Shown here: positions 1-64,000 of the stretch, in pieces | How the letters are laid out: each line of letters starts with the position of its first letter | Numbering within the stretch: position 1 is the first letter of the stretch | Virus record (IMG/VR): IMGVR_UViG_3300042291_001013 | Reading direction: 5' to 3' (one strand) | Length of the DNA stretch: 64,000 bases | Origin: a virus | Taxonomy: Duplodnaviria > Caudoviricetes | Translations under genes and position numbers: made by a program | Notes under the pieces: generated by a model | Database searches by the model: none | Seen by the model: the letters and a program-made list of their open reading frames with translations, nothing else | What the model was told of the DNA's origin: nothing

Positions 1-1653
1 GTCGTATCTCAACATAAACTGCCTTAGCCGGTCGAACATGTTATTATACTGCTTTTCTACATGCAAGTTCAAGATAGTTCGGTGAATTAAGTTCCATCCG
101 TGTATCTCAATTCCGCCAATGTTGGGGTGGCGAATCTGTCCTTGCGTCATCCAATTGGAAAAATACTGGCGCACTTCAGTTTGTTCTTTGACAAACCAAG
201 GATCCTTTTGCAAGTATTCAAACAGGTCTTCATAGAACTCACTGTAGTCAACTTCACAGTACTTGTTGACCAATCTGCTGAGCAAGGTGCTAACACCATT
301 GATGTGGAATGTGTTGATGTACCAAGAGAAAATCTCAGCATCCAACATAGTTTCAAAAGGCAAGTCCTTGGTTGACGTAATAATGTCAATGCCTTCTTCA
401 ATGTGTTCGTTTGAGTATGATCCTGAGAAATAGTCAGTCACACGTTGTGATCCAATTTTGAACAATTTTTTCTGGAGCAGATTCATCTCTGCATTTTCCA
501 ACAACTGTGCTTGGAACACTGTAAGGCCTGTGTGGTTGCCCATGCGGAACAGTTTCCAAAAATTGTCTTTCCAACTTTGCAAACTTTCGCCAGGTAATCC
601 TAGAATCAGTTCTGTATAAGTTGGAATGTTACGTTGTTCGCACAGCTCAAACACTTCTTCCAACTTGTTCATTTCCATGTTTTTTCTACGGATATTTTCC
701 AAGACGTCAACATCAAGACTCTGTACTGATAACGTAAGACCTTGGTTGAATCCTGGAGCATCAAGAAGTTTCTTGACAATGTCCACAACTTCTTTCTTTT
801 GGTTCTTTGCCCACGCCACACTGAAAGTTTTTGGGTAGCCGTACTTGCTTTGTATTTCAATAATCTTGTCTGCAATAAGGTTATCACGCTGGGGGAACAT
901 ACCAAAGTTTGCATCAGTGATACTGATAAACCCACACCGGTGTGTTGCCATCCATTCCAGTTCATCATAAACTCTTTGTGCATCAAAGTGTTTGACTTTG
1001 TTGTAGGTCAAACTGCCCCAGTCACAGAATGTACATGCAAACGGACAACCACGATTGGTTTCCAATGTACCGTTCCATTCAACGTCGGGATTTTCAGCAA
1101 CAATCTTGTCAAACACGCCTGACAAGTAAGGGCTGGGAATGTCTTCCAGGGCTTCGATACGTTTGGCATCACCAGTGTTGACTGCTTCACCATCTCGATT
1201 GACCAGCAGGCCAGGAATTTCTTCCCAGTTCTTGTCTTCAAACGCTCGGATAACTTTGCGGAATGTGATTTCGCCTTCAAAGCAAATCACAAGATCCATG
1301 TAGGATTCTTTACGGAACAGATCTTTGTCGGTGACGGCAGGTTCGGGCCCACCAAATACAATCAAACAGTTGGGGTTGCGTTCCTTGACCAGTCGAGCCA
1401 AGGTATAGTTGTACTGATGGTTCCACACATAGGTACTAAATGCCACAACATCGTTTTGCGCAAGTTTTTCAGCCAAGGGCTCCACAGCGTCTCTGCGCCA
1501 TACTATATCAGTACACTCAAAGTTTTCTTTGACCCAGGGATCGGTTAGCGCATAACTCCAAATTACTCCTGCCGAATAGGGCAGATAATGAGCGTTGAGC
1601 TCTTTGGGGCCTTGTTGAAAGTTGGGTTGTACCCATGCAATTTTGTATGTCAT
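1..1653 (-). CDS. B12-binding domain radical SAM protein (3' end truncated by window edge)
   Basis: Missing from ORF track because it runs off the window; hand-translated from ATG at 1653: MTYKIAWVQPNFQQGPKE...VAFSTYVWN...IVFGGPEP (cobalamin-binding domain) ...ETNRGCPFACTFCDWG (CxxxCxxC)...ITDANFG; open through base 1. Confidence 0.85.
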   Translation of the reverse strand, partial: MTYKIAWVQPNFQQGPKELNAHYLPYSAGVIWSYALTDPWVKENFECTDIVWRRDAVEPLAEKLAQNDVVAFSTYVWNHQYNYTLARLVKERNPNCLIVFGGPEPAVTDKDLFRKESYMDLVICFEGEITFRKVIRAFEDKNWEEIPGLLVNRDGEAVNTGDAKRIEALEDIPSPYLSGVFDKIVAENPDVEWNGTLETNRGCPFACTFCDWGSLTYNKVKHFDAQRVYDELEWMATHRCGFISITDANFGMFPQRDNLIADKIIEIQSKYGYPKTFSVAWAKNQKKEVVDIVKKLLDAPGFNQGLTLSVQSLDVDVLENIRRKNMEMNKLEEVFELCEQRNIPTYTELILGLPGESLQSWKDNFWKLFRMGNHTGLTVFQAQLLENAEMNLLQKKLFKIGSQRVTDYFSGSYSNEHIEEGIDIITSTKDLPFETMLDAEIFSWYINTFHINGVSTLLSRLVNKYCEVDYSEFYEDLFEYLQKDPWFVKEQTEVRQYFSNWMTQGQIRHPNIGGIEIHGWNLIHRTILNLHVEKQYNNMFDRLRQFMLRYD

Positions 1654-1660
1654 CAGCTAT

Positions 1661-2494
1661 TTACGCTTTTGTTTTGTGTGGGTTGGCAAACTGCACCATT
1701 TGGCTATTAACGTCGTTTTCGGCTAATCTTTGCCAGGGATCTTGTGTGCCTTTAAAAATGTTTTCAAAGAATTCTATGCTTATACCAACTGAACGCATGT
1801 ATGTGGCCAGTTTGGCACAGTCTCGGTGCCGCAAATCAATTTGTTGCACACTGTGGAAATCTCTAGGATCATCAGGCTTGCCTTCCAGCATGGGACGATT
1901 TTGAAAGATTTCGTCCCCGTTGTTGCCAGTAAGATCAAAGCGATCATGCAACACTTCAACGTTGATACGTTGATAGATGTCCAGCATGTAAGCGGTTTGA
2001 CTAACCCAACCATCCTGTGTGGGATGTGGGCTGATGTAACCAAGAATATCGTACCACTTGCGCGGTACAATAGGAAAGATGCTGTAAGGGTGCATGCGAT
2101 GAGTTTTGAAGCTCAACAGTTTGAACTGCCCTTCATAATTCATGATGGTAGTATCCCATCCTTTGCTTTCCATTACAGCATCATCATTCCAGATAACCAA
2201 CCAACGACTGCTACTACCCTTGGCCATGGCATTGTTGTACTTGTGCAGATTCACATAGCCCATGCGCTTGAAACGCATGGCTGTGTAGTTGACATCACGT
2301 GCGTCCATCCAAGGCTGAAGTTCATCCTTGAAATACTTGAATCCAACTTCGTCATCATCGTCAAACGCAAACATCAACTGAACACGACTGGGGTTGTCTG
2401 CCAGTTCAATCAAACTGCGAATACTGCGCCCAAGAATTTCTGTGCGACCACGTGTGGCCAACAGCATAGCAATATCGTATTTTGGTTCACTCAT
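1661..2494 (-). CDS. GT-A fold (GT2-like) glycosyltransferase
   Basis: N-terminal LLATRGR, AFDDDD, LVIWNDDA (DxD-like) pattern typical of GT2. Confidence 0.7.
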   Translation of the reverse strand: MSEPKYDIAMLLATRGRTEILGRSIRSLIELADNPSRVQLMFAFDDDDEVGFKYFKDELQPWMDARDVNYTAMRFKRMGYVNLHKYNNAMAKGSSSRWLVIWNDDAVMESKGWDTTIMNYEGQFKLLSFKTHRMHPYSIFPIVPRKWYDILGYISPHPTQDGWVSQTAYMLDIYQRINVEVLHDRFDLTGNNGDEIFQNRPMLEGKPDDPRDFHSVQQIDLRHRDCAKLATYMRSVGISIEFFENIFKGTQDPWQRLAENDVNSQMVQFANPHKTKA

Positions 2495-2505
2495 CTAAAA
2501 CTCCA

Positions 2506-3003
2506 TTATGCAAATAAATCTTCATTCCACTCACGGTGGCCTTCACGGAAAGCCATGTTAGCCTGCGTCTCACGTACTTCCACACGATAGCACCACAAAC
2601 GTTCTGCTTCGCCTGGCCCCCACAGTTCAGGAATGTAAACACCATTCACATACTTGTACAGCATGTCAGCAAGACCTTCGCAACCCAATCGAGGTAATAC
2701 TACCACTTTGGCCATGTTCCGCTCTTGAAGCAGTTTGTATGTAGCCATTTCTGGATCATCTTGTGCCACAATAAGTGTATGGTCAAACTGATCTTCCAAG
2801 GTCTTCTTGAGTTCTTTTAAACCACCATAGTCGGCAGCCCAGTTGCGCACATCTAGGTCATTGGTACCAAAGTAAAACTTCATACTGAATGAATATCCAT
2901 GGATCAAATTACAATGACTGTCTGCCCTCCACTGTCTATACGCACATGGAAATGCGTCGTGATACTCTTTGGTTGAGGTATATTTGTAAACTACTGGTTG
3001 CAT
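2506..3003 (-). CDS. queD: 6-carboxy-5,6,7,8-tetrahydropterin synthase (QueD/PTPS)
   Basis: SHCNLIHGYS, DYGGLKELK..LEDQFDH, GCEGLA motifs of QueD; AGGAG RBS. Confidence 0.88.
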   Translation of the reverse strand: MQPVVYKYTSTKEYHDAFPCAYRQWRADSHCNLIHGYSFSMKFYFGTNDLDVRNWAADYGGLKELKKTLEDQFDHTLIVAQDDPEMATYKLLQERNMAKVVVLPRLGCEGLADMLYKYVNGVYIPELWGPGEAERLWCYRVEVRETQANMAFREGHREWNEDLFA

Positions 3004-3074
3004 GCTGTTTCTCCTATGTTAATTATAGCATAGGCTGGCAGAGTTTGTAAAGCGGGATGAAGCCAAAGACCGCT
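3004..3074 (-). ncRNA. Candidate preQ1-I-like riboswitch / structured 5' leader of queD
   Basis: Minus strand: stem AGCGG(3074-3070)/CCGCT(3055-3051), 14-nt loop starting U and ending C, tail UUACAAAC, loop UGGC complementary to downstream GCCA; then hairpin CCUAUG/CAUAGG overlapping the RBS. Confidence 0.35.
3022..3051 (-). promoter_or_regulatory. sigma70-type promoter for queD
   Basis: TTTACA-N18-TATAAT with extended -10 TG (TGCTATAAT). Confidence 0.55.
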
Positions 3075-3086
3075 GTAAAGAACTAT

Positions 3087-3950
3087 TTACCCAAGTAATT
3101 GTGCAAGCAGTTGTTCTCTAGAGCCCAACAACGCACAATCTCTAGTTCCCCAATATTGCTTGCATTGGTCTCGAATTTTTTTAATATTTGGTTCAAACAC
3201 ATCTCGATGGTACATGTATTTTGGTCTATGCACTGTGCCGTAAATTTTGGCTTTGTTTTCTTGCATGGTTAGGGCAGTATCCCATTCTGATACAAAACTG
3301 GCCATGATCTCAGCGTTCCAATAATAAAATGCCCAGGGATGTTGGTTTGGCACCAAGGTCTCTACATAGAGGTCAGCTTCTTCCATAACAAAGCCATTGT
3401 AGTTGCCCAACACTGGTCTAAGATATTCCATCTGTTCGTGGTCAGGATAGTATTCAAGTTGAAAGCCAGACACTATGTGTCCACCTAGCTTCTGCACAGT
3501 ATCCAAGATTAAACCATGCGTCACTGTGCCATAACCAAGTCGCGGTTTAATAATCGAAGTATATTGTTTTTCTGTTTTACTGTTGGCATAGTTACCCACG
3601 TCAACCACAAGAGGTTTTATGTTGTTTTTCTTGCACCATTGTTGCGCCCACCACATTTCTAATTTTTGATCATTGTGGCGAGTTGCATCGTATGTTATCA
3701 AGATTGGGGTAAACGGAATACCCATGCGCAAAAACGTGTTGGCAACGTTTTCACTGTCACTGCCACCACTCATGGTAATGTATAAATTTTTATGTGTGCT
3801 ATATATTTCTTCGGCCACGCGGTCGCAAGCAGTGTTAAAGGGCAAGAGCTCTTTGGCCCGGCTGTTGATTTTGACTGCAATGTTTTCAGGACCTTGTCTA
3901 GTAGGTAGTCCGTCCCAGGATAAATCAATCCAGGAATCTTTACAGAGCAT
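3087..3950 (-). CDS. PP-loop (adenine nucleotide alpha-hydrolase) protein, possible atypical QueC-like enzyme
   Basis: LYITMSGGSDSE = SGGxDS PP-loop; lacks the C-terminal Cys zinc cluster of canonical QueC. Confidence 0.6.
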   Translation of the reverse strand: MLCKDSWIDLSWDGLPTRQGPENIAVKINSRAKELLPFNTACDRVAEEIYSTHKNLYITMSGGSDSENVANTFLRMGIPFTPILITYDATRHNDQKLEMWWAQQWCKKNNIKPLVVDVGNYANSKTEKQYTSIIKPRLGYGTVTHGLILDTVQKLGGHIVSGFQLEYYPDHEQMEYLRPVLGNYNGFVMEEADLYVETLVPNQHPWAFYYWNAEIMASFVSEWDTALTMQENKAKIYGTVHRPKYMYHRDVFEPNIKKIRDQCKQYWGTRDCALLGSREQLLAQLLG

Positions 3951-4761
3951 TACGCATCCAATCTCTGTGATGTTGTTTTAATTCGTCAATGTTATCGGTA
4001 GCTGGTGCTAGAATATTTTTGGCCAACGCACGATCTTGTTCCCACGCTGTTTCCCAAACAATACTGTTGTTGCTCCAGTCCAGCATACTGTATCTGGTGT
4101 CACGATATTTGTACACCTGCACTCGGCTACCTTGTGGATCGGGCAGTGCTACTGTTACAAACAATGCACCTGGTTGCCACTCAATCATGGTACCTGGATA
4201 AACTGCCATCCAACAAGCCGACATATTGTATTTTAAGTCATCTTCGTGAAGGTATTGATTGTCTTGCACTGGTACAATTTGCAAACTGCCATTGCTGAAC
4301 AGGCTCCAGTGCAACTCTTCAACAGTGGTAATACCAATCTTGTCATACACACCCGGATGTGCTACTGGAATGTGCTCGATGTCCAAGAACACATCCATTA
4401 CAACGTTGGGTGCGGCTTGCACAATGTCTTCACGCTGTTGCATCAACTGCATGTGCTGGGTGTCAATGGGAAACACACAGTCAACATGCTGGTCAAACAA
4501 CATGGTTTGATTTGCATAACACGGCAAAGTTTCTAACTCAAGCTCATGATCAATACCTTTACCGGCTAATGAGTATTCAAGACCATGATAAGGACATTTT
4601 AAATGCTGTGTTGGCTCACAGGCAATGCGACTGTTTTGATGTGGGCAAACATTGCTGATCATGTAAAATTGATCAACATGAGCAAGACAGAGATTTTTAT
4701 TGTGTTGCTCTAACGGCTTTACAGTATGATTGGCAACATCTTGTTTGAGCGCAAGAAACAT
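3940..4761 (-). CDS. Rieske non-heme iron oxygenase (ring-hydroxylating/CntA-like alpha subunit)
   Basis: CPH-x14-CPYH Rieske motif; DVFLDIEHIPVAH mononuclear-iron motif; distal WEQD. Start moved to MFLALK at 4761 to abut upstream gene. Confidence 0.8.
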   Translation of the reverse strand: MFLALKQDVANHTVKPLEQHNKNLCLAHVDQFYMISNVCPHQNSRIACEPTQHLKCPYHGLEYSLAGKGIDHELELETLPCYANQTMLFDQHVDCVFPIDTQHMQLMQQREDIVQAAPNVVMDVFLDIEHIPVAHPGVYDKIGITTVEELHWSLFSNGSLQIVPVQDNQYLHEDDLKYNMSACWMAVYPGTMIEWQPGALFVTVALPDPQGSRVQVYKYRDTRYSMLDWSNNSIVWETAWEQDRALAKNILAPATDNIDELKQHHRDWMRNAL

Positions 4762-4762
4762 A

Positions 4763-5164
4763 TTAGGGTTGTTGGTATCCAGGTTTGTGATAGTTGGCCT
4801 GACCAGCAACGACCCCACGAACGCCGCCTACGGGATCTGCACAATCGCCCGCACGTCTTGGAATAAGATGCACATGCGGGTACATCACTGTTTGTCCAGC
4901 CACTTCACCTATATTTACACCAACGTTGAAGCCTTGGCATTGTCCAGTTTCTACCAGTTTGCGTCCAATAAGCCAAGCATTGCCCATGGCTACTAAAATA
5001 TGTTCGTCGCTGTTTTCTCGTGGCACAAACAACAAGTGGCCCTGTGTGACTGGATAACGATCCTGATACACCATGATGTGTTCGTTACACAGTTCGTCAA
5101 CTGCAAAGTCCCAAGGCGCTACGCCATTGGCCTGTGCCATTTTTAAGTTAGCATATCTTATCAT
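4763..5164 (-). CDS. HIT family nucleotide hydrolase
   Basis: YPVTQGHLLFVPR, GFNVGVNIGEVAGQTVMYPHVHLIPR. Confidence 0.88.
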   Translation of the reverse strand: MIRYANLKMAQANGVAPWDFAVDELCNEHIMVYQDRYPVTQGHLLFVPRENSDEHILVAMGNAWLIGRKLVETGQCQGFNVGVNIGEVAGQTVMYPHVHLIPRRAGDCADPVGGVRGVVAGQANYHKPGYQQP

Positions 5165-5838
5165 GAATTTCTCCGGTATATGGGTAAACAGTATTTAGAG
5201 TCATTAAAAACTGTGTGTTTAATTCTAAGTTCCATCCTGGTTTTGCCTTTGTAGATTTTGATATCCACAAGAGCAGGATCAGCTATGCTGGTCACCTGCA
5301 TGCTTTCACGATTGAATTTACAAGACTCTGCTAGATAACCAACAGGTGTGTCTTGCACTTGAAATCCAGCAATAGAACATTCCAGAGTGTCTTTGTTTCT
5401 AAATATCACCAACAAATAATAGTTTTTAATTGTCCGTGCCTTAGCGAGCCAGCCATCCACAAACATCTGCCACAGCGCCAGCTTGTCTTGTGTTCGAAAA
5501 TATTCAGCCACACGCTCAACCTGCAAGTATTGATACATGCTGGCTTCTGTGGTTGACCGTACACCCATCTGCACACTCTTGACATCAAATCCAATGTCTT
5601 CGCCGACCTGCACATCAATAATACTTTTGCCAGCACCACACCAAGTGGCACCGTCAATACTGTCAGCCACAGCATATTCCCAAAGCTCTTTGCCTAGGCT
5701 CAGTGGGCGACCTTGATCTAGATATTTTTTCAATGGCTGCAACACTGCATCCATTTCTTGTTGAAACCTAGCTACAAAGTCCTTGCCCAAGATCTGTTGT
5801 GTTTGTTCAACAGTCATTGGCACAAGACAGTAGGTCAT
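5161..5838 (-). CDS. Putative PD-(D/E)xK restriction-endonuclease-like nuclease
   Basis: GKELWE helix followed by IIDV...GFDVKS (E...D...DxK geometry). Confidence 0.45.
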   Translation of the reverse strand: MTYCLVPMTVEQTQQILGKDFVARFQQEMDAVLQPLKKYLDQGRPLSLGKELWEYAVADSIDGATWCGAGKSIIDVQVGEDIGFDVKSVQMGVRSTTEASMYQYLQVERVAEYFRTQDKLALWQMFVDGWLAKARTIKNYYLLVIFRNKDTLECSIAGFQVQDTPVGYLAESCKFNRESMQVTSIADPALVDIKIYKGKTRMELRIKHTVFNDSKYCLPIYRRNS

Positions 5839-6578
5839 CGTGGTGCAAAGTCCTGTTGTAGTTTGATATTGTCAAAGAATTCCTTCTTTACACTTTGGTC
5901 AGTTTTAAATAACCCACGGAGTACTGTTGTTTGGGTAAGACTACTGTGAGCCATAATACCACGATTCTCGCAACATCCATGGGTAGCCTGAATATAAACT
6001 GCCACATCCTTTGATCCGGTTGCAAATTCAATCTCACGAGCAATGTCCATACAGAGTTCTTCTTGTAGTGTTCCTCGTCTTGCGCACCACTGCGCGATCC
6101 GAGTGTACTTGGATAAACCAATGAGTTTGGGGCCAGCAATGATTCCAATATAAGCCACACCCGCAACAGGTTGGTGATGATGGCTACACATGCTCTTAAG
6201 CTCTGAACGCACCACAAGCATACCGTCGTATGCTCCGTCCGTATCGTTCGGGAAAGCCGTAGCATTAGGGCTCGTCTCATAACGGCCAGACATGATTTCG
6301 TTGAAGTACATTTTAGCAAGACGCCGGGCCGTGCCTTGTGAGTTTGGGTCATTTTCTCTGTCAATTAGTAGTGCGTCAAGTACACCTTCAAACGCTGTTG
6401 TGGCTTCATTGATTAGTTGCTCTTTCATTGACTCGTCAATGTACTCGCTAACGTTATCGCCAGCCCAGAATCTTTTTCCATCACGTTTGAACTTAAAGCG
6501 AAGGTGATCGCAAACTTTGCCTAGGCCGTAGCCACCGTCTCCAGCCATTGCGTCTAGTGCTGTTTCTTTATTTGTCAT
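5835..6578 (-). CDS. folE: GTP cyclohydrolase I
   Basis: TARRLAKMY, SMCSHHHQP, IGLSKYTRI, LQEEL, HGCCENRG. Confidence 0.95.
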   Translation of the reverse strand: MTNKETALDAMAGDGGYGLGKVCDHLRFKFKRDGKRFWAGDNVSEYIDESMKEQLINEATTAFEGVLDALLIDRENDPNSQGTARRLAKMYFNEIMSGRYETSPNATAFPNDTDGAYDGMLVVRSELKSMCSHHHQPVAGVAYIGIIAGPKLIGLSKYTRIAQWCARRGTLQEELCMDIAREIEFATGSKDVAVYIQATHGCCENRGIMAHSSLTQTTVLRGLFKTDQSVKKEFFDNIKLQQDFAPR

Positions 6579-6579
6579 G

Positions 6580-7167
6580 TTAGTCCTTGATAGTGATTGT
6601 TCTTAAATCTGGATAGTTAACTTGTCGAGGTGACGGGCAGTGTTCTTTAAGTCCTTCCAGCATTGCAATACCTTGTATAGCTTCTTCTGGTGTGGGCTTG
6701 TAGTGATAGCCAACTCTAAATTCTTTTTGACTAATCCAGGGTTTGATATTTAGATCACGCCCATCATACCGCATACGAATAATTGCATCGTATGCTGCCT
6801 TGTCATCTAACAGTATAGCACCTCCACGGCCTATATGTAAAGGCTTGTCATGCCCAAAACTCAGGCATTGTATCTGTCCCAGTCGATACATATTCTTTTC
6901 TAGCCTACGAGCACTATCCCAGATACGTGTGCCATGAAGACGGTACTCGCCTGTCCATTCTTCCTCTTTGTAGTAATACTTGATTCCCAATTTGTGCATG
7001 GTCATAGCAATGCTCAAATATGTGTAAGGAGTCATCACAACTTCTTTCACCCGGTCATGCCGCAAACACAGCTCAATAGCATGTGTACAGCAATCGGTCA
7101 TGACGGCATAAGGGGCACCAGTAAACTCTGCCAGTGCGTCTTCAAACTGTTTGATTTTTTCGAACAT
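6580..7167 (-). CDS. Short DegT/DnrJ/EryC1/StrS PLP-dependent sugar aminotransferase
   Basis: FEDALAEFTGAPYAV..DCCTHAIEL, DSAR, CLSFGHDKPL (PLP Lys), GRGGAIL; only 195 aa. Confidence 0.78.
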   Translation of the reverse strand: MFEKIKQFEDALAEFTGAPYAVMTDCCTHAIELCLRHDRVKEVVMTPYTYLSIAMTMHKLGIKYYYKEEEWTGEYRLHGTRIWDSARRLEKNMYRLGQIQCLSFGHDKPLHIGRGGAILLDDKAAYDAIIRMRYDGRDLNIKPWISQKEFRVGYHYKPTPEEAIQGIAMLEGLKEHCPSPRQVNYPDLRTITIKD

Positions 7168-8101
7168 ACCAATTCCATGCGTGTTGTATCATGTCATCAA
7201 GCTCAAAGTTACGCCAATGAACCAGTTTGTTAAATTTGTCTGCACAGGCAGTGAGAACAGGGGGATCGCCTTCGCGACGAGCTTCTACACCAATGTAAGG
7301 CGTTTTGCCGATGATAGTTTTTGCCTGCTTCATTACTTGTATAACACTGAACCCCTGATTTGATCCAAGGTTATAGATGCCTGCAGGAACAGTTGGAGAC
7401 AATGCCAAAACGTGTGCTTGAGCAATATCTGCAACATGTACATAATCCCTGATGCAAGTACCATCAGCAGTAGGATAGTTATCACCATATACTCTAAATT
7501 GTCCATCGTCTCTTGTGGCTTCTAAAAACCGAGCAATCAAGTGTGTGGCACCCGGTTCTTGTCCGTGCCTACCTTTGGGGTCAGCACCACAGGCATTGAA
7601 GTAGCGAAAGCTAACATAGTTTAGATTATATGCTTGGCGATAAGACTCCAACATCATATCAATCATCAACTTGCTCTCACCATAGGGACTGATAGGCAAG
7701 CAAGGATCAACTTCGTTGCAGGCATCTAGCACAGGATTGCCATAAGTTGCGGCACTGGAACTAAAAATAACTTTGCAACGTGGCAAACTACGACGTACAA
7801 CGTCCAGCAGTCGCAACGTCTTGACCACATTGTTGTTGTAGTATTCTGCAGGATCCTGCATTGACGGCCCAACAAGGCTGGTGCCAGCACAGTGGATAAT
7901 AGCATTGGGTTGTTTGCTGATAATCCAACTTAATGCCGCATCGCTAGCAAAATCTTCACGCAAGAATCCATCACAAACATCTGCCAAGTGTCGTGGCGGT
8001 GACCTACGATCAATGCCGTACACCGAGTGCCCCGAATCTTTCAATAACAGAGCAGTTTGTCCACCAATGTATCCAGCCGAGCCGGTGACAATTACATTCA
8101 T
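7142..8101 (-). CDS. galE: UDP-glucose 4-epimerase (NAD-dependent SDR)
   Basis: VIVTGSAGYIG, FSSSAATYG, PYGESK (YxxxK), FRYFNACGA, TCIRDYVHV, RREGDP; start at MNVIV. Confidence 0.92.
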   Translation of the reverse strand: MNVIVTGSAGYIGGQTALLLKDSGHSVYGIDRRSPPRHLADVCDGFLREDFASDAALSWIISKQPNAIIHCAGTSLVGPSMQDPAEYYNNNVVKTLRLLDVVRRSLPRCKVIFSSSAATYGNPVLDACNEVDPCLPISPYGESKLMIDMMLESYRQAYNLNYVSFRYFNACGADPKGRHGQEPGATHLIARFLEATRDDGQFRVYGDNYPTADGTCIRDYVHVADIAQAHVLALSPTVPAGIYNLGSNQGFSVIQVMKQAKTIIGKTPYIGVEARREGDPPVLTACADKFNKLVHWRNFELDDMIQHAWNWYVRKNQTV

Positions 8102-8281
8102 CCTTGTTTCCTTTGTGGATAATAGTAGTGGCATTCATGACGATAAGGATACCAATCTCCTGCCATGCCACCCAAGTGTTGTAACGCACACCGAGCTCGA
8201 TCTTCTGTCTCATTCATTTTGGCAATCCAAGGCGTTGCTTTTTGAGCCACAATATACTGCTTGAGATAGCTAAAACTTTGT

Positions 8282-8419
8282 TCACGAGGCAACATATCTG
8301 CCTTGACTCCTACGCCACACAACATCAAATGTATTGGGATTTAACATGACTTCCCAACCTTGAGGAATGTGCTCAGGGAACAGACTTGTTTTGCCGTTGC
8401 TGTGTTTGTATAGTTTCAT
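8282..8419 (-). CDS. Small hypothetical protein (45 aa)
   Basis: Hand-read MKLYKHSNGKTSLFPEHIPQGWEV...; ATGA overlap with upstream GT gene; TAAATA at 8441-8446. Confidence 0.5.
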   Translation of the reverse strand: MKLYKHSNGKTSLFPEHIPQGWEVMLNPNTFDVVWRRSQGRYVAS

Positions 8420-9630
8420 TCTTCGATCTTTACAACATGATATTTAGGTTCGGCAACATGGTCACGGTAACGGTTGCCTGCGCGGTTATATTGCTCACCA
8501 TTTCCAGAAATGATATCAACAACCCGGTCAATACATCTGTTATTCCAATCACTAATGAGACCCATGTTGTGATGAGGTGCTCTAAGAAGGTTTTGTAGTT
8601 TGTGATAGGCATCGTCTATGCTCCATGGTACGTAAAGCCGATTAGGGTCATTTGCAAAAGTTTCAGGGAAACTGCGATAAGCAGGATATAGAACGTTGGC
8701 TCCGAGGGTATCTGCTTCACTGACAGTGTTTGAGACCCAATCTTGTAGAGCACAATTAAACAACACACGAGTATTGTTAAGGTGAGCATAGTATTCGTTC
8801 TTTGTGATGTTATCGTAGATTTTTAGTTTGCCTTCCGCCTCCATACGGCGGGCACGTTCAATATACTCTGGGTTATTGGATCGTAGAGGTCCGCCACTGT
8901 ATATTGCAAACTCACACGGCTCGCTGGTGAGCTCACTATACATTTCAATAAGATCCATGAAGAAGCCAGGTTGCTTTTCCTGATCAAAACGAGCCGCGAA
9001 GCCGACTCTACGGGCACGTTGAACAAAGGGCGTGATGTTTTCCACGCCACCGATCCGCTCCAGTACTTCTGATTTGCCAAATGCAAGACCGGAAATGTTG
9101 TAAATCGGAGCAGTCCATCCAGCAATGCGCATGTGCGCGACCATTTCCTCATTGGTTGCCAGTACTGCACCCCCCGAGAAAGCCACCATCTCATTGACCA
9201 TTTGTTCATACAGTCCCATCCACTTCTGTAGACCCCACACATGCACAAAGTCATCAGGGTCAATGGCCTGTGCCAAACAACGTACATAGATACGTGGACA
9301 TTGTTCACGGGGAATCTGGTTCATGATGTAACCAAGACTTTCAAAGCCCGGCTGAAACATGTCTTCAAAGTAGATCACATCTTGACTAGTTACGTCGCCG
9401 TTCTTCATCATCTGAACCAAGTTCATCATCTGGCTCATGGCAAAGTAACTGCGGCCATGTGCGTCTAGTACTTGGCCTACCGAGATAGCTTGTGTGTTGT
9501 CAATTGTGGTGCCAGGAACATACACAACATCTAGGCCTCGACGTTCAAACACCCGTCGATTCCACTCAGTTAGCTGTAGTGTGTAACGGGCTTCGTAACT
9601 TTCCAAGCCCATGTAGTATAGTTTTCTCAT
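8416..9630 (-). CDS. GT-B fold glycosyltransferase
   Basis: VGFAARFDQEKQPGFF, VLFNCALQDWVSNTVSEA, YPAYRSFPE: GT-B C-terminal donor-binding pattern. Confidence 0.75.
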   Translation of the reverse strand: MRKLYYMGLESYEARYTLQLTEWNRRVFERRGLDVVYVPGTTIDNTQAISVGQVLDAHGRSYFAMSQMMNLVQMMKNGDVTSQDVIYFEDMFQPGFESLGYIMNQIPREQCPRIYVRCLAQAIDPDDFVHVWGLQKWMGLYEQMVNEMVAFSGGAVLATNEEMVAHMRIAGWTAPIYNISGLAFGKSEVLERIGGVENITPFVQRARRVGFAARFDQEKQPGFFMDLIEMYSELTSEPCEFAIYSGGPLRSNNPEYIERARRMEAEGKLKIYDNITKNEYYAHLNNTRVLFNCALQDWVSNTVSEADTLGANVLYPAYRSFPETFANDPNRLYVPWSIDDAYHKLQNLLRAPHHNMGLISDWNNRCIDRVVDIISGNGEQYNRAGNRYRDHVAEPKYHVVKIEE

Positions 9631-9851
9631 TAAAATCTACCCGCCAATCTGCGAGTATCTTCGTCCCACATGTTCTTGGCATTCTTGTTTTGTGAATATT
9701 TGTTATACTGTTGCCAAGCATAACTCTTGAAGTTGTACAAGTCAGCCTCGTTGTAACGATAACCGTAGTCTTGACAGAACTCTCGGTACTGCTCGAGATG
9801 CTCAAAGATCTCAGCCACACGGGGATTAGAGCGGAGTGTGGGTTTTCCCAT
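9630..9851 (-). CDS. Hypothetical protein
   Basis: 73-aa ORF tightly coupled to neighbours. Confidence 0.7.
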   Translation of the reverse strand: MGKPTLRSNPRVAEIFEHLEQYREFCQDYGYRYNEADLYNFKSYAWQQYNKYSQNKNAKNMWDEDTRRLAGRF

Positions 9852-9862
9852 TTTATTTTCCT

Positions 9863-10315
9863 TTAGATTTTAACTGACATACTAGGGTGAGAAATTTCAT
9901 ATTTGATCAAGGCACCGTTCTCACCATCTTCGGCAACCTCAATCCAGACTGCGCGGTCAGGATACCTTTCGGCAATCTGCAAGTACAGATCGTCTGAGAT
10001 CATTTCACAACTTTTAAAATCTAGTTGCAGGATGTCTCTGTTATATAGACCTTCCAACCAGCGTTTAAACTGAATAAATTCAATGTCTCGATCGTTGTGA
10101 AATACATCAATCCAAACACGGAAGTGAAAGATATGTCTATGTGCATTGGCTAGGAAGCTAACATCATACTCGCCTGCTGTGCATAGATTAGGATCTGTAG
10201 CGGCAGCAGGGTACTTGTGTATTCCTTCCTTGCGGAAAGTGACCCAGATTTTACGTTCTGCTCGGCTCATGATTCTCTCACGCTGTTCTGCTAGTGCTTG
10301 ATCTCGTTGATTCAT
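9863..10315 (-). CDS. Second QueD-like T-fold protein (possible DpdL-type paralog)
   Basis: AHRHIFHFRV, DRDIEFIQFKRWL, SCEMISDDL resemble QueD HxH / DF..LK / ScE motifs; lacks the QueD CxxxHGH arrangement. Confidence 0.55.
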   Translation of the reverse strand: MNQRDQALAEQRERIMSRAERKIWVTFRKEGIHKYPAAATDPNLCTAGEYDVSFLANAHRHIFHFRVWIDVFHNDRDIEFIQFKRWLEGLYNRDILQLDFKSCEMISDDLYLQIAERYPDRAVWIEVAEDGENGALIKYEISHPSMSVKI

Positions 10316-10815
10316 AATTTTTGATCCTGTTTATAATCATCCCACGAAGTAAATGTTCTACGGCTCATTAAGCTATGTAGACTATGACACCAGACCCCAG
10401 GATTGGTTGCCGCAAAGTCTTTGTCATCTATTTTTAACATTGTATTATAATTCCACAGCTTTGTATACGGTACACTTACTCGAATTTGTGGAATAAAATT
10501 TTGATAGTCGCAAAGAGGACCATCGTTAAACTCTTCCACGTGCGTGATTGGGATATCCAAACTGCACAAGTGGCCGTCACGCAAGAATGGCTCGATCATG
10601 CTTTCCCAATGTTGCCATTCTGATCTGTCAACAGGATGAAAACTGTGGTTAGCACCAAAGAAAATGTGTTCACACTGTTCATTGGCTAGATGCTGTTTGA
10701 TTTCAGTATAAGATTGAACTCCAACTACAAACAGTGTCTTTTTACCAAATGCTGGTGTGCGTTCAACTTCAGTGCCTACAAAAAAGTTGACGTTGTCGTG
10801 ACCTTCGCGGTTCAT
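10312..10815 (-). CDS. Hypothetical protein between dpdA-like and T-fold genes
   Basis: 167-aa ORF with ATGA overlaps on both sides. Confidence 0.75.
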   Translation of the reverse strand: MNREGHDNVNFFVGTEVERTPAFGKKTLFVVGVQSYTEIKQHLANEQCEHIFFGANHSFHPVDRSEWQHWESMIEPFLRDGHLCSLDIPITHVEEFNDGPLCDYQNFIPQIRVSVPYTKLWNYNTMLKIDDKDFAATNPGVWCHSLHSLMSRRTFTSWDDYKQDQKL

Positions 10816-12425
10816 TGTGTTGCTTCTAATTGATCAAGTTTATCGGTATCCAGATCCTCGGGTTCGGTCTCTGGCTCTTCAAAGCTAAACAATGCATTAA
10901 ATTGTGTACGTGCGTTCATGGTCTTCTTGCCTTTAAACCCACGTGTGCCCACAATCTGCATCCAGTAGCCACTGTACAATTGTATGATATCTTCGGCAGT
11001 TTGTCTATCCGGTGCGGCAAAAATAGCTTCCACAATGTCTTCAAAACGAGCATAGTCTCCCCCATCTCTGCGCATCATGGCCGGATGTTCTCCACGATCA
11101 AAACGCTGATTGGCTTCTTGTACCGCAGTTAGGTGCATCCAAACATTGTGTCCCATGAGCAGAGCATAGCTAAAACTATCCCAGGATGTTTTGCCCCACT
11201 TGCCGTTTTTGTTAACATCAGGCAACACATCATACAATGCAGGGTCTTGAAAGTTTGCTGGGGTAAGAGTAACGCCGGGTTTTGGAACGCCCGACTTGTA
11301 GATACAAATATCCTTCATGGTCAACATGTCACTTATAGGACTGTCAGTCCAGTTAGGATAGATACCGTCTGCAACAACGCCAGTGCTCCACTTGCGAGTG
11401 TCTGTGCTGTACTTTTTGTCATCGGCTGAAGGAGCCATACGATAACTCCACTTTGAATCATGTTCAAATACATTTTCGTAGTATACTTGTCCATTGGCTG
11501 TGGCAAGGAATGGGCTGGCACAATCAAAGGAAATAGTAAAAGCCGGGTTAACGTATTTTCTAACTGCCCTTTGAATCACGGTGAGTAGCACAGCCCATTC
11601 CAACTTTGATGTTCCCAAAAAGTGCATCCAGTCATGTTTGCCCTCTTGTAACAAATTATCGTAGCGCAAGGCAACTAGTCGGCGTAACACCAGGTGAACG
11701 TCGCACATGTTCTGACCACCCATGCTCCACCCATTGAAGTGAGTGTCTGGATACTTTACTGGGTCACAATATTCCTTCATGATCTCATACCATTCGTCTG
11801 CACTGGTATGATTGTCACCTTGCAGTACATTTAGAATCTTGGTGCCACCATTGGCAACACCTTTACGATGCTTCATGAAGTATTCGTTGTTGAACTTGGT
11901 GGCATCCACTGCTTCTTGCAGTGTGGAGATTTGACAGGCCTTGCTTGCTGTCTTGTCATGAATAACCCAAGTCGGAATATCCAGTGTCATGCAGTAATCA
12001 GAAACGTTGTCTAGCCAGTTAAGAACTAACTCACGTTTCTTTTGAGCCTTGGCACACCCCGAGTTGGCTCGCCAATCACCTTCCCACAAGCCCTTGGCAA
12101 TCTGGAAACCGCCTGAATCTCCCAAGAGAAACGTGCCTGGCTCACGGTTCCGTACCATGTCTTCTGACCAATCTTGTTTGTTAAGATCAAGATTAGCATG
12201 GCCCCCAGATGCAAGTGACCAACGATAAGGAAACAACGCCTTGTTGGAATTAAGCCAGTTAAGCTGTTCTATATCAGCAAGTCCCTGAGGGAATCGTGCT
12301 GGATCCACATAGTGTTCGTTCCTTTGCCGTCCCACAAATGTGGCATAGAATCCCGAGATGGCTGGAAGGAACACAGCGTAGTCTGATTGTTTGGCGGTGA
12401 GATTGTCTTGAGTTGGTTCTGTCAT
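10812..12425 (-). CDS. dpdA: tRNA-guanine transglycosylase-like protein, probable DNA 7-deazaguanine insertase (DpdA family)
   Basis: TGT motifs LGDSGGFQ, TLDIP, VLQG, GWSMGG, HFLG, SFDCASP (catalytic Asp), distal HN; no CxCxxC zinc motif; clustered with folE/queD. DNA rather than tRNA target is inferred. Confidence 0.78.
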   Translation of the reverse strand: MTEPTQDNLTAKQSDYAVFLPAISGFYATFVGRQRNEHYVDPARFPQGLADIEQLNWLNSNKALFPYRWSLASGGHANLDLNKQDWSEDMVRNREPGTFLLGDSGGFQIAKGLWEGDWRANSGCAKAQKKRELVLNWLDNVSDYCMTLDIPTWVIHDKTASKACQISTLQEAVDATKFNNEYFMKHRKGVANGGTKILNVLQGDNHTSADEWYEIMKEYCDPVKYPDTHFNGWSMGGQNMCDVHLVLRRLVALRYDNLLQEGKHDWMHFLGTSKLEWAVLLTVIQRAVRKYVNPAFTISFDCASPFLATANGQVYYENVFEHDSKWSYRMAPSADDKKYSTDTRKWSTGVVADGIYPNWTDSPISDMLTMKDICIYKSGVPKPGVTLTPANFQDPALYDVLPDVNKNGKWGKTSWDSFSYALLMGHNVWMHLTAVQEANQRFDRGEHPAMMRRDGGDYARFEDIVEAIFAAPDRQTAEDIIQLYSGYWMQIVGTRGFKGKKTMNARTQFNALFSFEEPETEPEDLDTDKLDQLEATQ

Positions 12426-12775
12426 GTTACTAAGTGCTGTGCTAATACCATACAGCTAATCCAAACCCATATAGTGTTAAATCCTACCAAGGTTGGTAAT
12501 AGTTTTTTCTCACTAGCCCAGATAAGTGTTAGGCTTGTTGCTAGAGTAAAGAAATATAACCACCAAAGGCTAATACCAAATATCAAACCAGGAATAATGA
12601 TAACAGCCTTGGCTGTCCAACTAGCAAACTCTACAGTATTGTAGTCAGTCCAGTATTCCTTTGTAAACCACATGCCATAGCATTCTTTAATCTTATCAAA
12701 CCCAATGTGGCGATATACAGCACCACACAGAACCAAGAACGCTAAACAAGCGGATAATATTTGTACGTTATTCAT
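12422..12775 (-). CDS. Small multi-pass membrane protein
   Basis: Several hydrophobic segments in 117 aa. Confidence 0.7.
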   Translation of the reverse strand: MNNVQILSACLAFLVLCGAVYRHIGFDKIKECYGMWFTKEYWTDYNTVEFASWTAKAVIIIPGLIFGISLWWLYFFTLATSLTLIWASEKKLLPTLVGFNTIWVWISCMVLAQHLVT

Positions 12776-13497
12776 TATTTAGATTGCGCCGGAAGGATGT
12801 AATTGTAAACAGCCAAGCCAGAATCCACAGTGATCTGTGCGGCACCGTCATCGCTGATGCGCACAACTTTGTCACCAGTCAAGTCCATGATGCTGACAAA
12901 CTGTTTGGCAGGCCATGACCATGTGCGCTTCAATGCACCATTCACTCCGGGATGGAACACAAAGTTACCTGAGTGCGTTGAATGGTCACCAAAGAAAAAT
13001 TTCAAGTCGCTGTTTTCAGTCTTGGCTTGAAAGTTGGGCTCTTCAGCGTTGGCGCTCATCTGCCACTTCAGTCGCTGAATAGCGGCATTGGTGGGTTCAA
13101 ATTCAATGTGCCAAGGCACAGCTCGCATCTTGGCAGTTTTCAACTTGTCATTCACAATGCCAGCTGACATAAAACGATAGTTGTTTTTGAAGTCGCCCAC
13201 TTTGTTTTCAAAGCTGATGCCGTCAGGATCACCACTTGATCCGCGTGTGATAGCAAGTGTGGCATTTTCTTTGTATTCTTGCAAGTTCAACAAAGTTTTA
13301 AGTTTGCTCAAGTTAGGCATACCAAATGTGCCAATAAAGTCTGCTACAGGGTTTTTAAATTCAGCCTGCACAACCACGCTGAGGTCTTCAGCTAAGCCGC
13401 TGACAGTGGTGGTATTTGTATCTCCAACAATTTTGATCAGGTCAATGCAACCAAGATCAAAAGTGTGTTCAACCAAGTCTAATAGATAATCTTTCAT
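12775..13497 (-). CDS. Probable DNA polymerase sliding clamp (gp45/PCNA-like)
   Basis: 240 aa, beta-rich, ends ..AAQITVDSGLAVYNYILP; two genes from PolB; AGGAG RBS. Confidence 0.6.
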   Translation of the reverse strand: MKDYLLDLVEHTFDLGCIDLIKIVGDTNTTTVSGLAEDLSVVVQAEFKNPVADFIGTFGMPNLSKLKTLLNLQEYKENATLAITRGSSGDPDGISFENKVGDFKNNYRFMSAGIVNDKLKTAKMRAVPWHIEFEPTNAAIQRLKWQMSANAEEPNFQAKTENSDLKFFFGDHSTHSGNFVFHPGVNGALKRTWSWPAKQFVSIMDLTGDKVVRISDDGAAQITVDSGLAVYNYILPAQSK

Positions 13498-13516
13498 ACA
13501 GTTCTCCTAAGTGTGT

Positions 13517-13545
13517 AGTATAAGGGTTTTATTTGGTTTTTGCAA
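13517..13545 (-). promoter_or_regulatory. sigma70-type promoter upstream of clamp gene
   Basis: TTGCAA-N17-TATACT. Confidence 0.55.
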
Positions 13546-14473
13546 CCAGTTTGGCTAATGCTTGCCCGCCTTTGAGGCTGGTAAGTTCGCCAGGCTTTCG
13601 AAATTCAATCCAACTGACATCGCCAGCGCCGTCATGTGAATAAACATATTCCCAACCAATTCGGTCAGCATGCTGTCTAATATAACGCTGTGGTGTGTAG
13701 CACATAAAAAATCTTTCACTTAGTCCAGCGCCTTGCTCTCGGTCAGCATTGTTGTAAGTAAAGATCACATGGCCGCCGGGTCTGCATTTTACAAACAGCT
13801 CATTGAGATAACGTTCAATAACAGACATAGGTTTGTAGTTGAAGAAGTTGTAGGCAAATACCAAGCCAAACGAGTTGTTGGGCAAGTCATCTAAAATGTT
13901 GGCTTCTCGACGATCATCAATGATATATTGTCTTAGGCGGCGTTGATACTCTGGCGTGAACTGTTGCACAGCAGGATCCAATAGCTCTTGATGATGATCC
14001 ACCACGTACAGTGGATCCAGTGGCACTAGTTCTTCAATGTAGTTTTCTCGGCCTGGCCTAAAAATCAATCCTGGATGGTGCCAGTCTGCTAGATTGCGCA
14101 AGTGACTGCGCAGAATCATGTTGCTGTCGGGATCAATACTTAGTCTACGATCCAGGATGTACTGATTGGTTTCAAACGGCATCTCATGATCAAAAATGCG
14201 CTGACTTTCTCTAAAGTATTCGCCTTCCATGTCTGCACGTTGATTGTACAGACGCTCGTGCAAGGTGTTTAGAGTGCGACCATAGACATCAATAGAGGCC
14301 AACACGTCTTGATAGTTACGCTCTAGTTCTTTGGCAGTAACTCCTATTTGTATAGGATGAGTGGTTACTCTTTCAAGCACAGCTTCAAGATTGCGCATGG
14401 CAGGGCGACACGCAACATCAGCTTTGATGCTGTCTAACAAATTTAAATATGCAACAATTTCACTTAACTTCAT
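13529..14473 (-). CDS. Class I SAM-dependent methyltransferase with N-terminal helical region
   Basis: LYVVD, LPNNSFGLVFAYNFFNY, CRPGGHVIF. Confidence 0.65.
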   Translation of the reverse strand: MKLSEIVAYLNLLDSIKADVACRPAMRNLEAVLERVTTHPIQIGVTAKELERNYQDVLASIDVYGRTLNTLHERLYNQRADMEGEYFRESQRIFDHEMPFETNQYILDRRLSIDPDSNMILRSHLRNLADWHHPGLIFRPGRENYIEELVPLDPLYVVDHHQELLDPAVQQFTPEYQRRLRQYIIDDRREANILDDLPNNSFGLVFAYNFFNYKPMSVIERYLNELFVKCRPGGHVIFTYNNADREQGAGLSERFFMCYTPQRYIRQHADRIGWEYVYSHDGAGDVSWIEFRKPGELTSLKGGQALAKLVAKTK

Positions 14474-17130
14474 TCGAAACTAAACAGACTAGTAAATGTA
14501 TTTTCTGTGTTGGTTGCAGACGCAAGTTCCCAATCCAACACACCCAGCAAGTTGTCAATCTTTTGATCCACAACAGTTGCTTCCATCAAGCCATCATCAA
14601 ACGGCAATTCTGTAAACCACGCAGGCAGTCGTTGCTCATCAGTGGGGTATCCAATTGAAGTCCACCCAAGAGCGTTGCTTTTAAGTTTGCATACAATGGT
14701 TTTCATACCATCAACAATTTGCATACTGTAGTTGTCGCTGTTCATCTTGCGCATGTTATTCCAGTTGATTGCGGCTCGCACATGACCCGGCATGTTTGCT
14801 TTGCCCAGTCGTGTTTCTTCTGCCGCATACTTGGTCAAGTTGTTCACACGCTTGGGTGAACCTTTCTCCCAACCTGGCCGCTCCATAAACTCATACTTGA
14901 ATTCACGTATGCGTTCCACAATCTCATCTTTACCTGCACCAGCAAGTAGTTTATTTAGAATTTCCAACAAGAAGTCTTGAATTACTTTGGGAGTGTCACT
15001 GCGTTTTAGATCCAATCCTGTGGCCTTGGTCTTGCCAATTTTGCCTTCTACGTCCAGCCGCTTGCCTTCAATGTCAATGGCATTCACAGCATAACGCTTC
15101 TTGGTGATAAACAAACCACGATCTGCCACAGTCTCACGACCACACTTGATCAATGCGCCCATGTCTCGGGGGCAGTGAAAAGCCTGTTCCATGAAGCCAG
15201 GGAAACTTTCGTTGACTTGGTCAGCAAGGTTGTCATACAGTTGAATACAAGTTTCTTTCGACCAGGCCATCCTGCCTTCCTCAACTTCCTTCTTGAGTAC
15301 CGGCCAAGCGGAGAAATAACAAGAGTCTGTGTCCCCGTAAATGATTGCTTTACCCACATGGTCGTATTCGCCTGTAATAAGTTCATTGAGGTGGGCATCC
15401 ATGTGCCTGGCAATACTTCTACCAGTGAGCGTAGTGGACTGCCCAATACGCTTGTCAAAGAACCTACAGCCCGGGTTAAGAATAGCCCCGTAGAGACTGT
15501 TGAGGTTAATCTTTTTAACCAGTTGTCGCTTGTCCCAGAATGCAATTTCTTTAGCATCTTTTGCGTCCTTCTTCTTGGCTTGCAGTTCTTTACGTTCTTC
15601 ATACCAACGCTCTAGCAAGCCGGGAATGATACCCTTTTTCTCAAATGTAAGGATAGTACCATTGGCAGTGAGGATCCAAGGTTGGTTAGAGTCAAAGATA
15701 ATCGTCCAAATCTCGGCAGCTGAGTGTACTGACTCTTCGCCGTTCTCCCAGTCAATGGTAATCTCTGTGCCACGTTGTTGTTCCATCACAGCAGTGTATT
15801 CCAGGCTGGCAAAGATACCTTCCCATGCGCCTGCAAAACTCTGTCCCTTGGCCATGTTGGCTTTGATCAAATGATCTGTCATGGTCTGGCGCAGTTGTCC
15901 TACCACCGTCTCTGGTCCCATGTTCATGGCACGAATTGCTGATGGATACAGTGAGTTAATGTCAACTGATCCAATCCACTCATGCACACCCTTCTTGGGA
16001 TACGCAACATACGCACCAGCGGCCTGTGTGTCTTCGTCTGTAAGCCGTTGCTTGCGGTTGGGCACAACCATGCCACGTTCATGAGCTTCATTGATAATAG
16101 CTTGCTCAGTCACTGCCACAGCACCCATTGTGGTTTGTAGCAACACAGTATTGGCATGGGCAAGTTCGTTAGCAAGATCAAGAAACCGCAATTTTTTATC
16201 TAATCTTGCAATCAGCATTGTATCTTGACGGTTGTATTCAATAAACTTTTTAAAGTGTTGGTTATACAAAGCATCCAAGGTGCCTTCAAACTGTGTTTTG
16301 CGCTCGCCCAGTTCGTGTTCACCAATGGCATCCAGGCTATACGAGTGACGCTCCTCGTATGTGTACTTGCGATACAGTTGCATATAGTCCATATGCACAC
16401 GACCAATCAAGTCATAAGTTTCGTTTTCAGCACCAAAGCGTTCAAACACACGCTTCTTGGGCAACTGACCCCACAAGCAGAATTTACGTGTATCATCTTT
16501 GCTGAGTACCCGCACACATCTGTTGACAGTGTAGGGAATGTCATAGCCTTCAGAGTTCCAGCCTGTTAGAATGTCAGCGTCGTCAATTAGATCCAGGAAG
16601 GTCTTGATCATCTCTGATTCTTCAGTAAACAGGATTGTATTTTCAAAGTCCTTGACCAAGTCTTGCGCTGTTTCCCAACTCATGTGTGCTGGCGGCACTG
16701 CTAGTGTGACTATCTGATCCAACCAGTCTAGGTAGACTGAAATAGCAGTGATAGGATTGAACGGATCCGACACAGGACTAAATCCACGCTCCTTGTCAAA
16801 CGCCACCTCAATGTCAAAAAACGCTGTGTGTAGTTCAGGCGCATTTTGATCTTTGTAGTTTTCTTCAAGGCATCTAAATATGGGATTGATGTCGCTCTCA
16901 TAAAGTTGCTTGCCGCTTTGGATACGTACTTCTTTGCGGAACTCTTTGTTGTTGCGTGTACTAAATCTTGATACAGGTGTGCCGTAGATACTTTGGAATT
17001 TGCCACGAGCATCGTCGTAGTAAAAAATGTAATTTGCTGGATACTCTCGGTAGACTCTTACACCGTCTCGGCGTTCTACAGTATGAATGCGATCGTGTTC
17101 ACGATCAAAAAGTGCGTCAATATAACTCAT
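14470..17130 (-). CDS. Family B DNA polymerase (gp43-like) with 3'-5' exonuclease
   Basis: FFDIEV (ExoI), WNSEGYDIPY (ExoII), YNRQD (ExoIII), DINSLYPS, KINLNSLYG, YGDTDS, KKRYA. Confidence 0.97.
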   Translation of the reverse strand: MSYIDALFDREHDRIHTVERRDGVRVYREYPANYIFYYDDARGKFQSIYGTPVSRFSTRNNKEFRKEVRIQSGKQLYESDINPIFRCLEENYKDQNAPELHTAFFDIEVAFDKERGFSPVSDPFNPITAISVYLDWLDQIVTLAVPPAHMSWETAQDLVKDFENTILFTEESEMIKTFLDLIDDADILTGWNSEGYDIPYTVNRCVRVLSKDDTRKFCLWGQLPKKRVFERFGAENETYDLIGRVHMDYMQLYRKYTYEERHSYSLDAIGEHELGERKTQFEGTLDALYNQHFKKFIEYNRQDTMLIARLDKKLRFLDLANELAHANTVLLQTTMGAVAVTEQAIINEAHERGMVVPNRKQRLTDEDTQAAGAYVAYPKKGVHEWIGSVDINSLYPSAIRAMNMGPETVVGQLRQTMTDHLIKANMAKGQSFAGAWEGIFASLEYTAVMEQQRGTEITIDWENGEESVHSAAEIWTIIFDSNQPWILTANGTILTFEKKGIIPGLLERWYEERKELQAKKKDAKDAKEIAFWDKRQLVKKINLNSLYGAILNPGCRFFDKRIGQSTTLTGRSIARHMDAHLNELITGEYDHVGKAIIYGDTDSCYFSAWPVLKKEVEEGRMAWSKETCIQLYDNLADQVNESFPGFMEQAFHCPRDMGALIKCGRETVADRGLFITKKRYAVNAIDIEGKRLDVEGKIGKTKATGLDLKRSDTPKVIQDFLLEILNKLLAGAGKDEIVERIREFKYEFMERPGWEKGSPKRVNNLTKYAAEETRLGKANMPGHVRAAINWNNMRKMNSDNYSMQIVDGMKTIVCKLKSNALGWTSIGYPTDEQRLPAWFTELPFDDGLMEATVVDQKIDNLLGVLDWELASATNTENTFTSLFSFE

Positions 17131-17190
17131 TGTTCTCCGTTTGTGGCCGGGTGGGCCTTGCTACATGCTCGTAATGTGAGCGACTCTTTG

Positions 17191-18288
17191 TTACTTATCA
17201 GTGTCAACAAAGTAATTGTTAATTTTGCCTTGGCGATTCAAATCATTGGTTATGCAGTGTATGCCAGCGTCCCAGAAGTATCGATGACGGAAATTAGAAA
17301 CATGTACTTCAATACCATGTCTGGCACAAGCCTGTTCGACTTGATCGTTGTGTGAACTTACCACAATGTTCTTTTGATCTATCACAAGTATGTTAACATC
17401 AAAAACAGTTTCGCTTGCGTTGCCGACCCAGGACTCAAAGTAGTGTTCTACTATATGCACAAGATCAGGATCTGATTCAAAGCCCGGAATGTTCCAACGT
17501 CCACGATTGTGCTTCATGCTGGATCTAAATTCAGCAGTGTCGGCATAGGTAGACGCTGGAAGATACACCACCTCCCAGTCAGGAAATGTATCCGAATAAG
17601 TAGGAACGTCACGTAAACTTATGATCAGACCCGGCGTCACTGGACAATAGGTGCTATCGCCGTGACCGCCGGCGTTGACAATTTTGTTGCGGGTATTGGG
17701 AAACTGTTGATTGATACGTGTCAACATCATGCTTTGATCTTCATCATAACTTTGTGTGGCAAAGTATAAGTCTTGTCCAATTCTGCTGACAAAACATCCA
17801 GACACCACATCAAGATCAGTGTATCGCACTTGATTGCCCTGATCATGAACGTCTTGAAAAATATTTTGATAACATGCCAATTTAGACCGATGCTGATCTA
17901 GGTCACGTGCCTGGAATGTAGCTAAGTCTAGCTCAGACTGATTGGAAAAAACCCGGTGTGCATGACTACTATTGGGACTTCTTGGAATCCACAACTGATC
18001 ATGAATCATAACAAAGTAATCCCTGGGTGTCACAGGTGGGGCATTCCAGCGTCCATGACATTTTAAACTATTGGAATCAGCAGGTATTTCGGGACGCAGG
18101 ACTTGAATGCCAAATTGCCCTTGTAATAATTGTATCAACGACTGAAAGTCTTGTTCAGTTTCATCTGCCAACTGTTCAAAATGCCGTCGTGTGTTGGCAT
18201 TTTGTATCCACGAATAGAATTCTGGAGGATAACTTTTGCCTACCACACATACTTGCAGTGGATCCCAATGCTGAAACACCGAATACAT
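17191..18288 (-). CDS. Amidinotransferase (pentein) family protein
   Basis: HWDPLQVCVVG, PRDYF, GGHGD (His), DAGIHCIT (Cys) as in glycine amidinotransferase. Confidence 0.75.
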   Translation of the reverse strand: MYSVFQHWDPLQVCVVGKSYPPEFYSWIQNANTRRHFEQLADETEQDFQSLIQLLQGQFGIQVLRPEIPADSNSLKCHGRWNAPPVTPRDYFVMIHDQLWIPRSPNSSHAHRVFSNQSELDLATFQARDLDQHRSKLACYQNIFQDVHDQGNQVRYTDLDVVSGCFVSRIGQDLYFATQSYDEDQSMMLTRINQQFPNTRNKIVNAGGHGDSTYCPVTPGLIISLRDVPTYSDTFPDWEVVYLPASTYADTAEFRSSMKHNRGRWNIPGFESDPDLVHIVEHYFESWVGNASETVFDVNILVIDQKNIVVSSHNDQVEQACARHGIEVHVSNFRHRYFWDAGIHCITNDLNRQGKINNYFVDTDK

Positions 18289-18545
18289 TAGAGAGTTTTG
18301 CCCACAGTCTCAAGAATTGTTTCTAATAGTTCGTGATCTTGTTTGGCTTTACCAAACTCAGCTTTGTGTGCCAGCTTGATAGCCTTCTTCAACACGCCCG
18401 GTTTAATTTCAAGCTCTTCAGCAATGGCCTTGACTGTATCATTCAGGCCGCCAGTTAGAGTCTCAATTTCCTGAGTCACTTGCATTCCTTCGTTGATAAG
18501 TTGGGTGAGTTTGATCTTTTGATCACCATTAAATGTTTTAATCAT
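18288..18545 (-). CDS. Small dsDNA-binding protein (T4 DsbA/GapR-like)
   Basis: 85 aa helical: LINEGMQ...LNDTVKAIAEELEIKPGVLKKAIKLAHK. Confidence 0.55.
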   Translation of the reverse strand: MIKTFNGDQKIKLTQLINEGMQVTQEIETLTGGLNDTVKAIAEELEIKPGVLKKAIKLAHKAEFGKAKQDHELLETILETVGKTL

Positions 18546-18599
18546 AGTTTATTCCTTTGTTAAGTTTTTGATCACATCTGCTTTGAGTGTGCAACATGC

Positions 18600-18629
18600 A
18601 GTATAACAGACTTTGCCCAGCGTTGTCAA
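18600..18629 (-). promoter_or_regulatory. Strong sigma70-type (early) promoter
   Basis: TTGACA-N18-TATACT with TG extended -10; reads into dsbA-like, amidinotransferase and PolB genes. Confidence 0.75.
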
Positions 18630-18675
18630 GTCCCTTTAGAATATTTTTTCCTTAAGTACTCGCACTACATACAAC

Positions 18676-19323
18676 ATGGACATTGTGGTAAACGACTATC
18701 TAACGTGGGAACGAGCAGAACAAGCAGATTTGGCTCCTGCACCTGTGTCGTGTGCTGTGCATTTTCCCGAATGGTGGAAAAATCTACGTGGTGATCTGCG
18801 TGAATATTTACCGGCCAGTGGAGACCACAGAAATCACACTGCAAGATTATGTTTGGGGCTACGCGGGGCAAGTCAATTGGGATGGACTATTCCATTGGAT
18901 GCTGTGTTGCATAATGGTATCACAGCCGGTGCCTGGCGGTATGGACATTTGCTACAAGAAATGTTGCATGGAACCGTCTGGGCTCAAAAGGTTGCCGGCG
19001 AATATGTGTGGGATAGGCCAATGATTTTGGCTTGGCCCTGGCGAGCCAAAATGGCACCCGGCTGGAGATTGTTAATGAATGACTATCCGCTGGACTGGCA
19101 TCAAGATTTTCATTGTTTTACTGGATACGTGGATGCCAACCATGGATCAGGATTTTGGGGATGGGCTCAGGAAATGCACAAAGAATTCAACTACTACAAT
19201 GTAGAAACTGTGGTAATAATGAAAAAACAAGCTCGCATCAACACAGGGTCAGCAGTGTTTTCAATGGTACCAGTATACGAACCAACCCATGTGCCTAAAC
19301 CATTCACTGGGTATCCATTTTAA
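18676..19323 (+). CDS. Hypothetical protein (possibly beta-clip/dUTPase-like fold)
   Basis: PEWWK..T.RLC.G....GWTIP pattern; TAAGTA at 18653-18658. Confidence 0.6.
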   Translation: MDIVVNDYLTWERAEQADLAPAPVSCAVHFPEWWKNLRGDLREYLPASGDHRNHTARLCLGLRGASQLGWTIPLDAVLHNGITAGAWRYGHLLQEMLHGTVWAQKVAGEYVWDRPMILAWPWRAKMAPGWRLLMNDYPLDWHQDFHCFTGYVDANHGSGFWGWAQEMHKEFNYYNVETVVIMKKQARINTGSAVFSMVPVYEPTHVPKPFTGYPF

Positions 19324-19763
19324 GGCGTTGTCGGACTTGGTTGGATTGTGAGTGTGCCTTTAAATCTTACCGTTTGTCCGTTGAGTATTTGTAAACTGCC
19401 GGGACCGGTGTATGATGGATCATCACCGGTATGGCCAGAAATATCATAGGGCTGCCAGCCCAGAGTATCCCACACTGGCTGAGTAGAAATATTAAAATTC
19501 CCCAGGGTACAAGTATATCCGCAAATCAATATATCAGTATTCTCGGCCTTGATTTCAAAATCAAAATCCTTGATCTCAAAGATATTACTTGACACCGGCA
19601 AATTGATCAAAATTTCACGAGAATCTTGCGTGGACGAACTAGGCACCCAGTTTATTGTTGGCACCAGACTGAACTGTTGAGAAGTGCTGTCAAGCACAAT
19701 TGTGACCAGCGCACTGGTATCTGGTTTGACATGGCAATTTAATGTCAGAATGGACGTATACAT
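19320..19763 (-). CDS. Hypothetical protein
   Basis: 147-aa ORF. Confidence 0.65.
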   Translation of the reverse strand: MYTSILTLNCHVKPDTSALVTIVLDSTSQQFSLVPTINWVPSSSTQDSREILINLPVSSNIFEIKDFDFEIKAENTDILICGYTCTLGNFNISTQPVWDTLGWQPYDISGHTGDDPSYTGPGSLQILNGQTVRFKGTLTIQPSPTTP

Positions 19764-19795
19764 ATTTTATCTTTCTTTCCACACAAGTTAACTGG

Positions 19796-20878
19796 CTATT
19801 TCATCGCCAATGCAATCAGACGTTGTTTATTGTGGCTACAGATTTGTCTGCTCTTTTGGTACAATTCAAGTTGTTGATTTACAGGCATACCAGCAACTTG
19901 TTGCACTATATTTATAATTTTTTGATATCTATCAGGACCTTCTAGTTGATCATAACTTTCGTCCCATAAATTATCAAAAGTTTTAAACCCCAACAATTGC
20001 ATCTGTTGCAAAAAATTCTTGGGAGCATACACCACCATGGGCTTTTGGGCCACCATGGTTCTTATGGTCTTCTCACTGGGAGTAAATGTAGTTCCCCTGG
20101 TCATAGTTTCAAATGTGATTTCAAAAAGATATTTCCCACTAATATCAATTAAATTTTTAGTAGGGACAGCATTTCGATTTTCGCCACAGTTGGCATTGGT
20201 GTATTGGTCAATAGCATTGTATCCATCTATGGAGTGAACCGGCATGTCAAAACAAAAATTACGAAAGTGTTGGTGCGCGGATATTTTCTCAACAGGATCA
20301 ACAACTGGCATCCAATCACTCAATTGATCATGTATCATGTGGCTGTGATCAAACGGTTGTGATGTAGGAGGCTCTGTTTCGTTCATCTTGCTGAGCAAGC
20401 AGGCTTGCTTCAGTGCCGGGTCATGCCAAATATCATACAAGGCCAGCAATCTGGGAGTAGTTCGTCTTCCTACAAACAATGCCCATGGTTTCCAGTTTGA
20501 CTCTAGGTGTGTATCTGCATCATCCCAGTATGCACGACATCTGCTAAATTCGTCACTGACTGTGAACTGTTTCCAAAAGAGATTTGTCCAAGGTGCATCA
20601 GTTGACAATGCATTTGGGCTAAAGATAAAAACAGAATCTGCTGATCTTTCAGTTTCTTTCATGACCTTGTCAACTGCTGACACTACCCCGGCTGTTGATA
20701 GACTCAACCCTTCAAAGCGCACATGAATTACCACATGGTCTGACAACGGTGCATTTCTAAAAGCATTGCAAAATTCTTGTTGGTTGATCCAGTAGTCCCC
20801 ATCAACCTGTAAATATACCACAGTGACATTGTGCCGCCCGGCCAATCTTTTCATCTGCTCAAGGTCAAAATCTGTCAT
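19796..20878 (-). CDS. Putative glycosyltransferase (GT10-like C-terminal domain); paralog of 28020-29078
   Basis: FEITFET...SEKT...KP......LGFKTF..LWDESYD. Confidence 0.5.
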   Translation of the reverse strand: MTDFDLEQMKRLAGRHNVTVVYLQVDGDYWINQQEFCNAFRNAPLSDHVVIHVRFEGLSLSTAGVVSAVDKVMKETERSADSVFIFSPNALSTDAPWTNLFWKQFTVSDEFSRCRAYWDDADTHLESNWKPWALFVGRRTTPRLLALYDIWHDPALKQACLLSKMNETEPPTSQPFDHSHMIHDQLSDWMPVVDPVEKISAHQHFRNFCFDMPVHSIDGYNAIDQYTNANCGENRNAVPTKNLIDISGKYLFEITFETMTRGTTFTPSEKTIRTMVAQKPMVVYAPKNFLQQMQLLGFKTFDNLWDESYDQLEGPDRYQKIINIVQQVAGMPVNQQLELYQKSRQICSHNKQRLIALAMK

Positions 20879-21717
20879 CTTTGTATCACATTAACACGAT
20901 GTTCAATTACAGAATTGGTATCCGCGGCAGTGGGACACTGTTTGCATATGGCATGCACATGCCCAAAATTTTTGGCAAAATGGTTGATTACCACAGGGTC
21001 AGATTGCAAGTCAATACTGCCATTGGTTGCATGATCAAAGTATTCTTTCCAGGCTGCCTCATTGGCACCGCCGTGGGCTGACCATGCTTCTTGAACAAGA
21101 GCCGACGTTGAGCATTTGTAGATTTTGCCTTTCCATAGCATGGGGCATGTGGCTTGATGACAATTAGCATAGGCCCTGTCAGGATCAGACTGCCAGGGTT
21201 GCATGTTGGTGTAAGTGCCCTGAAATGTTTGTGTAAATTTTGTAGGTGTGTTTATCTGTAATCGTAGGCCAGTGTCGGTTATCCATCGATCTAGTCCATA
21301 CTCATGTATAGGTGTCCATGTATAACTGCTACGCAATCGAGTCAGCACTGAATCAATATTGCCAGTATGGTCAGTAATTTTAAGAACAGCATTGCCATCT
21401 TGATACAACCATTCTACAACTTTCCAGTGTTTTTCGAGCAACAATCCATTGGTAGGAAAACGTATACGACTATCAGGAAGCAATTCGCGAACACCGTTTA
21501 ACCAGGTCAACACATGAGGATTGATCAAGGGCTCTCCTCCCATGAATCCAATATCTTCAATTGAAATTTTTTCTAACCACTGTTGTAACCAGTGTTGAGT
21601 TGTGGACCAGTCTGCGTAGCCTTGGTGGCGATAATCACTGTAGGTACTACAGCCGTGACAACTTAGATTGCAGACCTGTGTCAACATTATTTCTAAAAAA
21701 GGCAATACAGGTTTCAT
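20875..21717 (-). CDS. Radical SAM protein
   Basis: CNLSCHGC, GFMGGEP, FPTNG; C-terminal Cys (CHQATC, YKC, CKQC) of twitch/SPASM type. Confidence 0.88.
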   Translation of the reverse strand: MKPVLPFLEIMLTQVCNLSCHGCSTYSDYRHQGYADWSTTQHWLQQWLEKISIEDIGFMGGEPLINPHVLTWLNGVRELLPDSRIRFPTNGLLLEKHWKVVEWLYQDGNAVLKITDHTGNIDSVLTRLRSSYTWTPIHEYGLDRWITDTGLRLQINTPTKFTQTFQGTYTNMQPWQSDPDRAYANCHQATCPMLWKGKIYKCSTSALVQEAWSAHGGANEAAWKEYFDHATNGSIDLQSDPVVINHFAKNFGHVHAICKQCPTAADTNSVIEHRVNVIQR

Positions 21718-21825
21718 TACTAGATGTAGGTGCTCACTTTAGGGTACGCAGTAGCGAATTGTTTCCCCAAGGCAGCAGCCGCCTCACACTTACGGTAACA
21801 AGTACCGGTCCTAAGGTGTGTTGGT

Positions 21826-24459
21826 TTAGCCCCGGCGAGCAAACTCTCTGCGGCGTTGTGCGCCAACTTGTGTCACGTGTTCAATCAGTCGATTGCGTAC
21901 AGCAAAAGCTGATTCAGTTACAGCACCGTACTTGACAAACGTTTGGTCAATAAACTGTTTGATCTTGGCAACGTCTTCTTTGGTTTCAACCATGTTGAGC
22001 ATTTCTGCTACGGGTTTCTTCAATGCATTAAACACACGACTCTCAGGCATGGCAGGAGCACCAATGCGTCTAATGTACTCATCCTTACTTAACTGTCCTG
22101 GTTGTGCGGCAGCTTTTACGCCAGCGCCACCACCTGCAGGTAGATTGAGGTTGTATTTGACACCAGGTGCCTTGGGCGCCGAAGGAGCCGCTGGTGCTGT
22201 GGGAGCCTTCATTCCTGGAATACCAGTCATGGGCTTGACACTCATAGTAGTCTTGCCATAGCCTGTGGGGCCACTTGCAAAACTAGCAGGCTTGGCTGGA
22301 GCAGGTGCCTTGGCATACTTTTCCATACCAGGCAAGTTCATTACGTTAGTAGCATTGAAACCAGGTTGTGCAGTTGTAGCAGTCTTGGCGGCTGTGGTAG
22401 ATGTAGTAGCGGCTGGTGCTGGTGCTGGTGCTGGTGTTGTGCCAGCTTGTGACTTGGCCTGCAACTCATCATAAGTCCAGGGTTTCTTGGTGGCTGGATT
22501 GGTACCATAGAACGGCATAGATTTTTGTGCGCCACCAGCAGTGGTTGCTTGTGGTTCAGCGGCTTGTGCCTTGGCTGGGTCAGCCTGCGGGGTATAAGGA
22601 ATACCCATCTTGCCATACACGCTGGTAACAACTTCTTGTGGTACGCCCTGTTTGGCCAACCAAGCAGCCAATTGATCTGAATCACTGGGCTTGCCAGCCT
22701 GGTGCCAGTTCATCTTGAGTTTTTCTTTTGTGACGTTGGTAGTAAACTGATGTCCAAAATTGCTCAGTGCACCGCCTACTTTTTTAACGCCTCGATCTAG
22801 TGCATTAAGACCACGACCAATTAGGCCAGGCTTTTTGTCTGGTTTCGTTGGAGCATCCATCATGTCTGGACGATAGTATTCTGGGCGTGTACTTCCAGGA
22901 ACACCCTTGAGTTCCATGATGGCTTTGCGATAACGGTCAACGTTCTCAAACACTGTGTATGTGCCAACCGTGGTTAAATTAAAACTAGTGCTCCGGCGAC
23001 CAACACTTTCGTTCAAGGCCCAACTCATCACAGTGCTCTTTTGATCAATCAGTTTGTCAGCTGGCAGCTTGAGCAACCGTACAGCAGGCAACCAACTTTC
23101 CTGTACTGGGTTTGAAAATTCTTGTGGGTTAAAATTCTTGATGTAGGCTTTGTCGCCTCTGATATAAGCAGTTACGTCTTGGCCAGCATAGTTTACTTGA
23201 ACTGCTTCGCTGCCAGGGCCAATTCTTGGCTGTATACCACCTTCAGGGAAAGCATAGGCCTGCACTTCTCTTCCGTCTGGAAGAGTCAATGTACCACTGG
23301 TGCCACCGTCAGGGAAAGACAATGAAGGTCCTGAGGGTGTTGTGGCACCAGCAAAATTGGCAGCATCTGGACTACCCAGTTGTTCTGGCCCTTGTGAAGC
23401 AGGAGCAACTCCTGGTGCGCTTGTATCTGTACCTTGCCACACACTTCCTGTGTTTGGTCCACTTGGTGGCAGTTGTAGTTCTGTGCCCACAGGCAATTTG
23501 GTCCAGTCGGTAATATCTGGATTCATTGCTTGAAGATCTTTAAACGGAACTCCTTGCGCTTGGGCAATAAATCCGCCTTGATCACCTTGCATCACAGTGT
23601 ATGTGCCACCACCCACAGGATCTGTAGCGGCAGCAAAGTTATCAGCAGGAACTGTTGGATCACCTGAGCCGCCAAATATTTTTCCTGCGGCCCAGGCTGT
23701 GGCTGCCGCTCCGCCAGCTTTGAGTGCAATGTCTGACAGTTTATCGCCTTTGATAGATGAATCTAAGCCGTATACCAGAGCTGCCACAGCAGGCAGTCCA
23801 GCACCACCTGTGGCTAAACCAGCAATACCAACCAAGGCCGCTTTGGCCAGGCCAGAGGTCTTGGGATACTGTTTGGCCAGCATGCGATACTTCTTGATGG
23901 CCTGCATCACTGCACCTTTTTGCCCGCCAGACAGTTTGGCCAGCGCATCAGTGGCTTGGTCATAGGCCGCGTCCAATGCGTCCACAGGCACTGAATTTTG
24001 TATTCCGGCCCACACGCCTTTAAGGGCATCAGCTACGCCGCCAGCAAAGTCCATGGTGGTATCTTTGCCACGACCCAGCATGGTACGATTGGCTCCGGTG
24101 CCTTTATCGGTCATGCCTGCTTCGGCATCAGCAAACACTTGTAAGATTTCTTTTTCGCTCATGCGGCGTTCAGCAATGTACTGACCCACACGCTTGAAGT
24201 TGCGATAAACAGGGTCTTCCATTAGACGAGCTTCGTTGAGCCGGCTTTCGCCTAGTCCTCTAGATCTCAAACTCTTTTCGTAGTAGGACTCTTCGTCGTT
24301 GGGCGGATCATAATCGTCGTCTTCAGGTGGATCCACATCGTCGTCTTCGGGGTCTTCAGCGTCACGATCGTTATAGTAATCTACATCGCTGTCATAGTTG
24401 CGAGGATCAATCTCGTTGAGTTTTTTCTTGTCGTCTTCAAATAGTTGGTCTAGTATCAT
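21826..24459 (-). CDS. Large LysM-containing protein with leader MILDQLFE, acidic and Ala/Pro-rich linkers
   Basis: LysM: YTVMQGD...IAQAQGVPFKDLQAMNPDI....LPVGTELQLP; start moved to 24459 (abuts stop of upstream gene). Confidence 0.75.
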   Translation of the reverse strand: MILDQLFEDDKKKLNEIDPRNYDSDVDYYNDRDAEDPEDDDVDPPEDDDYDPPNDEESYYEKSLRSRGLGESRLNEARLMEDPVYRNFKRVGQYIAERRMSEKEILQVFADAEAGMTDKGTGANRTMLGRGKDTTMDFAGGVADALKGVWAGIQNSVPVDALDAAYDQATDALAKLSGGQKGAVMQAIKKYRMLAKQYPKTSGLAKAALVGIAGLATGGAGLPAVAALVYGLDSSIKGDKLSDIALKAGGAAATAWAAGKIFGGSGDPTVPADNFAAATDPVGGGTYTVMQGDQGGFIAQAQGVPFKDLQAMNPDITDWTKLPVGTELQLPPSGPNTGSVWQGTDTSAPGVAPASQGPEQLGSPDAANFAGATTPSGPSLSFPDGGTSGTLTLPDGREVQAYAFPEGGIQPRIGPGSEAVQVNYAGQDVTAYIRGDKAYIKNFNPQEFSNPVQESWLPAVRLLKLPADKLIDQKSTVMSWALNESVGRRSTSFNLTTVGTYTVFENVDRYRKAIMELKGVPGSTRPEYYRPDMMDAPTKPDKKPGLIGRGLNALDRGVKKVGGALSNFGHQFTTNVTKEKLKMNWHQAGKPSDSDQLAAWLAKQGVPQEVVTSVYGKMGIPYTPQADPAKAQAAEPQATTAGGAQKSMPFYGTNPATKKPWTYDELQAKSQAGTTPAPAPAPAATTSTTAAKTATTAQPGFNATNVMNLPGMEKYAKAPAPAKPASFASGPTGYGKTTMSVKPMTGIPGMKAPTAPAAPSAPKAPGVKYNLNLPAGGGAGVKAAAQPGQLSKDEYIRRIGAPAMPESRVFNALKKPVAEMLNMVETKEDVAKIKQFIDQTFVKYGAVTESAFAVRNRLIEHVTQVGAQRRREFARRG

Positions 24460-24460
24460 A

Positions 24461-25225
24461 TCAACGTTCTTCCAGATAATCTTGATTGGCGTCCTGTTGC
24501 GCGGCCTCCCTGCGCTTTTGGAACAAACGCATGGCCATGTCTGCATGACCCAAGCGCGGGAAACGTGTAGCCAACTTGCGATCGCCACGACGTAGTTCAT
24601 ATCCTTGAGTGTCATCGCCCCAGCATTCTACGCTGGTGCCGTCAGTCATTTCATACACACGAGCAGGACTGCCGACGGCCTTGCTCAAAATTTCTACACC
24701 ACGATCAGTGTCAGTTAAGTTTTCGCCTACAGGTGCAGTGGGCTGACTCATGGCCTGTGCCACATGGTCTTCAATGCCGTGTGCAGTTTCTGTGTCTGCG
24801 GCATCCTCAGGACCAGAAACAGGTGCTACATCTGCGTCCCAGGTGGCAGCTTCTTCAGTCTGTGGATCATCGTCAATGTTGAGCTCAGCCTTGGCCTTGC
24901 GTATTAGACGCTGATCAATTTTGTTTTTCTTTTCCAGCGTTTCAAGATAGTCAGCAAAGCGACCCTTGACCTTGCTGATCATGTCTTCTTCAACTTCTTG
25001 CATGGCTTCGGCCAGAGCATTTTCGCCTACCATGTAGCCATCCATGGGATGAGCCTGATAGGGCTTTTTCTTTAGTGTGGGGCTGATGTCACGGGGCTTG
25101 AACAAGGCCGGCAACTGCGGCACACGTTCTTGCTGACCAGTCATGCTGCCGCGAGGGCTGACCGGTACAGTCCTGCCTTCAACCAGAGCCAGGCGCTCTA
25201 GTATGCTTCTAATGTCATTGCTCAT
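24461..25225 (-). CDS. Acidic modular hypothetical protein, candidate internal head protein
   Basis: MSNDIRSILE leader; segments ending VGE, TEE, VGE. Confidence 0.65.
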   Translation of the reverse strand: MSNDIRSILERLALVEGRTVPVSPRGSMTGQQERVPQLPALFKPRDISPTLKKKPYQAHPMDGYMVGENALAEAMQEVEEDMISKVKGRFADYLETLEKKNKIDQRLIRKAKAELNIDDDPQTEEAATWDADVAPVSGPEDAADTETAHGIEDHVAQAMSQPTAPVGENLTDTDRGVEILSKAVGSPARVYEMTDGTSVECWGDDTQGYELRRGDRKLATRFPRLGHADMAMRLFQKRREAAQQDANQDYLEER

Positions 25226-25665
25226 GCTCTATCTTCTTTCAAGAAACTTCTCAGCATCCAGCCGTGCTTTTGATGAGCATCAATGCGTTCTGCTATAAAA
25301 TTTACAATGCCTTGCTGATTCTCTTGTTCAGCGGTGGCAAATGTTTCGTTGAGTAGATCAAGCATTTGACCATTGTTGGCCAAGAGCTCTTCAATCATGA
25401 GTCGGGCACGTGGAATCTTTGTTTGCCCTTTGATAGTGGTGAGTTCACTAAAGCGTTCATAACTGCCGGGTGCATAGTCGCCCAGAGCACGAACGTATTC
25501 TGCTGTTCGGTCTATACTGTTGTTGTAGACTTCTTCGTACAAGTTACCAAAAAACTCATGCAACTGAGCAAAGTCAGGTCCTTCCACGTTCCAGTGAAAC
25601 TGCTGAGCCTTGAGACTGAAAGCATATTCAGTTGCTAGGAGAATTTTTAAACTGTCCGCGAGCAT
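25222..25665 (-). CDS. dps: Dps/ferritin-like DNA-protection protein
   Basis: HWNVEGPDFAQLHEFF..LYEE...IDR.AE; C-terminal H.KH.WML. Confidence 0.88.
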   Translation of the reverse strand: MLADSLKILLATEYAFSLKAQQFHWNVEGPDFAQLHEFFGNLYEEVYNNSIDRTAEYVRALGDYAPGSYERFSELTTIKGQTKIPRARLMIEELLANNGQMLDLLNETFATAEQENQQGIVNFIAERIDAHQKHGWMLRSFLKEDRA

Positions 25666-25837
25666 GTTTGTTCCTTTTGTATTCTTTTGGGGTGTTCGGT
25701 GTAGGATCAGAGCCCGTTACATATTTACCTGTCAACATTGATCCGCCATTTCTAGAAATGGCACCACCCAGGGGCATGGCCACTGTGGCTACCGAGCCAG
25801 ATGTGGTGGTTTCTAAAATGAATTCATTGGCTCTCAT
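25628..25837 (-). CDS. Small protein with capsid-targeting-like leader
   Basis: MRANEFILE-T. Confidence 0.6.
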   Translation of the reverse strand: MRANEFILETTTSGSVATVAMPLGGAISRNGGSMLTGKYVTGSDPTPNTPKEYKRNKHARGQFKNSPSN

Positions 25838-26135
25838 TGCGTGTCTCCGGTGTATATATTTGGATTTCTCCGGCCTTGGTTATTATGGCTGGACCAGTTT
25901 CAATACGCAAGTCGCCAATGCGCAATCGAGCATGCTCAGGATCAAGGCATTCATAACGCACTTCGTATTTGCCCGGCGGAGCTTCAATCTGTATTGATTC
26001 ATCAATGTAAAAATCATGCCAGATCCAAGTGCGCTCGGCAAACAATTCCCCGCCAACCCAGAGTCTATAACGTGGATGCGGGCCAGTCCAACGCATGTCA
26101 ACATTGGCTCGTGCTATAACAAATTCGTTTTGCAT
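25824..26135 (-). CDS. Hypothetical protein
   Basis: 103 aa; TAAATA at 26142-26147. Confidence 0.65.
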   Translation of the reverse strand: MQNEFVIARANVDMRWTGPHPRYRLWVGGELFAERTWIWHDFYIDESIQIEAPPGKYEVRYECLDPEHARLRIGDLRIETGPAIITKAGEIQIYTPETRNESQ

Positions 26136-26141
26136 AAATGA

Positions 26142-26169
26142 TATTTAGCGTAATAGACGTCTATAAATA
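26142..26169. promoter_or_regulatory. Divergent T4-like late promoters
   Basis: TAAATA on minus (26142-26147) and perfect TATAAATA on plus (26162-26169), each just upstream of an ATG. Confidence 0.65.
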
Positions 26170-26174
26170 TTGCT

Positions 26175-27167
26175 ATGTTAAAATCAACGGATATTCGCCG
26201 TGTACATATAGAATTGACCACTCGTTGCAATGCACGTTGTCCCATGTGTATGCGCAACTATCGAGGCAGTGACTACAATTCTGGTTATCCTGACACAGAA
26301 TTAAGTCTGGACCATATTCAAAAGATATTTCAGCCTGCCTTTTTGGCCCAATTAGAACGAGTTAATTTTAATGGCAATCTAGGTGATTTTGCCCTGGCCC
26401 GTGACGCCAGAGAAATAGTGCAATTCTTTTTGGCTGCAGGGGTGCAAGTAGACATCAATACCAATGGTAGTTTGCGATCTGAATCATGGTGGGCTAGTCT
26501 AGCACAGCCTGGAGTGTCAGTGGGCTGGGCCATTGACGGCTTGGCAGATACACATGCCCTGTACAGACAAGACACAGACTGGCTCAAGGTCACTGCCAAT
26601 GCTCGAGCCTTTATTGAGGCCGGGGGTCGTGCCACCTGGCGCTTTATTCCGTTTGAACACAATCAACATCAGCAAGCAGAATGTGAACAACTCAGTCGTG
26701 ACTGGGGCTTTTGGCGCTTTGAAAACATCTGGGACGGACGTGATCGCGGACCTGTGTACACACGTGGGGGAGACTTTAGTCACGATATTGGCAAGCCCTA
26801 TGAGTCAACTCCCACTAGAGTAGAGCCGCTACGTGAAAGTCACATCACCTGGTACAATGCACAAACTGTGCAACACGAACGTGACAGTGACAAATTAAAT
26901 CTTTTCTGTGTACACAAAAAGAATCAAGAAATATATCTAGCCGCAGATGGCACAGTGTATCCCTGTTGCTATTTGGGGTTCTATCCTGATTCCATGCATC
27001 ATCCCGGCAATGTCGAACTGCGTGAGCTAGTGACAGAAAATAACGCATTGGACTACCCACTGGAGCATTGCTTGAACTGGTTTGACTCAGTAGAATCAAG
27101 CTGGGATCAACCCTCCATTGCTCAAGGACGCACCTATCAGTGTGTGGCCAGTTGTAACAGACCATGA
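26175..27167 (+). CDS. Radical SAM/SPASM-twitch protein
   Basis: CNARCPMC, FNGNLGD, INTNG, DGTVYPCCYLG, C-terminal C..SC. Confidence 0.9.
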   Translation: MLKSTDIRRVHIELTTRCNARCPMCMRNYRGSDYNSGYPDTELSLDHIQKIFQPAFLAQLERVNFNGNLGDFALARDAREIVQFFLAAGVQVDINTNGSLRSESWWASLAQPGVSVGWAIDGLADTHALYRQDTDWLKVTANARAFIEAGGRATWRFIPFEHNQHQQAECEQLSRDWGFWRFENIWDGRDRGPVYTRGGDFSHDIGKPYESTPTRVEPLRESHITWYNAQTVQHERDSDKLNLFCVHKKNQEIYLAADGTVYPCCYLGFYPDSMHHPGNVELRELVTENNALDYPLEHCLNWFDSVESSWDQPSIAQGRTYQCVASCNRP

Positions 27168-28039
27168 CCACACGAATTCTTTTTTTAGCACGTTATAGAA
27201 TACCGCATGCTTGCTTTAGCCTGCAATGGGATCACAACCTAGTGGATGTTGATCGCACCATTATTGCCAGCCCTGTGCCACAGGCAGAAATATGGCAGGC
27301 ATTTCACGCACACGGCATTGACTGTAGTCAATTTGAGTACATAAATGACGCAGTAATATTTTCTCAGTATCCTGAAGTTGAAAACTGGGTATTTGCCGAT
27401 GACTATCGTGGCTGGTGGTTGCGCCAACAAGCAATCAAATTGGCCTACCTGGATCTAATCAATGCAGACGTCATGCTCATGCACGATCCTGACACGTTTC
27501 AGATACAGCCTTACAGTGCTGTGCAAGCAGACTGTTTGAATCTGCTGGCCATAAAAGACACTGAACAAGGCAGTTACCGCGGAGTATTTGAAGCCATTAC
27601 AGGTATACCACACCCCAGCCCACACTGCTATGTAACAGAATTGTGTGCTGTGCGCGGTGCGGACTTTCAAGCCCTAAAGAGTCATTTACTGAATCGTTGG
27701 CCAGAAAAGAAATGGCTGGATGCCATTATTCAAGCAGTGCCCGGCATGCCCACAGTACCGCCCTGGGGTACAGGCAACATTATCAAATGGTTCTCAGAAT
27801 ATGAACTGCTGGGTAACTGGGCTGTGACACAAGGTTCTGTTGAACATCAGTGGCAGATTCGACACGAGTATGATAGCTTAAATAAGCTAGCAGACTTTAC
27901 TAATGAACACACAGCCGTATGCGATGCTGTGCCAGACTTGAGCTCAAGCATGCGATTAACTGAACAGGGCACAGTAGAGCACTACGCCCAGTACACTGAA
28001 CTAGTCAAGGAAAGACAAAATGAGTTACGAATTATATAA
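27164..28039 (+). CDS. DUF6492-like putative GT-A glycosyltransferase
   Basis: GWWLRQQAIKL, MHDPDTF (DxD), FSEYELLG. Confidence 0.55.
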   Translation: MTTRILFLARYRIPHACFSLQWDHNLVDVDRTIIASPVPQAEIWQAFHAHGIDCSQFEYINDAVIFSQYPEVENWVFADDYRGWWLRQQAIKLAYLDLINADVMLMHDPDTFQIQPYSAVQADCLNLLAIKDTEQGSYRGVFEAITGIPHPSPHCYVTELCAVRGADFQALKSHLLNRWPEKKWLDAIIQAVPGMPTVPPWGTGNIIKWFSEYELLGNWAVTQGSVEHQWQIRHEYDSLNKLADFTNEHTAVCDAVPDLSSSMRLTEQGTVEHYAQYTELVKERQNELRII

Positions 28040-29078
28040 TCCCTGCCATGGCATCGATGTTGCTGAAGACTGGCGTCTTTACAAAAAACGCACATGGCCC
28101 ATACGCATTGCCTGTGTGCAGAGTCTTTGCACTCGTCCTGGACAGCACAGTTATCATGCCGACTACGAGCATCTAGACTGGAGTCAATTTGATCTAGTGT
28201 TAATTAGTGACATTGAAATGAACACTATCGATACCATAGAAACCTGGATCTCTGAAGTGGGCATTGGGCGTTGTTTGATTGCTGTGGGCGGCGTACATGA
28301 TCATGAAACCCTGGATCCTGCACGTCACATCTACAGACCCTGGTGGGCCTATAACTTGATGCGTTGTAACACAGACCCTGTGCCTGACCTGCCACAAAGT
28401 CATGTTTGGGCATTTGATGTGTTGCTGGGCGCACGTAGACCGCATCGTGACTTTGTGATGCAGTACATGACTCAGCACGGGATGCTGGATCGCAATATTG
28501 TGACTTATAGAGACTTTTTTGGCGGTGCTGTAGTAGACGACGTTAGTGAACGTGTGGCCGCGCACTTTGGCCAGCAGTTGACTCATCCTTATGTGAGCCC
28601 GCATCTTGAACAGGCTTGGGAAGTGCCGGGACCGTTCAACAATTCGATATCCAGTCGCATTCCGCACACCATTTACAGTTTAACAAAATGGAGCATTGTG
28701 TCAGAGACTCTGGGCACCGGGGGCTGTTTCTTTATGAGTGAAAAGATGGCCAAGGTGATTGCTACCAACAGAATATTTGTGCATGTGGGCGCACGAAATT
28801 ATCTTGCACAGTTGCGAGACTTGGGATTTCAAACGTTCGGGCACATCATTGATGAAAGTTATGATTCAATCCCAGACGATATTGAACGCTGGTCTGCCGC
28901 AATGGAGCAGGCGCAGTGGTTGCAGGACAAAGACCATGGCAAATATCAGTTGTTGTGTCGCTCACAGCTGGAAAACAACTACAGGACCTTGGCTACCCTA
29001 CCCCTGCGCACTCAGCGACTCATGCTAGACCGGGTATTTGATGCAATTGCATCTGTTGAAACAGCCAATCAGCAATGA
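28020..29078 (+). CDS. Putative glycosyltransferase (GT10-like C-terminal domain)
   Basis: SIVSET...FFMSEK....RIFV.VG....L..LRDLGFQTFGHIIDESYD. Confidence 0.5.
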   Translation: MSYELYNPCHGIDVAEDWRLYKKRTWPIRIACVQSLCTRPGQHSYHADYEHLDWSQFDLVLISDIEMNTIDTIETWISEVGIGRCLIAVGGVHDHETLDPARHIYRPWWAYNLMRCNTDPVPDLPQSHVWAFDVLLGARRPHRDFVMQYMTQHGMLDRNIVTYRDFFGGAVVDDVSERVAAHFGQQLTHPYVSPHLEQAWEVPGPFNNSISSRIPHTIYSLTKWSIVSETLGTGGCFFMSEKMAKVIATNRIFVHVGARNYLAQLRDLGFQTFGHIIDESYDSIPDDIERWSAAMEQAQWLQDKDHGKYQLLCRSQLENNYRTLATLPLRTQRLMLDRVFDAIASVETANQQ

Positions 29079-29841
29079 CTATTTGACTCTGTTCACTGCC
29101 ATGATATCCAGGATCCTCACCTGAAAACGGATGCTGTCCTGTGGCCACTTGCGGTGTGCGCTGTGGATCTAGCTGTATGTAATAATCAGGAATAATAGCA
29201 GGGAAAGCCGTGCGCCATTGTTGAGTGTTGTTGGGATCAAATGGCCACAACAGATTGGGCATTACAATAAATTTAATACCGTCAAGATACATCATTATGA
29301 TGCCTTCTCTAATGATCCATTCATCCTGTTGCTTTTTCCAAGCATTGTCGTAGATACTGTCAATCCAGTGACGCACACCTGTTTGTGCTTGTTTAGTAAT
29401 TCGAGCCATTCTGTAAGGATGGTCAAAGTTTTCTGCCAGGGTAAAGATAGTTTCGCAAATCATGTTTGATGGTTCTCGACCGTAGTTGACATTGCGTATG
29501 CCATCTTCTCTGCGGTACCCGTTGCCTAACGTTCTATTTTGTAAGTGTTGTTCCAGCGGAGGGTTTTCTCCTGCGCTGGGCTTTTGGTTCCAGTCGTAGG
29601 GCGCAGAGTCAGCAGGTATTTCCATTCTGTCCCAGAACGTGGGACTGATCACTGCCAAGTCCGGACGCTGGCGTCGTATTTCATCAATTTGTATGCGTAT
29701 GCCGCCGTTGCTACAACCCTGACGTGCTAGATTAATCAGTTCCCAGTTGCCCAGCTTACGTGCTAGATGTTCACTCCATGACGTGCCGGGGTGCTTTTGT
29801 GCCACTGCTGAGAATGAGCATCCTGCTACCATTAATTTCAT
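29020..29841 (-). CDS. SGNH/GDSL hydrolase-like protein
   Basis: VAGCSFS, INLARQGCSN, C-terminal DPGYH. Confidence 0.65.
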   Translation of the reverse strand: MKLMVAGCSFSAVAQKHPGTSWSEHLARKLGNWELINLARQGCSNGGIRIQIDEIRRQRPDLAVISPTFWDRMEIPADSAPYDWNQKPSAGENPPLEQHLQNRTLGNGYRREDGIRNVNYGREPSNMICETIFTLAENFDHPYRMARITKQAQTGVRHWIDSIYDNAWKKQQDEWIIREGIIMMYLDGIKFIVMPNLLWPFDPNNTQQWRTAFPAIIPDYYIQLDPQRTPQVATGQHPFSGEDPGYHGSEQSQIVIADWLFQQMQLHQIPGLA

Positions 29842-30359
29842 TGTGTTTCCTTGTAACTGTTGCGATGTTCCTGAGCATGAAAGCTCTGTACAATTTCACC
29901 ATGCTGGGGTAATTCGTCTATAGTATATGTACCTGGCGGAATTGTGAATGTCACAGTTCCTTGATCTCTTTTGGCAAATGTCACAAGCCTGGCATGATGC
30001 TGTACGCAACTATGCACAAACACATGATGTATGTGCCCGTAGTCCCCGTGCTCGTCGTGTGACAACACTAGATCGTAACGTTCAGCAATATTGCCAATTT
30101 CCCTACGTGCTTGTTCCGTGTTGAAACTGATTGATTTGTTTTCAATATCTCTGTAGTCATCTGTGTAACCCAAAAAGATGCAGGGAATTGATCTGCGCTG
30201 CCAAAATTCTTTTAATTCTTGTGCTCGCGGTTCCCATTCCGAATAGGTTAGATAACAAATGGCCCAGTCCATTTCAGGATGATTGTGAATATAGCTGTAG
30301 GCAAATATCACACAGTCATCAGGGTGTGCCACCATGCACAGAGCTTTTACAGTTGCCAT
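29838..30359 (-). CDS. PIG-L/LmbE family N-acetyl sugar deacetylase
   Basis: VAHPDD, HDEHGDYGHIHH. Confidence 0.8.
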   Translation of the reverse strand: MATVKALCMVAHPDDCVIFAYSYIHNHPEMDWAICYLTYSEWEPRAQELKEFWQRRSIPCIFLGYTDDYRDIENKSISFNTEQARREIGNIAERYDLVLSHDEHGDYGHIHHVFVHSCVQHHARLVTFAKRDQGTVTFTIPPGTYTIDELPQHGEIVQSFHAQEHRNSYKETQ

Positions 30360-31177
30360 GCTGAAGTCAAGCCTTGATCAATCAAATAATGCTGGTATCT
30401 CATGCGCTGATCAGGGGTCATGTGACTCCAAGCGCCGCGATGTATGCTCACAGTGTGCGGCTTGATGCGTTGCATTTCGTCCAGTCTGGCATCTATTCTG
30501 TTAACTTCACTGTGATCAACGTTGCAGGGAATGATAGCAGGGTCAGCGTACAATGTGTCATAAAGGTTGTGCTGTTGCAGCCAAGCTGAATACAGCACAA
30601 ATTCTGTTAGCATGCCCTGTGCTTGAAACCATTCAGGAAAACTTGCGCCTGTACGCTGTTCACAGTCAGCAATCATGGCTCGCACTGTGGCTGTGTGAAA
30701 GAAGTAAGGTACGCCGCCAGGCCCCAGTTGTTGAGTCACTGTGATATTCCACAGCGCACCAGCAATGTCTGCACTGGGCTGAAACACTGGAAATATTGCC
30801 ATTGTGCCCACCCTGGGACGCCCGTTGTCTGTTACAGCATCAAGTTCAAAGTCACGTACAAGAATGGTCTTGGCGTCCAGTACCATCACATACTGATTGT
30901 AGCTCATGGCCGAGCATAACAATTTAAGTGCTTGTTGGCTAACCCAACCGTTGTTGCTCCAGTCTGTGCTGAATGAGCTACAGGGCACAACCATCACACG
31001 ATCAGCTAGACTGCCCCACCATGTGGCATCTATTTTGCTGACCACATCGTCTGAGTCATTTACCACAACATAGATGTTGCGTGTGCCCAGGTGACTAGCA
31101 TAGCGAGCAATGCTTTCAGCTTGTACTTTTAATGCGGGGAGTTCTTGTTCGAATACCACTGTGCAGATATCAATCAT
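30347..31177 (-). CDS. DUF6492-like putative GT-A glycosyltransferase (paralog of 27164-28039)
   Basis: GWVSQQALKL, VLDAKT, LTEFVLY. Confidence 0.55.
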   Translation of the reverse strand: MIDICTVVFEQELPALKVQAESIARYASHLGTRNIYVVVNDSDDVVSKIDATWWGSLADRVMVVPCSSFSTDWSNNGWVSQQALKLLCSAMSYNQYVMVLDAKTILVRDFELDAVTDNGRPRVGTMAIFPVFQPSADIAGALWNITVTQQLGPGGVPYFFHTATVRAMIADCEQRTGASFPEWFQAQGMLTEFVLYSAWLQQHNLYDTLYADPAIIPCNVDHSEVNRIDARLDEMQRIKPHTVSIHRGAWSHMTPDQRMRYQHYLIDQGLTSAWQL

Positions 31178-31188
31178 GCACTTATGTA

Positions 31189-31413
31189 TCAGGCTATTTG
31201 TACCACGTTGGTAATTACTGAATTCTTTCCGTACTGCGCCATTAGTAATTGGCGGGCCATTGAGGGATTTTTGGCAAAAATGGCCACGTCCATTGAATTG
31301 GCGTAGAGTTCATTTTTGACCTTTACTCTGGCTTGATACACATGAAAGCCGGGCACTGCTGATTCTTGTAGGGCATACTGACTGCCCTGTTGACTGTTGG
31401 GATACTGTTTCAT
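31189..31413 (-). CDS. Hypothetical protein
   Basis: 74 aa, coupled to upstream gene. Confidence 0.6.
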   Translation of the reverse strand: MKQYPNSQQGSQYALQESAVPGFHVYQARVKVKNELYANSMDVAIFAKNPSMARQLLMAQYGKNSVITNVVQIA

Positions 31414-31841
31414 TAATCGGCCTTTTTGCCTTTGTCTTTTTCAGTAATGGGCCCACCAGTGACCCAGGCCTTGCATGACCTTGAGCCTGCACATTTGAAA
31501 TGCAAAAAATTGCAATAGCCAAGATCCGCCAAGTTGATACTGGCGTTGGCATCTACCCCCGACTCATCGCCCTGGATGCCATCAGCCATGCATTTTCGCA
31601 TGCTGTCACTAACATCAAACGCCGCACAGTTACCGCACTGCATGGTACGAGCAGTTGCCACACTGACCTTGAATATCTTTGCGCTCGTGCTCCAGTAGTC
31701 TTCAGCACGTTCAGGATTGGCAGGGCCGTAATGATATTCGTCAATGGCTTTTTGACGATTTTTTAGGTTGAGATCTATGTCATGCGTTGCTGTGGGGCAA
31801 CCATTGGAAATAGCTTCTAGTAGGTTTAGGTAGTTTCTCAT
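31413..31841 (-). CDS. Cys-rich protein with capsid-targeting-like leader
   Basis: MRNYLNLLE-A; CGNCAAF...C...GYC...FKC...SC..W. Confidence 0.7.
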   Translation of the reverse strand: MRNYLNLLEAISNGCPTATHDIDLNLKNRQKAIDEYHYGPANPERAEDYWSTSAKIFKVSVATARTMQCGNCAAFDVSDSMRKCMADGIQGDESGVDANASINLADLGYCNFLHFKCAGSRSCKAWVTGGPITEKDKGKKAD

Positions 31842-33167
31842 TTAGTGGAACATCAAGTAACTGTCAATCACGTCTAGTCGATTGGCCGCACGATCGCCTG
31901 CACCGGGCTGTACAATAACGTTCCATTTAGGCTTGGGGCCTTCAGGAGTGGCCAGCATTTGATCGTATGTGATAATGGTGTCCCTGGGCACTTGATACTG
32001 TTGTGCCAGTCGATCTTTAAATGTGTCCAGAGCTTCGGGTGACGCAAACTGTGTGCGACCCTTGGCGTCTTTGATTAGACTGTTGCCCTTACGTGCAATT
32101 AAATCAAAGAACATGTTCTTGGGCACTGTGACGCCTTGCTTGACTGTGTTGCCTGCTTGACGATGCAACTCAACCTTTTTGACTTCGCGGCTCTTGCTAC
32201 CGGAACTGAAGTTGATTATAAAGTTAGGCGGATGCGAGCCTGTGGCCACATCGCCCATTTTGGTATAAGCATAGAATTTAACGTCAGGATTGGCCTTGGC
32301 CACATCATATGCTAGGTCAAGGTATTCTTTACTAAAGAAGTCTCCTGCATCGTGCCAGCGCACCACAAGCTGAATACCAGCTTTATCTGTTTTGTTTTTG
32401 AGTGCTGTGATTTCTTTGTTTACAGCGGCCATGTAGCCTTCAGGCTCATTTACCAGGAAGTTCAAGGCCTGTGCCGCGCTCATGCTAGACGCCGGGAACA
32501 TTACATAACCGCCTTTACGTGCATAGCAGAACAACTGACATTCGCCTGCGCCCGGGCAGGTCTTTATTTCCACAAAGTCACCCGACTCTTCATCTACTAC
32601 AATACCACTCAGTGCAGGCAGTGTTAGATCATAAATGATTTCACCTTCGGTCTTGCTCTTTTCCATTTTGGCATTGGTGCCTAGAATAGCTCGAGGACGT
32701 GTGGTGATTTGCTTGGCTAGATCATCTAGATCCCACTCAGTGCCGCCATCGTCCTTGGTAATGGCTTTAATGTTTGAGCCGTGTATAATGGGTGCAAACT
32801 TGTCACGCTTGGTCTTGGTGCCTGTTTTGATACGGTCAGCATAGCCTTGCAATTCATCTCGACTCAGTGTTTGTTGTGGTGCATTGAGCTTGATAGCTTC
32901 CGCCACACCTTGCTCGTTTTTAACTACAAAACTTGTGTGCTGAAGACCAGTAAGGGGGTCCGTGTATGTGCGCTTGAACACCTTACCGCCATGCTCACGT
33001 GCATGAGCAAATGCTTCAGACTTGCTGTCAAACCTGTTTGAGGGAGGCTTAATCATGGGAGACGCTTGTTCATCTACTCCGCTTTGATCTACTGTGACAA
33101 CAGTAACAGGGAATCCTCCCAGGGTGCGCGGAGCTTCAGCTTGCTCCACAATGGTTTGTAACTTCAT
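31842..33167 (-). CDS. Modular protein: leader + small module + Gp88-like (radical-SAM-like) domain
   Basis: MKLQTIVE leader; SGVDE and EQGVAE junctions; CPGAGECQLFCYA, RWHDAGDF, FYAYTK. Confidence 0.7.
   Translation of the reverse strand: MKLQTIVEQAEAPRTLGGFPVTVVTVDQSGVDEQASPMIKPPSNRFDSKSEAFAHAREHGGKVFKRTYTDPLTGLQHTSFVVKNEQGVAEAIKLNAPQQTLSRDELQGYADRIKTGTKTKRDKFAPIIHGSNIKAITKDDGGTEWDLDDLAKQITTRPRAILGTNAKMEKSKTEGEIIYDLTLPALSGIVVDEESGDFVEIKTCPGAGECQLFCYARKGGYVMFPASSMSAAQALNFLVNEPEGYMAAVNKEITALKNKTDKAGIQLVVRWHDAGDFFSKEYLDLAYDVAKANPDVKFYAYTKMGDVATGSHPPNFIINFSSGSKSREVKKVELHRQAGNTVKQGVTVPKNMFFDLIARKGNSLIKDAKGRTQFASPEALDTFKDRLAQQYQVPRDTIITYDQMLATPEGPKPKWNVIVQPGAGDRAANRLDVIDSYLMFH
32897..32914 (-). 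repeat. 18-bp dispersed repeat encoding the QGVAE linker (copy 1)
   Basis: Plus-strand cttccgccacaccttgct identical at 57427-57444; 14-bp core also at 57594-57607. Confidence 0.85.
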
Positions 33168-35815
33168 TTTGCTTCTCCAAATATAGGCCCACGCACAAAT
33201 TGGCCCAGTTGATTTAATATACCATTACGCAGGTTTTCAATCATTTCATCTGTGATATCTCTACGGCGTGTTTGCGCAATAAAGATATGCATTTCAATGG
33301 CGTCATCGCCTTCTTTTTCCAGTATAGCATGGCAACGATGACGTCCGTCATGTCCTTTTACTCGGGCTTCTAGACTAAAGTCACCCTGCTCCCAGGATTC
33401 GGGTACAGACACATTCAAAAATGGTGCGCCAATGCCGCGCTCATTGAGTTCGCCTTTGCAAAACGCAATTGCCTTGCGCTCTTCAGGATCATGTGGGTCC
33501 ATGGGCAGGGCCAGCTTTAGAAACATCGACGGGCGCATTTGTACCTGTAGGCCAAAGTAATCAACGTCAGCATTGTAGGGCACAGCACCCACACCTGAAG
33601 AGTTGTTGATACGTACTTCGTCTAGGCTTTCATTTTTTCTTTTGGCTCGGGCACGACCTGATTTCATGTTGGCCAACCAGTGTGCCAGTTGTCCTTTGCG
33701 CCCGCCTGATTTGGCAGTTTTGCGTAAGCTACTTACACTTGCTTTGGTATTGATACCGTGTCGCTTGGCATCGCCCTTGTCTTGTGGATTACGCCCGTCG
33801 GCAAAGTTTTCTGATACACCTTGCTTGTCAGCCCAGAGCAAGCGTCCTTCTTCTTGCGCTATACGATGTATGTTGGTTCCCAATTTGGTGGGCTGTATGT
33901 CATAGTTGTCGAACTGTGCTGAAAGTTTTTGAAGTATTCTTACAGCACCAAGATATTGATCGCCCACAAGATCATCAGGCACAACTACCAGGATATCAGT
34001 GTCGCTGTTTCTACGATGTTTTCCTGTAGCGCGACTACCATGGAACCATATTTCTTGTGCCACAGGCATGACTTTTTGTATGGCATCAACCACTTCTGGC
34101 CGTACAGAACCTGGTCGAGCTTCGTCTACGTTGTATGTGGGATCAGTCTTTTGACGCGGCATGTCTGGGGGCTGATTGGGATCAACAGGGTCAATGTCTG
34201 TTGTAGTAAGCCCAGTGCGTTTCAGCGCCTGTATGTACTGATGTTCAAGATCTTCGTCACCAAAGCTCAGTATGGCGCTGGGAGGTCCGGCACCAAAGTC
34301 ATGCTTGCCTAGGCCTTTCATGTTGGAAATATGTTGTCCCAGCTTGTACCAGTCGTAGACATCGCTTACATCTACCTTGACAGTGCCTGCAGGCATAGTG
34401 GGCGGAGTTTCTGGGCCCAAGGGTGCATTTAAATCCCTATTGTTGTTGGGACCTTTACTGGGCTGGGGCAAGCGGTATTCTACCATGTCAACTCGGCCGT
34501 CAGCACGTAGCATTTGTGGGCGACCTTGTGCATCAGTTTTTAGACTCATGCGGTTGGCATTTAATCCTGTGGCGCCGGGACGTACATCCTGTGTTAGAGC
34601 CATTTCAAATCTGGGATCATTCTTTTCGGCTTCAGTGGGAATATAACCTGAGCTTTCAAACATAGCAGGGTTGCGATCAGCCCAGTCACGCATGATCACA
34701 CCGGCCACAGCATGTGCTTGGTTTTCCCAGTCACTGCCGGTGTCGCCTGCTTCGTCAGGCAACTCACTATCTTGATTTTGTCTACAATGTGCCAGCTCGT
34801 GTGCAGTGGTGCGCAAGATATCCATGACATGGCGGTTAACCAGGCTCACTTCTAGTGTGTGCGTTTCAGGCGTGTAGCGTCCAAAGCTGTGGCTTTGGGA
34901 ACTCCACTCAGGGTCAGTGTGCAGTTCAATCTGTGGTATTTGTGTTATGCCCAAGCGATCTGCCGCATAGTCAATAAAGTCACGCACCACAGCTTCAGTG
35001 TCCCGGGGCTCGTCTTCTAGGAACATCTTGGTTGAAGGATCCACACCGTCTGGACTTTCTGACATGAAGCCGTAGATTACCGGCGCCATTGGGGTGTTCT
35101 TTTCTGCTAGGCTAAGTTCCTTGGCATGTGCGGCATTGCGAGCGTCAATTAACTGTTTGATAGCACCATGTGCTCGCAACATCTTGAACACCAAGTTGTC
35201 GCAGCCAAATTCGCCCTGCTGTTCCAGGCCAGTTTGGCGCATGGTTTTGATTTTTTGTTGTAGACTACGCATACGATCACTATCGTCACTGGCCACAGCA
35301 GATTCTATACGTGCTTTTAGATCTTGATACTTGGCTTGTACACAGCTATCGTCAATGGTGACTTGTCTGCGTCGAGGAACCTGTATCCAGGCATTGCGCA
35401 ACAAACTGTAAATGCCTTGACTGTGATGTTCTTGATCAGAAGGCTGTGCATACAGTTCTACATCAGCGCCGCCAATGCGTATGTTGTGTTGTTCGTTGTA
35501 CTGATATTTTTTAGCATTAAACAGCTCACGATACACTTCGTCATGAACAACATTGGGTATTTCCACCACAATGTGCAGATCAATGTCAGATCCGTCAGTG
35601 TAGTTGTAGGCCGCGTTAGATCCGCTTACCGTGATGTCTTTGACATCAAGATCGGGTACGCCCAAGAATTCTTGAAAGTCTCGGGCCACCTGTAACAGGC
35701 GTTCTTTTACCTGGGGATGCAGATGTTCTGCACTGTCCCATAACCGAGGGTTGAGTCGGTCATGGAATTTTACAGCATCTGCCAGGTTGAATGATTCCAG
35801 TTCAAATATGTTCAT
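33164..35815 (-). CDS. Multidomain polyprotein-like protein: Pol-beta NTase + HExxH zincin + minimal NTase + ParB-like domain
   Basis: GSNAAYNY...SDIDLHIV; TAHELAH; FHGSRA...SDTDILVV; GHDGRHR; junctions end in FLE, FES, NVDE, QGVSE, SLDE. Confidence 0.75.
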   Translation of the reverse strand: MNIFELESFNLADAVKFHDRLNPRLWDSAEHLHPQVKERLLQVARDFQEFLGVPDLDVKDITVSGSNAAYNYTDGSDIDLHIVVEIPNVVHDEVYRELFNAKKYQYNEQHNIRIGGADVELYAQPSDQEHHSQGIYSLLRNAWIQVPRRRQVTIDDSCVQAKYQDLKARIESAVASDDSDRMRSLQQKIKTMRQTGLEQQGEFGCDNLVFKMLRAHGAIKQLIDARNAAHAKELSLAEKNTPMAPVIYGFMSESPDGVDPSTKMFLEDEPRDTEAVVRDFIDYAADRLGITQIPQIELHTDPEWSSQSHSFGRYTPETHTLEVSLVNRHVMDILRTTAHELAHCRQNQDSELPDEAGDTGSDWENQAHAVAGVIMRDWADRNPAMFESSGYIPTEAEKNDPRFEMALTQDVRPGATGLNANRMSLKTDAQGRPQMLRADGRVDMVEYRLPQPSKGPNNNRDLNAPLGPETPPTMPAGTVKVDVSDVYDWYKLGQHISNMKGLGKHDFGAGPPSAILSFGDEDLEHQYIQALKRTGLTTTDIDPVDPNQPPDMPRQKTDPTYNVDEARPGSVRPEVVDAIQKVMPVAQEIWFHGSRATGKHRRNSDTDILVVVPDDLVGDQYLGAVRILQKLSAQFDNYDIQPTKLGTNIHRIAQEEGRLLWADKQGVSENFADGRNPQDKGDAKRHGINTKASVSSLRKTAKSGGRKGQLAHWLANMKSGRARAKRKNESLDEVRINNSSGVGAVPYNADVDYFGLQVQMRPSMFLKLALPMDPHDPEERKAIAFCKGELNERGIGAPFLNVSVPESWEQGDFSLEARVKGHDGRHRCHAILEKEGDDAIEMHIFIAQTRRRDITDEMIENLRNGILNQLGQFVRGPIFGEAK

Positions 35816-35836
35816 TGAACTGTTATTTACCGCAGT

Positions 35837-36808
35837 TTAGGGTGTAGTGGGTTCTGAACTATTGGTGGCCACAATTTCAGCCACGGGTTCAGCTTCCAGC
35901 ACATGTGTAGGTACTTCGTGTCCACCCTGTGGATTCATTGTGATAGTACCGTCAGCATGTGGTGTAACAGCGGCTCGTGCAGTAGAAGGCGCAGGTACTT
36001 GTACCACGTCTGTGCTGATCACCGGGCTGGTCATGGCATTGAGGTCAATCTTGAGTTTTTCCTGTGCGGCCCAGTCAAACACATAAGTGCCCACGTGACG
36101 TAGTAACACACGCTTGTCAACCCAGACCTGCCCACCAAGATCACGCCAGTTTTCACAGAATGTCCAGTCTTCACTGTAGTAGCGGCCTTCGCGTACTGCT
36201 GTGTCAAAGTAGGTTTTCATGTAAGGGTCCAACTCAGGTGGCAAGCCAATGTCGTTTTTAAACGGCTTGGTGGCAGGGTGTGCATTGAGCTTTTCAAACA
36301 CATCACGCTTGATCAACAAAAAGCCTGTGCCGGTCTTGGTAACTTCAATGTGATTTTCTTCCGGAGCAGGTTCAGGAGTTCCAGGAATACCATTAACACA
36401 CCATTTGATAGGCATGCTCTTCATGGGGTACAATCCGCCAATAATGTCTTTTTGTGCATCCAACATCACCAACAGGTGCCAGGGTTCCCAGCCAATGTCA
36501 GCGTCAACAAACATCAAGTGTGTGGACTCTTTGGTGTGCAAGAACTTGGCTGTGAGCGTGTTTCTAGCACGGCTAATCAAGCTCTCGTTGGTCATGGTTT
36601 CCACGGTCCAGTCAAGGTTCAATTGACGTGCCATGTTGGCCCATTTGATATAGCTCATGAAGGTTTGTTCAGTAAGCTGACCACCATAACATGGCATACA
36701 GATATGCACTCGGGTGGTACGCAAATAGTCCAAGTTTACTTGAATGTTTTGCTGTTGTGTAGCAGTGGGGTCACTGGGTGGTGTAATAGTAGGTTGGGCG
36801 TCAGCCAT
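35837..36808 (-). CDS. GT-A fold glycosyltransferase-like protein
   Basis: ICMPCYGG, ISRARN, LMFVDADIGW (DxD), GTGFLLIKR, SEDWTFC; start at MADAQP after TAAATA 36834-36839. Confidence 0.7.
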   Translation of the reverse strand: MADAQPTITPPSDPTATQQQNIQVNLDYLRTTRVHICMPCYGGQLTEQTFMSYIKWANMARQLNLDWTVETMTNESLISRARNTLTAKFLHTKESTHLMFVDADIGWEPWHLLVMLDAQKDIIGGLYPMKSMPIKWCVNGIPGTPEPAPEENHIEVTKTGTGFLLIKRDVFEKLNAHPATKPFKNDIGLPPELDPYMKTYFDTAVREGRYYSEDWTFCENWRDLGGQVWVDKRVLLRHVGTYVFDWAAQEKLKIDLNAMTSPVISTDVVQVPAPSTARAAVTPHADGTITMNPQGGHEVPTHVLEAEPVAEIVATNSSEPTTP

Positions 36809-36859
36809 GTTATCTCCGTTAAAAGTGTGCAGATATTTAATGCAGTACACCCGGTACTA

Positions 36860-37516
36860 TTAAATTCTGTACCATGTAGTATACACTATTTCACGGGCAC
36901 GTTGCAACCTAGCGTTGTCATTTGTAGTTTCTTGATCTGTGGCCAACTCACGCACAGCACGTTGATAAATGTCAAGATCACCCGATTCGGGTTCAAACAC
37001 ACAACTGCGACGATACTGGTCAAATGCTTGTTCGGCCCCAGCATTAAACAAAAGATTCAAAGTGGTCAGTTCTTTCAAACGTGAAAGAAATTGCTCGGGC
37101 TCTTGCCAAATATCACACCATTCTAGATTGAATTGTACGCCTCGACGAATCCAACCTGCATACTGTGCGGCAATTTGGTAACGAACCCCCTGGTCTTCAG
37201 AACGACCTGTTTTCTTTTGTAGATTCAAAAAGAAGTTGAACCAGGCACGATCTGATCCCAGAACAATTTCACAATCGTGCCAGGTAATGCTGTGTTCGCG
37301 ACGTTGAAAATAATTTTGATATTTTATTTCTGAATTTGAATTAACAATTGATTCTATTACTGGAAAATCAAAATTGTCAACATCCCCGCTAATGGATTGA
37401 TTATGTAGCGAGCACCAGGTCAAATAATTCAACCAAGCGCCACCACTGCCCATGGGATACCATAATTTAGGCAATTGCTGTAACTGTGTCCAGGAACCGT
37501 TGACGATCAAGGTCAT
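36860..37516 (-). CDS. Hypothetical protein, possibly sulfotransferase-like P-loop fold
   Basis: N-terminal WYPMGSGGAWL. Confidence 0.45.
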   Translation of the reverse strand: MTLIVNGSWTQLQQLPKLWYPMGSGGAWLNYLTWCSLHNQSISGDVDNFDFPVIESIVNSNSEIKYQNYFQRREHSITWHDCEIVLGSDRAWFNFFLNLQKKTGRSEDQGVRYQIAAQYAGWIRRGVQFNLEWCDIWQEPEQFLSRLKELTTLNLLFNAGAEQAFDQYRRSCVFEPESGDLDIYQRAVRELATDQETTNDNARLQRAREIVYTTWYRI

Positions 37517-38242
37517 TTAAACCCCGCCACGTTCTTCTAGGTAGTCCTGTACAGGCTGATTTTCTCGGGCCTGATAACTGGCTTTCATTCCACCCACTGA
37601 CATCTGTCCCAGTGTTTCGTTTGTGAATGAAGCGGCCCAGCCTTGGTTTTCCGCCACAGTACCAATGGCAGTGTCCAGCATTTTTACAATGTTTGCGGCC
37701 AAGGCCGGATTTGACTGCGTGGCAGGATACAAACTCATGACCAAGGCAGTTTTGCGCTTTTCATTAAGCTGTGGCCATGCATTACGAATTTCTGTGGCTG
37801 ACGTCATGCCTGGACCAAACTCCACTGTGGGCAAGTAGGCCATGTAAGCATGCTGACCAAATGGCGCAATGTTTGTTTCACCTGCCAAGGGCTGTAGGTA
37901 TGCTGGGCTACCATCTTTTTTGATGCCACCGGGTTGTGGAGGTTTGTTGGCGTCTTTTTCTGAACGCACAAATATCAATCGATCTTTTTCAGGATCAAAT
38001 TGACTGGTAATTTCTTCAGCTCTAAATGGTGATTTGACCTGCACAAAATGTCCGGGCTCGACACCAGCTAATTTTGCCAGCTTTTCTTTTACAGCAAAGG
38101 GAAATGGTCTACTGGAGGTATCGTTTGTTGCGGCCACAAACACCTTGGCGCCGGGAAATGCTTTACGGGCAGAATTATACAGTGCAAGATGTCCTGCGTG
38201 AAACGGGTGAAATCCCCCGGGCATGATAACAATGGTACTCAT
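37517..38242 (-). CDS. Cytidylyltransferase-like (HxGH) nucleotidyltransferase
   Basis: MPGGFHPFHAGH, SATEIR; TAAATA at 38249-38254. Confidence 0.75.
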   Translation of the reverse strand: MSTIVIMPGGFHPFHAGHLALYNSARKAFPGAKVFVAATNDTSSRPFPFAVKEKLAKLAGVEPGHFVQVKSPFRAEEITSQFDPEKDRLIFVRSEKDANKPPQPGGIKKDGSPAYLQPLAGETNIAPFGQHAYMAYLPTVEFGPGMTSATEIRNAWPQLNEKRKTALVMSLYPATQSNPALAANIVKMLDTAIGTVAENQGWAASFTNETLGQMSVGGMKASYQARENQPVQDYLEERGGV

Positions 38243-38257
38243 AATGAGTATTTAGCG

Positions 38258-38701
38258 TTACATGTGCTCCAAGAGCCAGAGATAGATAGGGGTAGAAAAT
38301 GTCAGTATAACTGTGCCGTTACAGCCCATGGTTCCGTAACAGCGTTCAGTAACTGAGTCACCGGTACCGTTGAAATTGTGCTGATACTGTGCTAGAGTTT
38401 GAAATACCTGCGTTACGTCAATGTCGTCAAATTCCACAGCGTCTATTCGTAAACAACTGTCGTATTCAAATCGGCCGTCTGCGTCAAGATGCGCATGGCT
38501 GTCATTTTTGCCATACAGTTCAATTTCCAGCCGGTGTTCGCCGTCTTGATCCGGCATAAACTGATGCAACACTGTTCTTGCTGTGACTGCATCAGTTCTG
38601 TAGAGTTCGTTGCCGTTCAAGCGAATGCACACGCCCAAGGGGCGATCAGGATCTGTGGGCTCAATGGCCAGGGCCAGAGCAATGGTATTTGCGTCAGTCA
38701 T
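38258..38701 (-). CDS. Hypothetical protein
   Basis: 147-aa ORF. Confidence 0.7.
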   Translation of the reverse strand: MTDANTIALALAIEPTDPDRPLGVCIRLNGNELYRTDAVTARTVLHQFMPDQDGEHRLEIELYGKNDSHAHLDADGRFEYDSCLRIDAVEFDDIDVTQVFQTLAQYQHNFNGTGDSVTERCYGTMGCNGTVILTFSTPIYLWLLEHM

Positions 38702-39063
38702 TAGTAAGTAATAGTAACAGTGTTAATAGTGCCGCCACTAAAGCCTTCAACTCGCACACGCATCCATGTGAAGTTGCCCAGCACAGTTTCGGGATGATAG
38801 TCTGTGAGTGGTATGGTACTGCCATCGCCATACACAAAAGTGGGGAACCAAGTGGCTTGGCCAGGATCTTGATCCAGAGTTGCTTCTAGAGTCATGTCAC
38901 CTTCAAATCCTGTCACAGTAAACAGCACAGTTTGTGTGCTGCCTTGCCCACGATAGTAGGCAGCAGCCTTGACCGCATCACTGATCCAGTCTTGACTGCT
39001 TCCGTCATAGTTGCCGGAAGGCGTACCATAAACAGTGGTATCAAGAATGGTTTGAGTGGTCAT
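38701..39063 (-). CDS. Hypothetical beta-rich protein
   Basis: 120-aa ORF, TAATG coupling. Confidence 0.7.
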   Translation of the reverse strand: MTTQTILDTTVYGTPSGNYDGSSQDWISDAVKAAAYYRGQGSTQTVLFTVTGFEGDMTLEATLDQDPGQATWFPTFVYGDGSTIPLTDYHPETVLGNFTWMRVRVEGFSGGTINTVTITY

Positions 39064-39227
39064 TATGCTCGTTCTGCTTCTACAACAACACCGGCACCGG
39101 CCAGTTCTTCAGCCACTGATTGCAGAGCCGCAACAATGTCATCGGTAGCAACTGCTTTGACAGCGTCGTTATCTTTGATCAATTTTGAGAGTTTGATCAC
39201 AACTACTTCTTCGTGTATTTTTGCCAT
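39063..39227 (-). CDS. Small hypothetical protein (54 aa)
   Basis: Hand-read MAKIHEEVVVIKLSKLIKD...; TAAATA at 39235-39240. Confidence 0.65.
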   Translation of the reverse strand: MAKIHEEVVVIKLSKLIKDNDAVKAVATDDIVAALQSVAEELAGAGVVVEAERA

Positions 39228-39237
39228 AGTGTATTAT

Positions 39238-39855
39238 TTATTGCTTTTGAATAATGGGCATGGTCTTTCTCACCGTCCCGGGCACAGCTATGTGCAACAG
39301 CATGGCGTCTTTTTCGTCATGATGATCCACAAAGAATGATCTAGTGATGTAGGACTGACGGATCAGGCGCCCTTGCCAATGTTTAGTTAGTTTAAACTGC
39401 TGGGGTCTACTGAGTAGGAATTGACTCAAAATCCTCAGTTGATCTTTGGTATAGTGTTTTTCCCGAAAGTAAGTGCGCCATTGATAACTGCTGTCTTTTA
39501 GTAGCACAACATCTCTAGGAAGATCTACCACGGCCTGTTGAAAGTAGCAGTGACTGACCCCGGGAAAACGCTGTAGGATTTCAAAAAAGCCAGGATCGTT
39601 GGTGTAAAAATACTGCCAGTCAGTGTACACCATGCGCTTGTAAGGTACTTCAATGCTGAGAATAGTGTCACACAGTTCCAGCATGGATTCTATAGGCTTG
39701 ATGATTTTCTGTCGATACAGTGAAGCAAAAGCCACAGATTCCTGTATGGACTTGTGCGTGAGTGTTCGCATGCGCCCAGATCCTTCAAATCTAAAGCACA
39801 TGGAATACTCGTACTGATCAAAAAACAGTCTATCTTTACTGACTTGTTTATACAT
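39238..39855 (-). CDS. Hypothetical protein
   Basis: ORF from MYKQVSKDR. Confidence 0.65.
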   Translation of the reverse strand: MYKQVSKDRLFFDQYEYSMCFRFEGSGRMRTLTHKSIQESVAFASLYRQKIIKPIESMLELCDTILSIEVPYKRMVYTDWQYFYTNDPGFFEILQRFPGVSHCYFQQAVVDLPRDVVLLKDSSYQWRTYFREKHYTKDQLRILSQFLLSRPQQFKLTKHWQGRLIRQSYITRSFFVDHHDEKDAMLLHIAVPGTVRKTMPIIQKQ

Positions 39856-42112
39856 CTGGGAACCTAATAATACCATCGTCAGCTACCACGGGCACCACAT
39901 GTGTGACCACGTCAAACACCACATTGTCATCAACCAAGTTGGCAGTGATGTCACAGTCTGTCAAGCGATCAAACAGGATCCGCTTGCTCAGTGGCACACG
40001 AAGCAACTCATCAATCTTGCGACTCAAGGGTCGAGCGCCCATCTTGGGATCATAGCCCTTGTCGGCCAGCATGTCAACCACGGGCTCACTCAGGTTGAGT
40101 TGTATGTTCTTTGTGGCCAAACTGGTCTTGAGTTCGTCCACAAACTTGACCACAACTTTCTTGATGGCCAAGGTATCCAACTTGGAGAATTTGACAATTT
40201 GATCAATGCGGTTGCGCAGTTCAGGTTTAAAGAACTCCTTGACTGCTTTGTCGTCTTCGCCAGTTTTCTCAAAGCTACCAAAGCCAATGTTGTTGGCTTC
40301 ACTATCACGTGCGCCCAGGTTCGACGTCATGATGATAATACAGTTCTTGCAGTTGGCTTTTTTGCCATTGGTGCTGGTCAACACACCTTCGTCCAGCATC
40401 TGTAGCAGGATGTTTGTGACATCAGGGTGTGCTTTTTCAATCTCATCAAACAAGATAATTGAAAAAGGATTCTTGGTAAGATCAGAGATTAGTTTACCAC
40501 CACCCACATTGCCATCTTCAAAGCCCACGTAGCCTGGGGGAGCACCAATAAGCCCGCTGACACTATGCCGTTCTTGATACTCACTCATGTCATATTTCAG
40601 CAGTTTCATGTCCAAGTTGTTGGCCAGCAATCTAGCAAGTTCAGTTTTACCTGTGCCTGTTGGCCCTAGGAACAAGAATGACGCCATGGGTCGTGTGGCA
40701 TTGGCAATGCCGGCAAAGTTGATATACACACGTTCCAGCACTGAATCCACTGCGCCATCCTGTCCATACAACTTTTGCTTGATGTTGCTTTCTAGTTCCA
40801 CAATCTTGGTTGATCGTTCGTTTTGCAGTTTGTCTGCAGGAACACCTGTCACACGAGCTAACTGAGCTTCAATCAAGGCCCGAGTAATGTTTGCTGTGCC
40901 AGAGTCTTTCACACGCTCACGTGCGCAGGCCGCATCAATCAAGTCAATGCTTTTGTCAGGATTCTTTTTGTCGTGAATATATCGATTCGCCAGTTCCACC
41001 GCTGAGGTAATCGCTTCTGTTTCAATAAGAACATTGTGGAATTGCTCAAGCCTAGGTGACAATCCAATGAGGATTTGTTCTGTGGTGCCAGCATCTGGCT
41101 CATCGATCGACAAGCGATAGAAGCGACGCATAAGTGCGCGATCTTTCTCAAATGACTCATAGTATTCTTCCCAGGTGGTTGATGCTACAACTTTTAAACT
41201 GCCCTTGGTAATAGCAGGCTTGATCATGTTGGCAAGATCCAGGCTGCTGGAACTGTTAGAGCCGGCGCCTTTCATGGTATGTGCTTCGTCAATAAACAAA
41301 ATGCACTTTTTCTTTGTTTCCAGGGCCAGCATCACTGCCTTGAACTTTTCTTCAAACTCGCCGCGATACTTAGATCCGGCCAGCAAGCTACCAACTTCCA
41401 GGCTCCATACTTCATGATCCTTCAAGAACTCAGGCACACGCCCTGCCGCAACTTCCTGTGCCAGGCCTTCCACAATGCAGGTTTTGCCCACACCAGGATC
41501 GCCTACCATGAGCACGTTGGCCTTGAATTTGCGAGCCAGCACAGTGATCATTTCTTCCAGTTCCTTGTTGCGCCCAATCATGGGCTCAAGTTGATTTTTC
41601 AGGGCCAACTTGCTGAGATTCACACAGTACTCAGTTAAAACTTCATCAGCTTGACTAGCGTTCATACGTTCCTCCAGTTTGGCCGCATAATGCTTTTGCC
41701 AAAAGTCCACAAATTCTTGTTTTTTTACACCGTACTTGAGAAAGAAGTAGTGTGCATGACTGTTGGTTTCAGCCATGAGACTCAAGTAAAGATCAATTGT
41801 GGTCATTGATCTGCGCCCAGTAAACATTACCTGTACATTGGCACGGTTGAATAGCCGTTCCAGTGTTTGTGTTTTCTTGGGATGCTGGTCCGGAGTCTTG
41901 GACACCAAGCTGGTCAGACTGTTGAGATAGTCGGTGAGTTCAGTATCAAACTGATCAACTTCTACACCAAATGCATCCAGGCATTTTCTAAACGGTGCAT
42001 ACCGCAAAAGAGCCAGTGTCAGATGTTCACTAGTAACATACTCATGATTGGCATGTCGAGCCAGGTTCACAGCATTTTCAATAATGTGTTCAATTTCAGG
42101 ATTGTTTTGCAT
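39848..42112 (-). CDS. clpA: ClpA-like double AAA+ ATPase
   Basis: Clp N domain; GDPGVGKT, LFIDEAH, GPTGTGKT, LFDEIEKAH; IGF loop (NNIGFG); start at MQNNPE after AAGGA. Confidence 0.92.
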   Translation of the reverse strand: MQNNPEIEHIIENAVNLARHANHEYVTSEHLTLALLRYAPFRKCLDAFGVEVDQFDTELTDYLNSLTSLVSKTPDQHPKKTQTLERLFNRANVQVMFTGRRSMTTIDLYLSLMAETNSHAHYFFLKYGVKKQEFVDFWQKHYAAKLEERMNASQADEVLTEYCVNLSKLALKNQLEPMIGRNKELEEMITVLARKFKANVLMVGDPGVGKTCIVEGLAQEVAAGRVPEFLKDHEVWSLEVGSLLAGSKYRGEFEEKFKAVMLALETKKKCILFIDEAHTMKGAGSNSSSSLDLANMIKPAITKGSLKVVASTTWEEYYESFEKDRALMRRFYRLSIDEPDAGTTEQILIGLSPRLEQFHNVLIETEAITSAVELANRYIHDKKNPDKSIDLIDAACARERVKDSGTANITRALIEAQLARVTGVPADKLQNERSTKIVELESNIKQKLYGQDGAVDSVLERVYINFAGIANATRPMASFLFLGPTGTGKTELARLLANNLDMKLLKYDMSEYQERHSVSGLIGAPPGYVGFEDGNVGGGKLISDLTKNPFSIILFDEIEKAHPDVTNILLQMLDEGVLTSTNGKKANCKNCIIIMTSNLGARDSEANNIGFGSFEKTGEDDKAVKEFFKPELRNRIDQIVKFSKLDTLAIKKVVVKFVDELKTSLATKNIQLNLSEPVVDMLADKGYDPKMGARPLSRKIDELLRVPLSKRILFDRLTDCDITANLVDDNVVFDVVTHVVPVVADDGIIRFPDV

Positions 42113-42181
42113 AGAGTCCTTGTGTAATGTCATACGCTATTATACTACTTACACCAAAAAACCACAACCATTACGGATAGG

Positions 42182-42979
42182 TTATCGGTGTTGTTGAATC
42201 GCAGCCATGATGGCCGGATCCACTTGATCAGGTATTTGTGCTTGTATCTTGACAAAAAGGTCACCACGCTGTCCTGCTCGATCCAGGATGCCTTGCTGTC
42301 GCAAACGCAGAGTGGTGCCAGGTTGACAGCGTTCAGGAATGGTAACTACCAAACTGTTTCCATCCAAGGTGCGTATTTCAGCTGTGCCGCCCACAATCAA
42401 ATCCCACACCACAATTTCATGTTCGGTGTAAAGATTAAGTCCTTCTCTGCGCCAACGTCGATCAGGCTGTAGTCTAAACTGTATCACAAGGTCTTGCCCA
42501 CCTGGAGCAATGCCGGTGTACTGAACATTGTCTCCGTCGTTGATGCCTTGCGGTATTTCAATTTCCACAGTTTGTTGACCAGAAGCGGTGCCCAGGGCCA
42601 CTGTGCGGTGACCGCCACGTATGCAGTCCAACAAGCTGATCCACAGTGTCATGCGCACATGACTTTGTCGGGGACGCTGAGCAAAGCCCTGTCCAAAAAA
42701 TGGATTGCCTCCACCGCCGCCAAACATGCCGCCAAAGATGTCATTGATGTTGACATGCACACCATCACCAAATCCCCCAAACTGTGGCTGTGGGTTGTCA
42801 TAGGCCTGTCGTTTAGCTGGATCTCCCAGAGTATCGTATGCGGCTTGAATCTCTTGAAACTTTTGTGTGTTCCCACCCTTGTCCGGATGATGTTGGCTGG
42901 CCAGCTTGCGAAAAGCTCGCTTGATTTCATCTGCTGTGGCTGTTTTGGCAACACCTAATGTTGCATAGTGATCGGTCAT
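42182..42979 (-). CDS. dnaJ: DnaJ/CbpA-type co-chaperone (J domain, G/F region, C-terminal domain, no Zn finger)
   Basis: HYATLGV...HHPDK...AYDTL. Confidence 0.9.
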   Translation of the reverse strand: MTDHYATLGVAKTATADEIKRAFRKLASQHHPDKGGNTQKFQEIQAAYDTLGDPAKRQAYDNPQPQFGGFGDGVHVNINDIFGGMFGGGGGNPFFGQGFAQRPRQSHVRMTLWISLLDCIRGGHRTVALGTASGQQTVEIEIPQGINDGDNVQYTGIAPGGQDLVIQFRLQPDRRWRREGLNLYTEHEIVVWDLIVGGTAEIRTLDGNSLVVTIPERCQPGTTLRLRQQGILDRAGQRGDLFVKIQAQIPDQVDPAIMAAIQQHR

Positions 42980-42980
42980 G

Positions 42981-43013
42981 AAAAAGGCCCTGTATGTTTA
43001 ATTATACAGGGCC
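42981..43013 (-). terminator. Intrinsic terminator overlapping the dnaJ -10 box
   Basis: GGCCCTGTAT-8 nt-ATACAGGGCC followed by TTTTT on the minus strand. Confidence 0.7.
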
Positions 43014-43029
43014 CGGTTGCTGATGTCAA
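43001..43029 (-). promoter_or_regulatory. Consensus sigma70 promoter for dnaJ/clpA
   Basis: TTGACA-N17-TATAAT. Confidence 0.8.
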
Positions 43030-43245
43030 TTACTTCTTTTCAGGTACCTTGGTACCTTCAAGTTTCTTGTGTTGCTTTACTTCTTTACAGCTTTGCTTGA
43101 CTTTGCCGGTCTTGGTGTCTTTGACTGGTTTGCCTTCTTTATCTTTGACATCCACACAGACTTTTTTAGTTTCTTTCTTGGGCTCTTCAGCAATGACAAA
43201 TTGACTACCTAGTGCCAAGGCTAGTGCGATTAATAGTTGTTTCAT
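43030..43245 (-). CDS. Small secreted Lys-rich protein
   Basis: Signal-peptide-like N-terminus MKQLLIALALALG. Confidence 0.7.
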   Translation of the reverse strand: MKQLLIALALALGSQFVIAEEPKKETKKVCVDVKDKEGKPVKDTKTGKVKQSCKEVKQHKKLEGTKVPEKK

Positions 43246-43249
43246 GATT

Positions 43250-43738
43250 TTATCTTTCTGGAAATGGTGGTATTACAGGGGCGGGTTTTCCACCAAATCC
43301 TGTAACAATCTCAGCCGCTGGCGCTCCAATTGTTGCACTGCTATTACTGCTGCCTGGTGCTGTTGGTGTTGTACCCCAACTTGGTGCTGGTGTAAAACTT
43401 GTGCTAGGTGTTGGAGACCCGCTTGCAAATCCTGTTGCTGGTGTTTGTATTCCGCCATTGTTAGCCCCTCCTAGTTTTTCTTGTGTGCGACCATACGCCG
43501 CAATACCTAGTACTGCTCCCATGGCAATGTGGAACAAACCAGCACCTTGCAGTGTGAGTGGTTGCCACTGAGTAATAGGTTGCTTGAGCAAGGTCTGTGC
43601 CAGGCTCCATAGTATGGGAAACAGCACAAAGTCTGTTATACAGGTCAGCATATACATCCAGCCCATAGCTGGACGCCACTTTGAGTTCATCCAGTCTTCT
43701 TTTTTCTTTTCACTTTCGCTTTTGACTTCTTCTGTCAT
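43250..43738 (-). CDS. Holin (3TM holin-like)
   Basis: WRPAMGWMY...DFVLFP, FHIAMGAVLG; near endolysin. Confidence 0.7.
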   Translation of the reverse strand: MTEEVKSESEKKKEDWMNSKWRPAMGWMYMLTCITDFVLFPILWSLAQTLLKQPITQWQPLTLQGAGLFHIAMGAVLGIAAYGRTQEKLGGANNGGIQTPATGFASGSPTPSTSFTPAPSWGTTPTAPGSSNSSATIGAPAAEIVTGFGGKPAPVIPPFPER

Positions 43739-43750
43739 GTTGGCTCCTTT

Positions 43751-44479
43751 TTAATATCCAAATCTTGCTTTGTACTGATTGTACAAAAGCTGTACCTCTG
43801 CCAGGGTCAATATGCCGCTGTAGGCCTTGACAAACCCTATGTCGCCAGTTTGCACTTCACTGCCTGCGGAACGACTGAACAGTCGTATCTGATTGGGCCC
43901 GCCGCCACCGCCTAGGTTAGTGGCTGTGAACGCAGTACCAGTTGGTTGGGCACTTGTTGCTGTGTATACCTGTCCCAGGCCTGTGGTGGCGTTCCAAGTA
44001 CCCCATATAAAGTTCCATACAGCGTTTGTTCCTGAGCTAGGCAAGTTAACTGAATAGTTGGGATAGAACGCATTTACAAAACCGTTGTAGGCGCCCATCA
44101 TCCAGTCTCTACTGGCTTCACTTTGTGTGTTCAATAATCTGCCAGAACTTGTGACCGACAACTTGTAGGTTGCAAATACCGAATAGCTTTGCCCAGTACT
44201 CCAGTTAGGCCCGCCGTACATGACGTCAGTGCCCACGCCGTTGCTTTTTCTAAACACCCCACCATTGACAGCTTGCCAACTAATACTGGCGCCAGCATTG
44301 GCCACAGTGAGTGTGCGCTGACCTGTGGTACCTGTGCCAGCAACCACAGTTCCATTGGCAGGCATGGCCGCATAATCGGCTGCATCTAGGTCGTAAACTA
44401 GAGAGGCCGAGACTACTGCCCCATTTTCAAATGTAATTCCAGGTCCTACTTCAATTCCTGGTCCAATTACTATTGCCAT
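43751..44479 (-). CDS. LamG/concanavalin A-like domain virion protein
   Basis: LVYDLDAA...GDIGFVKAYSGILT.AEV..LYN..KARFG. Confidence 0.7.
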   Translation of the reverse strand: MAIVIGPGIEVGPGITFENGAVVSASLVYDLDAADYAAMPANGTVVAGTGTTGQRTLTVANAGASISWQAVNGGVFRKSNGVGTDVMYGGPNWSTGQSYSVFATYKLSVTSSGRLLNTQSEASRDWMMGAYNGFVNAFYPNYSVNLPSSGTNAVWNFIWGTWNATTGLGQVYTATSAQPTGTAFTATNLGGGGGPNQIRLFSRSAGSEVQTGDIGFVKAYSGILTLAEVQLLYNQYKARFGY

Positions 44480-45097
44480 TTATGCTCCAAGAACGTGTAA
44501 GGCGTGCTCAGTGTGACTGATACGATCTTCAAGACCAATGTAGCCACCATTGATGGCTCGTGTTAGACCTTTTGTATCATTAGCATCAGCAAAGCGATTC
44601 AAGTTGTTTTGTTCCCAGTACCAGCAGGCGCTTTGTGCGGCACCTTCAAATGTGGCTAGATATTCTGCGGCTTCTTCTACACTAATATCCAAGCTGCCTG
44701 CAAAGAATGTGTAGTTGTCTTTGCCTGTGAGTTGAATCAAGCCACGACCGCAATAGAGCCAGCCATCGCCTGACGCTTCGTCGCCGTTGCCCATTCTGTT
44801 AGCGTACACTCTGTTGGCAATCTTTTCCGGGCGTTTTTCGTACTGTGCAGCCAATTCATCTGTGGGGAAATACTTGGCAAATGTTTTTCTCAGGCTCGCG
44901 GCCTTGTAGTTGAGGTTTTCTTTGATGAAAACAAAATTTCCTGACTCATGAGCGCACTGTGCAATAAAATGTGCCACACGTAACGGTGTGTTGATATTGT
45001 AATCATCTAACAACTGATCCAAGGCGCCGTGCCATTGATTAATGTAAGGGTTCTTGACCATTTGTTTTAGTTGTGATAATGTAAGTATTGAACTCAT
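44480..45097 (-). CDS. GH19 endolysin
   Basis: RVAHFIAQCAHES, GRGLIQLTGKDNY, INGG..GLEDR; start MSSILT. Confidence 0.88.
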   Translation of the reverse strand: MSSILTLSQLKQMVKNPYINQWHGALDQLLDDYNINTPLRVAHFIAQCAHESGNFVFIKENLNYKAASLRKTFAKYFPTDELAAQYEKRPEKIANRVYANRMGNGDEASGDGWLYCGRGLIQLTGKDNYTFFAGSLDISVEEAAEYLATFEGAAQSACWYWEQNNLNRFADANDTKGLTRAINGGYIGLEDRISHTEHALHVLGA

Positions 45098-45363
45098 TTG
45101 CTGGCTCCTTCGAATATTATTTTTTGTTTTGTGTGCCACTCAATCCATGCGTCTAGTTTGACTGCGCATTCGTAGTACGAGGTGTAGTTTTCAGTAATGG
45201 TACGTGCAATAGTGCTCAAGGCCGCATCATCATTTAATTTTTTGAGATTGGGACAGGGTTGACTGACCAATTGGCCAGGTGCATCAGGAAACTTGGCCAC
45301 AACAGGAACTACAGTACTACATCCTGTCAGGCACAACAATATTGCAATAGCCCAATATTTCAT
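45094..45363 (-). CDS. Outer-membrane spanin (o-spanin lipoprotein)
   Basis: Lipobox LTGC, Pro-rich segment, adjacent to endolysin. Confidence 0.7.
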   Translation of the reverse strand: MKYWAIAILLCLTGCSTVVPVVAKFPDAPGQLVSQPCPNLKKLNDDAALSTIARTITENYTSYYECAVKLDAWIEWHTKQKIIFEGASK

Positions 45364-45364
45364 T

Positions 45365-46246
45365 TTAGCAGTTCCACTTTCTTAGTGCTAGAGCTTTGCG
45401 TGTGGGCTTACCATTGGGCTTTTTCATTGGGCCTTTAACTCCGCCCATTCTTGCACAGAAACTCTTGCGGCGCTTGGCTGCTTTTGATCCTGGCTTGAGC
45501 TTGCTGGGCTTTGTGGTCACTGCCATTTGCAATTTACTACCAGGATTCTCTCTGCGATAGCTGGCAACACCTTTGGCGTTGAGTCCGCCTTTTTTGCTCT
45601 TGCCTGCACTGCGTCTCCAGGCGGCTGTTTCGTATAACACGTTGTCTGGCATGGCTTCAAACTGTTCCCACACTAGGTCTTTACTCACGCGATTTTTAAT
45701 AGACATTTCTTCAGCCAACTCGTCCATGGCTTCAAACATGGCGTCTATCTCGGGATCCACTTCGTCTGAGGCTTCTTCTGAATACATGTAATCCCATACC
45801 GCAACCAACATTGATTTGGCCACAGCAATTTTTTCTTGGCACCATTCAGGCAAGTTGTCACCTGATTGAATCAAGTCATCAATGCCTTCAACAGCACGTT
45901 GCAATGTTTCCAAGTTGTTGTCAGCCATGCCTGCTTCGTCATCGTATTCAGGGTTGTAGTTTTCGTCCACGCCTGCTTCTTTCTTTTTAGCAATAGCAAT
46001 TGCGGCTTGCTGTGCAGGATTGGCAGCTTCTTCAACACCTTCTGATTTGTTGCCATAACTGCCAGCGCCTTTTTTGCGACACTGAACCAAGCGTCCAGAT
46101 GCATACGCACTTGGCCATACCTTGGCACTTGCTTTGACCTTGTAGTAACAAGCGTCTTTCTTTTCTGTCATCATCATTTCACTAAACATGGGCCCGCCGC
46201 AATGCGGACATTTGTGTGATGACTCTGTTATGTCTTTGAATTTCAT
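45365..46246 (-). CDS. Modular basic/acidic protein, candidate internal head polyprotein
   Basis: MKFKDITE leader; modules bounded by MTE, EGVEE, AGVDE, LYE. Confidence 0.7.
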   Translation of the reverse strand: MKFKDITESSHKCPHCGGPMFSEMMMTEKKDACYYKVKASAKVWPSAYASGRLVQCRKKGAGSYGNKSEGVEEAANPAQQAAIAIAKKKEAGVDENYNPEYDDEAGMADNNLETLQRAVEGIDDLIQSGDNLPEWCQEKIAVAKSMLVAVWDYMYSEEASDEVDPEIDAMFEAMDELAEEMSIKNRVSKDLVWEQFEAMPDNVLYETAAWRRSAGKSKKGGLNAKGVASYRRENPGSKLQMAVTTKPSKLKPGSKAAKRRKSFCARMGGVKGPMKKPNGKPTRKALALRKWNC

Positions 46247-46818
46247 TTGCGTTTTCCTTTGGTACTTACATTTATGGCGGCACCCGAACGGTTGGGATTG
46301 GGATCTTCTCGGCGTTTGCGGGCTGCCGCACTGGCACGACCTTTTTTGCCCAGGGCATGTGCTTTGGCTTGAGGCAAACACTTGGGCTTGCCTTCTTTAC
46401 TACTGCCTCTGGCACAGTCCCCACGTATCTTGCCGTCGGGTCCAAATCGAACCCACTTTTGTTTAAACCAGTCTCGAAGATTTTCTTCAAGCTCTTGAGT
46501 TGACATTTTCTTTTCATACCCTTGCACAGCAGTGTTTCTAGCAGGGTTGGGTGCATCTTTAAATTTGGATGCTGGCAAAAACTTGTCAATACTTTTCAAT
46601 GTTAGTGGACCCATTATGCCATCTATGTCCAAGTTGGCATTGTGTTCTTGATTTAGCATTTGCTGTATTCTGCGTACCGAGTCAGAATCTTTATTTTCTT
46701 CTTCAAGTTCTGTTTCACTCACAGGCACACAATTGGGAACCATTCTAGAGCCTTTTTTCTTCATGCCAGCTTGACGGTATCCGTCCCAGCAGGCTTCTAG
46801 TATTTCTCTGTATCTCAT
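46243..46818 (-). CDS. Modular protein with peptidoglycan-binding-like module, candidate internal head polyprotein
   Basis: MRYREILE leader; CWDGY...VPNCVP; VRRIQQML...DIDGIMGPLT; LEE junctions. Confidence 0.7.
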   Translation of the reverse strand: MRYREILEACWDGYRQAGMKKKGSRMVPNCVPVSETELEEENKDSDSVRRIQQMLNQEHNANLDIDGIMGPLTLKSIDKFLPASKFKDAPNPARNTAVQGYEKKMSTQELEENLRDWFKQKWVRFGPDGKIRGDCARGSSKEGKPKCLPQAKAHALGKKGRASAAARKRREDPNPNRSGAAINVSTKGKRK

Positions 46819-47282
46819 TTGGGCGGTGCCTCAGCGGCCTGATTGTGGGCCTTGATAAATTCTCGTGGTATTTCACACTGTCCGCCAGGAGCAAACTTGG
46901 TGTCATACTTCACAATCTCACGGTCAACATACTGAATAATATCTTGTCCGCGTCGAGTAATATACTCGGTTTTCTTTACAACTCGTTCCTGGATTTGTAT
47001 ATTTTCTTTTGCGCTTTCGGCTTCGGCAACTCGTAGCTTTGCTTCTACTTCAGCCACTCGCTCGCGCCAGGCCATTTCTACGCCGTAGCCGCCGCGAAAA
47101 TAAACACCTGCTACCAGCAATAAAACACCAATAATTTTGAATGGCAACTGATATTGCCACAGCAACGGAAAAGGAATACGATGAATAAAAACCCCAGCAA
47201 TGGTCAGCACAACACCTATCAGCAATAGAATGTTGCAAAACCAAAGGATTAGTGCATCAGGAAGAAAATGTAAAATCCACAT
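46815..47282 (-). CDS. Probable inner-membrane spanin (i-spanin)
   Basis: N-terminal TM segments then coiled coil; start MWILHF after TAAATA 47288-47293. Confidence 0.55.
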   Translation of the reverse strand: MWILHFLPDALILWFCNILLLIGVVLTIAGVFIHRIPFPLLWQYQLPFKIIGVLLLVAGVYFRGGYGVEMAWRERVAEVEAKLRVAEAESAKENIQIQERVVKKTEYITRRGQDIIQYVDREIVKYDTKFAPGGQCEIPREFIKAHNQAAEAPPK

Positions 47283-47290
47283 GCAACTAT

Positions 47291-47494
47291 TTAGTTGCGC
47301 CCCCAACGAATGTTATTCCAAACACGTTCGTGTGCAAAATACAACAAGGTGTTTACTACCAGCTGAATTACCGCAATTGTGCCAGAAATTGCAAAATCTC
47401 CCAGTATTATGTAACTGATTGCAAAAGTAGCAGTTGACCCTGTAATGCGCCAACTCACCGTCTTTACTAGACTACGAGAAGTGCTGTCACTCAA
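47291..47494 (-). CDS. DUF2061-like small membrane protein
   Basis: RSLVKTVSWR...YFAHERVW. Confidence 0.8.
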   Translation of the reverse strand: MSDSTSRSLVKTVSWRITGSTATFAISYIILGDFAISGTIAVIQLVVNTLLYFAHERVWNNIRWGRN

Positions 47495-48323
47495 GGCCCA
47501 AGGTCTTTCTTATCTTGGTTGCAGAGATATCGGTGATTGATTGATCAAATGATTCTTGCTCAATTTTATACCCCACATCACGTCCGTAAGTGATATTCAC
47601 AATGTTGGGCACAATTTGAATTTCGTACTGCCCTTGATACACCATGTCTAGATCTCTACGTATATAATTCTTTACTTGATCAATAGCAAATGGGTTTGAG
47701 CCTTGCCAGCCTTGACAGTCGCGAATTTGAATCACAACTTGCCCGGTTTTGGCAATGGCACGTTCAAACAAGGCACGATGGCCTGGGTGCCAGGGCTGCC
47801 AACGTCCCAGCATTTGTACTGTTTCTTTTTGCCAGTCAAACACAGGTCTACGTCTGTTATCTACAATATGCGCGGCAATGAACTCGCCCCATTTTTCTGC
47901 ATTTTGCTCTGTGATTCTAAAGTCATAAACTTCAGGCGGAATAAAGGCTTTATTGGTATCTTCGTATCTACCTTTGTCAATGGTATCAACCCACACAGTC
48001 CAGTCTGCTTTGAAGTTGTTGCGCATTTCCACAAGTGGTGCCACAAAGTCACAGATGACATAATCACAATCGGTCATTGTGTCTGCCAGTGTTCTCATGC
48101 GAATGCTTTGACGTATGCGTCCTGCTTCTGAAAAGTCCCAGTCGTTGTATTCTTTACGCACATCATCGGCGTTTAACCAACCTACCTTGATCTTGGCAAG
48201 TGGGGTCAAAGATAGTTCATTCACTTTGTATGAATCTTGTAAATGATCCACAAGGTGCTGTGCTAGATAAGTTTTGCCTGCGCCAGGCAAGCCCATGATT
48301 AAAATACGTTGAGGTTGTTTCAT
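47487..48323 (-). CDS. Adenylylsulfate-kinase-like protein fused to an HxGH nucleotidyltransferase-like domain
   Basis: GLPGAGKT, WLNADDVR, CDFVAP; C-terminal GRWQPWHPGH, ISATKIR. Confidence 0.72.
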   Translation of the reverse strand: MKQPQRILIMGLPGAGKTYLAQHLVDHLQDSYKVNELSLTPLAKIKVGWLNADDVRKEYNDWDFSEAGRIRQSIRMRTLADTMTDCDYVICDFVAPLVEMRNNFKADWTVWVDTIDKGRYEDTNKAFIPPEVYDFRITEQNAEKWGEFIAAHIVDNRRRPVFDWQKETVQMLGRWQPWHPGHRALFERAIAKTGQVVIQIRDCQGWQGSNPFAIDQVKNYIRRDLDMVYQGQYEIQIVPNIVNITYGRDVGYKIEQESFDQSITDISATKIRKTLGLE

Positions 48324-48922
48324 ATTACTTTTACCTTTATGTCATTTGAGTGATAATTCTGAACATGGTTCAGTGGTGGTGGTTCGAGTGCCAGCATGTT
48401 GGCCAAGTCTCGATTGGTAGCCGGCTCTGCGCCATCATAATTATGCCAGGCCGACAACAGCCCATGATTTTGTTTGCTCACACGATCACACATGGTTTCG
48501 AGGTCTTGATAGTAGGGTTGATAAAAAGGGTATGTGATTGAAAACCCACCAGACCGTACCCACCAGCCCACACAGGCGTCATCAGGTCGGTGTACCAACA
48601 CAATAGGCGCAGTAGGCCAATTTCTACGTAGATAATCAATGTTTTTTCTATAACAAAAAATATGACTTTTTACAATGCGATAACCCGTGCCTGAAAAAGG
48701 AGCATTCCACGTCTGTTCAGCCTGCTCGGGTGTCAACTGGTCAAGGTCTTCAGGAACACTAAATTCCATGCCCGGATCCCAGTATGCACCACAGTGTCCA
48801 GTTTGTTCATACTGTCTTAAGTCTGTGTTGTCAGATCTGTCAATACTAGGCGAGAAATAAATGTTGCGGGCCACAGAACTCCATTTGGATCCTGGAGCTC
48901 CGGCCAAGAAAATATAACTCAT
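48320..48922 (-). CDS. P-loop/sulfotransferase-like protein
   Basis: IFLAGAPGSKWS, IVKSH, IVLVHR. Confidence 0.45.
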   Translation of the reverse strand: MSYIFLAGAPGSKWSSVARNIYFSPSIDRSDNTDLRQYEQTGHCGAYWDPGMEFSVPEDLDQLTPEQAEQTWNAPFSGTGYRIVKSHIFCYRKNIDYLRRNWPTAPIVLVHRPDDACVGWWVRSGGFSITYPFYQPYYQDLETMCDRVSKQNHGLLSAWHNYDGAEPATNRDLANMLALEPPPLNHVQNYHSNDIKVKVI

Positions 48923-49878
48923 TGCAGTCGTTGAATAATAGGCGCAAAGCTTCTACGCAGTTGTTCAGCATATCTAGCAGTACCTTGTGGGCTCAGTTGT
49001 TGTGGGTCTGTAAAGATAAAACTGTCCCCTGCCCAGGCCTGATACTCTGCGCTTTGTATGGCTCGGCCAAATTCACGCTGATACCAGTCTAGTACGTCTT
49101 GGCGTGTGCCTGGCAACAAGCTCACTACCCATCCTGCATACACAGATATACCGGGCACTGCTGTATTCATCAGCGGTGCATCTTTTAGATTGCGAATATT
49201 ATGTGCGCCTGTGAGTCCAATCAGTTTGACTTTGCCAGCTTCGATCAAGGGACGAGCAACAGCCACGGGCATGATGCCAAATTCAGTAGAATTGCTGGCC
49301 ACGCTTTGCACCGCTGGCGCTGGTCCAGAATGTTTGATAGCCTGTACTTGATCACTGCCACGCTGTGTGTACATGATATACTCATAGGCCATTTGATGCG
49401 CACCTCCGCCAATGGCCACATTGACCGGGCGTCCTGGACGCTGAATCAACGACACGAATTCTGCAGGTGTGTTTACTGCACTGCTGGTGTGTGCCACCAG
49501 TGCCAAGGGCGATTGCCCCAGGGTAACAACATTGACAAATGTGTTGTACTCAAATTTCTTTGTGTCGCGTTGCCAAATGTCATTGGTGACATACTGGCTC
49601 ATGTGACTGGGCACAGCAATAACATGCCCATCTGCTGGCTGTGTGAGAAAATAATTGTGGGCCACAACTGAGTCAGCACCAGGTCTAGTTTCCACCACAA
49701 AGTTCACACCTGGGTTGTTTTGTTGCACTATGCTAGCGGCTTTGCGAAATGAAATCTCATTGCCTGATCCAGGAGCAAATCCCACAATCACTGTGACAGG
49801 TCGAGTGGGTTGCCAAGCCCAGGCAATATTTGTCAGCAGGGCCATGGTCAAAATAAGTAAAATTCTATGCACGATCAA
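48919..49878 (-). CDS. Tripartite tricarboxylate transporter substrate-binding protein (TctC/Bug family)
   Basis: Signal peptide, W.PTRPVTVIVGFAPGSG, VVETRPGA, GKVKLIGLTG. Confidence 0.85.
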   Translation of the reverse strand: MIVHRILLILTMALLTNIAWAWQPTRPVTVIVGFAPGSGNEISFRKAASIVQQNNPGVNFVVETRPGADSVVAHNYFLTQPADGHVIAVPSHMSQYVTNDIWQRDTKKFEYNTFVNVVTLGQSPLALVAHTSSAVNTPAEFVSLIQRPGRPVNVAIGGGAHQMAYEYIMYTQRGSDQVQAIKHSGPAPAVQSVASNSTEFGIMPVAVARPLIEAGKVKLIGLTGAHNIRNLKDAPLMNTAVPGISVYAGWVVSLLPGTRQDVLDWYQREFGRAIQSAEYQAWAGDSFIFTDPQQLSPQGTARYAEQLRRSFAPIIQRLQ

Positions 49879-50400
49879 TCCTTTTTAAATGAATATTTTA
49901 GTCAGTACTGGAAGCCCACTACTGATGCGTTTACTTATAGTGCTTATGGTGCTGTGGCCGCAAAAATACAGCCGCACGAAGAGGTTTTGGATGTGGGCTG
50001 TGGGTCTAACCCATTCAAAGCATTGTTGCCGCGTGTGACCGGAATTGATCCTGCGTTTGATCAAGCCGACATCAAATGCACAATTGAAAGCTTTCGACCA
50101 ATAAAACTGTATGACGTTGCGTTGTGCCTGGGATCAATTAACTTTGGTGACCACACTGTGATCAACAGACAAATTGCCAAAGTGATTGATTGCCTTAAAC
50201 CTCAGGCCAGAGTCTACTGGCGACTAAATCCTGGACGAACTGATCATGCCAACAGTGAATGCCAGGCTGTGCCGTTTTATCCTTGGACACATAGCAAACT
50301 GCGTAAGCTAGCACTATATCATGGATTTGAACAGCGCAATGAACAAACAGAAGGCAATGACCGTGTGCAACGATTATACGCTGAATGGCATCGCGGGTAA
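49867..50400 (+). CDS. Class I SAM-dependent methyltransferase
   Basis: VLDVGCG, GIDP, YDVALCLGSI; TAAGTA at 49854-49859. Confidence 0.82.
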   Translation: MHDQSFLNEYFSQYWKPTTDAFTYSAYGAVAAKIQPHEEVLDVGCGSNPFKALLPRVTGIDPAFDQADIKCTIESFRPIKLYDVALCLGSINFGDHTVINRQIAKVIDCLKPQARVYWRLNPGRTDHANSECQAVPFYPWTHSKLRKLALYHGFEQRNEQTEGNDRVQRLYAEWHRG

Positions 50401-51039
50401 TTGGTCAGAGATATAACGATAGCAGGCCTGGTGTGCATCTGTCAAGGGATGGCACAGGTCACTGATAGCATGCCCTTGCTTGCGACTCCAGTTCACAAAG
50501 TTGTCCCCGTCAAATGTGGTCATGTGCGGCCGTATTGAGTTTTGCATTGCAGTTAACGCTGGAGTGGTGTGAAACTCTGTTTCAAACATCAGATCGTCCA
50601 TGTAAGTCATGATAAATGGCACAGAACGTTTTTGTAGCTGATCCACGCACAGTTGTACCATGCTCAAGGTGCTGAACTTGTCCCTAAACTGTGAATGAAA
50701 ATTGCGATAGTAATAGTTGCCGTGGTTGTCGTTTTCGCTGGGGCGCAGAGTTAGCCATTTGTCTGTGCGAAAATCCACGTAGTCAAAACGATCAATCCAG
50801 GTCCAGTTCACAACATAAAAGTCTGGCTCTGAAGTTGCGGCCAGCGCAGTTAACAAGCGTTCAGCAATGTGCATATTGCCTGCGCCCGGACGTGCATAGC
50901 ATTGATACCCCCAGCCTTGACTCTGCGCCAGCAATGCTGGCCATGTCATTTGTGAAGGAGTGGCATAGGCTGTGCCGTAGCCGTCATCGGGTAGCTCGCA
51001 GCCAAACATAAAGCTACAGCCAAAACTCTTGAGATTCAA
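50374..51039 (-). CDS. SGNH hydrolase-like protein
   Basis: FGCSFMFG, CYARPGAGN, DLCHP. Confidence 0.65.
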   Translation of the reverse strand: MNLKSFGCSFMFGCELPDDGYGTAYATPSQMTWPALLAQSQGWGYQCYARPGAGNMHIAERLLTALAATSEPDFYVVNWTWIDRFDYVDFRTDKWLTLRPSENDNHGNYYYRNFHSQFRDKFSTLSMVQLCVDQLQKRSVPFIMTYMDDLMFETEFHTTPALTAMQNSIRPHMTTFDGDNFVNWSRKQGHAISDLCHPLTDAHQACYRYISDQLPAMPFSV

Positions 51040-51810
51040 TTAATATCCTGCTTTTGCTATTTCAGCACCGCGGTTAAAACTGTCACTCCATGATGCTGTG
51101 CTGACACCGCCGCGAGCCTTTGACCATTGGTAACCGGCTCTGTGTCCTGAACAGTCTTTTGTACAAGGACTCATGCCCATGAACGTTAATTCTCGCAACT
51201 GTTCTTGCCCTTTGATGCCAATTACCATGCTTCGTATATAGTCAGTCTCGGGGTCTTCAAGTTTGATTTTGTCTTTGAAAAGAACCTTTTCCAGGGGAAA
51301 TAGTTCCAGCAATTGATCAGGCGAACCAAAATTGTGTTCACTGCTGGCCTGTACATTGTCTCGGCCCTGCAGGACCACAAGAGTTCCTGAAGGTATGTTA
51401 TCAAACCAGCCATGGTCAGGAATGTCTGTGGTGCTGGTGTTTATTACCAGGCCAGGATCTTGTAACTGACGATAGTCAATTTGATTGGCATCAGCTCGCA
51501 TGTGGTCTACACCATCAATGTTCATGCTCTGTTGCATTTGTTTTCCCTGACGCAACCATTTGGCGTTCTTTTCCACGTCAATGATGCGTTCAATAGGAGT
51601 GTTGGCTTTGCGCAAGATAGTACTCAAGTTACTGTACCATGAGCCCAGTACATAAGCAACTGGCACAGAGTCAATACCCTGTTTGCGCATGACTTGTTGT
51701 AGTTCACGAGCCAACCATATCTTGCTCAAGATCAAGTCTGTGGTATAACTGCCGGCCAAGCTGTAGCCAGAACTTTCTTCAAGTGGTGCATACAGCTCGT
51801 TTAGAATCAT
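51040..51810 (-). CDS. Methyltransferase-like protein with capsid-targeting-like leader and C-terminal Cys/His micro-module
   Basis: MILNELYAPLEE; VLGSWY, IIDVE, LVINTS, VVLQG; after LRE: CTKDCSGH.AGY.W. Confidence 0.6.
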   Translation of the reverse strand: MILNELYAPLEESSGYSLAGSYTTDLILSKIWLARELQQVMRKQGIDSVPVAYVLGSWYSNLSTILRKANTPIERIIDVEKNAKWLRQGKQMQQSMNIDGVDHMRADANQIDYRQLQDPGLVINTSTTDIPDHGWFDNIPSGTLVVLQGRDNVQASSEHNFGSPDQLLELFPLEKVLFKDKIKLEDPETDYIRSMVIGIKGQEQLRELTFMGMSPCTKDCSGHRAGYQWSKARGGVSTASWSDSFNRGAEIAKAGY

Positions 51811-51971
51811 GGATTTAGTTTGAAACCTGTGCTTTGCATCACGGGAAAGTTTGATGGCGGTTTCTTTTGCTTGGGACCAAGTTGTGAGGTGCGTGGGTCA
51901 ACCACAGCATTGGGAACTCCTGATGCCACAGGAATAACTCTGTGTGTGCGATTCATTGCGGATTTTCTCAT
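51807..51971 (-). CDS. Small basic hypothetical protein (54 aa)
   Basis: Hand-read MRKSAMNRTHRVIPV...; fills the gap with ATGA overlap. Confidence 0.4.
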   Translation of the reverse strand: MRKSAMNRTHRVIPVASGVPNAVVDPRTSQLGPKQKKPPSNFPVMQSTGFKLNP

Positions 51972-51972
51972 G

Positions 51973-53520
51973 TTAAGTTCCTAGTCTTGTGTTACTTACC
52001 GACACTGCACCACTCACATTGCTGCCACTGGCAGTGTTAAACGGTAGATACGCAAATCTATTGGGACCACCATGCAAAATTTCTTCATTGCTGTAGTCAG
52101 TTTGCGATCCTGTGTCGTAGAGCATGTTGGCTGTGCTGGTGTCGATTACTTTTTGTCTTATCTGTGCTGGTGTGGCAGTGGGATATACCTGTAGCAATTG
52201 TGCGGCAAGGCCGGCCACCTGTGGTGAAGCCATGGACGTTCCTGAAATACTCATTATTTTATAACTGCCGTTTAGTGGATAAGCTGTGGTTGCGCCAAAT
52301 GTATTGGTAGTACTAGTGGTGCTTACAATGTTGGTACCTGGTGCGTAAACATCAACCCTGGGCCCAGATTCACTATCGCCAAGTTTGTGTTCAGGAGTGT
52401 CATATCCAGTGCTGACGTTGCCCACACAGATTACTCCTGTGGCACTGGCTGGTGAGCCACCACGCATGTAGTATCTAGGAGTGCTTGTTTGGTTAAAATA
52501 GTTGTCGTAATCTGGGCCGCCCAGCACATCTAAAGTTTGATAATAGTTTCCGGCTGCACCAACTAAGACCACACCTGCTGCCAGCAACTCAGCCACATCC
52601 ACATCCACACTGTCTACCCTTACGCCAAAGCGATTGGATGCACTGCCAATCATGCCATAACTGGGTTGTTTGCTACTGCCGGACCAGACTGTTCCACGAT
52701 ATACCCCGCCATTGATACTGGTAAAAGTAGTGATGTAACTCCAGCTCATATTCACAACTGTGGGACGTTTGTAGCCCAAGGCAGGGTCAACTGTTTTGTT
52801 GTTGTGCCAACCCTTGATGCAGTCAAACACATCAGTTGTTGATATCCCATTGGTAGGCGCCACATTGAGGCCGTCCACAGTCATAACATATATTCTGGCA
52901 TTTTTAGCACGACCGTATGTTTTGCCTGCGGCAATGCCACAACAGTGTGTGCCATGTCCGTCGTAGTCGGTATAAAAATTAGCAGGCATGGTGCCCGCAA
53001 TCCCTGACGCTGTGTACCAGTCTATTTGCTGTACTCTAGTCACACCGGCTGCATCTTGAAAATCAGGATGATCAACCTGACAGCCCGAGTCTTGTACCAC
53101 AAAATCTACTCCAGTACCGTCCAAGGGATAGTTGTAGGTTAATGTGCCTGATGCACCTGGGGTATTCATTGTGGTTGAATTGCATCTAAACAGCCCCCAG
53201 TTAATACCAAGATTGTTGGCAGGATTGGTTCCCGGACTTTTATAATACAAGCCAGTTTGGCTGGCGTTGTTGTGAATTTGAATATCTGAGCGATGTTCAG
53301 GAGGGAGTTCTACACAAAAAACTCTAGAGTCGTTGCGCAGGTTATCTGCTTCCTCATCAGTCAAGTCATACCAGCACTGGCGTAGACTAGTAGGTCGCTC
53401 GTTTACAATGTCTATACCGCGTTGGGGCACGTATGTACTGCCCGAGCCGTCTGTTTCTATTTCAGTCCAGAAGGCGTCATAGTCAACGCCTTCTTTGAGA
53501 GCTACGTTGTATGTGGTCAT
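51973..53520 (-). CDS. S8 subtilisin-like serine protease with I9-like prodomain
   Basis: VVQDSG (Asp), DGHGTHCCG (His), SGTSMASPQVAG (Ser). Confidence 0.92.
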   Translation of the reverse strand: MTTYNVALKEGVDYDAFWTEIETDGSGSTYVPQRGIDIVNERPTSLRQCWYDLTDEEADNLRNDSRVFCVELPPEHRSDIQIHNNASQTGLYYKSPGTNPANNLGINWGLFRCNSTTMNTPGASGTLTYNYPLDGTGVDFVVQDSGCQVDHPDFQDAAGVTRVQQIDWYTASGIAGTMPANFYTDYDGHGTHCCGIAAGKTYGRAKNARIYVMTVDGLNVAPTNGISTTDVFDCIKGWHNNKTVDPALGYKRPTVVNMSWSYITTFTSINGGVYRGTVWSGSSKQPSYGMIGSASNRFGVRVDSVDVDVAELLAAGVVLVGAAGNYYQTLDVLGGPDYDNYFNQTSTPRYYMRGGSPASATGVICVGNVSTGYDTPEHKLGDSESGPRVDVYAPGTNIVSTTSTTNTFGATTAYPLNGSYKIMSISGTSMASPQVAGLAAQLLQVYPTATPAQIRQKVIDTSTANMLYDTGSQTDYSNEEILHGGPNRFAYLPFNTASGSNVSGAVSVSNTRLGT

Positions 53521-53522
53521 TG

Positions 53523-56500
53523 TTAGATAATATTGGCCCAGGCACCATTCTCGTAACCCTGGAACTTGTTGACAGATGAATTGTAAATCATGTCACCATT
53601 TGCCGCAATAGTGTTGGCAATTTGTGCTGTGGTTAAACTAGGCAATCGGAATGTGCCGCCACCAATCACACGCACCGCAGACACCGCTGATAAGTCCAAG
53701 TTTGTGGTACTGCTTATTGTGGGAGTACCTGCGCCGCCACCAACAACATTACCAATAAAGTTACCAGCAGTAACGTTGCCAGTAGTTGATATAGGGTTAG
53801 AACCAAATGCAGCCAGATTTGCCGCTACATTGGCGTTGCCATAAGAACTAACACCGTTGGCAATACCAGTCAATAAACTGCCATTACCAATAAAATAGTT
53901 GCTAGAGATATTGCCTGTGGTACTGATTGTGTTACTGCCATACCCAGCTAGCAAGGTAACCACGTTTGAGTTACCATAACCACTTGCGGCAATACCAGTC
54001 AACAGCGATCCATTACCAATAAAGAAATTGCCAGCAATGTTGCCTGTAGCACTAACAATACCGCCAGTGCTGACGTTGGCCGCAACCATGTTGCCTGTGG
54101 CTGATATCACGCCAGGGCTAGTTATGTTGCCACCACTCACGTTACCTGTAGCTGACACCAGGCCTGACACATACGCACCAGTGTTGGCCACTACCATGAC
54201 GTTTGATGTACCGCCAATGGTTACAGTAGCGTTGCCGTTTATCAGTGGCATTGAAATAACACTGGTTCCGTTAATTACACCAGGGTGATTGTGACTTTGT
54301 TCAGCACCAACAGCGTTGGCCACGTTGCCCAGGAAGTAAGCACCTGTGACATTGCCAGTACTACTGATCACACCACCTGTGATAATGTTGCCGCCTGTGA
54401 CGTTGCCGGCAAATGTTGGTGCAGTTTCAATCCCAACTGTGGCAGTTTTACTAGTGGCATTGCCCACAATTGTGACATTGGTACCTGGAGTCAGTGTAAC
54501 TGTGTCATTGGGGCTGGAAGCCACCAAACTGGTACCGTTGGCACTGACTGTGTTGAAAATGTTTGCGGCTGCCGCAGTAATGCCTGTCAGCTGTGAGCCA
54601 TTGCCCACAAAGAACCCAGCTGCCTCAACGTTGCCCACAGCACTGATTGTGCCCAGAGATTCAATATTGTTTTCAACATTCAAGCCATCAACCACTGTGA
54701 CAAATGCACTGTTGTCAGATGTAATGGTGTTGGTAACCAGTATTGGTGTTTCAACACCGCCCTCGGCCCTGATCCCATCTTCTATAGTGACAAAACTGCT
54801 GTCGCCTGATGTGATGCGGCTGGCTGTAATAACACCTGAAACTGTCAAATTGCTCAGTGCGCCCACACTAGTAAGACTACTGTTTACAACATTGGAAGCC
54901 AGTGTATTGCCCACCAAGAGCTGTGCATTGGCATTGGTGGCCACAATGCCAGTCAGCTGTGATCCATTGCCAACGTAGTAACTTGCAAATATATTGCCTG
55001 TGGCACTAATGTTGCTAGCGGCACTCATGCCAGCAGTGGCTTTGACAAATACGCCCTGAATGTTGGCAGTTGTTGTAACGTTGCCAGCCAAAAGTGATAA
55101 GTTACCGGTGTATGTGGGCAAATACGTTGCAACGTTGGCATTGCCATACGATGCCGCAATGCCTGTGAGCAAGGCTCCGTTGCCTAGTACATAGCCGCCT
55201 GTGGAGATATTACCAGTGGCAGTGACAGCACCAGTTATGGTTGTATTGCCACCTGATACAGCGCCCGAGACCGCCAGCGAAGTCAGTGTGCCCACTGACG
55301 TAATTGCTGACTGTGCAGGATTGGTCACTGTGTTGGCAGTTGCGGCGCTGGTGGCAAAACTAGAATTCTGTGCAGTCAGCGCATTGCCAGAGTTGGCCGC
55401 ATAGCCTGCATTGGCCACTGTGCCCGAAACATTGGCACCAGTTATTGAGCTCAGTGCCGAACCATTGCCGCTGATGTTACCACTACTAATGTTACCAGTA
55501 ACTGCCAGCGTTGACAGCGTGCCTACTGAAGTGATATTGGGCTGTGCGGCTGTGGTCACTGTGCCTGCTGTGATGGCCACTGTGGCCAAGGTGGCTGAAT
55601 TTGCAGAGCCAGCAGTGTTGGCAAAATATGCATTGTTTACAATGCCCAACACGTTGGCGCCAGTGATATTGCTGAGTTGTGCGGCGCCACCAATGAAGTT
55701 GGCCCCAGTCACATTGCCAGCTGTACCTAAATTGCCTACGTTAGCATTACCAGTTAATGATATGGCCTCGCCAGTGATATTGCCAGTGTATGTGGGTAAG
55801 AACATGGCTACGTTTGAGTTGCCGTATCCAGACTGAACTCCAGTTAAGAAAGCACCATTGCCAACAAAGTACCCAGTGGTGGTTCTGATATTTCCCACAG
55901 CAAGTACACCATTTAGGGCATTTAAGTTATTGCCAGCCAGGATGTTTCCAACGGTGCTGATAAATCCGCCAACGTTGGCATTGCCTGTAGTGGAAATATT
56001 GTTGGGAGTCAAGTTGCCGGTGTATGTGGGCAAGTACGCCTGCACATTGGCATTGCTGTAAGTGGCTGGCAATCCAGTCAGCTGTGATCCGTTACCAAAC
56101 AGATACCCAGTTGTGGTGATATTGCCAGTTGACACCAAGGATGTTAGAGTGCCCACACTAGTGATATTGGGCTGTGCGGCAGTGGTCACTGTTTGAGCTC
56201 GCACTGCTGTTGTGGCTGTGGCTGCCAGGGTTGCCACAGCAGCCTGCTCAGCATTGGTTGCGTAACTGGCATTGGCCACTGCACCTGACACATTGGCGCC
56301 AGCCACACTGTAGGCCACGTAGGCTATGTTAGCAATTGCGGCTTGATTTACTATACCTGACACATTGGCGCCGGCCACAGCACCTGCTGAGTTGGCATAG
56401 TTTGCTATGCTGGCTGCTCCTGCTGATGTGGCATATGTGGCGTTGGCCACGGTGCCCGAAACGTTGGCACCAGTCACGCTGTAGGCCACGTTGGCTGTGG

Positions 56501-57086
56501 TAGCTGAAGTTGCTGTGCCTGAAAGATTTGAATACTGTGCGTTGGCCACAAGACCAACCACATTACTACCTGTGATACCGGAAAGTCTTGAGCCTGATCC
56601 AACAAAATAAGCCGCATCCACATTGCCTGTGGTGGCCAAGATATTGGTATTGGCATTGTAAGTTAGATTACCACTAGCACCAAATGTGCCATTTTGATTG
56701 AACTGGATCTGGGTGTTTCCACCTGCGGCAATACCAGCACCGTTGCCACCGGCAACTTGAATTAGAATATTGCCATTGCCCAGATTGTTTAAGTAAACAC
56801 CCGGGCCGGTAAAGTTCAGTGTGTTGGCTGATGTTGTAAGAGTATTGCTGTCATACTGTATGGTCACTGTGCGTGGCAGCGCGGCTACCACTACGTTTTG
56901 TGTAGGCAAAGGAGCAAACAAGTTGCCCAGGCCAGTACTTTGAGCTGGTGGACGTGAAAGTCCAGTTTGTGCAGGAACCGGAATTGGCACACCTGAACCA
57001 GGACCTGGCGGTACTGGATCGGGCGCTGTATCAAGCGGTCCAATTACGCCGTCTGCTATGGTAGGGGTGATATTCGCGGTTGGCAT
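53523..57086 (-). CDS. Long Gly/Asn/Thr-rich repetitive tail-fibre-like protein
   Basis: Many (F/Y)xGNG(S/A)xLTGI, AQPNITSVGTL and YGNANV...LPTYTGN repeats; C-terminal GDMIYN...FQGY..GAW. Confidence 0.75.
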   Translation of the reverse strand: MPTANITPTIADGVIGPLDTAPDPVPPGPGSGVPIPVPAQTGLSRPPAQSTGLGNLFAPLPTQNVVVAALPRTVTIQYDSNTLTTSANTLNFTGPGVYLNNLGNGNILIQVAGGNGAGIAAGGNTQIQFNQNGTFGASGNLTYNANTNILATTGNVDAAYFVGSGSRLSGITGSNVVGLVANAQYSNLSGTATSATTANVAYSVTGANVSGTVANATYATSAGAASIANYANSAGAVAGANVSGIVNQAAIANIAYVAYSVAGANVSGAVANASYATNAEQAAVATLAATATTAVRAQTVTTAAQPNITSVGTLTSLVSTGNITTTGYLFGNGSQLTGLPATYSNANVQAYLPTYTGNLTPNNISTTGNANVGGFISTVGNILAGNNLNALNGVLAVGNIRTTTGYFVGNGAFLTGVQSGYGNSNVAMFLPTYTGNITGEAISLTGNANVGNLGTAGNVTGANFIGGAAQLSNITGANVLGIVNNAYFANTAGSANSATLATVAITAGTVTTAAQPNITSVGTLSTLAVTGNISSGNISGNGSALSSITGANVSGTVANAGYAANSGNALTAQNSSFATSAATANTVTNPAQSAITSVGTLTSLAVSGAVSGGNTTITGAVTATGNISTGGYVLGNGALLTGIAASYGNANVATYLPTYTGNLSLLAGNVTTTANIQGVFVKATAGMSAASNISATGNIFASYYVGNGSQLTGIVATNANAQLLVGNTLASNVVNSSLTSVGALSNLTVSGVITASRITSGDSSFVTIEDGIRAEGGVETPILVTNTITSDNSAFVTVVDGLNVENNIESLGTISAVGNVEAAGFFVGNGSQLTGITAAAANIFNTVSANGTSLVASSPNDTVTLTPGTNVTIVGNATSKTATVGIETAPTFAGNVTGGNIITGGVISSTGNVTGAYFLGNVANAVGAEQSHNHPGVINGTSVISMPLINGNATVTIGGTSNVMVVANTGAYVSGLVSATGNVSGGNITSPGVISATGNMVAANVSTGGIVSATGNIAGNFFIGNGSLLTGIAASGYGNSNVVTLLAGYGSNTISTTGNISSNYFIGNGSLLTGIANGVSSYGNANVAANLAAFGSNPISTTGNVTAGNFIGNVVGGGAGTPTISSTTNLDLSAVSAVRVIGGGTFRLPSLTTAQIANTIAANGDMIYNSSVNKFQGYENGAWANII

Positions 57087-57088
57087 TG

Positions 57089-57628
57089 TTATCGTTCTTT
57101 CTTAGGCTGCTGTGCAGGTTGTACCGCTGTGGGTACGTTTTTATAAACACGTTTTTCAGGATCGTAAACTGTTTTTAGTGGGCCCATGCCTGCTAGCTGT
57201 TTAACTCGGGCAACCATGGCTTGATAGTCATCGCCATAGTCTGCTTCTTTTTCTTTGTTTTCTGCTACACCTTGCTTTTTAGCTTGTTGAATCTTTGCTT
57301 GTATTAATTTTAACTGTTTGCTCAATGGGTCGTCTAGACCAACACGACCGCCGTCTTTTACAATAGCATCGATCTTGTCGCTGATTTCGCTTGCTTTAGC
57401 TTTTAATGATGTTAAATCATCAGCGCCTTCCGCCACACCTTGCTTTCTATTATCCAATTTGGTAAACGCTTTAACAAAATTAGGACCACTTTTCATGCTT
57501 TTTGAGTCACTGCGTTTTGTAGGATCCATTTTGTGTTTAAGGTTATCTTTATCTAATTTTGTTAGATAACTGGTTAGCGTAGCATCACTAACCTCCGCCA
57601 CACCTTGAGTAAATTCATTCAGTCTCAT
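57089..57628 (-). CDS. Modular protein of three segments separated by QGVAE, candidate internal head polyprotein
   Basis: MRLNEFTQGVAE...RKQGVAE...KKQGVAE; start moved to 57628. Confidence 0.75.
   Translation of the reverse strand: MRLNEFTQGVAEVSDATLTSYLTKLDKDNLKHKMDPTKRSDSKSMKSGPNFVKAFTKLDNRKQGVAEGADDLTSLKAKASEISDKIDAIVKDGGRVGLDDPLSKQLKLIQAKIQQAKKQGVAENKEKEADYGDDYQAMVARVKQLAGMGPLKTVYDPEKRVYKNVPTAVQPAQQPKKER
57427..57444 (-). repeat. 18-bp dispersed repeat encoding the QGVAE linker (copy 2)
   Basis: Identical to 32897-32914. Confidence 0.85.
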
Positions 57629-58200
57629 CTGATGCCCGCCATGCTCTGTAAACTGCGAACGTCCGTGCTGACTTCGTGTATGCGTTTGGTCTTGATACCA
57701 GCGGCCACACGCCACTCATTGAGTTCAGTATCATACTTGGCACGATAAGCGTTGGGTGTGAGTGGCACTGCGTCAGCAAAAGTTTCTTCACTCCAAGGAG
57801 CTTCCTTGCCCTTGTAGTGCATGATCCACTGATCTGCTTCAAATTCAGTTAGTGTGCTCAGGTCATCCAACAACTGTTGAATATGCTGTGGAGCAGCCGA
57901 TCGCCTGCGAAGTTCCACATAAACTAGATAGCGATTGGGTTTGATTTCGCCAGGGCTACGATCAGAATCAAGAACAAAATCGTATCCTTTTTCAAACCAA
58001 CCCACAAGATCCTTGGCGGCTTGCAGGTCACGTACAAAAAATGATATCACGATGATATCTTCATCATCGCCCATTTTGCTAGAAAATTCGTCCACGTGAA
58101 TAGTGGGCTTCATGATGCCATCAAGGTCTTTGTATTGAAGACCTTCAAACAGCAGGGGCTGGTTGTTGTCCGGGTTGTTGTTGAAGGGATTGTTGTGCAT
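57625..58200 (-). CDS. Hypothetical protein
   Basis: LFEGLQYKDL...HVDEFSSKMG; start uncertain, overlaps upstream gene. Confidence 0.7.
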   Translation of the reverse strand: MHNNPFNNNPDNNQPLLFEGLQYKDLDGIMKPTIHVDEFSSKMGDDEDIIVISFFVRDLQAAKDLVGWFEKGYDFVLDSDRSPGEIKPNRYLVYVELRRRSAAPQHIQQLLDDLSTLTEFEADQWIMHYKGKEAPWSEETFADAVPLTPNAYRAKYDTELNEWRVAAGIKTKRIHEVSTDVRSLQSMAGIR

Positions 58201-58735
58201 CTTGGGCCTGGTCATTGCTTTGGTTAGCTTCTTTGTCTAGATCCTGCTCATAGGCTTGATCTAGTTCATCAAGATCAATGTCTTGATCTTCCATTTCTAT
58301 AGATCCTGTGCGGATATCATTTATCAAGGCCTTGGGCATGGTGATTTCCACAAGCCAAACTTCCTTGGTCATTAACTTGGCTTTTTTCTCGCCGGGGCGA
58401 TAGTCCGAAGGATCGTTAATTTTAATCGGGATCTTTATTTCTTTTTTCTGGTATTCGACTTCGCAATCAAATGGTAGCAAACGTCGAGCACCACGGGGGT
58501 CAGGCATGAGCTTGAGCGGCCACATAAACGTGCAAGCCACACGGTACTTGCCAATTTCAGGTCCGGCCACTAGTTCACCAATTTCCCAGTTTTTAAATGC
58601 GTAGATATCCACTTCGTCCAGCACACGCTCAAAATCCAGCAAGGTAGTCAGGCTACCTTCGCTCATGTAGATGTCGCGAATGTTGTCGGCAACTTGCCAG
58701 TAGTCGGTGTGGTCTTTAAAGAGCTCTTTATCCAT
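58145..58735 (-). CDS. Hypothetical protein
   Basis: Start MDKELF after TAAATA 58743-58748. Confidence 0.72.
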   Translation of the reverse strand: MDKELFKDHTDYWQVADNIRDIYMSEGSLTTLLDFERVLDEVDIYAFKNWEIGELVAGPEIGKYRVACTFMWPLKLMPDPRGARRLLPFDCEVEYQKKEIKIPIKINDPSDYRPGEKKAKLMTKEVWLVEITMPKALINDIRTGSIEMEDQDIDLDELDQAYEQDLDKEANQSNDQAQDAQQSLQQQPGQQPAPAV

Positions 58736-58899
58736 AGTTCTATATTTAGCCGATTGGACTAGAGCCGAAGTTTTGCAGAGATGCAATCCCTGGTGAGTAT
58801 TTAGTGGCTGTGCTGTGCAAAAACAGTGCCTATATTTGATTGAGACACAACTCCGTAAATATCATTGTCCACTTAACGGATACTAAGGAGAAGGAAACT

Positions 58900-59640
58900 T
58901 TGAGTAGAAATCGCGCCCAAAAGGCCCAAACAAAGCGTATGAATCAGGCAGTAGAAAACACCATAGCCTTTAATCAACAGGCACCTAAGGCGGCACAGCG
59001 CCGCATAGACTTGATCCCTCGAACACGAAATCAAGAAGCCTTGGTGTTGGCTCTACAAAATCCTGATGCTCACATTGTGGTTACGGCAGGCCCTGCAGGA
59101 ACAGGCAAGACGTATCTAGCAATGCTGGCTGCAATAAAAGCATTGAAAGAAGGAGTGTGCGATAGGATAGTAATGACACGCCCAGCAGTGGGTGTGGAGG
59201 GTGAACAGCATGGTTTTCTTCCGGGCAACCTAGTTGCCAAAATGGAACCATGGACTCGTCCCTTGCTAGACGTCATGCGAGAATATTATCGTCCCCAGGA
59301 CATTGTGGCTATGATAGAAGATCAGGTTGTGGAGATAGCGCCTCTGGCATTCATGCGCGGCCGAACCTTTAAAAACTCATGGATCATTGCTGATGAAATG
59401 CAAAATGCCACACCAGCCCAAACCAAGATGTTAATGACACGCATAGGATCAAATAGCAAGATTGTGATAACAGGTGATGTTGAGCAAGCCGACCGCCATA
59501 GCGGTGACAACGGCCTCCTTGACCTGTGTGAACGCTTACAGGCTCAAGCCGTGCGAGGCATAGAAGTATGCCCCATGGAAGCTAGAGATGTACAGCGTCA
59601 TAAGATAATTGGGTCAGTGTTGAAACTCTACGCAGTTTAG
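58900..59640 (+). CDS. phoH: PhoH family ATPase
   Basis: GPAGTGKT, RPAV..E...GFLPG, FMRGRTF, DEMQN, GDVEQ; TTG start after AGGAG; TAAATA 58856-58861. Confidence 0.93.
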   Translation: MSRNRAQKAQTKRMNQAVENTIAFNQQAPKAAQRRIDLIPRTRNQEALVLALQNPDAHIVVTAGPAGTGKTYLAMLAAIKALKEGVCDRIVMTRPAVGVEGEQHGFLPGNLVAKMEPWTRPLLDVMREYYRPQDIVAMIEDQVVEIAPLAFMRGRTFKNSWIIADEMQNATPAQTKMLMTRIGSNSKIVITGDVEQADRHSGDNGLLDLCERLQAQAVRGIEVCPMEARDVQRHKIIGSVLKLYAV

Positions 59641-60260
59641 GAGGTGATAATTTCGTAGATTTCCCGCCAATTTTTTACTACGGGATACGGACACTTATAA
59701 TTCATGTTGTGTCCGTGTTCTACTAGTATACTTTTCAAGCCCAGAACATGACCAACATCAGCGTTCTCGGGCTTGTCTTCTATCCAGTAACAACCTGAGT
59801 CTTGGTAAGCACTTAGAGCCTCGTGCTTGTCTGCACCTGTGTCCAAGCAAATGATTTGCTCAAATGCAGTTTTGCCAAACAGTTTACGCAGATTCATTTC
59901 ACGCAGTCGACCAGCGTTAACATCTAGACTCAGGCTAGTAATACAATGAAATACATAACCATGTTCCTCATGCAGTCGTTTCACATAGTACATGGCATCA
60001 CGCAAGGGTGGCAAGAATCCAATTGCGGCAGACTCATTAAACAGTTTGATCAGCTTGCGACCCTGATCTCGACTGATGCCGTATCGTTCGCCAATGTCGT
60101 ATATGAATTCAGAGCCAGGTTGCTTTTCGTGCCCGTGCTGTTCCATCCATATGGCAAAGGCATACTCCCAGTTAAGGAGTACACCGTCTGCATCAACTAG
60201 TAGCAGTTTCTGGGGGTTGTGCTGACTCTTCGGGTTTTTTGAGCTCGATTTCATATCCAT
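59637..60260 (-). CDS. HAD-family 5'(3')-deoxyribonucleotidase-like protein
   Basis: LLVDADGVL (DxDGV), WIEDKPEN; start uncertain. Confidence 0.8.
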   Translation of the reverse strand: MDMKSSSKNPKSQHNPQKLLLVDADGVLLNWEYAFAIWMEQHGHEKQPGSEFIYDIGERYGISRDQGRKLIKLFNESAAIGFLPPLRDAMYYVKRLHEEHGYVFHCITSLSLDVNAGRLREMNLRKLFGKTAFEQIICLDTGADKHEALSAYQDSGCYWIEDKPENADVGHVLGLKSILVEHGHNMNYKCPYPVVKNWREIYEIITS

Positions 60261-60501
60261 TTTCGTTAAACAACCTTGTGATGGTTGCCTCATAGTGTTT
60301 CATGTAGTATTCCACAATGCGGTTAAAGTCTCTAGGTACTTGTGTGCCGCCCATGCTACATTTTAACACAGAAAGGGTTCGGAAGTCAAGTATCACATTT
60401 GCCGTTTGGTAATCCCGGGTTTTTAGGCTTTTGGCCACGGCCATGACTTCGTCAATTTGACCATCAGGTTTGGTATAGTAGGTAAGTATCAGATAACGCA
60501 T
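60193..60501 (-). CDS. Hypothetical protein
   Basis: 102-aa ORF. Confidence 0.65.
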   Translation of the reverse strand: MRYLILTYYTKPDGQIDEVMAVAKSLKTRDYQTANVILDFRTLSVLKCSMGGTQVPRDFNRIVEYYMKHYEATITRLFNENGYEIELKKPEESAQPPETATS

Positions 60502-60510
60502 TTTTTTAAT

Positions 60511-61212
60511 ATGATTTTAACAATAGGTCCCGGTGGTGCAGGATTAACATTTTTAAATTGGTCCATTGTGTTCCTCCGGGGTGACATAACATACACCACG
60601 ATTGACAAATTGTCAACACAAATAGTAGATATTAATCCATTACAAGGCTCGACTGCACATCACTTTCACAAAGATCATATACAGTCTTCAAATAATTTAT
60701 GCCACCTGGCCACAGGTACTGAAAAATCAGTAATATATGTTACGCCGTCAAACCAAAAAGATTTTGATTATATTTCCCAGTTCAAGTGTAAAAAAATAGT
60801 ATTTGATTGCGGGAATCGAAACAAAGAACTTTTTGTTAGAATGGTCACACAAATGCCTTGTAGGAAGATTCCTGATCTAATAGATAAACTGGCATCCAAG
60901 TTTGGGATTGATGCGGCCAAACAAACTTTACTGGACCGCAGTAAAATGTTCACACACTATTACACTATTCCAAGTGCTGGTGATGAGTATTTTGTAATCA
61001 GCTATGATGATATTTTTGAAAATCTAGATCAACAAATTGGCAAATTGTTTTTGTTTCTTGGGGAGACAATTGATCAATCTAGATTTGATAAATGGCTAGC
61101 TATCTATAAAACTTATCAAGATCTAAACTCCAATTTATTGTCTGACTTTACAGTTGGGTTGTCTGAGGTTCCATACTCTGTTAGGCTTCAAGTTTTTAAA
61201 GAAATATCATAA
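60511..61212 (+). CDS. Hypothetical protein, possibly sulfotransferase-like
   Basis: MILTIGPGGAGLTFL, ISYDDI; TAAGTA at 60483-60488. Confidence 0.5.
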   Translation: MILTIGPGGAGLTFLNWSIVFLRGDITYTTIDKLSTQIVDINPLQGSTAHHFHKDHIQSSNNLCHLATGTEKSVIYVTPSNQKDFDYISQFKCKKIVFDCGNRNKELFVRMVTQMPCRKIPDLIDKLASKFGIDAAKQTLLDRSKMFTHYYTIPSAGDEYFVISYDDIFENLDQQIGKLFLFLGETIDQSRFDKWLAIYKTYQDLNSNLLSDFTVGLSEVPYSVRLQVFKEIS

Positions 61213-61847
61213 TGGAAAAGTGGTTTCTTCCCGATCACCAGGTTGAACTAGCTGGAAAAACTGTCAAAAGATACGGTTATGATCAACAAGATCTAATAGA
61301 CTATTCGTTTAACAGTCTGGGGTTTAGATCGCCAGAGCCCGCCAACAATCCCCGCCTAGTGGTTGTGGGTAACAGCATATCTTTTGGAATAGGATTAGAT
61401 ATGCACCACACGTTTGGTGCAATGTTGGCACAATACACAAACAGAAGATTAGATAATAGATCGTTGGGGTGTTTTTTTCATGAAAATCACGATCAACTGC
61501 ACAACATAAAATTGTTGGCACAACAAGATCAAGATTCAGTTTTTGTAATACAAATCAACAATCTTGATCGTAAAAGAACTGGAGATTTGGTAATCTCTGA
61601 TAATTCGCCAAGCTGGTGTGTGGAGAGATTTTTAGATTTTTTTGATCAAACAGAGAACATTCTAAAAAATTATCCGCACAAGTACATTTACTGGGACAAT
61701 ATTGACTACCGCTTGCCAACAACAGTATTAGAAAAGATTGTTATTAGAAACCGGTGTCACTACGATAGTAGTTTATCCAACAATAAAAATACTTTTGGAG
61801 CCAAATCTCACAGTCAGATTGCAAAGATACTGCGTCACGCAATCTGA
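61212..61847 (+). CDS. SGNH hydrolase-like protein
   Basis: YSFNSLGFRS, VVVGNSISFG, NRSLG, FGAKSH. Confidence 0.6.
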   Translation: MEKWFLPDHQVELAGKTVKRYGYDQQDLIDYSFNSLGFRSPEPANNPRLVVVGNSISFGIGLDMHHTFGAMLAQYTNRRLDNRSLGCFFHENHDQLHNIKLLAQQDQDSVFVIQINNLDRKRTGDLVISDNSPSWCVERFLDFFDQTENILKNYPHKYIYWDNIDYRLPTTVLEKIVIRNRCHYDSSLSNNKNTFGAKSHSQIAKILRHAI

Positions 61848-62758
61848 CTCAATTCAATTAGTGTTGCACTCAAATTGATTTCAACGTCGGCCACTGCATT
61901 GTTGTTTACTAAACCATTGCGGATGACCACAATAGCTTGATCCTGTTGCTCCACAGTTTGCCCCCAAAGATCCAAGTTGTCATACATCCAACGAAAGATT
62001 TCTTCTGCTTCCTCGGGACTGCTACTTTGGCACAGCAGTGCTCGAGCTTCGCGTGTTTTGCCACGTTTGAACAAGTCCACACAGTCCAGCTTCCAGTCAC
62101 GTACTGATTTATCACTTGCCCCGGGCGGCGCCAGCTGACCGCTTGCTGAGTTGAGTTGCACAAGATTCAAACATTTGCGCAGATCAGGATAAGTGGCCTT
62201 GACGTAAGTGTCCAGGGTATCTAGTTCAAACTCCACGCCTTCTGTTACCAACACAGTGGCCACACGGGCAGTGAACTCAGTGTGATCAGTCTTGGTCACA
62301 TGAAACCCTTGACAACGACTGTGGATTGGTGGTAGAATTTTGTTGGGATAGTTGCAGGTAAGAATAAACCGCACAGTTTGGCTATAGTCTTCCATCAAGT
62401 TACGCAGTGCAGGCTGTACTGAATGGGGGTTCATGTAGTCTGCTTCGTCTATCAGCACAATCTTGAACTTGCCAAACGGCATGGTTTGACAAAAGCTAAT
62501 CAGCTTGTCCACCCATTCCATCTTGCGAGCTTCTTTTGAACCGTTTGCGTACAAGACATCATATTCGTCCACACCCAGTTCATTGATCAGCATCTTGGCC
62601 AAGGTGGTTTTGCCTGTGCCAGCACCACCACTCAACATCAAGTGCGGGATTGATTCATCACGGATCCACTGTTGTATTTGCTCGCGTTGTGCATCATCTG
62701 CAAACACGTAACCGTCCACAGTGTTGGGACGGTATTTTTCTACCCATAGTTCTTTCAT
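61835..62758 (-). CDS. Clamp loader AAA+ subunit (gp44/RFC-like)
   Basis: WVEKYRP, GGAGTGKTT, LIDEAD, SRC motif. Confidence 0.93.
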   Translation of the reverse strand: MKELWVEKYRPNTVDGYVFADDAQREQIQQWIRDESIPHLMLSGGAGTGKTTLAKMLINELGVDEYDVLYANGSKEARKMEWVDKLISFCQTMPFGKFKIVLIDEADYMNPHSVQPALRNLMEDYSQTVRFILTCNYPNKILPPIHSRCQGFHVTKTDHTEFTARVATVLVTEGVEFELDTLDTYVKATYPDLRKCLNLVQLNSASGQLAPPGASDKSVRDWKLDCVDLFKRGKTREARALLCQSSSPEEAEEIFRWMYDNLDLWGQTVEQQDQAIVVIRNGLVNNNAVADVEINLSATLIELSQIA

Positions 62759-62964
62759 TGATATCTACTTCCTGGTTGACCTGGCTCATTTGAGCCAGTA
62801 CATTCTAAATGGTGATCTGTTGAATGTGGGCAACGTTTGTTACCGCACCGGGGGCAAACAATCATTCTGGTCAGCACCCAGGGCCAGCCAGACATTGTTG
62901 TTCTGTCCTTGTTGCAATTATAGCAGAAGCAGGTGTACTTTGCATCCGGATCGGCAAACATCAT
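62755..62964 (-). CDS. Small Cys-rich (Zn-binding) protein
   Basis: CFCYNC...CPRCGNKRCPH. Confidence 0.65.
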   Translation of the reverse strand: MMFADPDAKYTCFCYNCNKDRTTMSGWPWVLTRMIVCPRCGNKRCPHSTDHHLECTGSNEPGQPGSRYQ

Positions 62965-63152
62965 GTGCGTCCGTTTGGAAGTTTTGTTGTACCAAATTGC
63001 TTTTCAAAAGATCCCGGGCCTTGCATATCTTCTGGAAGTGGTGGCGGAACCCAACGTGGCTTGGGTTCTTTCTTGCCAAAAATTTCATCATGCTTTGCAG
63101 CCAATTCTTCTTGGCTGAGAGTATAAGGACGGGGTCTTGATCCTTTGCTCAT
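62961..63152 (-). CDS. Small hypothetical protein
   Basis: MSKGSRPRP... Confidence 0.6.
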   Translation of the reverse strand: MSKGSRPRPYTLSQEELAAKHDEIFGKKEPKPRWVPPPLPEDMQGPGSFEKQFGTTKLPNGRT

Positions 63153-63379
63153 TTCTTCAGGGCCTTCCACATTTTTTCTTTTTCCAATTCATCTAGCCAT
63201 TCTTGTTCGCCAGAAAATTTACAAGTGTTTGCCAACATTTCGTCTACAGCAAATTTCACACGATACAAGTCTTGTTTACAAGGCCATTGGTTCCAGCCAG
63301 TTTCATAATTGTCGTTTGCGGCAAAATACATTCGTTGACAGTCACTAATCACCTTGTCTACGTTCCAGTTGATTATCAT
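63149..63379 (-). CDS. Small hypothetical protein
   Basis: 76-aa ORF coupled to neighbours. Confidence 0.65.
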   Translation of the reverse strand: MIINWNVDKVISDCQRMYFAANDNYETGWNQWPCKQDLYRVKFAVDEMLANTCKFSGEQEWLDELEKEKMWKALKK

Positions 63380-63380
63380 A

Positions 63381-63779
63381 TCAGTTGTGTTGCATCCAAT
63401 CAGGTTTGGCTTCCACGTGAATGGCTTCGGAGAAGGTAACGTCTGCTGGCTCCTCGTCAGATTCCATCATGACATCTTTGGGATCTACTCTGCGCAAGGT
63501 TTGCTTGCCCGTTTCATCTTCAATTTCAATACCACGTGTCCAGCGTCCGTGTTCTACACAGATCCATGTGCCTACCTTGATTGTGGTTTGTTCTGGACCC
63601 ACAGCATACACTCGACCCCAGCGTGGACGAATGCCTGAGCTTTTGCCGTTGTCTTTGACCAACACAATGCCACCGTTAGAGAGACGTTCTTCAAAGTTCA
63701 TGTCTCCAACAATCACGCTGTCGCGAAGTGGTTTGAGTTGATCACGCAAGATCTTGTGTGCTGAAAAGGCTGCCTTCAT
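63381..63779 (-). CDS. groES: GroES-like co-chaperonin
   Basis: LKPLRDSVIV, ERLSNGGIVL, GRVYAVGP. Confidence 0.82.
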   Translation of the reverse strand: MKAAFSAHKILRDQLKPLRDSVIVGDMNFEERLSNGGIVLVKDNGKSSGIRPRWGRVYAVGPEQTTIKVGTWICVEHGRWTRGIEIEDETGKQTLRRVDPKDVMMESDEEPADVTFSEAIHVEAKPDWMQHN

Positions 63780-64000
63780 AGTCCAGTTTCCGAAGAGTCA
63801 ATTATGGGGCGAATTTGTTTTTTGTATTGTTTGTTGACTTGTTCAGGTTTGGTGTTGATCACCCGACCCTGTTCGTCAATTTGGTCACCACGTGCGTTGG
63901 TTTTCATGTTGCCCACGGCTCGCACTTTTTCGTTTTGCAAACGCAAGGCGCCCATGTCAACAGTTTTGCCAGTGGCAGATCTATAAAGTTGTTTGGTCAT
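63776..64000 (-). CDS. Hypothetical protein
   Basis: 74-aa ORF starting at the window edge. Confidence 0.6.
   Translation of the reverse strand: MTKQLYRSATGKTVDMGALRLQNEKVRAVGNMKTNARGDQIDEQGRVINTKPEQVNKQYKKQIRPIIDSSETGL

Follow-up and report, generated by a model that had tools for sequence, protein, structure and literature searches.

The locus described here raises the question of whether a phage places a sugar on a 7-deazaguanine base in its DNA. The window, a 64,000-nt stretch of DNA carried by an abundant uncultured freshwater jumbo phage of lakes (~350 kb), begins with 7-deazaguanine genes interleaved with sugar genes, which a first-pass annotation had read as a candidate cluster for a hypermodified, perhaps glycosylated guanine. 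Overall, the chances seem to us about even that the locus is a DpdL-type 7-deazaguanine DNA-modification module plus a dedicated glycosylation branch. Its product, within the phage DNA, would be 7-deazaguanine bearing a tailored sugar that differs from strain to strain, a reading that we regard as evenly balanced. If it is true, the DNA would bear a sugar-carrying purine of a kind for which we found no published description within the searchable literature.

The genes named in that annotation are all present on the minus strand where it had placed them (Table 1). Positions 1-12425 form a single packed co-directional array with the PolB gene of the phage upstream, and most neighbouring genes overlap (by 1-56 nt) or lie <12 nt apart, the two exceptions being the gaps that precede galE (281 nt) and queD (83 nt). 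Around the cluster are genes for replication (PolB, RNase H), and a MazG-like gene lies in or near it. The cluster continues for ~6.4 kb beyond the window start with the remainder of the B12 radical SAM gene, which is cut by the window edge (whole ORF 669 aa, L004:103-2112), a Gpt-like phosphoribosyltransferase (PRTase), QueE, two DUF6071 genes and an RfaE-II-like sugar-1-phosphate nucleotidyltransferase. The earlier statement that no canonical queE, queC or queF occurs in the window holds; QueC and QueF have zero matches even across the 128-kb record, and QueE lies just outside the window.

The gene that had been called dpdA-like codes for a protein that goes unmatched at the sequence level in Pfam, PHROG, NCBIfam and PDB. 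Neither the TGT nor the DpdA model of Pfam recognises it, and both have zero matches in the 128-kb record. Its AF2 model (pLDDT 90.9) exhibits a TGT fold, as all 50 PDB matches listed, of 180 with E <= 0.001 by Foldseek, are tRNA-guanine transglycosylases (E ~2e-7). The catalytic motif DSGGFQ is retained, and D103-S104-G105-G106-x-Q108, H268 and D301 are invariant among 82 diverse homologs. The fold and the intact motif bear out the dpdA-like call. An hhalign comparison with the 424-aa TGT-like neighbour of ACP17 dpdL (a presumed DpdA) gave 96.6%, PA5oct EST35_0316 is 37% identical, and the family profile retrieves the ACP17 and nt-1 proteins and misses phiST DpdA3. The adjoining c167, which has invariant H/E/D residues and no family match in our searches, is found in 78 of the 82 related loci, and in ACP17 its homolog precedes the TGT-like gene, a presumed dpdA.

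The base that would be exchanged is indicated by the T-fold protein. This fold assignment stands and can be refined to DpdL, since the protein is 57.5% identical to ACP17 DpdL (35% to phiST gp040), the DpdL-family protein is matched by phrog_17812 at 2e-35, and its motif L-A-N-A-H-R-H-I-F fits the DpdL signature LxxxHRHxF (PMC10516641). DpdL is a published prediction for the decarboxylase that converts CDG to 7-deazaguanine (PMC10516641), thus making 7-deazaguanine the predicted base here. A counterpoint to our main reading is that 7-deazaguanine has no hydroxyl and no obvious sugar acceptor. A complete relative (352,754 bp with terminal repeats) has no QueC match at E <= 0.01, so the pathway should end at CDG or DG. 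ThyA-family and Tet_JBP are unmatched in the complete relatives, the Tet_JBP search having had no positive control, which indicates that the pyrimidine sugar-acceptor routes searched for are all absent. The small 73-aa ORF has tblastn matches in 70 of 82 related loci.

The glycosyltransferase call is confirmed by an AF2 model (pLDDT 73.8) and by structure matches, the closest in PDB and AFDB being BshA, MshA and PimA. The motifs R..EKxP and (E/D)x7E (donor-site) are invariant, and the enzyme matches generic GT4 enzymes. The proposed linkage of GT-B, galE and DegT to dpdA is observed in relatives: in 32/32 related contigs, counted as those whose downstream flank is at least 9.5 kb long, the TGT-like gene is followed by GT-B, GalE and short DegT, and c167 and DpdL are kept together with them. 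In distant phages the GT-B family occurs almost solely beside DpdL and FolE. Specifically, GT-B is present in 63/80 DpdL-centred loci and missing from only 4 of the ~67 that have at least 4 kb downstream, while GT-B-centred loci contain DpdL in 72/80 cases and FolE in 68/80. The linked phages span TGT-like identities of only 35-40% and genomes from tens of kb to >400 kb. Cultured carriers are PA5oct and ACP17, where GT-B sits beside dpdA-like and dpdL genes, and BUDD, Phosso and BUCT-ZZ01, where it is near dpdL. This reciprocal tie to DpdL/FolE modules indicates that GT-B probably acts in the deazaguanine pathway, a role well supported by its context. The idea that GT-B glycosylates the inserted base is thus upheld in regard to context, but the sugar on the base is a step that we infer. 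The linkage of GalE and DegT fades in distant lineages, with short DegT in 0/17 loci whose TGT-like protein is <50% identical.

Among the sugar genes, the galE call holds, as its score exceeds the NCBI TIGR01179 cut-off of 262.3 bits. The DegT match also stands, with an alignment to WbpE 36-103 and 168-217 that includes the PLP lysine, but the protein is half-size (a length constant at 195-201 aa among relatives) and may not be an aminotransferase. The HIT gene is present in 26/32 and the GT-A gene in 20/32 relatives within the flank. The ORF that had been labelled 'nuclease', the Rieske gene and the PP-loop gene are strain-specific or rare inserts outside the core: the first has no family match and is a singleton, absent from the 82 related loci, the Rieske gene (best PDB matches SxtDIOX and SxtT, 2e-5) occurs in 2 relatives only, and the PP-loop gene occurs in 5. 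We rejected the PP-loop gene as a QueC candidate because the record search gave no QueC match there. In relatives the same block has further sugar-tailoring genes, which encode a C-methyltransferase like TylCIII, SDRs and radical SAM enzymes of the twitch and other types, and it gathers unrelated variable genes such as one for a Bax-inhibitor-like protein. Interleaving by itself is therefore weaker evidence than it appears.

Table 1. Features of the cluster, in window coordinates except for QueE.
Feature	Position	Strand	Basis or remark
B12-binding radical SAM C-methyltransferase (KedN5 family), N-terminal 551 aa	1..1653	-	NCBIfam NF033712 1e-79
Probable GT-A glycosyltransferase, 277 aa	1661..2494	-	Sole support phrog_14945 glycosyltransferase, 1.3e-9
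QueD, CPH4 synthase, 165 aa	2506..3003	-	Pfam PTPS 2e-15; phrog_2389 QueD-like 6e-36
Promoter candidate, best sigma-70-like match	3022..3051	-	Gap before queD; TTTACA-18-TATAAT, extended -10, 11/12
PP-loop ATPase, 287 aa, accessory	3087..3950	-	SGGSDS motif; weak TilS_N match
Rieske non-haem iron oxygenase, 292 aa, accessory	3940..4818	-	Pfam Rieske 5e-8
HIT (HinT-like), 133 aa	4763..5164	-	Pfam HIT 7e-8; NCBIfam HinT 2.5e-12
225-aa ORF	5161..5838	-	Strain-specific
FolE, GTP cyclohydrolase I, 247 aa	5835..6578	-	Pfam 2e-39; NCBIfam FolE 1e-40
Half-size DegT-like protein, 195 aa	6580..7167	-	Pfam DegT 1e-18, two short stretches
UDP-glucose 4-epimerase GalE, 330 aa	7142..8134	-	TIGR01179 298.6 bits
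GT4-type GT-B glycosyltransferase, 404 aa	8416..9630	-	Fold confirmed (AF2 and shape search)
Small ORF, 73 aa	9630..9851	-	Kept between dpdL and GT-B gene
DpdL-family T-fold protein, 150 aa, proposed CDG decarboxylase	9863..10315	-	Identity to ACP17 DpdL; signature
c167, 167-aa conserved partner	10312..10815	-	Overlaps each neighbour by 4 nt
Divergent TGT-fold protein, 537 aa, DpdA-like DNA guanine transglycosylase candidate	10812..12425	-	AF2 model, Foldseek, invariant motifs
QueE	L004:3211-4056		2.3 kb outside window

In the pathway that we propose, the identified enzymes FolE, QueD and QueE would convert GTP to 7-carboxy-7-deazaguanine by the established chemistry, and the DpdL homolog would, as predicted in the literature, decarboxylate this to 7-deazaguanine. 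The divergent TGT-fold protein would then swap DNA guanine for the deazaguanine base, with the Gpt-like PRTase probably returning the released guanine to the GTP pool. GT-B may add a sugar to the deazaguanine, either as free base before insertion or in DNA after it. GalE, the half-size DegT, GT-A, the B12 radical SAM methyltransferase and the sugar-1-phosphate nucleotidyltransferase would supply and tailor the donor sugar, and perhaps attach a second one. The c167 and 73-aa proteins, both conserved, may make the acceptor group or aid the exchange enzyme. The tailoring gene set varies by strain, which would be expected if the modification is under selection by host nucleases.

The closest described system is the dDG system of phiST, which comprises FolE, QueD, QueE, DpdL and DpdA3 (Cui, Hutinet et al., NAR 2023, PMC10516641). 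Both phages have FolE, QueD and QueE without QueC, a DpdL homolog with LxxxHRHxF, a TGT-superfamily exchange enzyme by replication genes and a MazG-like gene nearby. However, the present 537-aa exchange enzyme belongs to another branch than DpdA3, and phiST lacks the GT-B, GalE, DegT-like, GT-A, PRTase and c167 genes found here. When ACP17 dpdL and dpdA were placed in E. coli no dDG was produced, and the authors suspected missing enzymes (PMC10516641). The Pseudomonas jumbo phage PA5oct (Wroclawvirus) has the same synteny (PolB ... TGT-like (37%) - GT-B - DpdL - ... - PRTase-like - QueE - ... - RNase H). It differs in that a short Rossmann-fold protein replaces GalE, short DegT, GT-A, the B12 radical SAM enzyme and the nucleotidyltransferase, and in that its GT-B is only ~23% identical to ours. 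PA5oct DNA is known to carry a modified G; it resists restriction at sites that contain G and is open to attack by nucleases against hypermodified DNA (PMC12191111).

There are also likenesses to T4 alpha/beta-glucosyl-5hmC and related systems, where a phage GT-B-fold enzyme lies by base-modification genes, sugars vary by strain and escape from host nucleases is presumed. In T4-type systems a ThyA-family or TET enzyme makes the pyrimidine whose hydroxyl receives the sugar. In contrast, no ThyA/TET enzyme was found in the complete relatives of our phage, the one modified base predicted for it, a purine analog, has no evident hydroxyl, and T4 AGT appears at rank 48 of the structure matches as no more than a generic GT-B. 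The tRNA-queuosine glycosyltransferases (QTMAN/GTDC1, QTGAL) are alike in that a GT-B enzyme sugars a 7-deazaguanine derivative in nucleic acid. The apparent likeness of our GT-B to the mannosyltransferase comes from language-model features alone, which place QTMAN_N clusters among its look-alikes (score 0.97); there is no Pfam QTMAN_N match and no QTMAN among the shape matches listed. Note that the QTMAN acceptor is the cyclopentenediol hydroxyl of queuosine, which the pathway of the present phage cannot make.

A different reading, which we consider rather unlikely, is that the DNA holds plain 2'-deoxy-7-deazaguanosine or another sugar-free derivative, and that GT-B and the sugar genes modify a virion protein, host envelope component or soluble metabolite, their co-location reflecting shared expression timing. 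The phiST DNA carries dDG with DpdL and DpdA3 and no glycosyltransferase, indicating that the latter is unnecessary for the base itself; the missing acceptor and the accumulation of unrelated genes in the block point the same way, and other glycan synthesis could draw on GalE and the tailoring enzymes. However, a general-purpose glycosyltransferase would not be expected to stay wedged between or beside dpdA-like and dpdL, nor to be tied reciprocally and almost exclusively to DpdL/FolE in phages with TGT-like proteins of only 35-40% identity. The Gpt-like PRTase, which recurs in the present phage, BUCT-ZZ01, PA5oct and 23/80 DpdL loci, allows for a pre-replicative route in which it makes a deazaguanine nucleotide, the HIT and MazG-like proteins deplete dGTP, PolB incorporates the analog and the TGT-like protein does something secondary, such as acting on phage tRNAs. 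A PRTase does turn a deazapurine base into a nucleotide in toyocamycin and tubercidin biosynthesis, HIT and MazG-like genes are in or near the cluster, and MazG adjoins DpdL in phiST as well. We consider this route improbable, since no other member is as constant as the TGT-fold gene, whose product retains every catalytic residue, the PRTase is equally explained as salvage of guanine freed by base exchange, and GT-B is left unexplained. DpdA is moreover present in every known deazaguanine-modified phage, where the modifications are read as post-replicative (PMC10516641).

Least probable is a soluble glycoside outside DNA, such as a glycosylated pterin or a deazapurine glycoside natural product acting on the host. 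In its favour there are FolE, a PTPS-family enzyme and SDRs, a set like that of cyanobacterial biopterin glucoside synthesis (FolE, PTPS-like, SDR and GT4), and huimycin and dapiramicin are N2-glycosylated 7-deazaguanine natural products. Among the structure matches of the GT-B model is BGluT, a GT4 pterin glucosyltransferase (5zer, TM 0.65), but many other GT4 enzymes match it at least as well. A core of QueE, DpdL and a TGT-fold enzyme with intact catalytic residues points instead to nucleic-acid base exchange, as does the location among replication genes (PolB, RNase H).

Finally, in regard to expression of the array, the stretch that holds the sigma-70-like promoter candidate has zero Rfam matches, and this candidate is the best such match, located in one of the two wider gaps.

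Profile searches, family alignments and structure models were used to re-examine a gene cluster that the first-pass annotation had described as 7-deazaguanine genes mixed with amino-sugar genes, and hence as a candidate source of glycosylated guanine in DNA. The observation itself was confirmed. All of the genes named are real minus-strand open reading frames, and they are tightly packed, with most junctions overlapping or less than 12 nt apart; wider gaps precede galE (281 nt) and queD (83 nt). Profile searches bear out FolE, QueD, HIT, Rieske, epimerase, the DegT fragment and the B12-binding radical SAM protein, the last of which belongs to the KedN5 C-methyltransferase family, and GalE scores 298.6 bits with TIGR01179, above the curated equivalog cut-off of 262.3. 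The GT-A assignment has a single PHROG match as its basis, and the 225-aa ORF that had been called a nuclease has no family match. None of the 82 related loci has a counterpart of this ORF or of a 117-aa ORF lying upstream of the TGT-like gene, and both therefore look like insertions that are recent and specific to the strain. A preQ1 riboswitch upstream of queD was considered and rejected: Rfam was silent at E ≤ 1 over positions 1-17500, and a promoter-like site is found there instead.

Features of the cluster, its surroundings and related loci (window coordinates unless a locus is named; L004, same contig beyond the window start; L001, PA5oct locus; L055, a related locus)
Feature	Coordinates (strand)	Remarks
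PolB	14470-17130 (-)	uninterrupted
PA5oct PolB homologue	L001:5605-10831	interrupted, according to its annotation, by a Hef-like homing endonuclease
117-aa ORF	12422-12775 (-)	translationally coupled to TGT-like gene
TGT-like protein, 537 aa	10812-12425 (-)	
c167, 167 aa	10312-10815 (-)	
DpdL (T-fold), 150 aa	9863-10315 (-)	
Small ORF, 73 aa	9630-9851 (-)	
GT-B, 404 aa	8416-9630 (-)	
GalE	7142-8134 (-)	
Short DegT, 195 aa	6580-7167 (-)	
225-aa ORF	5161-5838 (-)	translationally coupled to folE/HIT
Rieske oxygenase	3940-4818 (-)	
Gap before queD, 83 nt	3004-3089 (-)	best sigma-70-like promoter of the region, TTTACA-18-TATAAT, extended -10
Rest of B12 radical SAM gene	beyond window base 1	
Gpt-like phosphoribosyltransferase	beyond window base 1	
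Divergent QueE	beyond window base 1	
Two DUF6071 proteins	beyond window base 1	
RfaE-domain-II-like sugar-1-phosphate nucleotidyltransferase	beyond window base 1	
RNase H/5'-3' exonuclease; MazG-like protein	beyond window base 1	
FAD-dependent tryptophan-halogenase-family protein, 537 aa	L004:17278-18891	about 17 kb past window start, near contig end; Pfam 2.8e-52
TctC-like and DctP/TRAP solute-binding proteins	L004:15031-16053; L005:4228-5202	accompany the halogenase-family protein; unusual phage cargo
Bax-inhibitor-1-family membrane protein	L055:13161-13859	within the same gene block in some relatives; Pfam 1.6e-53

Within its 128,034-bp IMG/VR record, which has an estimated completeness of 34%, the window corresponds to bases 41755-105754 read on the reverse strand. 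Its PolB is nearest to the PolBs of jumbo phages (Phosso, Atu_ph07, PA5oct and the Rak2-like group), contigs carrying close relatives are 340-365 kb long, and at least 24 metagenome runs from lake water contain the same DNA, indicating that the source is an abundant, uncultured freshwater jumbo phage. One relative genome of 352,754 bp has terminal repeats and is rated 100% complete. The TGT-like protein has more than 7,000 near-relatives in metagenomes, and megablast with the cluster region found no match among GenBank phages.

Sequence searches of Pfam, PHROG, NCBIfam and the PDB with the 537-aa protein returned no match. An exhaustive search recovered 924 representative relatives, and an alignment of 82 of these shows D103-S104-G105-G106-x-Q108, H268 and D301 to be invariant and D149 to be nearly so. 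When the family profile is aligned with Z. mobilis TGT, its DSGGfQ, LDvP and LqG motifs pair with DSGGYQ (the catalytic loop), FDES and QQG, respectively; going by this alignment only, D301 would be the nucleophile Asp of TGT. The protein thus has counterparts of the catalytic Asp in DSGGFQ, of the base-recognising Asp and, on that alignment, of the nucleophile. The AlphaFold (AF2) model (pLDDT 90.9) has the TIM-barrel TGT fold, and all of the best 50 of 180 Foldseek PDB matches at E ≤ 0.001 are TGTs (probability 1.00, TM by target 0.46-0.55). Viral TGT/DpdA-like structure matches include the Motura TGT, an nt-1 protein and a phiST protein. The curated Pfam models for TGT (PF01702) and DpdA (PF23859) have no match in this protein or in the 128-kb record, and only one of the 82 family members touches PF01702, at 0.0087. 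Thus, because its catalytic motif, profile alignment and AlphaFold model match those of TGTs, the protein is a TGT-superfamily enzyme that forms a separate branch outside the Pfam TGT and DpdA models. Placement with DpdA3 was rejected, as the family profile has no match in CP220 or phiST. The 424-aa TGT-like protein beside dpdL in ACP17 is related to the window protein (hhalign 96.6%) and is presumably the ACP17 DpdA; an nt-1 protein shows a weak relationship. The DNA of phage PA5oct bears a modified G (PMC12191111); this modified G, together with the intact TGT active site and the adjacency to PolB, suggests that the window enzyme exchanges G in DNA, rather than in tRNA, for 7-deazaguanine.

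The T-fold protein is QueD-like and carries FLANAHRHIFHF, an LxxxHRHxF signature in place of CxxxHGH, which aligns with the DpdL-like proteins of ACP17, phiST, PA5oct, BUDD, Phosso and BUCT-ZZ01. It is 57.5% identical to the protein of ACP17 that Cui et al. named DpdL, with LxxxHRHxF as its signature (PMC10516641), and 35% identical to phiST DpdL. FolE, QueD and QueE were all identified with DpdL and the TGT-like gene; the first-pass annotation saw no canonical queE in the window, and a divergent QueE lies just outside it. Searches for QueC gave only weak PP-loop-level matches below the cut-off in the 128-kb record and no match at E ≤ 0.01 in the 100%-complete relative, and QueF was not found in the 128-kb record. 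The PP-loop protein, which has an SGGSDS motif, was rejected as a QueC candidate, since its gene was not hit when the record was searched for QueC and its own matches are only a weak one to TilS_N and a weak one to NAD synthetase. Likewise, a 282-aa radical SAM protein encoded after the GT-B gene in relatives was considered as QueE and found to be a twitch/SPASM-type enzyme. This gene set matches the published signature of DpdL-type pathways stopping at 7-carboxy-7-deazaguanine (CDG) or 7-deazaguanine, namely DpdA, FolE, QueD and QueE without QueC (PMC10516641). The steps up to CDG follow established enzymology, and DpdL would then, as its published prediction has it, decarboxylate CDG to 7-deazaguanine.

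Linkage of GT-B, GalE and DegT to dpdA held up in relatives, with all counts obtained by independent recomputation. Loci with TGT-like proteins 73-91% identical to that of the window, 80 from IMG/VR and two from JGI, have their core genes in the order TGT-like, c167, DpdL, small ORF, GT-B, GalE, short DegT, FolE, HIT, QueD and GT-A. Every one of the 32 close relatives with at least 9.5 kb of downstream sequence has c167, DpdL, GT-B, GalE and short DegT, and 30 of the 32 have FolE. Variable sugar-tailoring inserts lie among the core genes of relatives, namely a TylCIII-like sugar C-methyltransferase, twitch-type and other radical SAM proteins, SDRs and a class I methyltransferase; the Bax-inhibitor-1-family gene shows that the block also gathers unrelated cargo. 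A wider scan centred on DpdL covered 80 loci with TGT-like proteins 35-86% identical to that of the window, and a GT-B homolog is present in 63 of them, in almost every case no more than 4 kb downstream of DpdL; it is missing from only 4 of the approximately 67 loci with enough downstream sequence. Conversely, a scan with GT-B relatives 22-38% identical to ACP17 GT-B found DpdL in 72/80 loci and FolE in 68/80. Where TGT-like identity falls below 50%, GalE homologs occur in 8 of 17 loci and the short DegT in none.

The same association is seen in cultured phages. In PA5oct and ACP17, GT-B has the TGT-like gene on one side and DpdL on the other. In BUDD it comes directly before an annotated TGT, which is followed by DpdL, and in Phosso it comes after DpdL. 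In BUCT-ZZ01 a GT-B 64% identical to that of the window also follows DpdL, with QueE, a phosphoribosyltransferase, QueD and FolE upstream. A deazaguanine synthesis and incorporation system in PA5oct had already been listed by Iyer et al. 2021. Cellulophaga phage phiST, the sole DpdL phage with measured 2'-deoxy-7-deazaguanosine (dDG), has no GT-B.

The AF2 model of the 404-aa protein (pLDDT 73.8) folds as a GT-B enzyme, and the retaining glycosyltransferases of GT4 are its nearest relatives by structure. Specifically, the GT-B fold has two Rossmann domains, and the model matches BshA, MshA, PimA, sucrose-phosphate synthase and WaaG (E 2e-9 to 1e-7, TM about 0.6). The donor-site motifs R..EKxP and (E/D)x7E are invariant in six phage lineages. 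Pfam Glycos_transf_1 and related models did not match at E ≤ 0.01, and a weak NCBIfam GT4 match at 0.019 is the only sequence-level sign. Likeness to the tRNA-queuosine mannosyltransferase QTMAN is confined to feature-level similarity in Atlas, as Pfam gave no match to QTMAN_N (PF12038) and the shape search contained no QTMAN.

The interpretation in the first-pass annotation is partly supported: a role of GT-B in the deazaguanine pathway is well supported, and the glycosylated base is a candidate product. We infer that the sugar is placed on the deazaguanine base because this GT4 family is near-exclusively and reciprocally tied to DpdL modules. A pyrimidine route, in which sugars would go onto hydroxymethyl pyrimidines, was rejected: ThyA-family and Tet_JBP proteins are absent from three relatives that are 90-100% complete, with the Tet_JBP search run without a positive control, and this lack of a pyrimidine-acceptor enzyme further supports a sugar on the deazaguanine. 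The heterologous tests do so as well, as ACP17 dpdL and dpdA in E. coli gave no dDG (PMC10516641). We read the phosphoribosyltransferase as salvaging guanine that would feed FolE; alternatively, it might open a pre-replicative route. The main weakness of a glycosylated deazaguanine is chemical, in that 7-deazaguanine is without a hydroxyl for sugar attachment. The acceptor might be made by the conserved c167 and 73-aa proteins, GT-B might form a C- or N-glycoside, or the sugar might be placed elsewhere.

We tentatively propose, at somewhat short of an even chance, that these phages make a purine with a sugar attached, the first in any DNA. A new DNA transglycosylase branch would insert 7-deazaguanine and a dedicated GT4 enzyme would decorate it, with the acceptor provided through the 167-aa and 73-aa proteins or bypassed by direct C- or N-glycosylation. 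The sugar of the lake clade would be tailor-made through epimerisation, amination or C-methylation, might be a disaccharide, and would differ between strains. To our knowledge, all known DNA glycosylations are on pyrimidines. None of the eight phage deazaguanines described bears a sugar (PMC10516641), and the literature searched yielded no description of a DNA deazaguanine with a sugar attached. If the proposal is true, the natural DNA bases would gain a new class in glycosylated 7-deazaguanine, the failure of dpdL and dpdA alone in heterologous tests would be explained, and the identity of the modified G in PA5oct, a phage relevant to therapy, would probably be settled. Modification-dependent nucleases and DNA glycosylases would have new substrates to act on, and DNA labelling would have new enzymes in a divergent DNA transglycosylase and a glycosyltransferase directed at purines. 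The module is abundant and has homologous modules in cultured phages, making the question directly testable. Three things are new from the window itself: its set of sugar-supply and tailoring genes is the richest seen with a GT-containing DpdL module, this set varies at strain level in a very abundant lake clade, and the 537-aa protein is recognised as a new branch of TGTs.

Additional analysis addressed the remaining genes. The c167 protein has invariant His, Glu and Asp residues and is linked to the TGT-like gene and DpdL almost as faithfully as GT-B is; in ACP17 its homologue is upstream of the TGT-like (presumed dpdA) gene. No library searched, Atlas included, gave a match to c167, and its profile against the PDB gave only repeat-protein artefacts. 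Identities as a stripped-down QueE (hhalign probability 0.9%) or as the Phosso 'glycosylase' (0.2%) were rejected. The short DegT protein compares with about 360-390 aa for a full-length fold-type-I PLP enzyme; it aligns only to WbpE residues 36-103 and 168-217. Compared with normal sugar aminotransferases, it lacks both the N- and the C-terminal part as well as about 65 residues in the interior. Its counterparts in relatives are of the same size class (195-201 aa). The PLP lysine is kept, as its SFGHDKPL pairs with WbpE SFFPSKPL, which we take to hold the PLP lysine K185. Finally, in regards to the Rieske oxygenase, its nearest PDB relatives are the saxitoxin hydroxylases SxtT and SxtDIOX, with methylxanthine demethylase NdmA a far weaker match (E 0.4). 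The Rieske gene occurs in only two relatives, each time paired with the PP-loop gene, and these two enzymes are rare accessories outside the core.

What the first reader, a model, noticed from the sequence alone, without database searches (positions are those of the whole stretch)
24459..57628. Ten dispersed genes share a T4 capsid-targeting-sequence-like leader
N-termini: MILDQLFE (24459), MSNDIRSILE (25225), MRANEFILE (25837), MRNYLNLLE (31841), MKLQTIVE (33167), MNIFELE (35815), MKFKDITE (46246), MRYREILE (46818), MILNELYAPLEE (51810), MRLNEFTQGVAE (57628). All are short leaders ending hydrophobic-X-E. Known: T4 internal proteins use a leader such as MKTYQEFIAE for head packaging, and gp21 protease cuts after (I/L)-X-E. 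Inference: this phage packages and injects a large and diverse protein cargo, including enzymes (MTase, NTases, Gp88-like, LysM).
Basis: partly seen in the sequence, partly recalled or inferred. Interest (0 to 1): 0.8.

Follow-up and report, generated by a model that had tools for sequence, protein, structure and literature searches.

The report
Capsid-loading tags on giant-phage proteins
Several otherwise unrelated proteins of an uncultured freshwater T4-like giant phage begin with a short tag very like the one phage T4 uses to load proteins into its head and then cuts off, so the phage probably packs enzymes with its DNA, although no experiment shows this yet.

Summary
All ten N-termini are in the sequence as stated, on the minus strand. 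It fits 29 of 167 N-termini of the 128-kb record against 16-20 expected, including ClpP, a ClpB-like ATPase and a radical SAM enzyme.

Relatives reveal a much sharper leader, M-[RK]-[AIL]-x-E-[FIL]-[ILV]-x-E, close to T4's MKTYQEFIAE. It heads 12% of proteins in 80 related loci, against 0.3% of internal Met windows, and sits on at least 24 unrelated protein groups.
- Five of the ten (starts 25837, 46818, 57628, 46246, 33167) carry this leader.
- The gene at 51810 is the best case. In 70 of 70 distinct homolog N-termini a Glu directly precedes the conserved mature start, with L/I/V/F three residues before it.
- Starts 24459, 25225 and 31841 have family-specific variants.
- The leader at 35815 is doubtful.

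Four near-complete or complete relatives (342-355 kb) encode a T4 gp21-type prohead protease; in the one examined it lies in a T4-ordered head module.

Packaging, cleavage and injection remain inferred. The window's own protease gene could not be reached. This scan has noted similar tags on other DNA. Verdict: a new member of the known T4 capsid-targeting system, with enzyme cargo.

The parts
25628..25837 (-). p3, 69 aa. Canonical 9-residue leader MRANEFILE, predicted cut E9|T.
   Evidence: Best profile score of 195 N-termini (21.5). 15 of 15 distinct homolog N-termini are canonical.
46243..46818 (-). p8, 191 aa. Leader MRYREILE, predicted cut E8|A, directly followed by a Cys-Trp module (ACWDGY...VPNCV).
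   Evidence: Profile score 14.6. The module lies internally in other PHROG families and 9 residues behind the leader in L036.
57089..57628 (-). p10, 179 aa. Leader MRLNEFTQGVAE, predicted cut E12|V. Two further QGVAE sites end at residues 67 and 123.
   Evidence: Profile score 10.8. Three QGVAE sites are encoded by nearly the same 15 nt. The C-terminal module 127-171 recurs at the end of other leader proteins.
45365..46246 (-). p7, 293 aa. Leader MKFKDITE, predicted cut E8|S, then a zinc-ribbon module, GVEE73 and GVDE95 linkers, and a C-terminal DUF6321 domain.
   Evidence: Profile score 9.5. Pfam DUF6321. The zinc-ribbon module always lies 4-5 residues behind a hydrophobic-x-E, whether N-terminal or internal.
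31842..33167 (-). p5, 441 aa, GP88-domain protein. Leader MKLQTIVE, predicted cut E8|Q. Further sites are GVDE33 and QGVAE90, just before the conserved domain.
   Evidence: Pfam GP88 1e-32. 39 of 54 distinct N-termini of homologs, chosen by their mature domain, are canonical. Homology in relatives starts at residues 83-94.
51040..51810 (-). p9, 256 aa, class I SAM methyltransferase fold. 12-residue leader MILNELYAPLEE, predicted cut E12|S.
   Evidence: In 70 of 70 distinct homolog N-termini, Glu precedes the conserved start [ST]SG and P3 is L/I/V/F. Canonical and LFE-type leaders interchange. In the AlphaFold model, residues 11-14 have pLDDT below 50. Methyltransferase fold.
21826..24459 (-). 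p1, 877 aa, with a LysM domain at residues 287-331. Leader MILDQLFE of the M-x-L-x-x-L-F-E type, like T4 Alt MELITELFDE.
   Evidence: LysM. This leader type occurs on 16 of 1942 N-termini against 1 of 9354 internal windows. In the relatives checked it sits on the large protein that follows the p2-family gene.
24461..25225 (-). p2, 254 aa. N-terminus MSNDIRSILERLALVE.
   Evidence: In 20 homologs position 10 is E/D/S/A/K/N/Q, whereas a hydrophobic-x-E-G at about residues 15-17 is kept in most.
31413..31841 (-). p4, 142 aa, Cys-rich. N-terminus MRNYLNLLE, possible cut E9|A.
   Evidence: Glu 9 and a hydrophobic P3 are kept in about 47 distinct homolog N-termini, but the whole protein is at least 77% identical in them, so this does not separate a leader from a structural helix.
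33164..35815 (-). p6, 883 aa, two nucleotidyltransferase regions. N-terminus MNIFELE. Doubtful as a cleaved leader; it may be targeted without being cut.
   Evidence: Among 24 distinct homolog N-termini, position 7 is mainly E or D, with K, S and others. The N-terminus runs straight into the conserved domain. The G002 ortholog starts MRLNEFE.

Best explanation
The canonical leaders are capsid-targeting propeptides of the T4 type. This covers starts 25837, 46818, 57628, 46246 and 33167, the equivalent leader at 51810, and probably the variants at 24459, 25225 and 31841.

Proposed mechanism, with the status of each step:
1. During head assembly the 8-16 N-terminal residues bind the scaffolding core of the prohead. 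This is inferred by analogy with T4.
2. The gp21-type prohead protease then cuts after the Glu of hydrophobic-x-Glu. The motif and the protease gene in relatives are shown; the cleavage itself is inferred.
3. The protease also cuts at internal G-V-x-E linkers that separate exchangeable modules (inferred).
4. The mature proteins stay in the DNA-filled head and enter the host with the DNA (inferred). They include a GP88-domain protein, a methyltransferase-fold protein, a LysM protein, zinc-ribbon/DUF6321 proteins and small basic proteins.
For: 1. Leader similarity. The lineage consensus M-[RK]-[AIL]-x-E-[FIL]-[ILV]-x-E matches T4 IPII/IPIII MKTYQEFIAE one residue shorter. Other T4 gp21 substrates start the same way: Alt MELITELFDE, gp24 MAKINELLRE, gp22 MLKEQLIAE, gp21 MNEPQLLIE. 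In T4, residues 4 and 7 of the CTS serve targeting and residues 8 and 10 serve processing (PMC9026906). These map onto the hydrophobic position 3 and the conserved positions 6, 7 and 9 here.

2. Enrichment. The tight leader heads 239 of 1942 distinct proteins against 29 of 9450 internal Met windows. In G001 it is 12 of 432 against 8 of 1984. In complete G002 it is 14 of 424 against 3 of 1895, with eight consecutive leader genes.

3. Portability. 200 distinct leader proteins fall into 24 unrelated groups by their mature parts, and synonymous codons vary.

4. Glu specificity. Position 9 is E 108 times and D once. In the p9 family P1 is E in 70 of 70, and P3 is L 34, I 29, V 4, F 3, while the rest of the leader changes type and length.

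5. Same junction inside and at the start. The zinc-ribbon module always lies 4-5 residues behind hydrophobic-x-E. The AANPAQQAAIAIAKKK module follows GVEE in p7 and follows the leader's LFE in L011. GV.E is 15-fold enriched inside leader proteins of the record, and GV.D is not.

6. Protease. Peptidase_S77 scores above the curated cut-off in four relatives that are 95-100% complete. In G001 the head module keeps the T4 order: gp20, a small protein, a protein starting MSKFEQLIE, gp21, a scaffold-like protein, then gp23 with a predicted L-K-E42|N cut before the Pfam Gp23 core.

7. Structure. In the AlphaFold model of p9 the leader is a low-confidence helix, and the predicted cut site is disordered.
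Against: - There is no direct evidence of packaging, cleavage or ejection.
- The 128-kb record holding the window has no Peptidase_S77 match. It is about 34% complete and lacks the head module. The 361-kb contig that carries an identical p9 could not be searched.
- The loose motif also sits on ClpP, a ClpB-like ATPase and a radical SAM enzyme.
- A late-promoter-like ATAAATA box is not clearly linked to leader genes (0.60 against 0.38 of genes, n = 10).
- The counts pool related sequences, so the p-values overstate independence.
- The profile used to rank the window's genes includes N-termini of their own homologs.
Confidence: 0.62

Rival explanations
1. Chance or ordinary first helices. The ten N-termini are simply amphipathic starts of unrelated proteins that happen to contain hydrophobic-x-Glu. 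They carry no shared function.
For: The loose motif fits 29 of 167 N-termini against 16-20 expected, including housekeeping genes. The N-terminus of p6 runs straight into its conserved domain and its P1 residue varies. The N-termini of p4 and p2 are fixed parts of their families.
Against: The tight leader is about 40-fold enriched at N-termini and sits on 24 unrelated groups. In the p9 family the junction Glu is invariant in 70 of 70 while the leader type swaps. E outnumbers D 108 to 1.
Confidence: 0.08
2. The leaders do load the proteins into the prohead, but these proteins are assembly or core components like T4 gp22, gp67 and gp68. They are degraded or retained, and are not cargo delivered into the host.
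For: Head-core proteins of relative G001 start with similar peptides (MILNEVYQ, MSKFEQLIE). p10 is a small basic protein cut into roughly 55-residue pieces by three QGVAE sites, as expected of a core protein.
Against: Several leader proteins have enzyme or binding domains with no obvious scaffold role: nucleotidyltransferase, GP88, LysM and a methyltransferase fold. They lie outside the head module. T4 Alt and the IPs are a precedent for ejected CTS proteins (PMC5694885, PMC3012670).
Confidence: 0.17
3. The leader is an address for a different machine, not the capsid. Candidates are a recognition tag for the phage's own Clp system (ClpP plus a ClpB-like ATPase) or for a modifying enzyme such as one of the many radical SAM proteins.
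For: The phage encodes ClpP, a ClpB-like ATPase and a DnaJ-like protein. ClpP lies next to the leader arrays in G001 and G002. A radical SAM gene lies just downstream of p1.
Against: No radical SAM signature (C-x3-C-x2-C in the first 120 residues) lies within or beside the leader arrays of G001 and G002. In the window's record ClpP is far from the leader genes. The leader matches the T4 CTS and the gp21 cut motif residue for residue, which this reading does not explain.
Confidence: 0.08

Closest known systems
Phage T4 capsid targeting sequence (CTS) on internal proteins IPI, IPII and IPIII, removed by the gp21 prohead protease (Mullaney and Black 1996, as reviewed in PMC9026906 and PMC3012670)
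   Same: A short N-terminal propeptide: Met, a basic residue, then a hydrophobic/acidic pattern ...E-F-I-x-E ending in (L/I)-x-Glu. It sits on otherwise unrelated proteins, in a phage lineage with a gp21-type protease and T4-type head genes.
   Different: - The leader here is one residue shorter.
- It comes in at least two interchangeable types.
- It sits on large multi-module proteins (up to 877 aa here, 782 aa in G002) and on enzymes, not only on small basic proteins.
- Internal G-V-x-E linkers separate exchangeable modules.
- No experimental evidence exists for this lineage.
T4 Alt (ADP-ribosyltransferase packaged in the head; processed at ITE-6 and LTE-619; PMC5694885)
   Same: A large enzyme carried in the head with a short N-terminal propeptide. 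Alt's MELITELFDE resembles the M-x-L-x-x-L-F-E leaders of p1 and of many p9 homologs.
   Different: No sequence similarity in the mature parts. C-terminal processing was not examined here.
Processed head and inner-body proteins of phiKZ-like giant phages (201phi2-1, phiKZ, SPN3US), cut by the gp175/gp245 protease at S/A/G-x-E (PMC5694885, PMC9026906)
   Same: Many head proteins with propeptides that hold several cut sites ending in Glu, in phages with very large genomes and a distant gp21 relative.
   Different: A different P3 preference (small residues against L/I/V/F here), a different protease family (S80 against S77), no shared short N-terminal tag, and no T4-type head module.

Membership tests
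T4-type CTS propeptide proteins (gp21 substrates) | N-terminal propeptide of about 6-19 residues ending in (L/I)-x-Glu | tested here: met
   All ten have hydrophobic-x-E ending at residue 7-12. For p2 the conserved site is at residue 16. T4 comparators were read from NC_000866.
T4-type CTS propeptide proteins (gp21 substrates) | Sequence likeness to the T4 CTS at its functional positions: basic residue 2, hydrophobic targeting residues, I/L at P3, Glu at P1 | tested here: met
   Met for five of the ten plus the p9 family. Not met in canonical form by p1, p2, p4 and p6, which have variant N-termini.
T4-type CTS propeptide proteins (gp21 substrates) | A gp21-type (Peptidase_S77) prohead protease in the same genome | tested here: inconclusive
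   There is no match in the 128-kb record holding the window, which is about 34% complete. The 361-kb contig with an identical p9 is not held. The gene is present, above the curated cut-off, in four relatives that are 95-100% complete; in G001 it lies in a T4-ordered head module.
T4-type CTS propeptide proteins (gp21 substrates) | The tag is portable: the same leader on unrelated mature proteins | tested here: met
   200 distinct leader proteins fall into 24 unrelated groups. Leader types swap within the p9 family. The same modules follow either a leader or an internal linker.
T4-type CTS propeptide proteins (gp21 substrates) | Strict Glu at P1 (in T4, Asp blocks processing) | tested here: met
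   E to D is 108 to 1 at position 9. E in 70 of 70 in the p9 family. Not met in the p6 family, where P1 is mainly E or D, with K, S and others.
T4-type CTS propeptide proteins (gp21 substrates) | The protein is present in the prohead or virion, and the propeptide is removed | not testable with these tools
   No cultured relative was found in the phage collection. No proteome data were available.
T4-type CTS propeptide proteins (gp21 substrates) | Delivery into the host cell with the DNA | not testable with these tools
   Needs infection experiments.

The most novel reading that the evidence does not exclude
This widespread freshwater giant-phage lineage has turned the T4 capsid-targeting tag into a general building kit. 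Any module can be loaded if it is placed behind an interchangeable leader or an internal G-V-x-E linker. Examples are enzymes such as a methyltransferase-fold protein, nucleotidyltransferases and a superoxide dismutase, plus zinc ribbons and small basic peptides. The prohead protease would then release the modules as separate proteins inside the head. Recombination at the leader and linker codons would shuffle the injected enzyme set between phages.
Probability: 0.4. Interest if true: 0.7.

Novelty: new member of a known kind. Interest (0 to 1): 0.55.

Why it matters
If the tags work as in T4, sequence alone predicts which proteins this abundant lake phage lineage carries into the cell ahead of any gene expression. 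That gives a direct list of candidate first-strike effectors: a methyltransferase-fold protein, nucleotidyltransferases, a LysM protein and perhaps a superoxide dismutase. It also gives the exact mature N-termini to look for in lake viral metaproteomes.

It would also show that the T4 packaging tag has kept almost the same sequence across very distant T4-like phages. That matters for using such tags to load foreign proteins into phage heads.

The concept itself is established for T4, and this scan has noted similar tags in other uncultured T4-like phages, so the surprise is moderate.

Tried and rejected
- Exact T4 late promoter. TATAAATA is not enriched in the 128-kb record: 3 and 1 occurrences on the two strands against about 4.3 expected per strand.
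- Shorter late box. ATAAATA is the most enriched upstream 7-mer in G001 (25 against 1.7). Leader genes are not clearly more often downstream of such a box (0.60 against 0.38, n = 10), so I do not use it as support.
- Protease in the window's own genome. There is no match in the fragment. The 361-kb contig with an identical p9 is not held for whole-record search. The single metagenome scan with a relative's gp21 returned 80 other contigs.
- Cultured relatives with virion proteomes. Megablast found none, and tblastn gave only distant partial hits: cyanophages, Maribacter phages and Streptomyces phages.
- The 768-aa protein at G000 27994-30300. It matches a 'major head protein' PHROG only over about 90 residues and has one partial tblastn hit, so I did not treat it as the capsid protein.
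- Sequence searches of p1 and p9 against solved structures found nothing.
- Radical SAM neighbour as the leader's partner. It is not conserved next to the arrays in G001 and G002.
- Likeness of the p3 segment behind the leader to the N-terminal arm of mature gp23. It is not significant for the window's p3 (153 of 500 shuffles reach the score). It is significant only for the G001 pair, in a low-complexity stretch.
- Generic [ILV]-x-E depletion inside the mature parts is seen in two sequence sets and absent in two, so it is not used.
Full report
**What is in the window.** The window is the reverse strand of positions 41755-105754 of a 128,034-bp IMG/VR virus record. CheckV rates that record about 34% complete. 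Nearly all genes run on the window's minus strand.

Reading each stated coordinate as the first base of a minus-strand ATG gives exactly the ten quoted peptides:
- MILDQLFE, 877 aa
- MSNDIRSILE, 254 aa
- MRANEFILE, 69 aa
- MRNYLNLLE, 142 aa
- MKLQTIVE, 441 aa
- MNIFELE, 883 aa
- MKFKDITE, 293 aa
- MRYREILE, 191 aa
- MILNELYAPLEE, 256 aa
- MRLNEFTQGVAE, 179 aa

A simple gene caller based on coding potential and RBS chose 24459 and 57628 independently, although longer frames exist. Start 46246 overlaps the upstream stop, and homologs begin at the same place.

The rule ^M.{3,8}[ILVFM].E fits 29 of 167 well-supported N-termini of the record. Internal windows predict 16.3 (p 0.0017) and internal Met windows predict 20.5 (p 0.034). 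The hits include ClpP (MSNLVPIVIE), a ClpB-like ATPase, a radical SAM enzyme and a conserved protein next to the DNA polymerase gene.

**Relatives reveal a sharper leader.** A scan of IMG/VR with the GP88-domain protein found 521 related loci, of which 80 were kept. Homologs were chosen by their mature domain. Even so, nearly all begin M-[KR]-x-x-E-[FIL]-x-x-E: MRFHEFIAE, MKAHEFIFE, MRAKEFTLE, MRFNELQE and so on. This holds for 39 of 54 distinct N-termini in that family and 15 of 15 in the p3 family.

Across all proteins called in these loci plus two genomes:
- 239 of 1942 distinct proteins (12.3%) start M[KR]..[ED][FILVM], against 29 of 9450 internal Met windows (0.3%).
- Positions the search pattern left free are also conserved: A/I/L at position 3, I/L/V at position 7, and E at position 9 in about half.
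- In the 342-kb relative G001 the count is 12 of 432 against 8 of 1984.
- In the complete 355-kb relative G002, 14 of 424 N-termini score 3 or more against 3 of 1895 internal windows. Eight consecutive genes at 27.3-41.3 kb all carry the leader.

These sequences are related to each other, so the p-values overstate independence. The direction is nevertheless unambiguous.

**Which of the ten carry it?** A profile built only from relatives ranks p3 (25837), p8 (46818), p10 (57628), p7 (46246) and p5 (33167) as the five best of 195 N-termini in the record. Each has p <= 0.001 against internal Met windows. The profile does include N-termini of these genes' own homologs, so the ranking is not fully independent.

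p9 (51810) has a different-looking leader but gives the clearest test. Among 120 of its 505 database homologs, 70 distinct N-termini can be anchored on the conserved mature start [ST]SG:
- The residue just before the mature start is Glu in 70 of 70.
- The residue two further back is L (34), I (29), V (4) or F (3).
- The rest of the leader switches between the canonical type (30, for example MRAQELTE) and an M-x-L-x-x-[LI]-F-E type (38, for example MILGDIFE).
- Leader length ranges from 8 to 13 residues.

This is the (L/I)-x-Glu specificity known for T4 gp21. It also shows that the two leader types are interchangeable.

The remaining four are weaker:
- p1 (24459) has the second leader type. That type is rare elsewhere: 16 of 1942 N-termini against 1 of 9354 internal windows. 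In the relatives checked it marks the large protein that follows the p2-family gene.
A hydrophobic-x-E-G at residues 15-17 is kept in most, so L-V-E16|G is the likelier site.
- p4 keeps L-L-E9|A in every homolog. Those homologs are at least 77% identical overall, so this says little.
- In the p6 family, position 7 is mainly E or D, with K, S and others, and the N-terminus runs straight into the conserved nucleotidyltransferase domain. Its G002 ortholog does start MRLNEFE. I rate p6 doubtful as a cleaved leader.

**Evidence that the Glu marks a processing site.**
- Among 200 distinct leader proteins, position 9 is E 108 times and D once. Position 5 tolerates D.
- Codons for the conserved residues vary (AGA/CGA/CGC, GCA/GCT/GCC, GAA/GAG, ATT/ATA/ATC). 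Selection therefore acts on the peptide, not on a DNA box.
- The mature parts fall into 24 unrelated groups.
- Leader junctions equal internal junctions. The zinc-ribbon module of p7 lies 4-5 residues behind hydrophobic-x-E whether that Glu ends an N-terminal leader (MKFKDITE|SSHK-C, MIISELFE|TPQQ-C) or an internal P-V-A-E.
- The AANPAQQAAIAIAKKK module follows GVEE inside p7 and follows the leader's LFE in L011.
- p10 has QGVAE three times. p5 has GVDE33 and QGVAE90, the latter just before its conserved domain, which is where homology with most relatives begins.
- GV.E is enriched inside leader proteins: 6 in 1189 residues against 12 in 35,589 in the record (p 1.5e-5). The enrichment is 4- to 5-fold in G001 and G002. 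GV.D is not enriched.
- In an AlphaFold model of p9 (mean pLDDT 84.8), the leader is a low-confidence helix and residues 11-14, which span the predicted cut, fall below pLDDT 50.

**The protease and the T4 comparison.** The 128-kb record has no Peptidase_S77 match, but it lacks any head module. Four relatives of 342-355 kb, 95-100% complete, each have one match above Pfam's cut-off.

In G001 the neighbourhood keeps the T4 gene order:
- gp20 portal (PF07230, 1.6e-102)
- a 72-aa protein starting MILNEVYQ
- an acidic 271-aa protein starting MSKFEQLIE
- gp21
- a 362-aa scaffold-like protein
- gp23 (PF07068, 1.8e-99), whose Pfam core starts at residue 54, behind a predicted L-K-E42|N site

I read the T4 N-termini from NC_000866 rather than from memory:
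- IPII and IPIII: MKTYQEFIAE
- IPI: MKTFKEFTSTTTPVSTITE
- Alt: MELITELFDE
- gp24: MAKINELLRE
- gp22: MLKEQLIAE
- gp21: MNEPQLLIE

The literature states the following for T4:
- The first ten IPIII residues suffice for packaging. Residues 4 and 7 serve targeting and residues 8 and 10 serve processing. Asp at position 10 blocks cleavage but not targeting (PMC9026906).
- Alt is cut at ITE-6 and LTE-619 (PMC5694885).
- The T-even internal proteins share only the CTS (PMC3012670).

Shifted by one residue, the lineage consensus conserves the equivalent positions.

**Cargo.**
- Pfam supports LysM in p1, the GP88 domain in p5, Pol-beta-type nucleotidyltransferase in p6 and DUF6321 in p7.
- p9 has a class I SAM methyltransferase fold: Foldseek E about 4e-8 to many methyltransferases, with TM-scores of 0.5-0.64 normalised to the matched structures.
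- p2, p3, p4, p8 and p10 have no assignable function.
- The genes are dispersed in this window. In G001 their counterparts form one 11-kb same-strand block in the order nucleotidyltransferase, two leader proteins, p4, p5, small proteins, p3, a ferritin-like protein, p2, then a large LFE-type protein.

**What remains open.** Packaging, cleavage and ejection are all inferred. I could not show a gp21 gene in the window's own genome. Earlier notes of this scan mention capsid genes on the same genome, but I did not verify them. A link to late transcription is not established.

Three alternatives stand:
- Ordinary first helices, which is credible for p4 and p6.
- Core proteins rather than delivered cargo.
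- A tag for another machine, such as the phage's Clp system.

The last is not excluded, but it does not explain the residue-for-residue match to the T4 tag and cut motif.

**Novelty.** The principle is established for T4. Reviews already suggest that T4-like phages use the CTS to load varied proteins (PMC9026906). Three full-text searches found no description of such tags in uncultured or giant T4-like phages. This scan has noted comparable leaders on other DNA. I file it as a new member of a known kind. The notable extras are large enzyme cargo, two interchangeable leader types and G-V-x-E module linkers.

Noticed in passing
G000:C1:26732-27274 (about 14.5 kb beyond the window's end; L002:6732-7274): An Fe/Mn superoxide dismutase carries a roughly 15-residue N-terminal extension, MREQIDLIEANTRPAK, ahead of the canonical domain start (Pfam Sod_Fe_N position 5 aligns at residue 20). 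An exact TATAAATA lies 5 nt upstream. This looks like a known enzyme family given a leader.
   Followed up: partly
window 25222-25665 (-): A ferritin/Dps-like protein (Pfam Ferritin, 6.7e-23) without a leader lies between p3 and p2. The same placement is kept in relative G001 (86452-86892).
   Followed up: no
window 39848-42112 (-), 42182-42979 (-); G000:C1:1863-2450: The phage encodes its own proteostasis set: a ClpB-like ATPase (phrog_4871, 1e-236), a DnaJ-like protein and a cellular-type ClpP. In G001 and G002, ClpP lies next to the leader-gene arrays.
   Followed up: partly
window 57593-57628, 57428-57442, 57260-57274, 32898-32912 (-): The four QGVAE sites are encoded by nearly the same 15 nt (CAAGGTGT[GA]GC[GA]GA[AG]). 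These could serve as recombination points for module exchange.
   Followed up: partly
window 25628-25837 (-); G001 86285-86452 and 227445-228662: In the p3 family, the segment behind the leader (SGxIATV-rich) resembles the N-terminal arm of mature gp23. This is significant for the G001 pair (0 of 500 shuffles reach the score) but not for the window's p3 (153 of 500).
   Followed up: partly
G001 whole genome; window 39228-39240: ATAAATA is the most enriched 7-mer upstream of genes in G001 (25 against 1.7 expected) and sits before head, tail and fibre genes. One such box lies 7 nt before the 54-aa gene at window 39227, which heads the same-strand run leading to p6, p5 and p4; the box is kept in G001. 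The k-mers GTTGACC and TGCTATAAT mark a second, sigma-70-like promoter class.
   Followed up: partly
window 51973-53520 (-), 53523-57086 (-): A 515-aa subtilase (Pfam Peptidase_S8, 1.4e-32) follows a 1187-aa protein that has no family match. Both lie between p10 and p9.
   Followed up: no
window 20875-21717 (-): A radical SAM enzyme (phrog_1802) lies directly downstream of p1. No such neighbour lies beside the leader arrays of G001 or G002.
   Followed up: partly

Follow-up and report, generated by a model that had tools for sequence, protein, structure and literature searches.

A short peptide, QGVAE, recurs as a linker between small protein modules in an uncultured phage and its relatives, and we consider it likely that this linker joins modules in a double capacity, as a recombination junction and as a site for a gp21-type protease. 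Comparison of related contigs shows that modules have been exchanged between phages at the linker sequence. The linker is probably also a cut site of the head-maturation protease.

The source is a freshwater T4-related jumbo phage, represented by a 128-kb IMG/VR record judged 34% complete; we refer to the 64,000-nucleotide (nt) stretch of this record that was analyzed as the window. A megablast search of the region against GenBank phages returned zero matches, leaving it without a close relative there. Related IMG/VR contigs are longer (complete relatives span 235 to 355 kb), and some carry terminal repeats. Among isolates, those closest in portal similarity (~50%) are Pseudomonas PA5oct, Sinorhizobium Phosso, Agrobacterium Atu_ph07, and the GAP32/Rak2 group. 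Window positions 56000 to 58600 were found in at least 24 lake-water metagenome runs. Logan contigs of lake metagenome runs break at linkers, and rare variants are invisible in these runs because they were read as Logan contigs only.

Linker sites and genes in the window

An earlier note on this DNA, made from the letters alone, had claimed that an 18-mer is identical at two positions and that its 14-bp core recurs in a third copy. This was confirmed. The 18-mer, CTTCCGCCACACCTTGCT, is exact at 32897 to 32914 and 57427 to 57444, and copies with three mismatches lie at 57259 to 57276 and 57592 to 57609, the latter holding the 14-bp core; the four matches compare with 0.06 expected from dinucleotide shuffles. 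The whole 128-kb record contains exactly two copies of the 18-mer. All four matches fall within long open reading frames (ORFs), and eight GV-x-E sites are distributed over four minus-strand genes. Read on the coding strand, the sites are TQGVAEV, KQGVAEG, and KQGVAEN in the 179-amino-acid (aa) gene; EQGVAEA and QSGVDEQ in the 441-aa gene; KQGVSEN in the 883-aa gene; and SEGVEEA and EAGVDEN in the DUF6321 gene (294 aa). The genes and sites are as follows.

31842 to 33167, minus strand: 441-aa gene; leader ending in SGVDE, inserted 57-aa module, QGVAE, GP88 (PF17338) domain.
32898 to 32912, minus strand: canonical QGVAE between the inserted module and the GP88 domain.
33069 to 33083, minus strand: SGVDE, a degenerate hydrophobic-x-Glu site at the leader end, equivalent to the leader-GP88 junction of leader-only homologues.
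33164 to 35815, minus strand: 883-aa multimodule gene with two nucleotidyltransferase-like regions and others.
33809 to 33823, minus strand: QGVSE linker, CAA GGT GTA TCA GAA AAC, 1 nt from linker 3.
45365 to 46249, minus strand: 294-aa gene; leader MKFKDITE, Zn-ribbon, EGVEE, short module, AGVDE, helical module, basic DUF6321 C-terminal domain.
45962 to 45976, minus strand: AGVDE, degenerate linker; starts of high-scoring pairs (HSPs) cluster at residues 80 to 100.
46028 to 46042, minus strand: EGVEE, degenerate linker; HSP ends cluster at residues 65 to 80.
57089 to 57628, minus strand: 179-aa gene (ORF); leader MRLNEFT plus linker 1, module M1, linker 2, module M2, linker 3, C-terminal module M3.
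57092 to 57259, minus strand: M3, a conserved C-terminal module that ends many proteins of variable length.
57260 to 57274, minus strand: linker 3, QGVAE, variant CAA GGT GTA GCA GAA AAC, with variant codons in common with the 883-aa gene's linker.
57260 to 57427, minus strand: M2 plus its 3' linker, an exchanged cassette, 88 to 93% identical to related contigs L084, L085, and L090.
57428 to 57442, minus strand: linker 2, QGVAE, canonical CAA GGT GTG GCG GAA, then GGC.
57428 to 57592, minus strand: M1 plus its 3' linker, an exchanged cassette, 96% DNA identity to related contig L111.
57593 to 57607, minus strand: linker 1, QGVAE, CAA GGT GTG GCG GAG, ending the N-terminal leader.

Three of the four QGVAE copies in the window are written CAA GGT GTG GCG, and GCG makes up 10% of the genome's Ala codons. 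Given genome codon usage, the probability of at least three of four copies being alike is 0.001, and that of any pair being alike in all five codons is 0.05. KQGVAEN (57260) and KQGVSEN (33809) differ by 1 nt in 21 and have the derived codons GTA-xCA-GAA-AAC in common. At every window site the DNA likeness stops after ~20 nt, and the flanks are unrelated.

One database protein, equal in length to the 179-aa protein and starting alike, is 99% identical to it. Pfam and PHROG searches with the 179-aa protein gave no family match. Among the matches listed, M3 stands at the C terminus after a linker in 108 of 150. M3 was considered as a clade-wide tag and rejected, being present in only one of five near-complete relatives. 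In the 883-aa protein, HSP starts cluster at residues 660 to 669, which is the linker, and L/V/M-x-E words mark the remaining boundaries. The Zn-ribbon and helical modules of the 294-aa protein recur in other contexts (L084, L085, and L092).

Conservation of the linker as DNA

The comparison set consisted of 93 related IMG/VR loci (1.05 Mb). QGVAE occurs in it 63 times, compared to 0.22 expected, and QGVAEG 41 times, compared to 0.01 expected, with linker sites in ~100 different flanking contexts; since many of the counts in this study take in related sequences, they are not counts of independent events. At 57 nonredundant QGVAE sites, the codons are CAA (53), GGT (53), GTG (43), GCG (44, with 4.6 expected), and GAA (53). 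When the k-mer count was extended beyond the two 18-mer copies in the 128-kb record to the related contigs, as the earlier note had proposed, an identical 15-mer appeared at 31 of the 57 sites; the following Gly is GGC in 28 of 36. The consensus reads K/E-Q-G-V-A-E, then G or A, with a conserved core of ~20 nt, AG CAA GGT GTG GCG GAA GGC. Among the silent positions, the A of CAA (92%) and the T of GGT (95%) are kept best, and the third bases of GTG and GCG are lowest (77 to 79%). Orthologous linkers, compared at sites with aligned flanks on both sides, have 89 of 96 codons identical (93%), versus 41 to 72% for conserved flanking residues.

From the window alone, where a single identical pair has a probability of 0.05, the repeats could be put down to chance or codon bias. 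The comparative counts refute this explanation, to which we assign a negligible probability: GCG is the rarest Ala codon, accounting for 6% of Ala codons in the remainder of the linker-bearing ORFs, and occupies 77% of linker sites. With 44 GCG codons against the 4.6 expected and the 93% orthologous codon identity, codon bias as the source of the k-mer is ruled out.

The conservation is tied to the reading frame. Allowing up to two mismatches in the 15-mer, 100 of 100 distinct copies lie in frame within long ORFs, and none lies in another frame, on the opposite strand, or between genes. A frame-independent DNA signal (Chi-like, packaging, or modification) was rejected on these grounds. Across IMG/VR, a 17-mer has at least 103 copies, 102 of 103 encoding QGVAEG (80 loci read back). 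Ten related IMG/VR genomes or contigs carry 0 to 6 QGVAE copies each, on the coding strand throughout, and the four related isolates PA5oct, Phosso, Atu_ph07, and GAP32 carry 0 or 1 each. The linker core is present in 0 of 50,697 GenBank phage records; its matches in bacterial genomes are single, scattered, and in unrelated taxa, consistent with chance at that collection size.

The interpretation in the earlier note is supported in every part that sequence comparison could address, with one qualification. DNA-level conservation is confined to the canonical Q/E/K-GVAE form, while SGVDE, EGVEE, and AGVDE, which the earlier note had counted as variants, look like ordinary degenerate hydrophobic-x-Glu sites rather than cassette copies.

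Silent positions could also be kept for a reason of RNA or translation at a linker that marks boundaries or is cleaved, with exchange as a by-product. A candidate is a ribosome pause, in which the Shine-Dalgarno-like AGGUG and the rare GCG would allow folding of the upstream module. The two silent positions that are kept best (A of CAA and T of GGT) do lie inside AAGGTG, the Ala codon is the rarest one, and leader-only junctions, which have no folded upstream module, are noncanonical. Against this, linker 1 is canonical although it follows a seven-residue leader with no folded module. The codons GTA-xCA-GAA-AAC occur together in two unrelated window genes, and derived variants that travel together point to descent by copying. 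Finally, single-nucleotide variants that change the amino acid (of the QGMAE and QDVAE types) occur per site at nearly the rate of silent ones. We regard a purely RNA- or translation-based constraint as unlikely, though it is among the more serious alternatives to a recombination junction.

Other nucleotide signals were examined. A two-tetrad G-quadruplex (GG-TGT-GG-C-GG-AA-GG) is disfavored because the third bases of GTG and GCG, which it requires, are the least conserved (77 to 79%), whereas conservation reaches 95% at the T of GGT, a base that such a structure does not need. Phage tRNA supply is an unlikely reason for the codon choice because the same ORFs avoid GCG elsewhere; no tRNA genes were found in the window. 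The T4 late promoter TATAAATA was rejected as a feature of the linker genes, as its two copies in the window are not near them.

Module exchange at the linker

In other contigs, the 179-aa protein is matched by single modules (residues 9 to 68, 61 to 123, and 123 to 171), which sit in polyproteins of 500 to 770 aa punctuated by the same linker. Among 1.84 billion proteins, 855 protein clusters match it in this module-wise fashion, with M1 and M2 at many different positions in proteins of 134 to 1,272 aa (M1 in proteins of 134 to 768 aa). Counted from the linker Glu, starts of protein HSPs are most frequent at -5/-4 and their ends at 0/+1. Protein homology ends within 3 aa of a linker in 14% of cases, compared to 3.5% at random; counting against the model, ~65% of homology breakpoints lie away from any recognizable linker. 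The placement of the linker at module boundaries, asserted in the earlier note, agrees with these breakpoints and with the structure predictions described below.

At the DNA level, we scanned otherwise divergent contigs for isolated segments that are at least 85% identical. Such segments end 10 nt or less from a linker in 22.9% of cases, compared to 0.8% at random. Linkers bound 94 of 512 segments on both sides, and these make up 16 cassette families of 160 to 520 bp with 86 to 97% identity, M1 and M2 of the window among them. The match of M1 to L111 (96%) extends across 183 bp, linker to linker. The matches of M2 to L084, L085, and L090 are likewise linker bounded, at 88 to 93% identity, versus 65 to 77% for other genes shared with those contigs.

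The GP88 genes offer a second view of the same junction. Leader-only GP88 homologues have a conserved leader in common and drifted sites, e.g., QDVDE and GATDE. Other homologues have different upstream modules and the same downstream domain, joined by a canonical Q/K/N-GVAE encoded with GGT GTG GCG GAA. The window GP88 protein corresponds to the leader form with a 57-aa module and its linker inserted at that site. Module content therefore varies between related phages with breakpoints at the linker, as the earlier note had expected, in both the cassette segments and the GP88 junctions. The exchange junctions are exact and free of indels, which favors homology-guided exchange over random joining followed by selection.

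Exact, indel-free junctions and a sharply delimited nucleotide core of ~20 nt would also suit a dedicated phage recombinase or endonuclease that targets the core and handles in-frame, integron-like cassettes. An unsystematic look beside the examined polyprotein genes noticed no recombinase or homing-endonuclease gene, the motif is never out of the coding frame or on the other strand, and T4-type recombination reportedly needs only small homology patches of <50 bp (PMC2839356). We consider such an enzyme very improbable. Homologous use of the linker as a recombination handle fits the cassette transfers, the derived variants common to different genes, and the finding that coding-change variants are nearly as frequent per site as silent ones.

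Indirect evidence for a probable protease site

The T4 protease gp21 cuts after L/I-X-E, and a 10-residue capsid targeting sequence (CTS) directs packaging, its positions 8 and 10 governing processing (PMC9026906). One point against the linker as such a site is its Val at P3, where T4 uses Leu or Ile. In all GP88 homologues, [VILT]-x-E stands directly before the GP88 domain, whatever lies upstream. In a logo built from 123 sites, P1 is invariably Glu, P2 is A, P3 is V/M/I, and P1' is G/A. Three window leaders end in hydrophobic-x-Glu, namely, MRLNEFTQGVAE, MKLQTIVE-QAE, and MKFKDITE, and in sequence pattern only they resemble the T4 CTS; neighboring genes begin MRNYLNLLE and MRYREILE.

A prohead protease of the PF03420 family (Peptidase_S77, T4 gp21 family) scored above the cutoff in four of four complete relatives. 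L100 was the single relative inspected closely; there the genes run portal, acidic protein, protease, scaffold, and major capsid protein. The capsid proteins of the relatives have L-x-E at the expected maturation point, and LAE occurs four times in the scaffold. Counting against the protease reading, the window's own 128-kb record, 34% complete, lacks protease and capsid genes, and the protease is known from relatives only.

AlphaFold models of two window proteins were inspected around the linkers. For the 441-aa protein (mean pLDDT of 80), pLDDT is <50 for residues 1 to 42, 71 to 79 for residues 45 to 84, <50 for residues 85 to 89, and high for residues 91 to 441; the linker is thus predicted to be a five-residue low-confidence hinge that separates a small folded module from the GP88 domain. 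In the model of the 179-aa protein, built from a shallow alignment, pLDDT falls at linkers 2 and 3 or beside them, and it is <50 for residues 58 to 69, around linker 2. A Foldseek search of the GP88 model against the PDB gave nothing significant.

Seven internal twin-arginine (Tat) signals, each RRGFLKG plus a hydrophobic stretch, lie 5 to 8 residues past linker-type sites. Placed internally, after linkers, these mid-chain signals would be functional only if cutting exposes them. All of this indirect evidence agrees with the protease site proposed in the earlier note.

It could be argued that QGVAE stays uncut and serves as a flexible spacer or a short docking motif, that the proteins work as whole chains, and that the likeness to a protease site is coincidental; the AlphaFold models, which predict flexibility of the segment and nothing further, would fit this as well. 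The retention of the P1 Glu and a hydrophobic P3 at the GP88 junction despite drift elsewhere in the motif speaks for cleavage instead, as do the Tat signals right after linkers, which would be useless in an intact chain, and the T4-type protease of the relatives with the L-A-E words in their capsid and scaffold. An uncut linker therefore appears improbable to us.

Proposed mechanism

In the model that we favor, several genes encode chains of unrelated small modules behind a T4-like capsid-address leader, and the linker has two connected roles. As the comparisons show, the identical in-frame DNA is where modules have been joined by homologous recombination, either between coinfecting phages or between genes; cassettes of 160 to 520 bp move from linker to linker such that all products remain in frame. 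The V-A-E peptide is the putative cutting site of a gp21-type prohead protease. The leader would take the module chain into the prohead, where the protease would separate the modules, and these would then be delivered with the DNA; some of the released modules would expose a Tat signal. Silent sites probably remain conserved because a linker that departs from the common sequence drops out of exchange. Since there are only 0 to 6 canonical copies per genome, any second-order selection for exchangeability would have to act mainly between phages, a point against the model.

A bolder version of this model appears doubtful to us. It holds that the linker is a selected dual-use device by which lake jumbo phages trade capsid-delivered effector modules, that its sequence is kept for the sake of exchangeability, possibly with a dedicated enzyme, and that Tat signals would re-export modules to the periplasm of the next host.

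Relation to known systems

The closest parallel is found in the T4 internal proteins IPI, IPII, and IPIII and in Alt, whose capsid targeting sequence is removed by gp21 (PMC9026906, PMC3012670). The window proteins have in common with them a short leader ending in hydrophobic-x-Glu and diverse putative cargo in which nothing but the address peptide is shared; within their lineage, a gp21-family protease is encoded by complete relatives. They differ in that the T4 proteins are encoded by separate genes with one site each, whereas here several unrelated modules are chained per ORF, and in the repeated six-residue linker, which is conserved at silent sites and has Val at P3 within an extended Q-G-V-A-E-G consensus.

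Head and ejection proteins of the giant phages phiKZ, 201phi2-1, and SPN3US are processed at S/A-X-E or A-X-E motifs (PMC9026906, PMC10052503). Cutting after Glu affects many of their head proteins and occurs repeatedly in some propeptides, a likeness that here is predicted from sequence. However, those are minimal motifs for which neither conservation at the DNA level nor a place at exchange junctions is reported, and the phage lineage is a different one.

Shuffling by short conserved sequences also has precedents. PeSLs, which are mobile regulatory cassettes, lie between genes, measure ~100 bp, and contain a promoter and a stem-loop (PMC2839356); like them and the elements of the T-even IP locus, the linker is a short conserved flank of variable units that homologous recombination shuffles (PMC2839356). 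As an actual PeSL cassette it was rejected, since it is not an intergenic promoter with a stem-loop: all copies are in frame, and the likeness extends over at most ~20 nt. In contrast to PeSLs, the element of ~20 nt lies inside the reading frame and encodes a presumed cleavage site, so that it would shuffle protein modules rather than genes. The glycine-rich motifs (GRM) of the gp38 adhesin and the T-even tail-fiber motifs are in frame and separate hypervariable segments between which exchange occurs (PMC3157838). The gp38 motifs form the structural core of one folded domain that is not cut, whereas the modules here are self-contained and mutually unrelated. As in motif shuffling by PeSL and the gp38 GRM, nucleotide-conserved sequences flank variable segments, and the junctions coincide with them.

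In the published literature, we found no description of an in-frame core of ~20 nt that is both a presumed cut site and an exchange junction, and among the 10 matches listed of 50 in a full-text search, QGVAE occurs in alpha-synuclein papers only. What appears to be new is the combination of a nucleotide-conserved in-frame core, a presumed cut site, and a marker of exchange junctions; the individual parts resemble known systems.

If the favored model is true, it would describe a rule for the evolution of multidomain proteins in which one short sequence has two jobs: as DNA the linker would guide in-frame recombination, and as a peptide it would release the modules, so that almost any new combination would be functional. 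The linker may also mark a large hypervariable pool of small, probably injected proteins, and the 855 clusters that match the 179-aa protein are candidates for anti-defense functions in uncultured freshwater phages. It would further be a ready design for packaging multiple cargoes into T4-type capsids.

As to packaging, the context of the 179-aa gene is that of its neighborhood, where the two adjoining genes match virion-structural PHROGs.

57625 to 58786, minus strand: two genes directly upstream of the 179-aa gene, with PHROGs annotated as virion structural (phrog_13138, 5e-16; phrog_12928, 7e-28).

Conserved C-terminal modules and branching at linkers

The last module of the 179-aa gene and the basic domain that ends the 294-aa gene recur in other proteins:

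57092-57259, minus strand: C-terminal module M3, conserved ...YQ-MV-RVK-LAG-GPLKTVYDP-KRVY-NVP...
45365-45650, minus strand: DUF6321 domain, very basic

M3 is strongly conserved at the extreme C-terminus of many proteins of variable length, mostly right behind a linker, and is carried by 108 of 150 among the matches listed. The 179-aa gene resembles an array of hypervariable cargo modules closed by M3 as a constant tail; this tail may serve for targeting or may itself be an abundant core protein. At least seven PHROG families, with profile lengths of 99 to 928 positions, have a C-terminal end that DUF6321 matches, so this domain behaves like a second C-terminal module common to variable proteins.

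In the interval 57244-57607, lake-metagenome contigs from Logan stop at 57454/57455, 57578, and 57607, and loose contig ends at 57607 and 57244 run on into unrelated sequence. The linkers are thus branch points of the assembly graphs, which is what coexisting variants with different modules would produce.

Module composition of other proteins

33164-35815, minus strand: gene for the 883-aa protein, about seven modules
31842-32897, minus strand: GP88 (PF17338) domain, confident AlphaFold model

The 883-aa protein appears to be made up of about seven modules, including two nucleotidyltransferase-like regions and a segment containing HExxH, and its homology breakpoints, near residues 240-275, 385-400, 440, 565, 665, and 722, coincide with L/V/M-x-E words. 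In the GP88 domain, TCPGAGECQLFCYA contains a conserved C-x5-C-x3-C. Comparison of its AlphaFold model with the PDB gave no significant match; the weak matches were TIM-barrel and radical-SAM-like folds.

Twin-arginine (Tat) signal peptides lie in mid-polyprotein in three related IMG/VR loci (L015, at 7805-10468, L004, and L155) and four further ones. Each consists of RRGFLKG followed by a hydrophobic Ala/Gly-rich stretch and lies 5 to 8 residues after a linker-type site, as in QGVAE-GSLEE-x-D/N-RRGFLKG. No Tat signal of the RRGFLKG kind was found in the window's own 128-kb record.

Gene order and repeat number

Leader-bearing genes that are scattered in the window (at 57, 46, and 31 kb, within 31.4-57.6 kb) adjoin each other in some relatives (L084, L006, and L008); cargo-gene order is therefore also rearranged between phages. 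Two further genes lie between 51973 and 57086:

53523-57086, minus strand: 1187-aa fibre-like protein, repeated segments with N-G-S-x-L-T-G-I
51973-53520, minus strand: S8 subtilase gene, following the fibre-like gene

Numerous joints and back-steps in metagenome contigs between 53.7 and 56.1 kb suggest that repeat number varies in the fibre-like gene.
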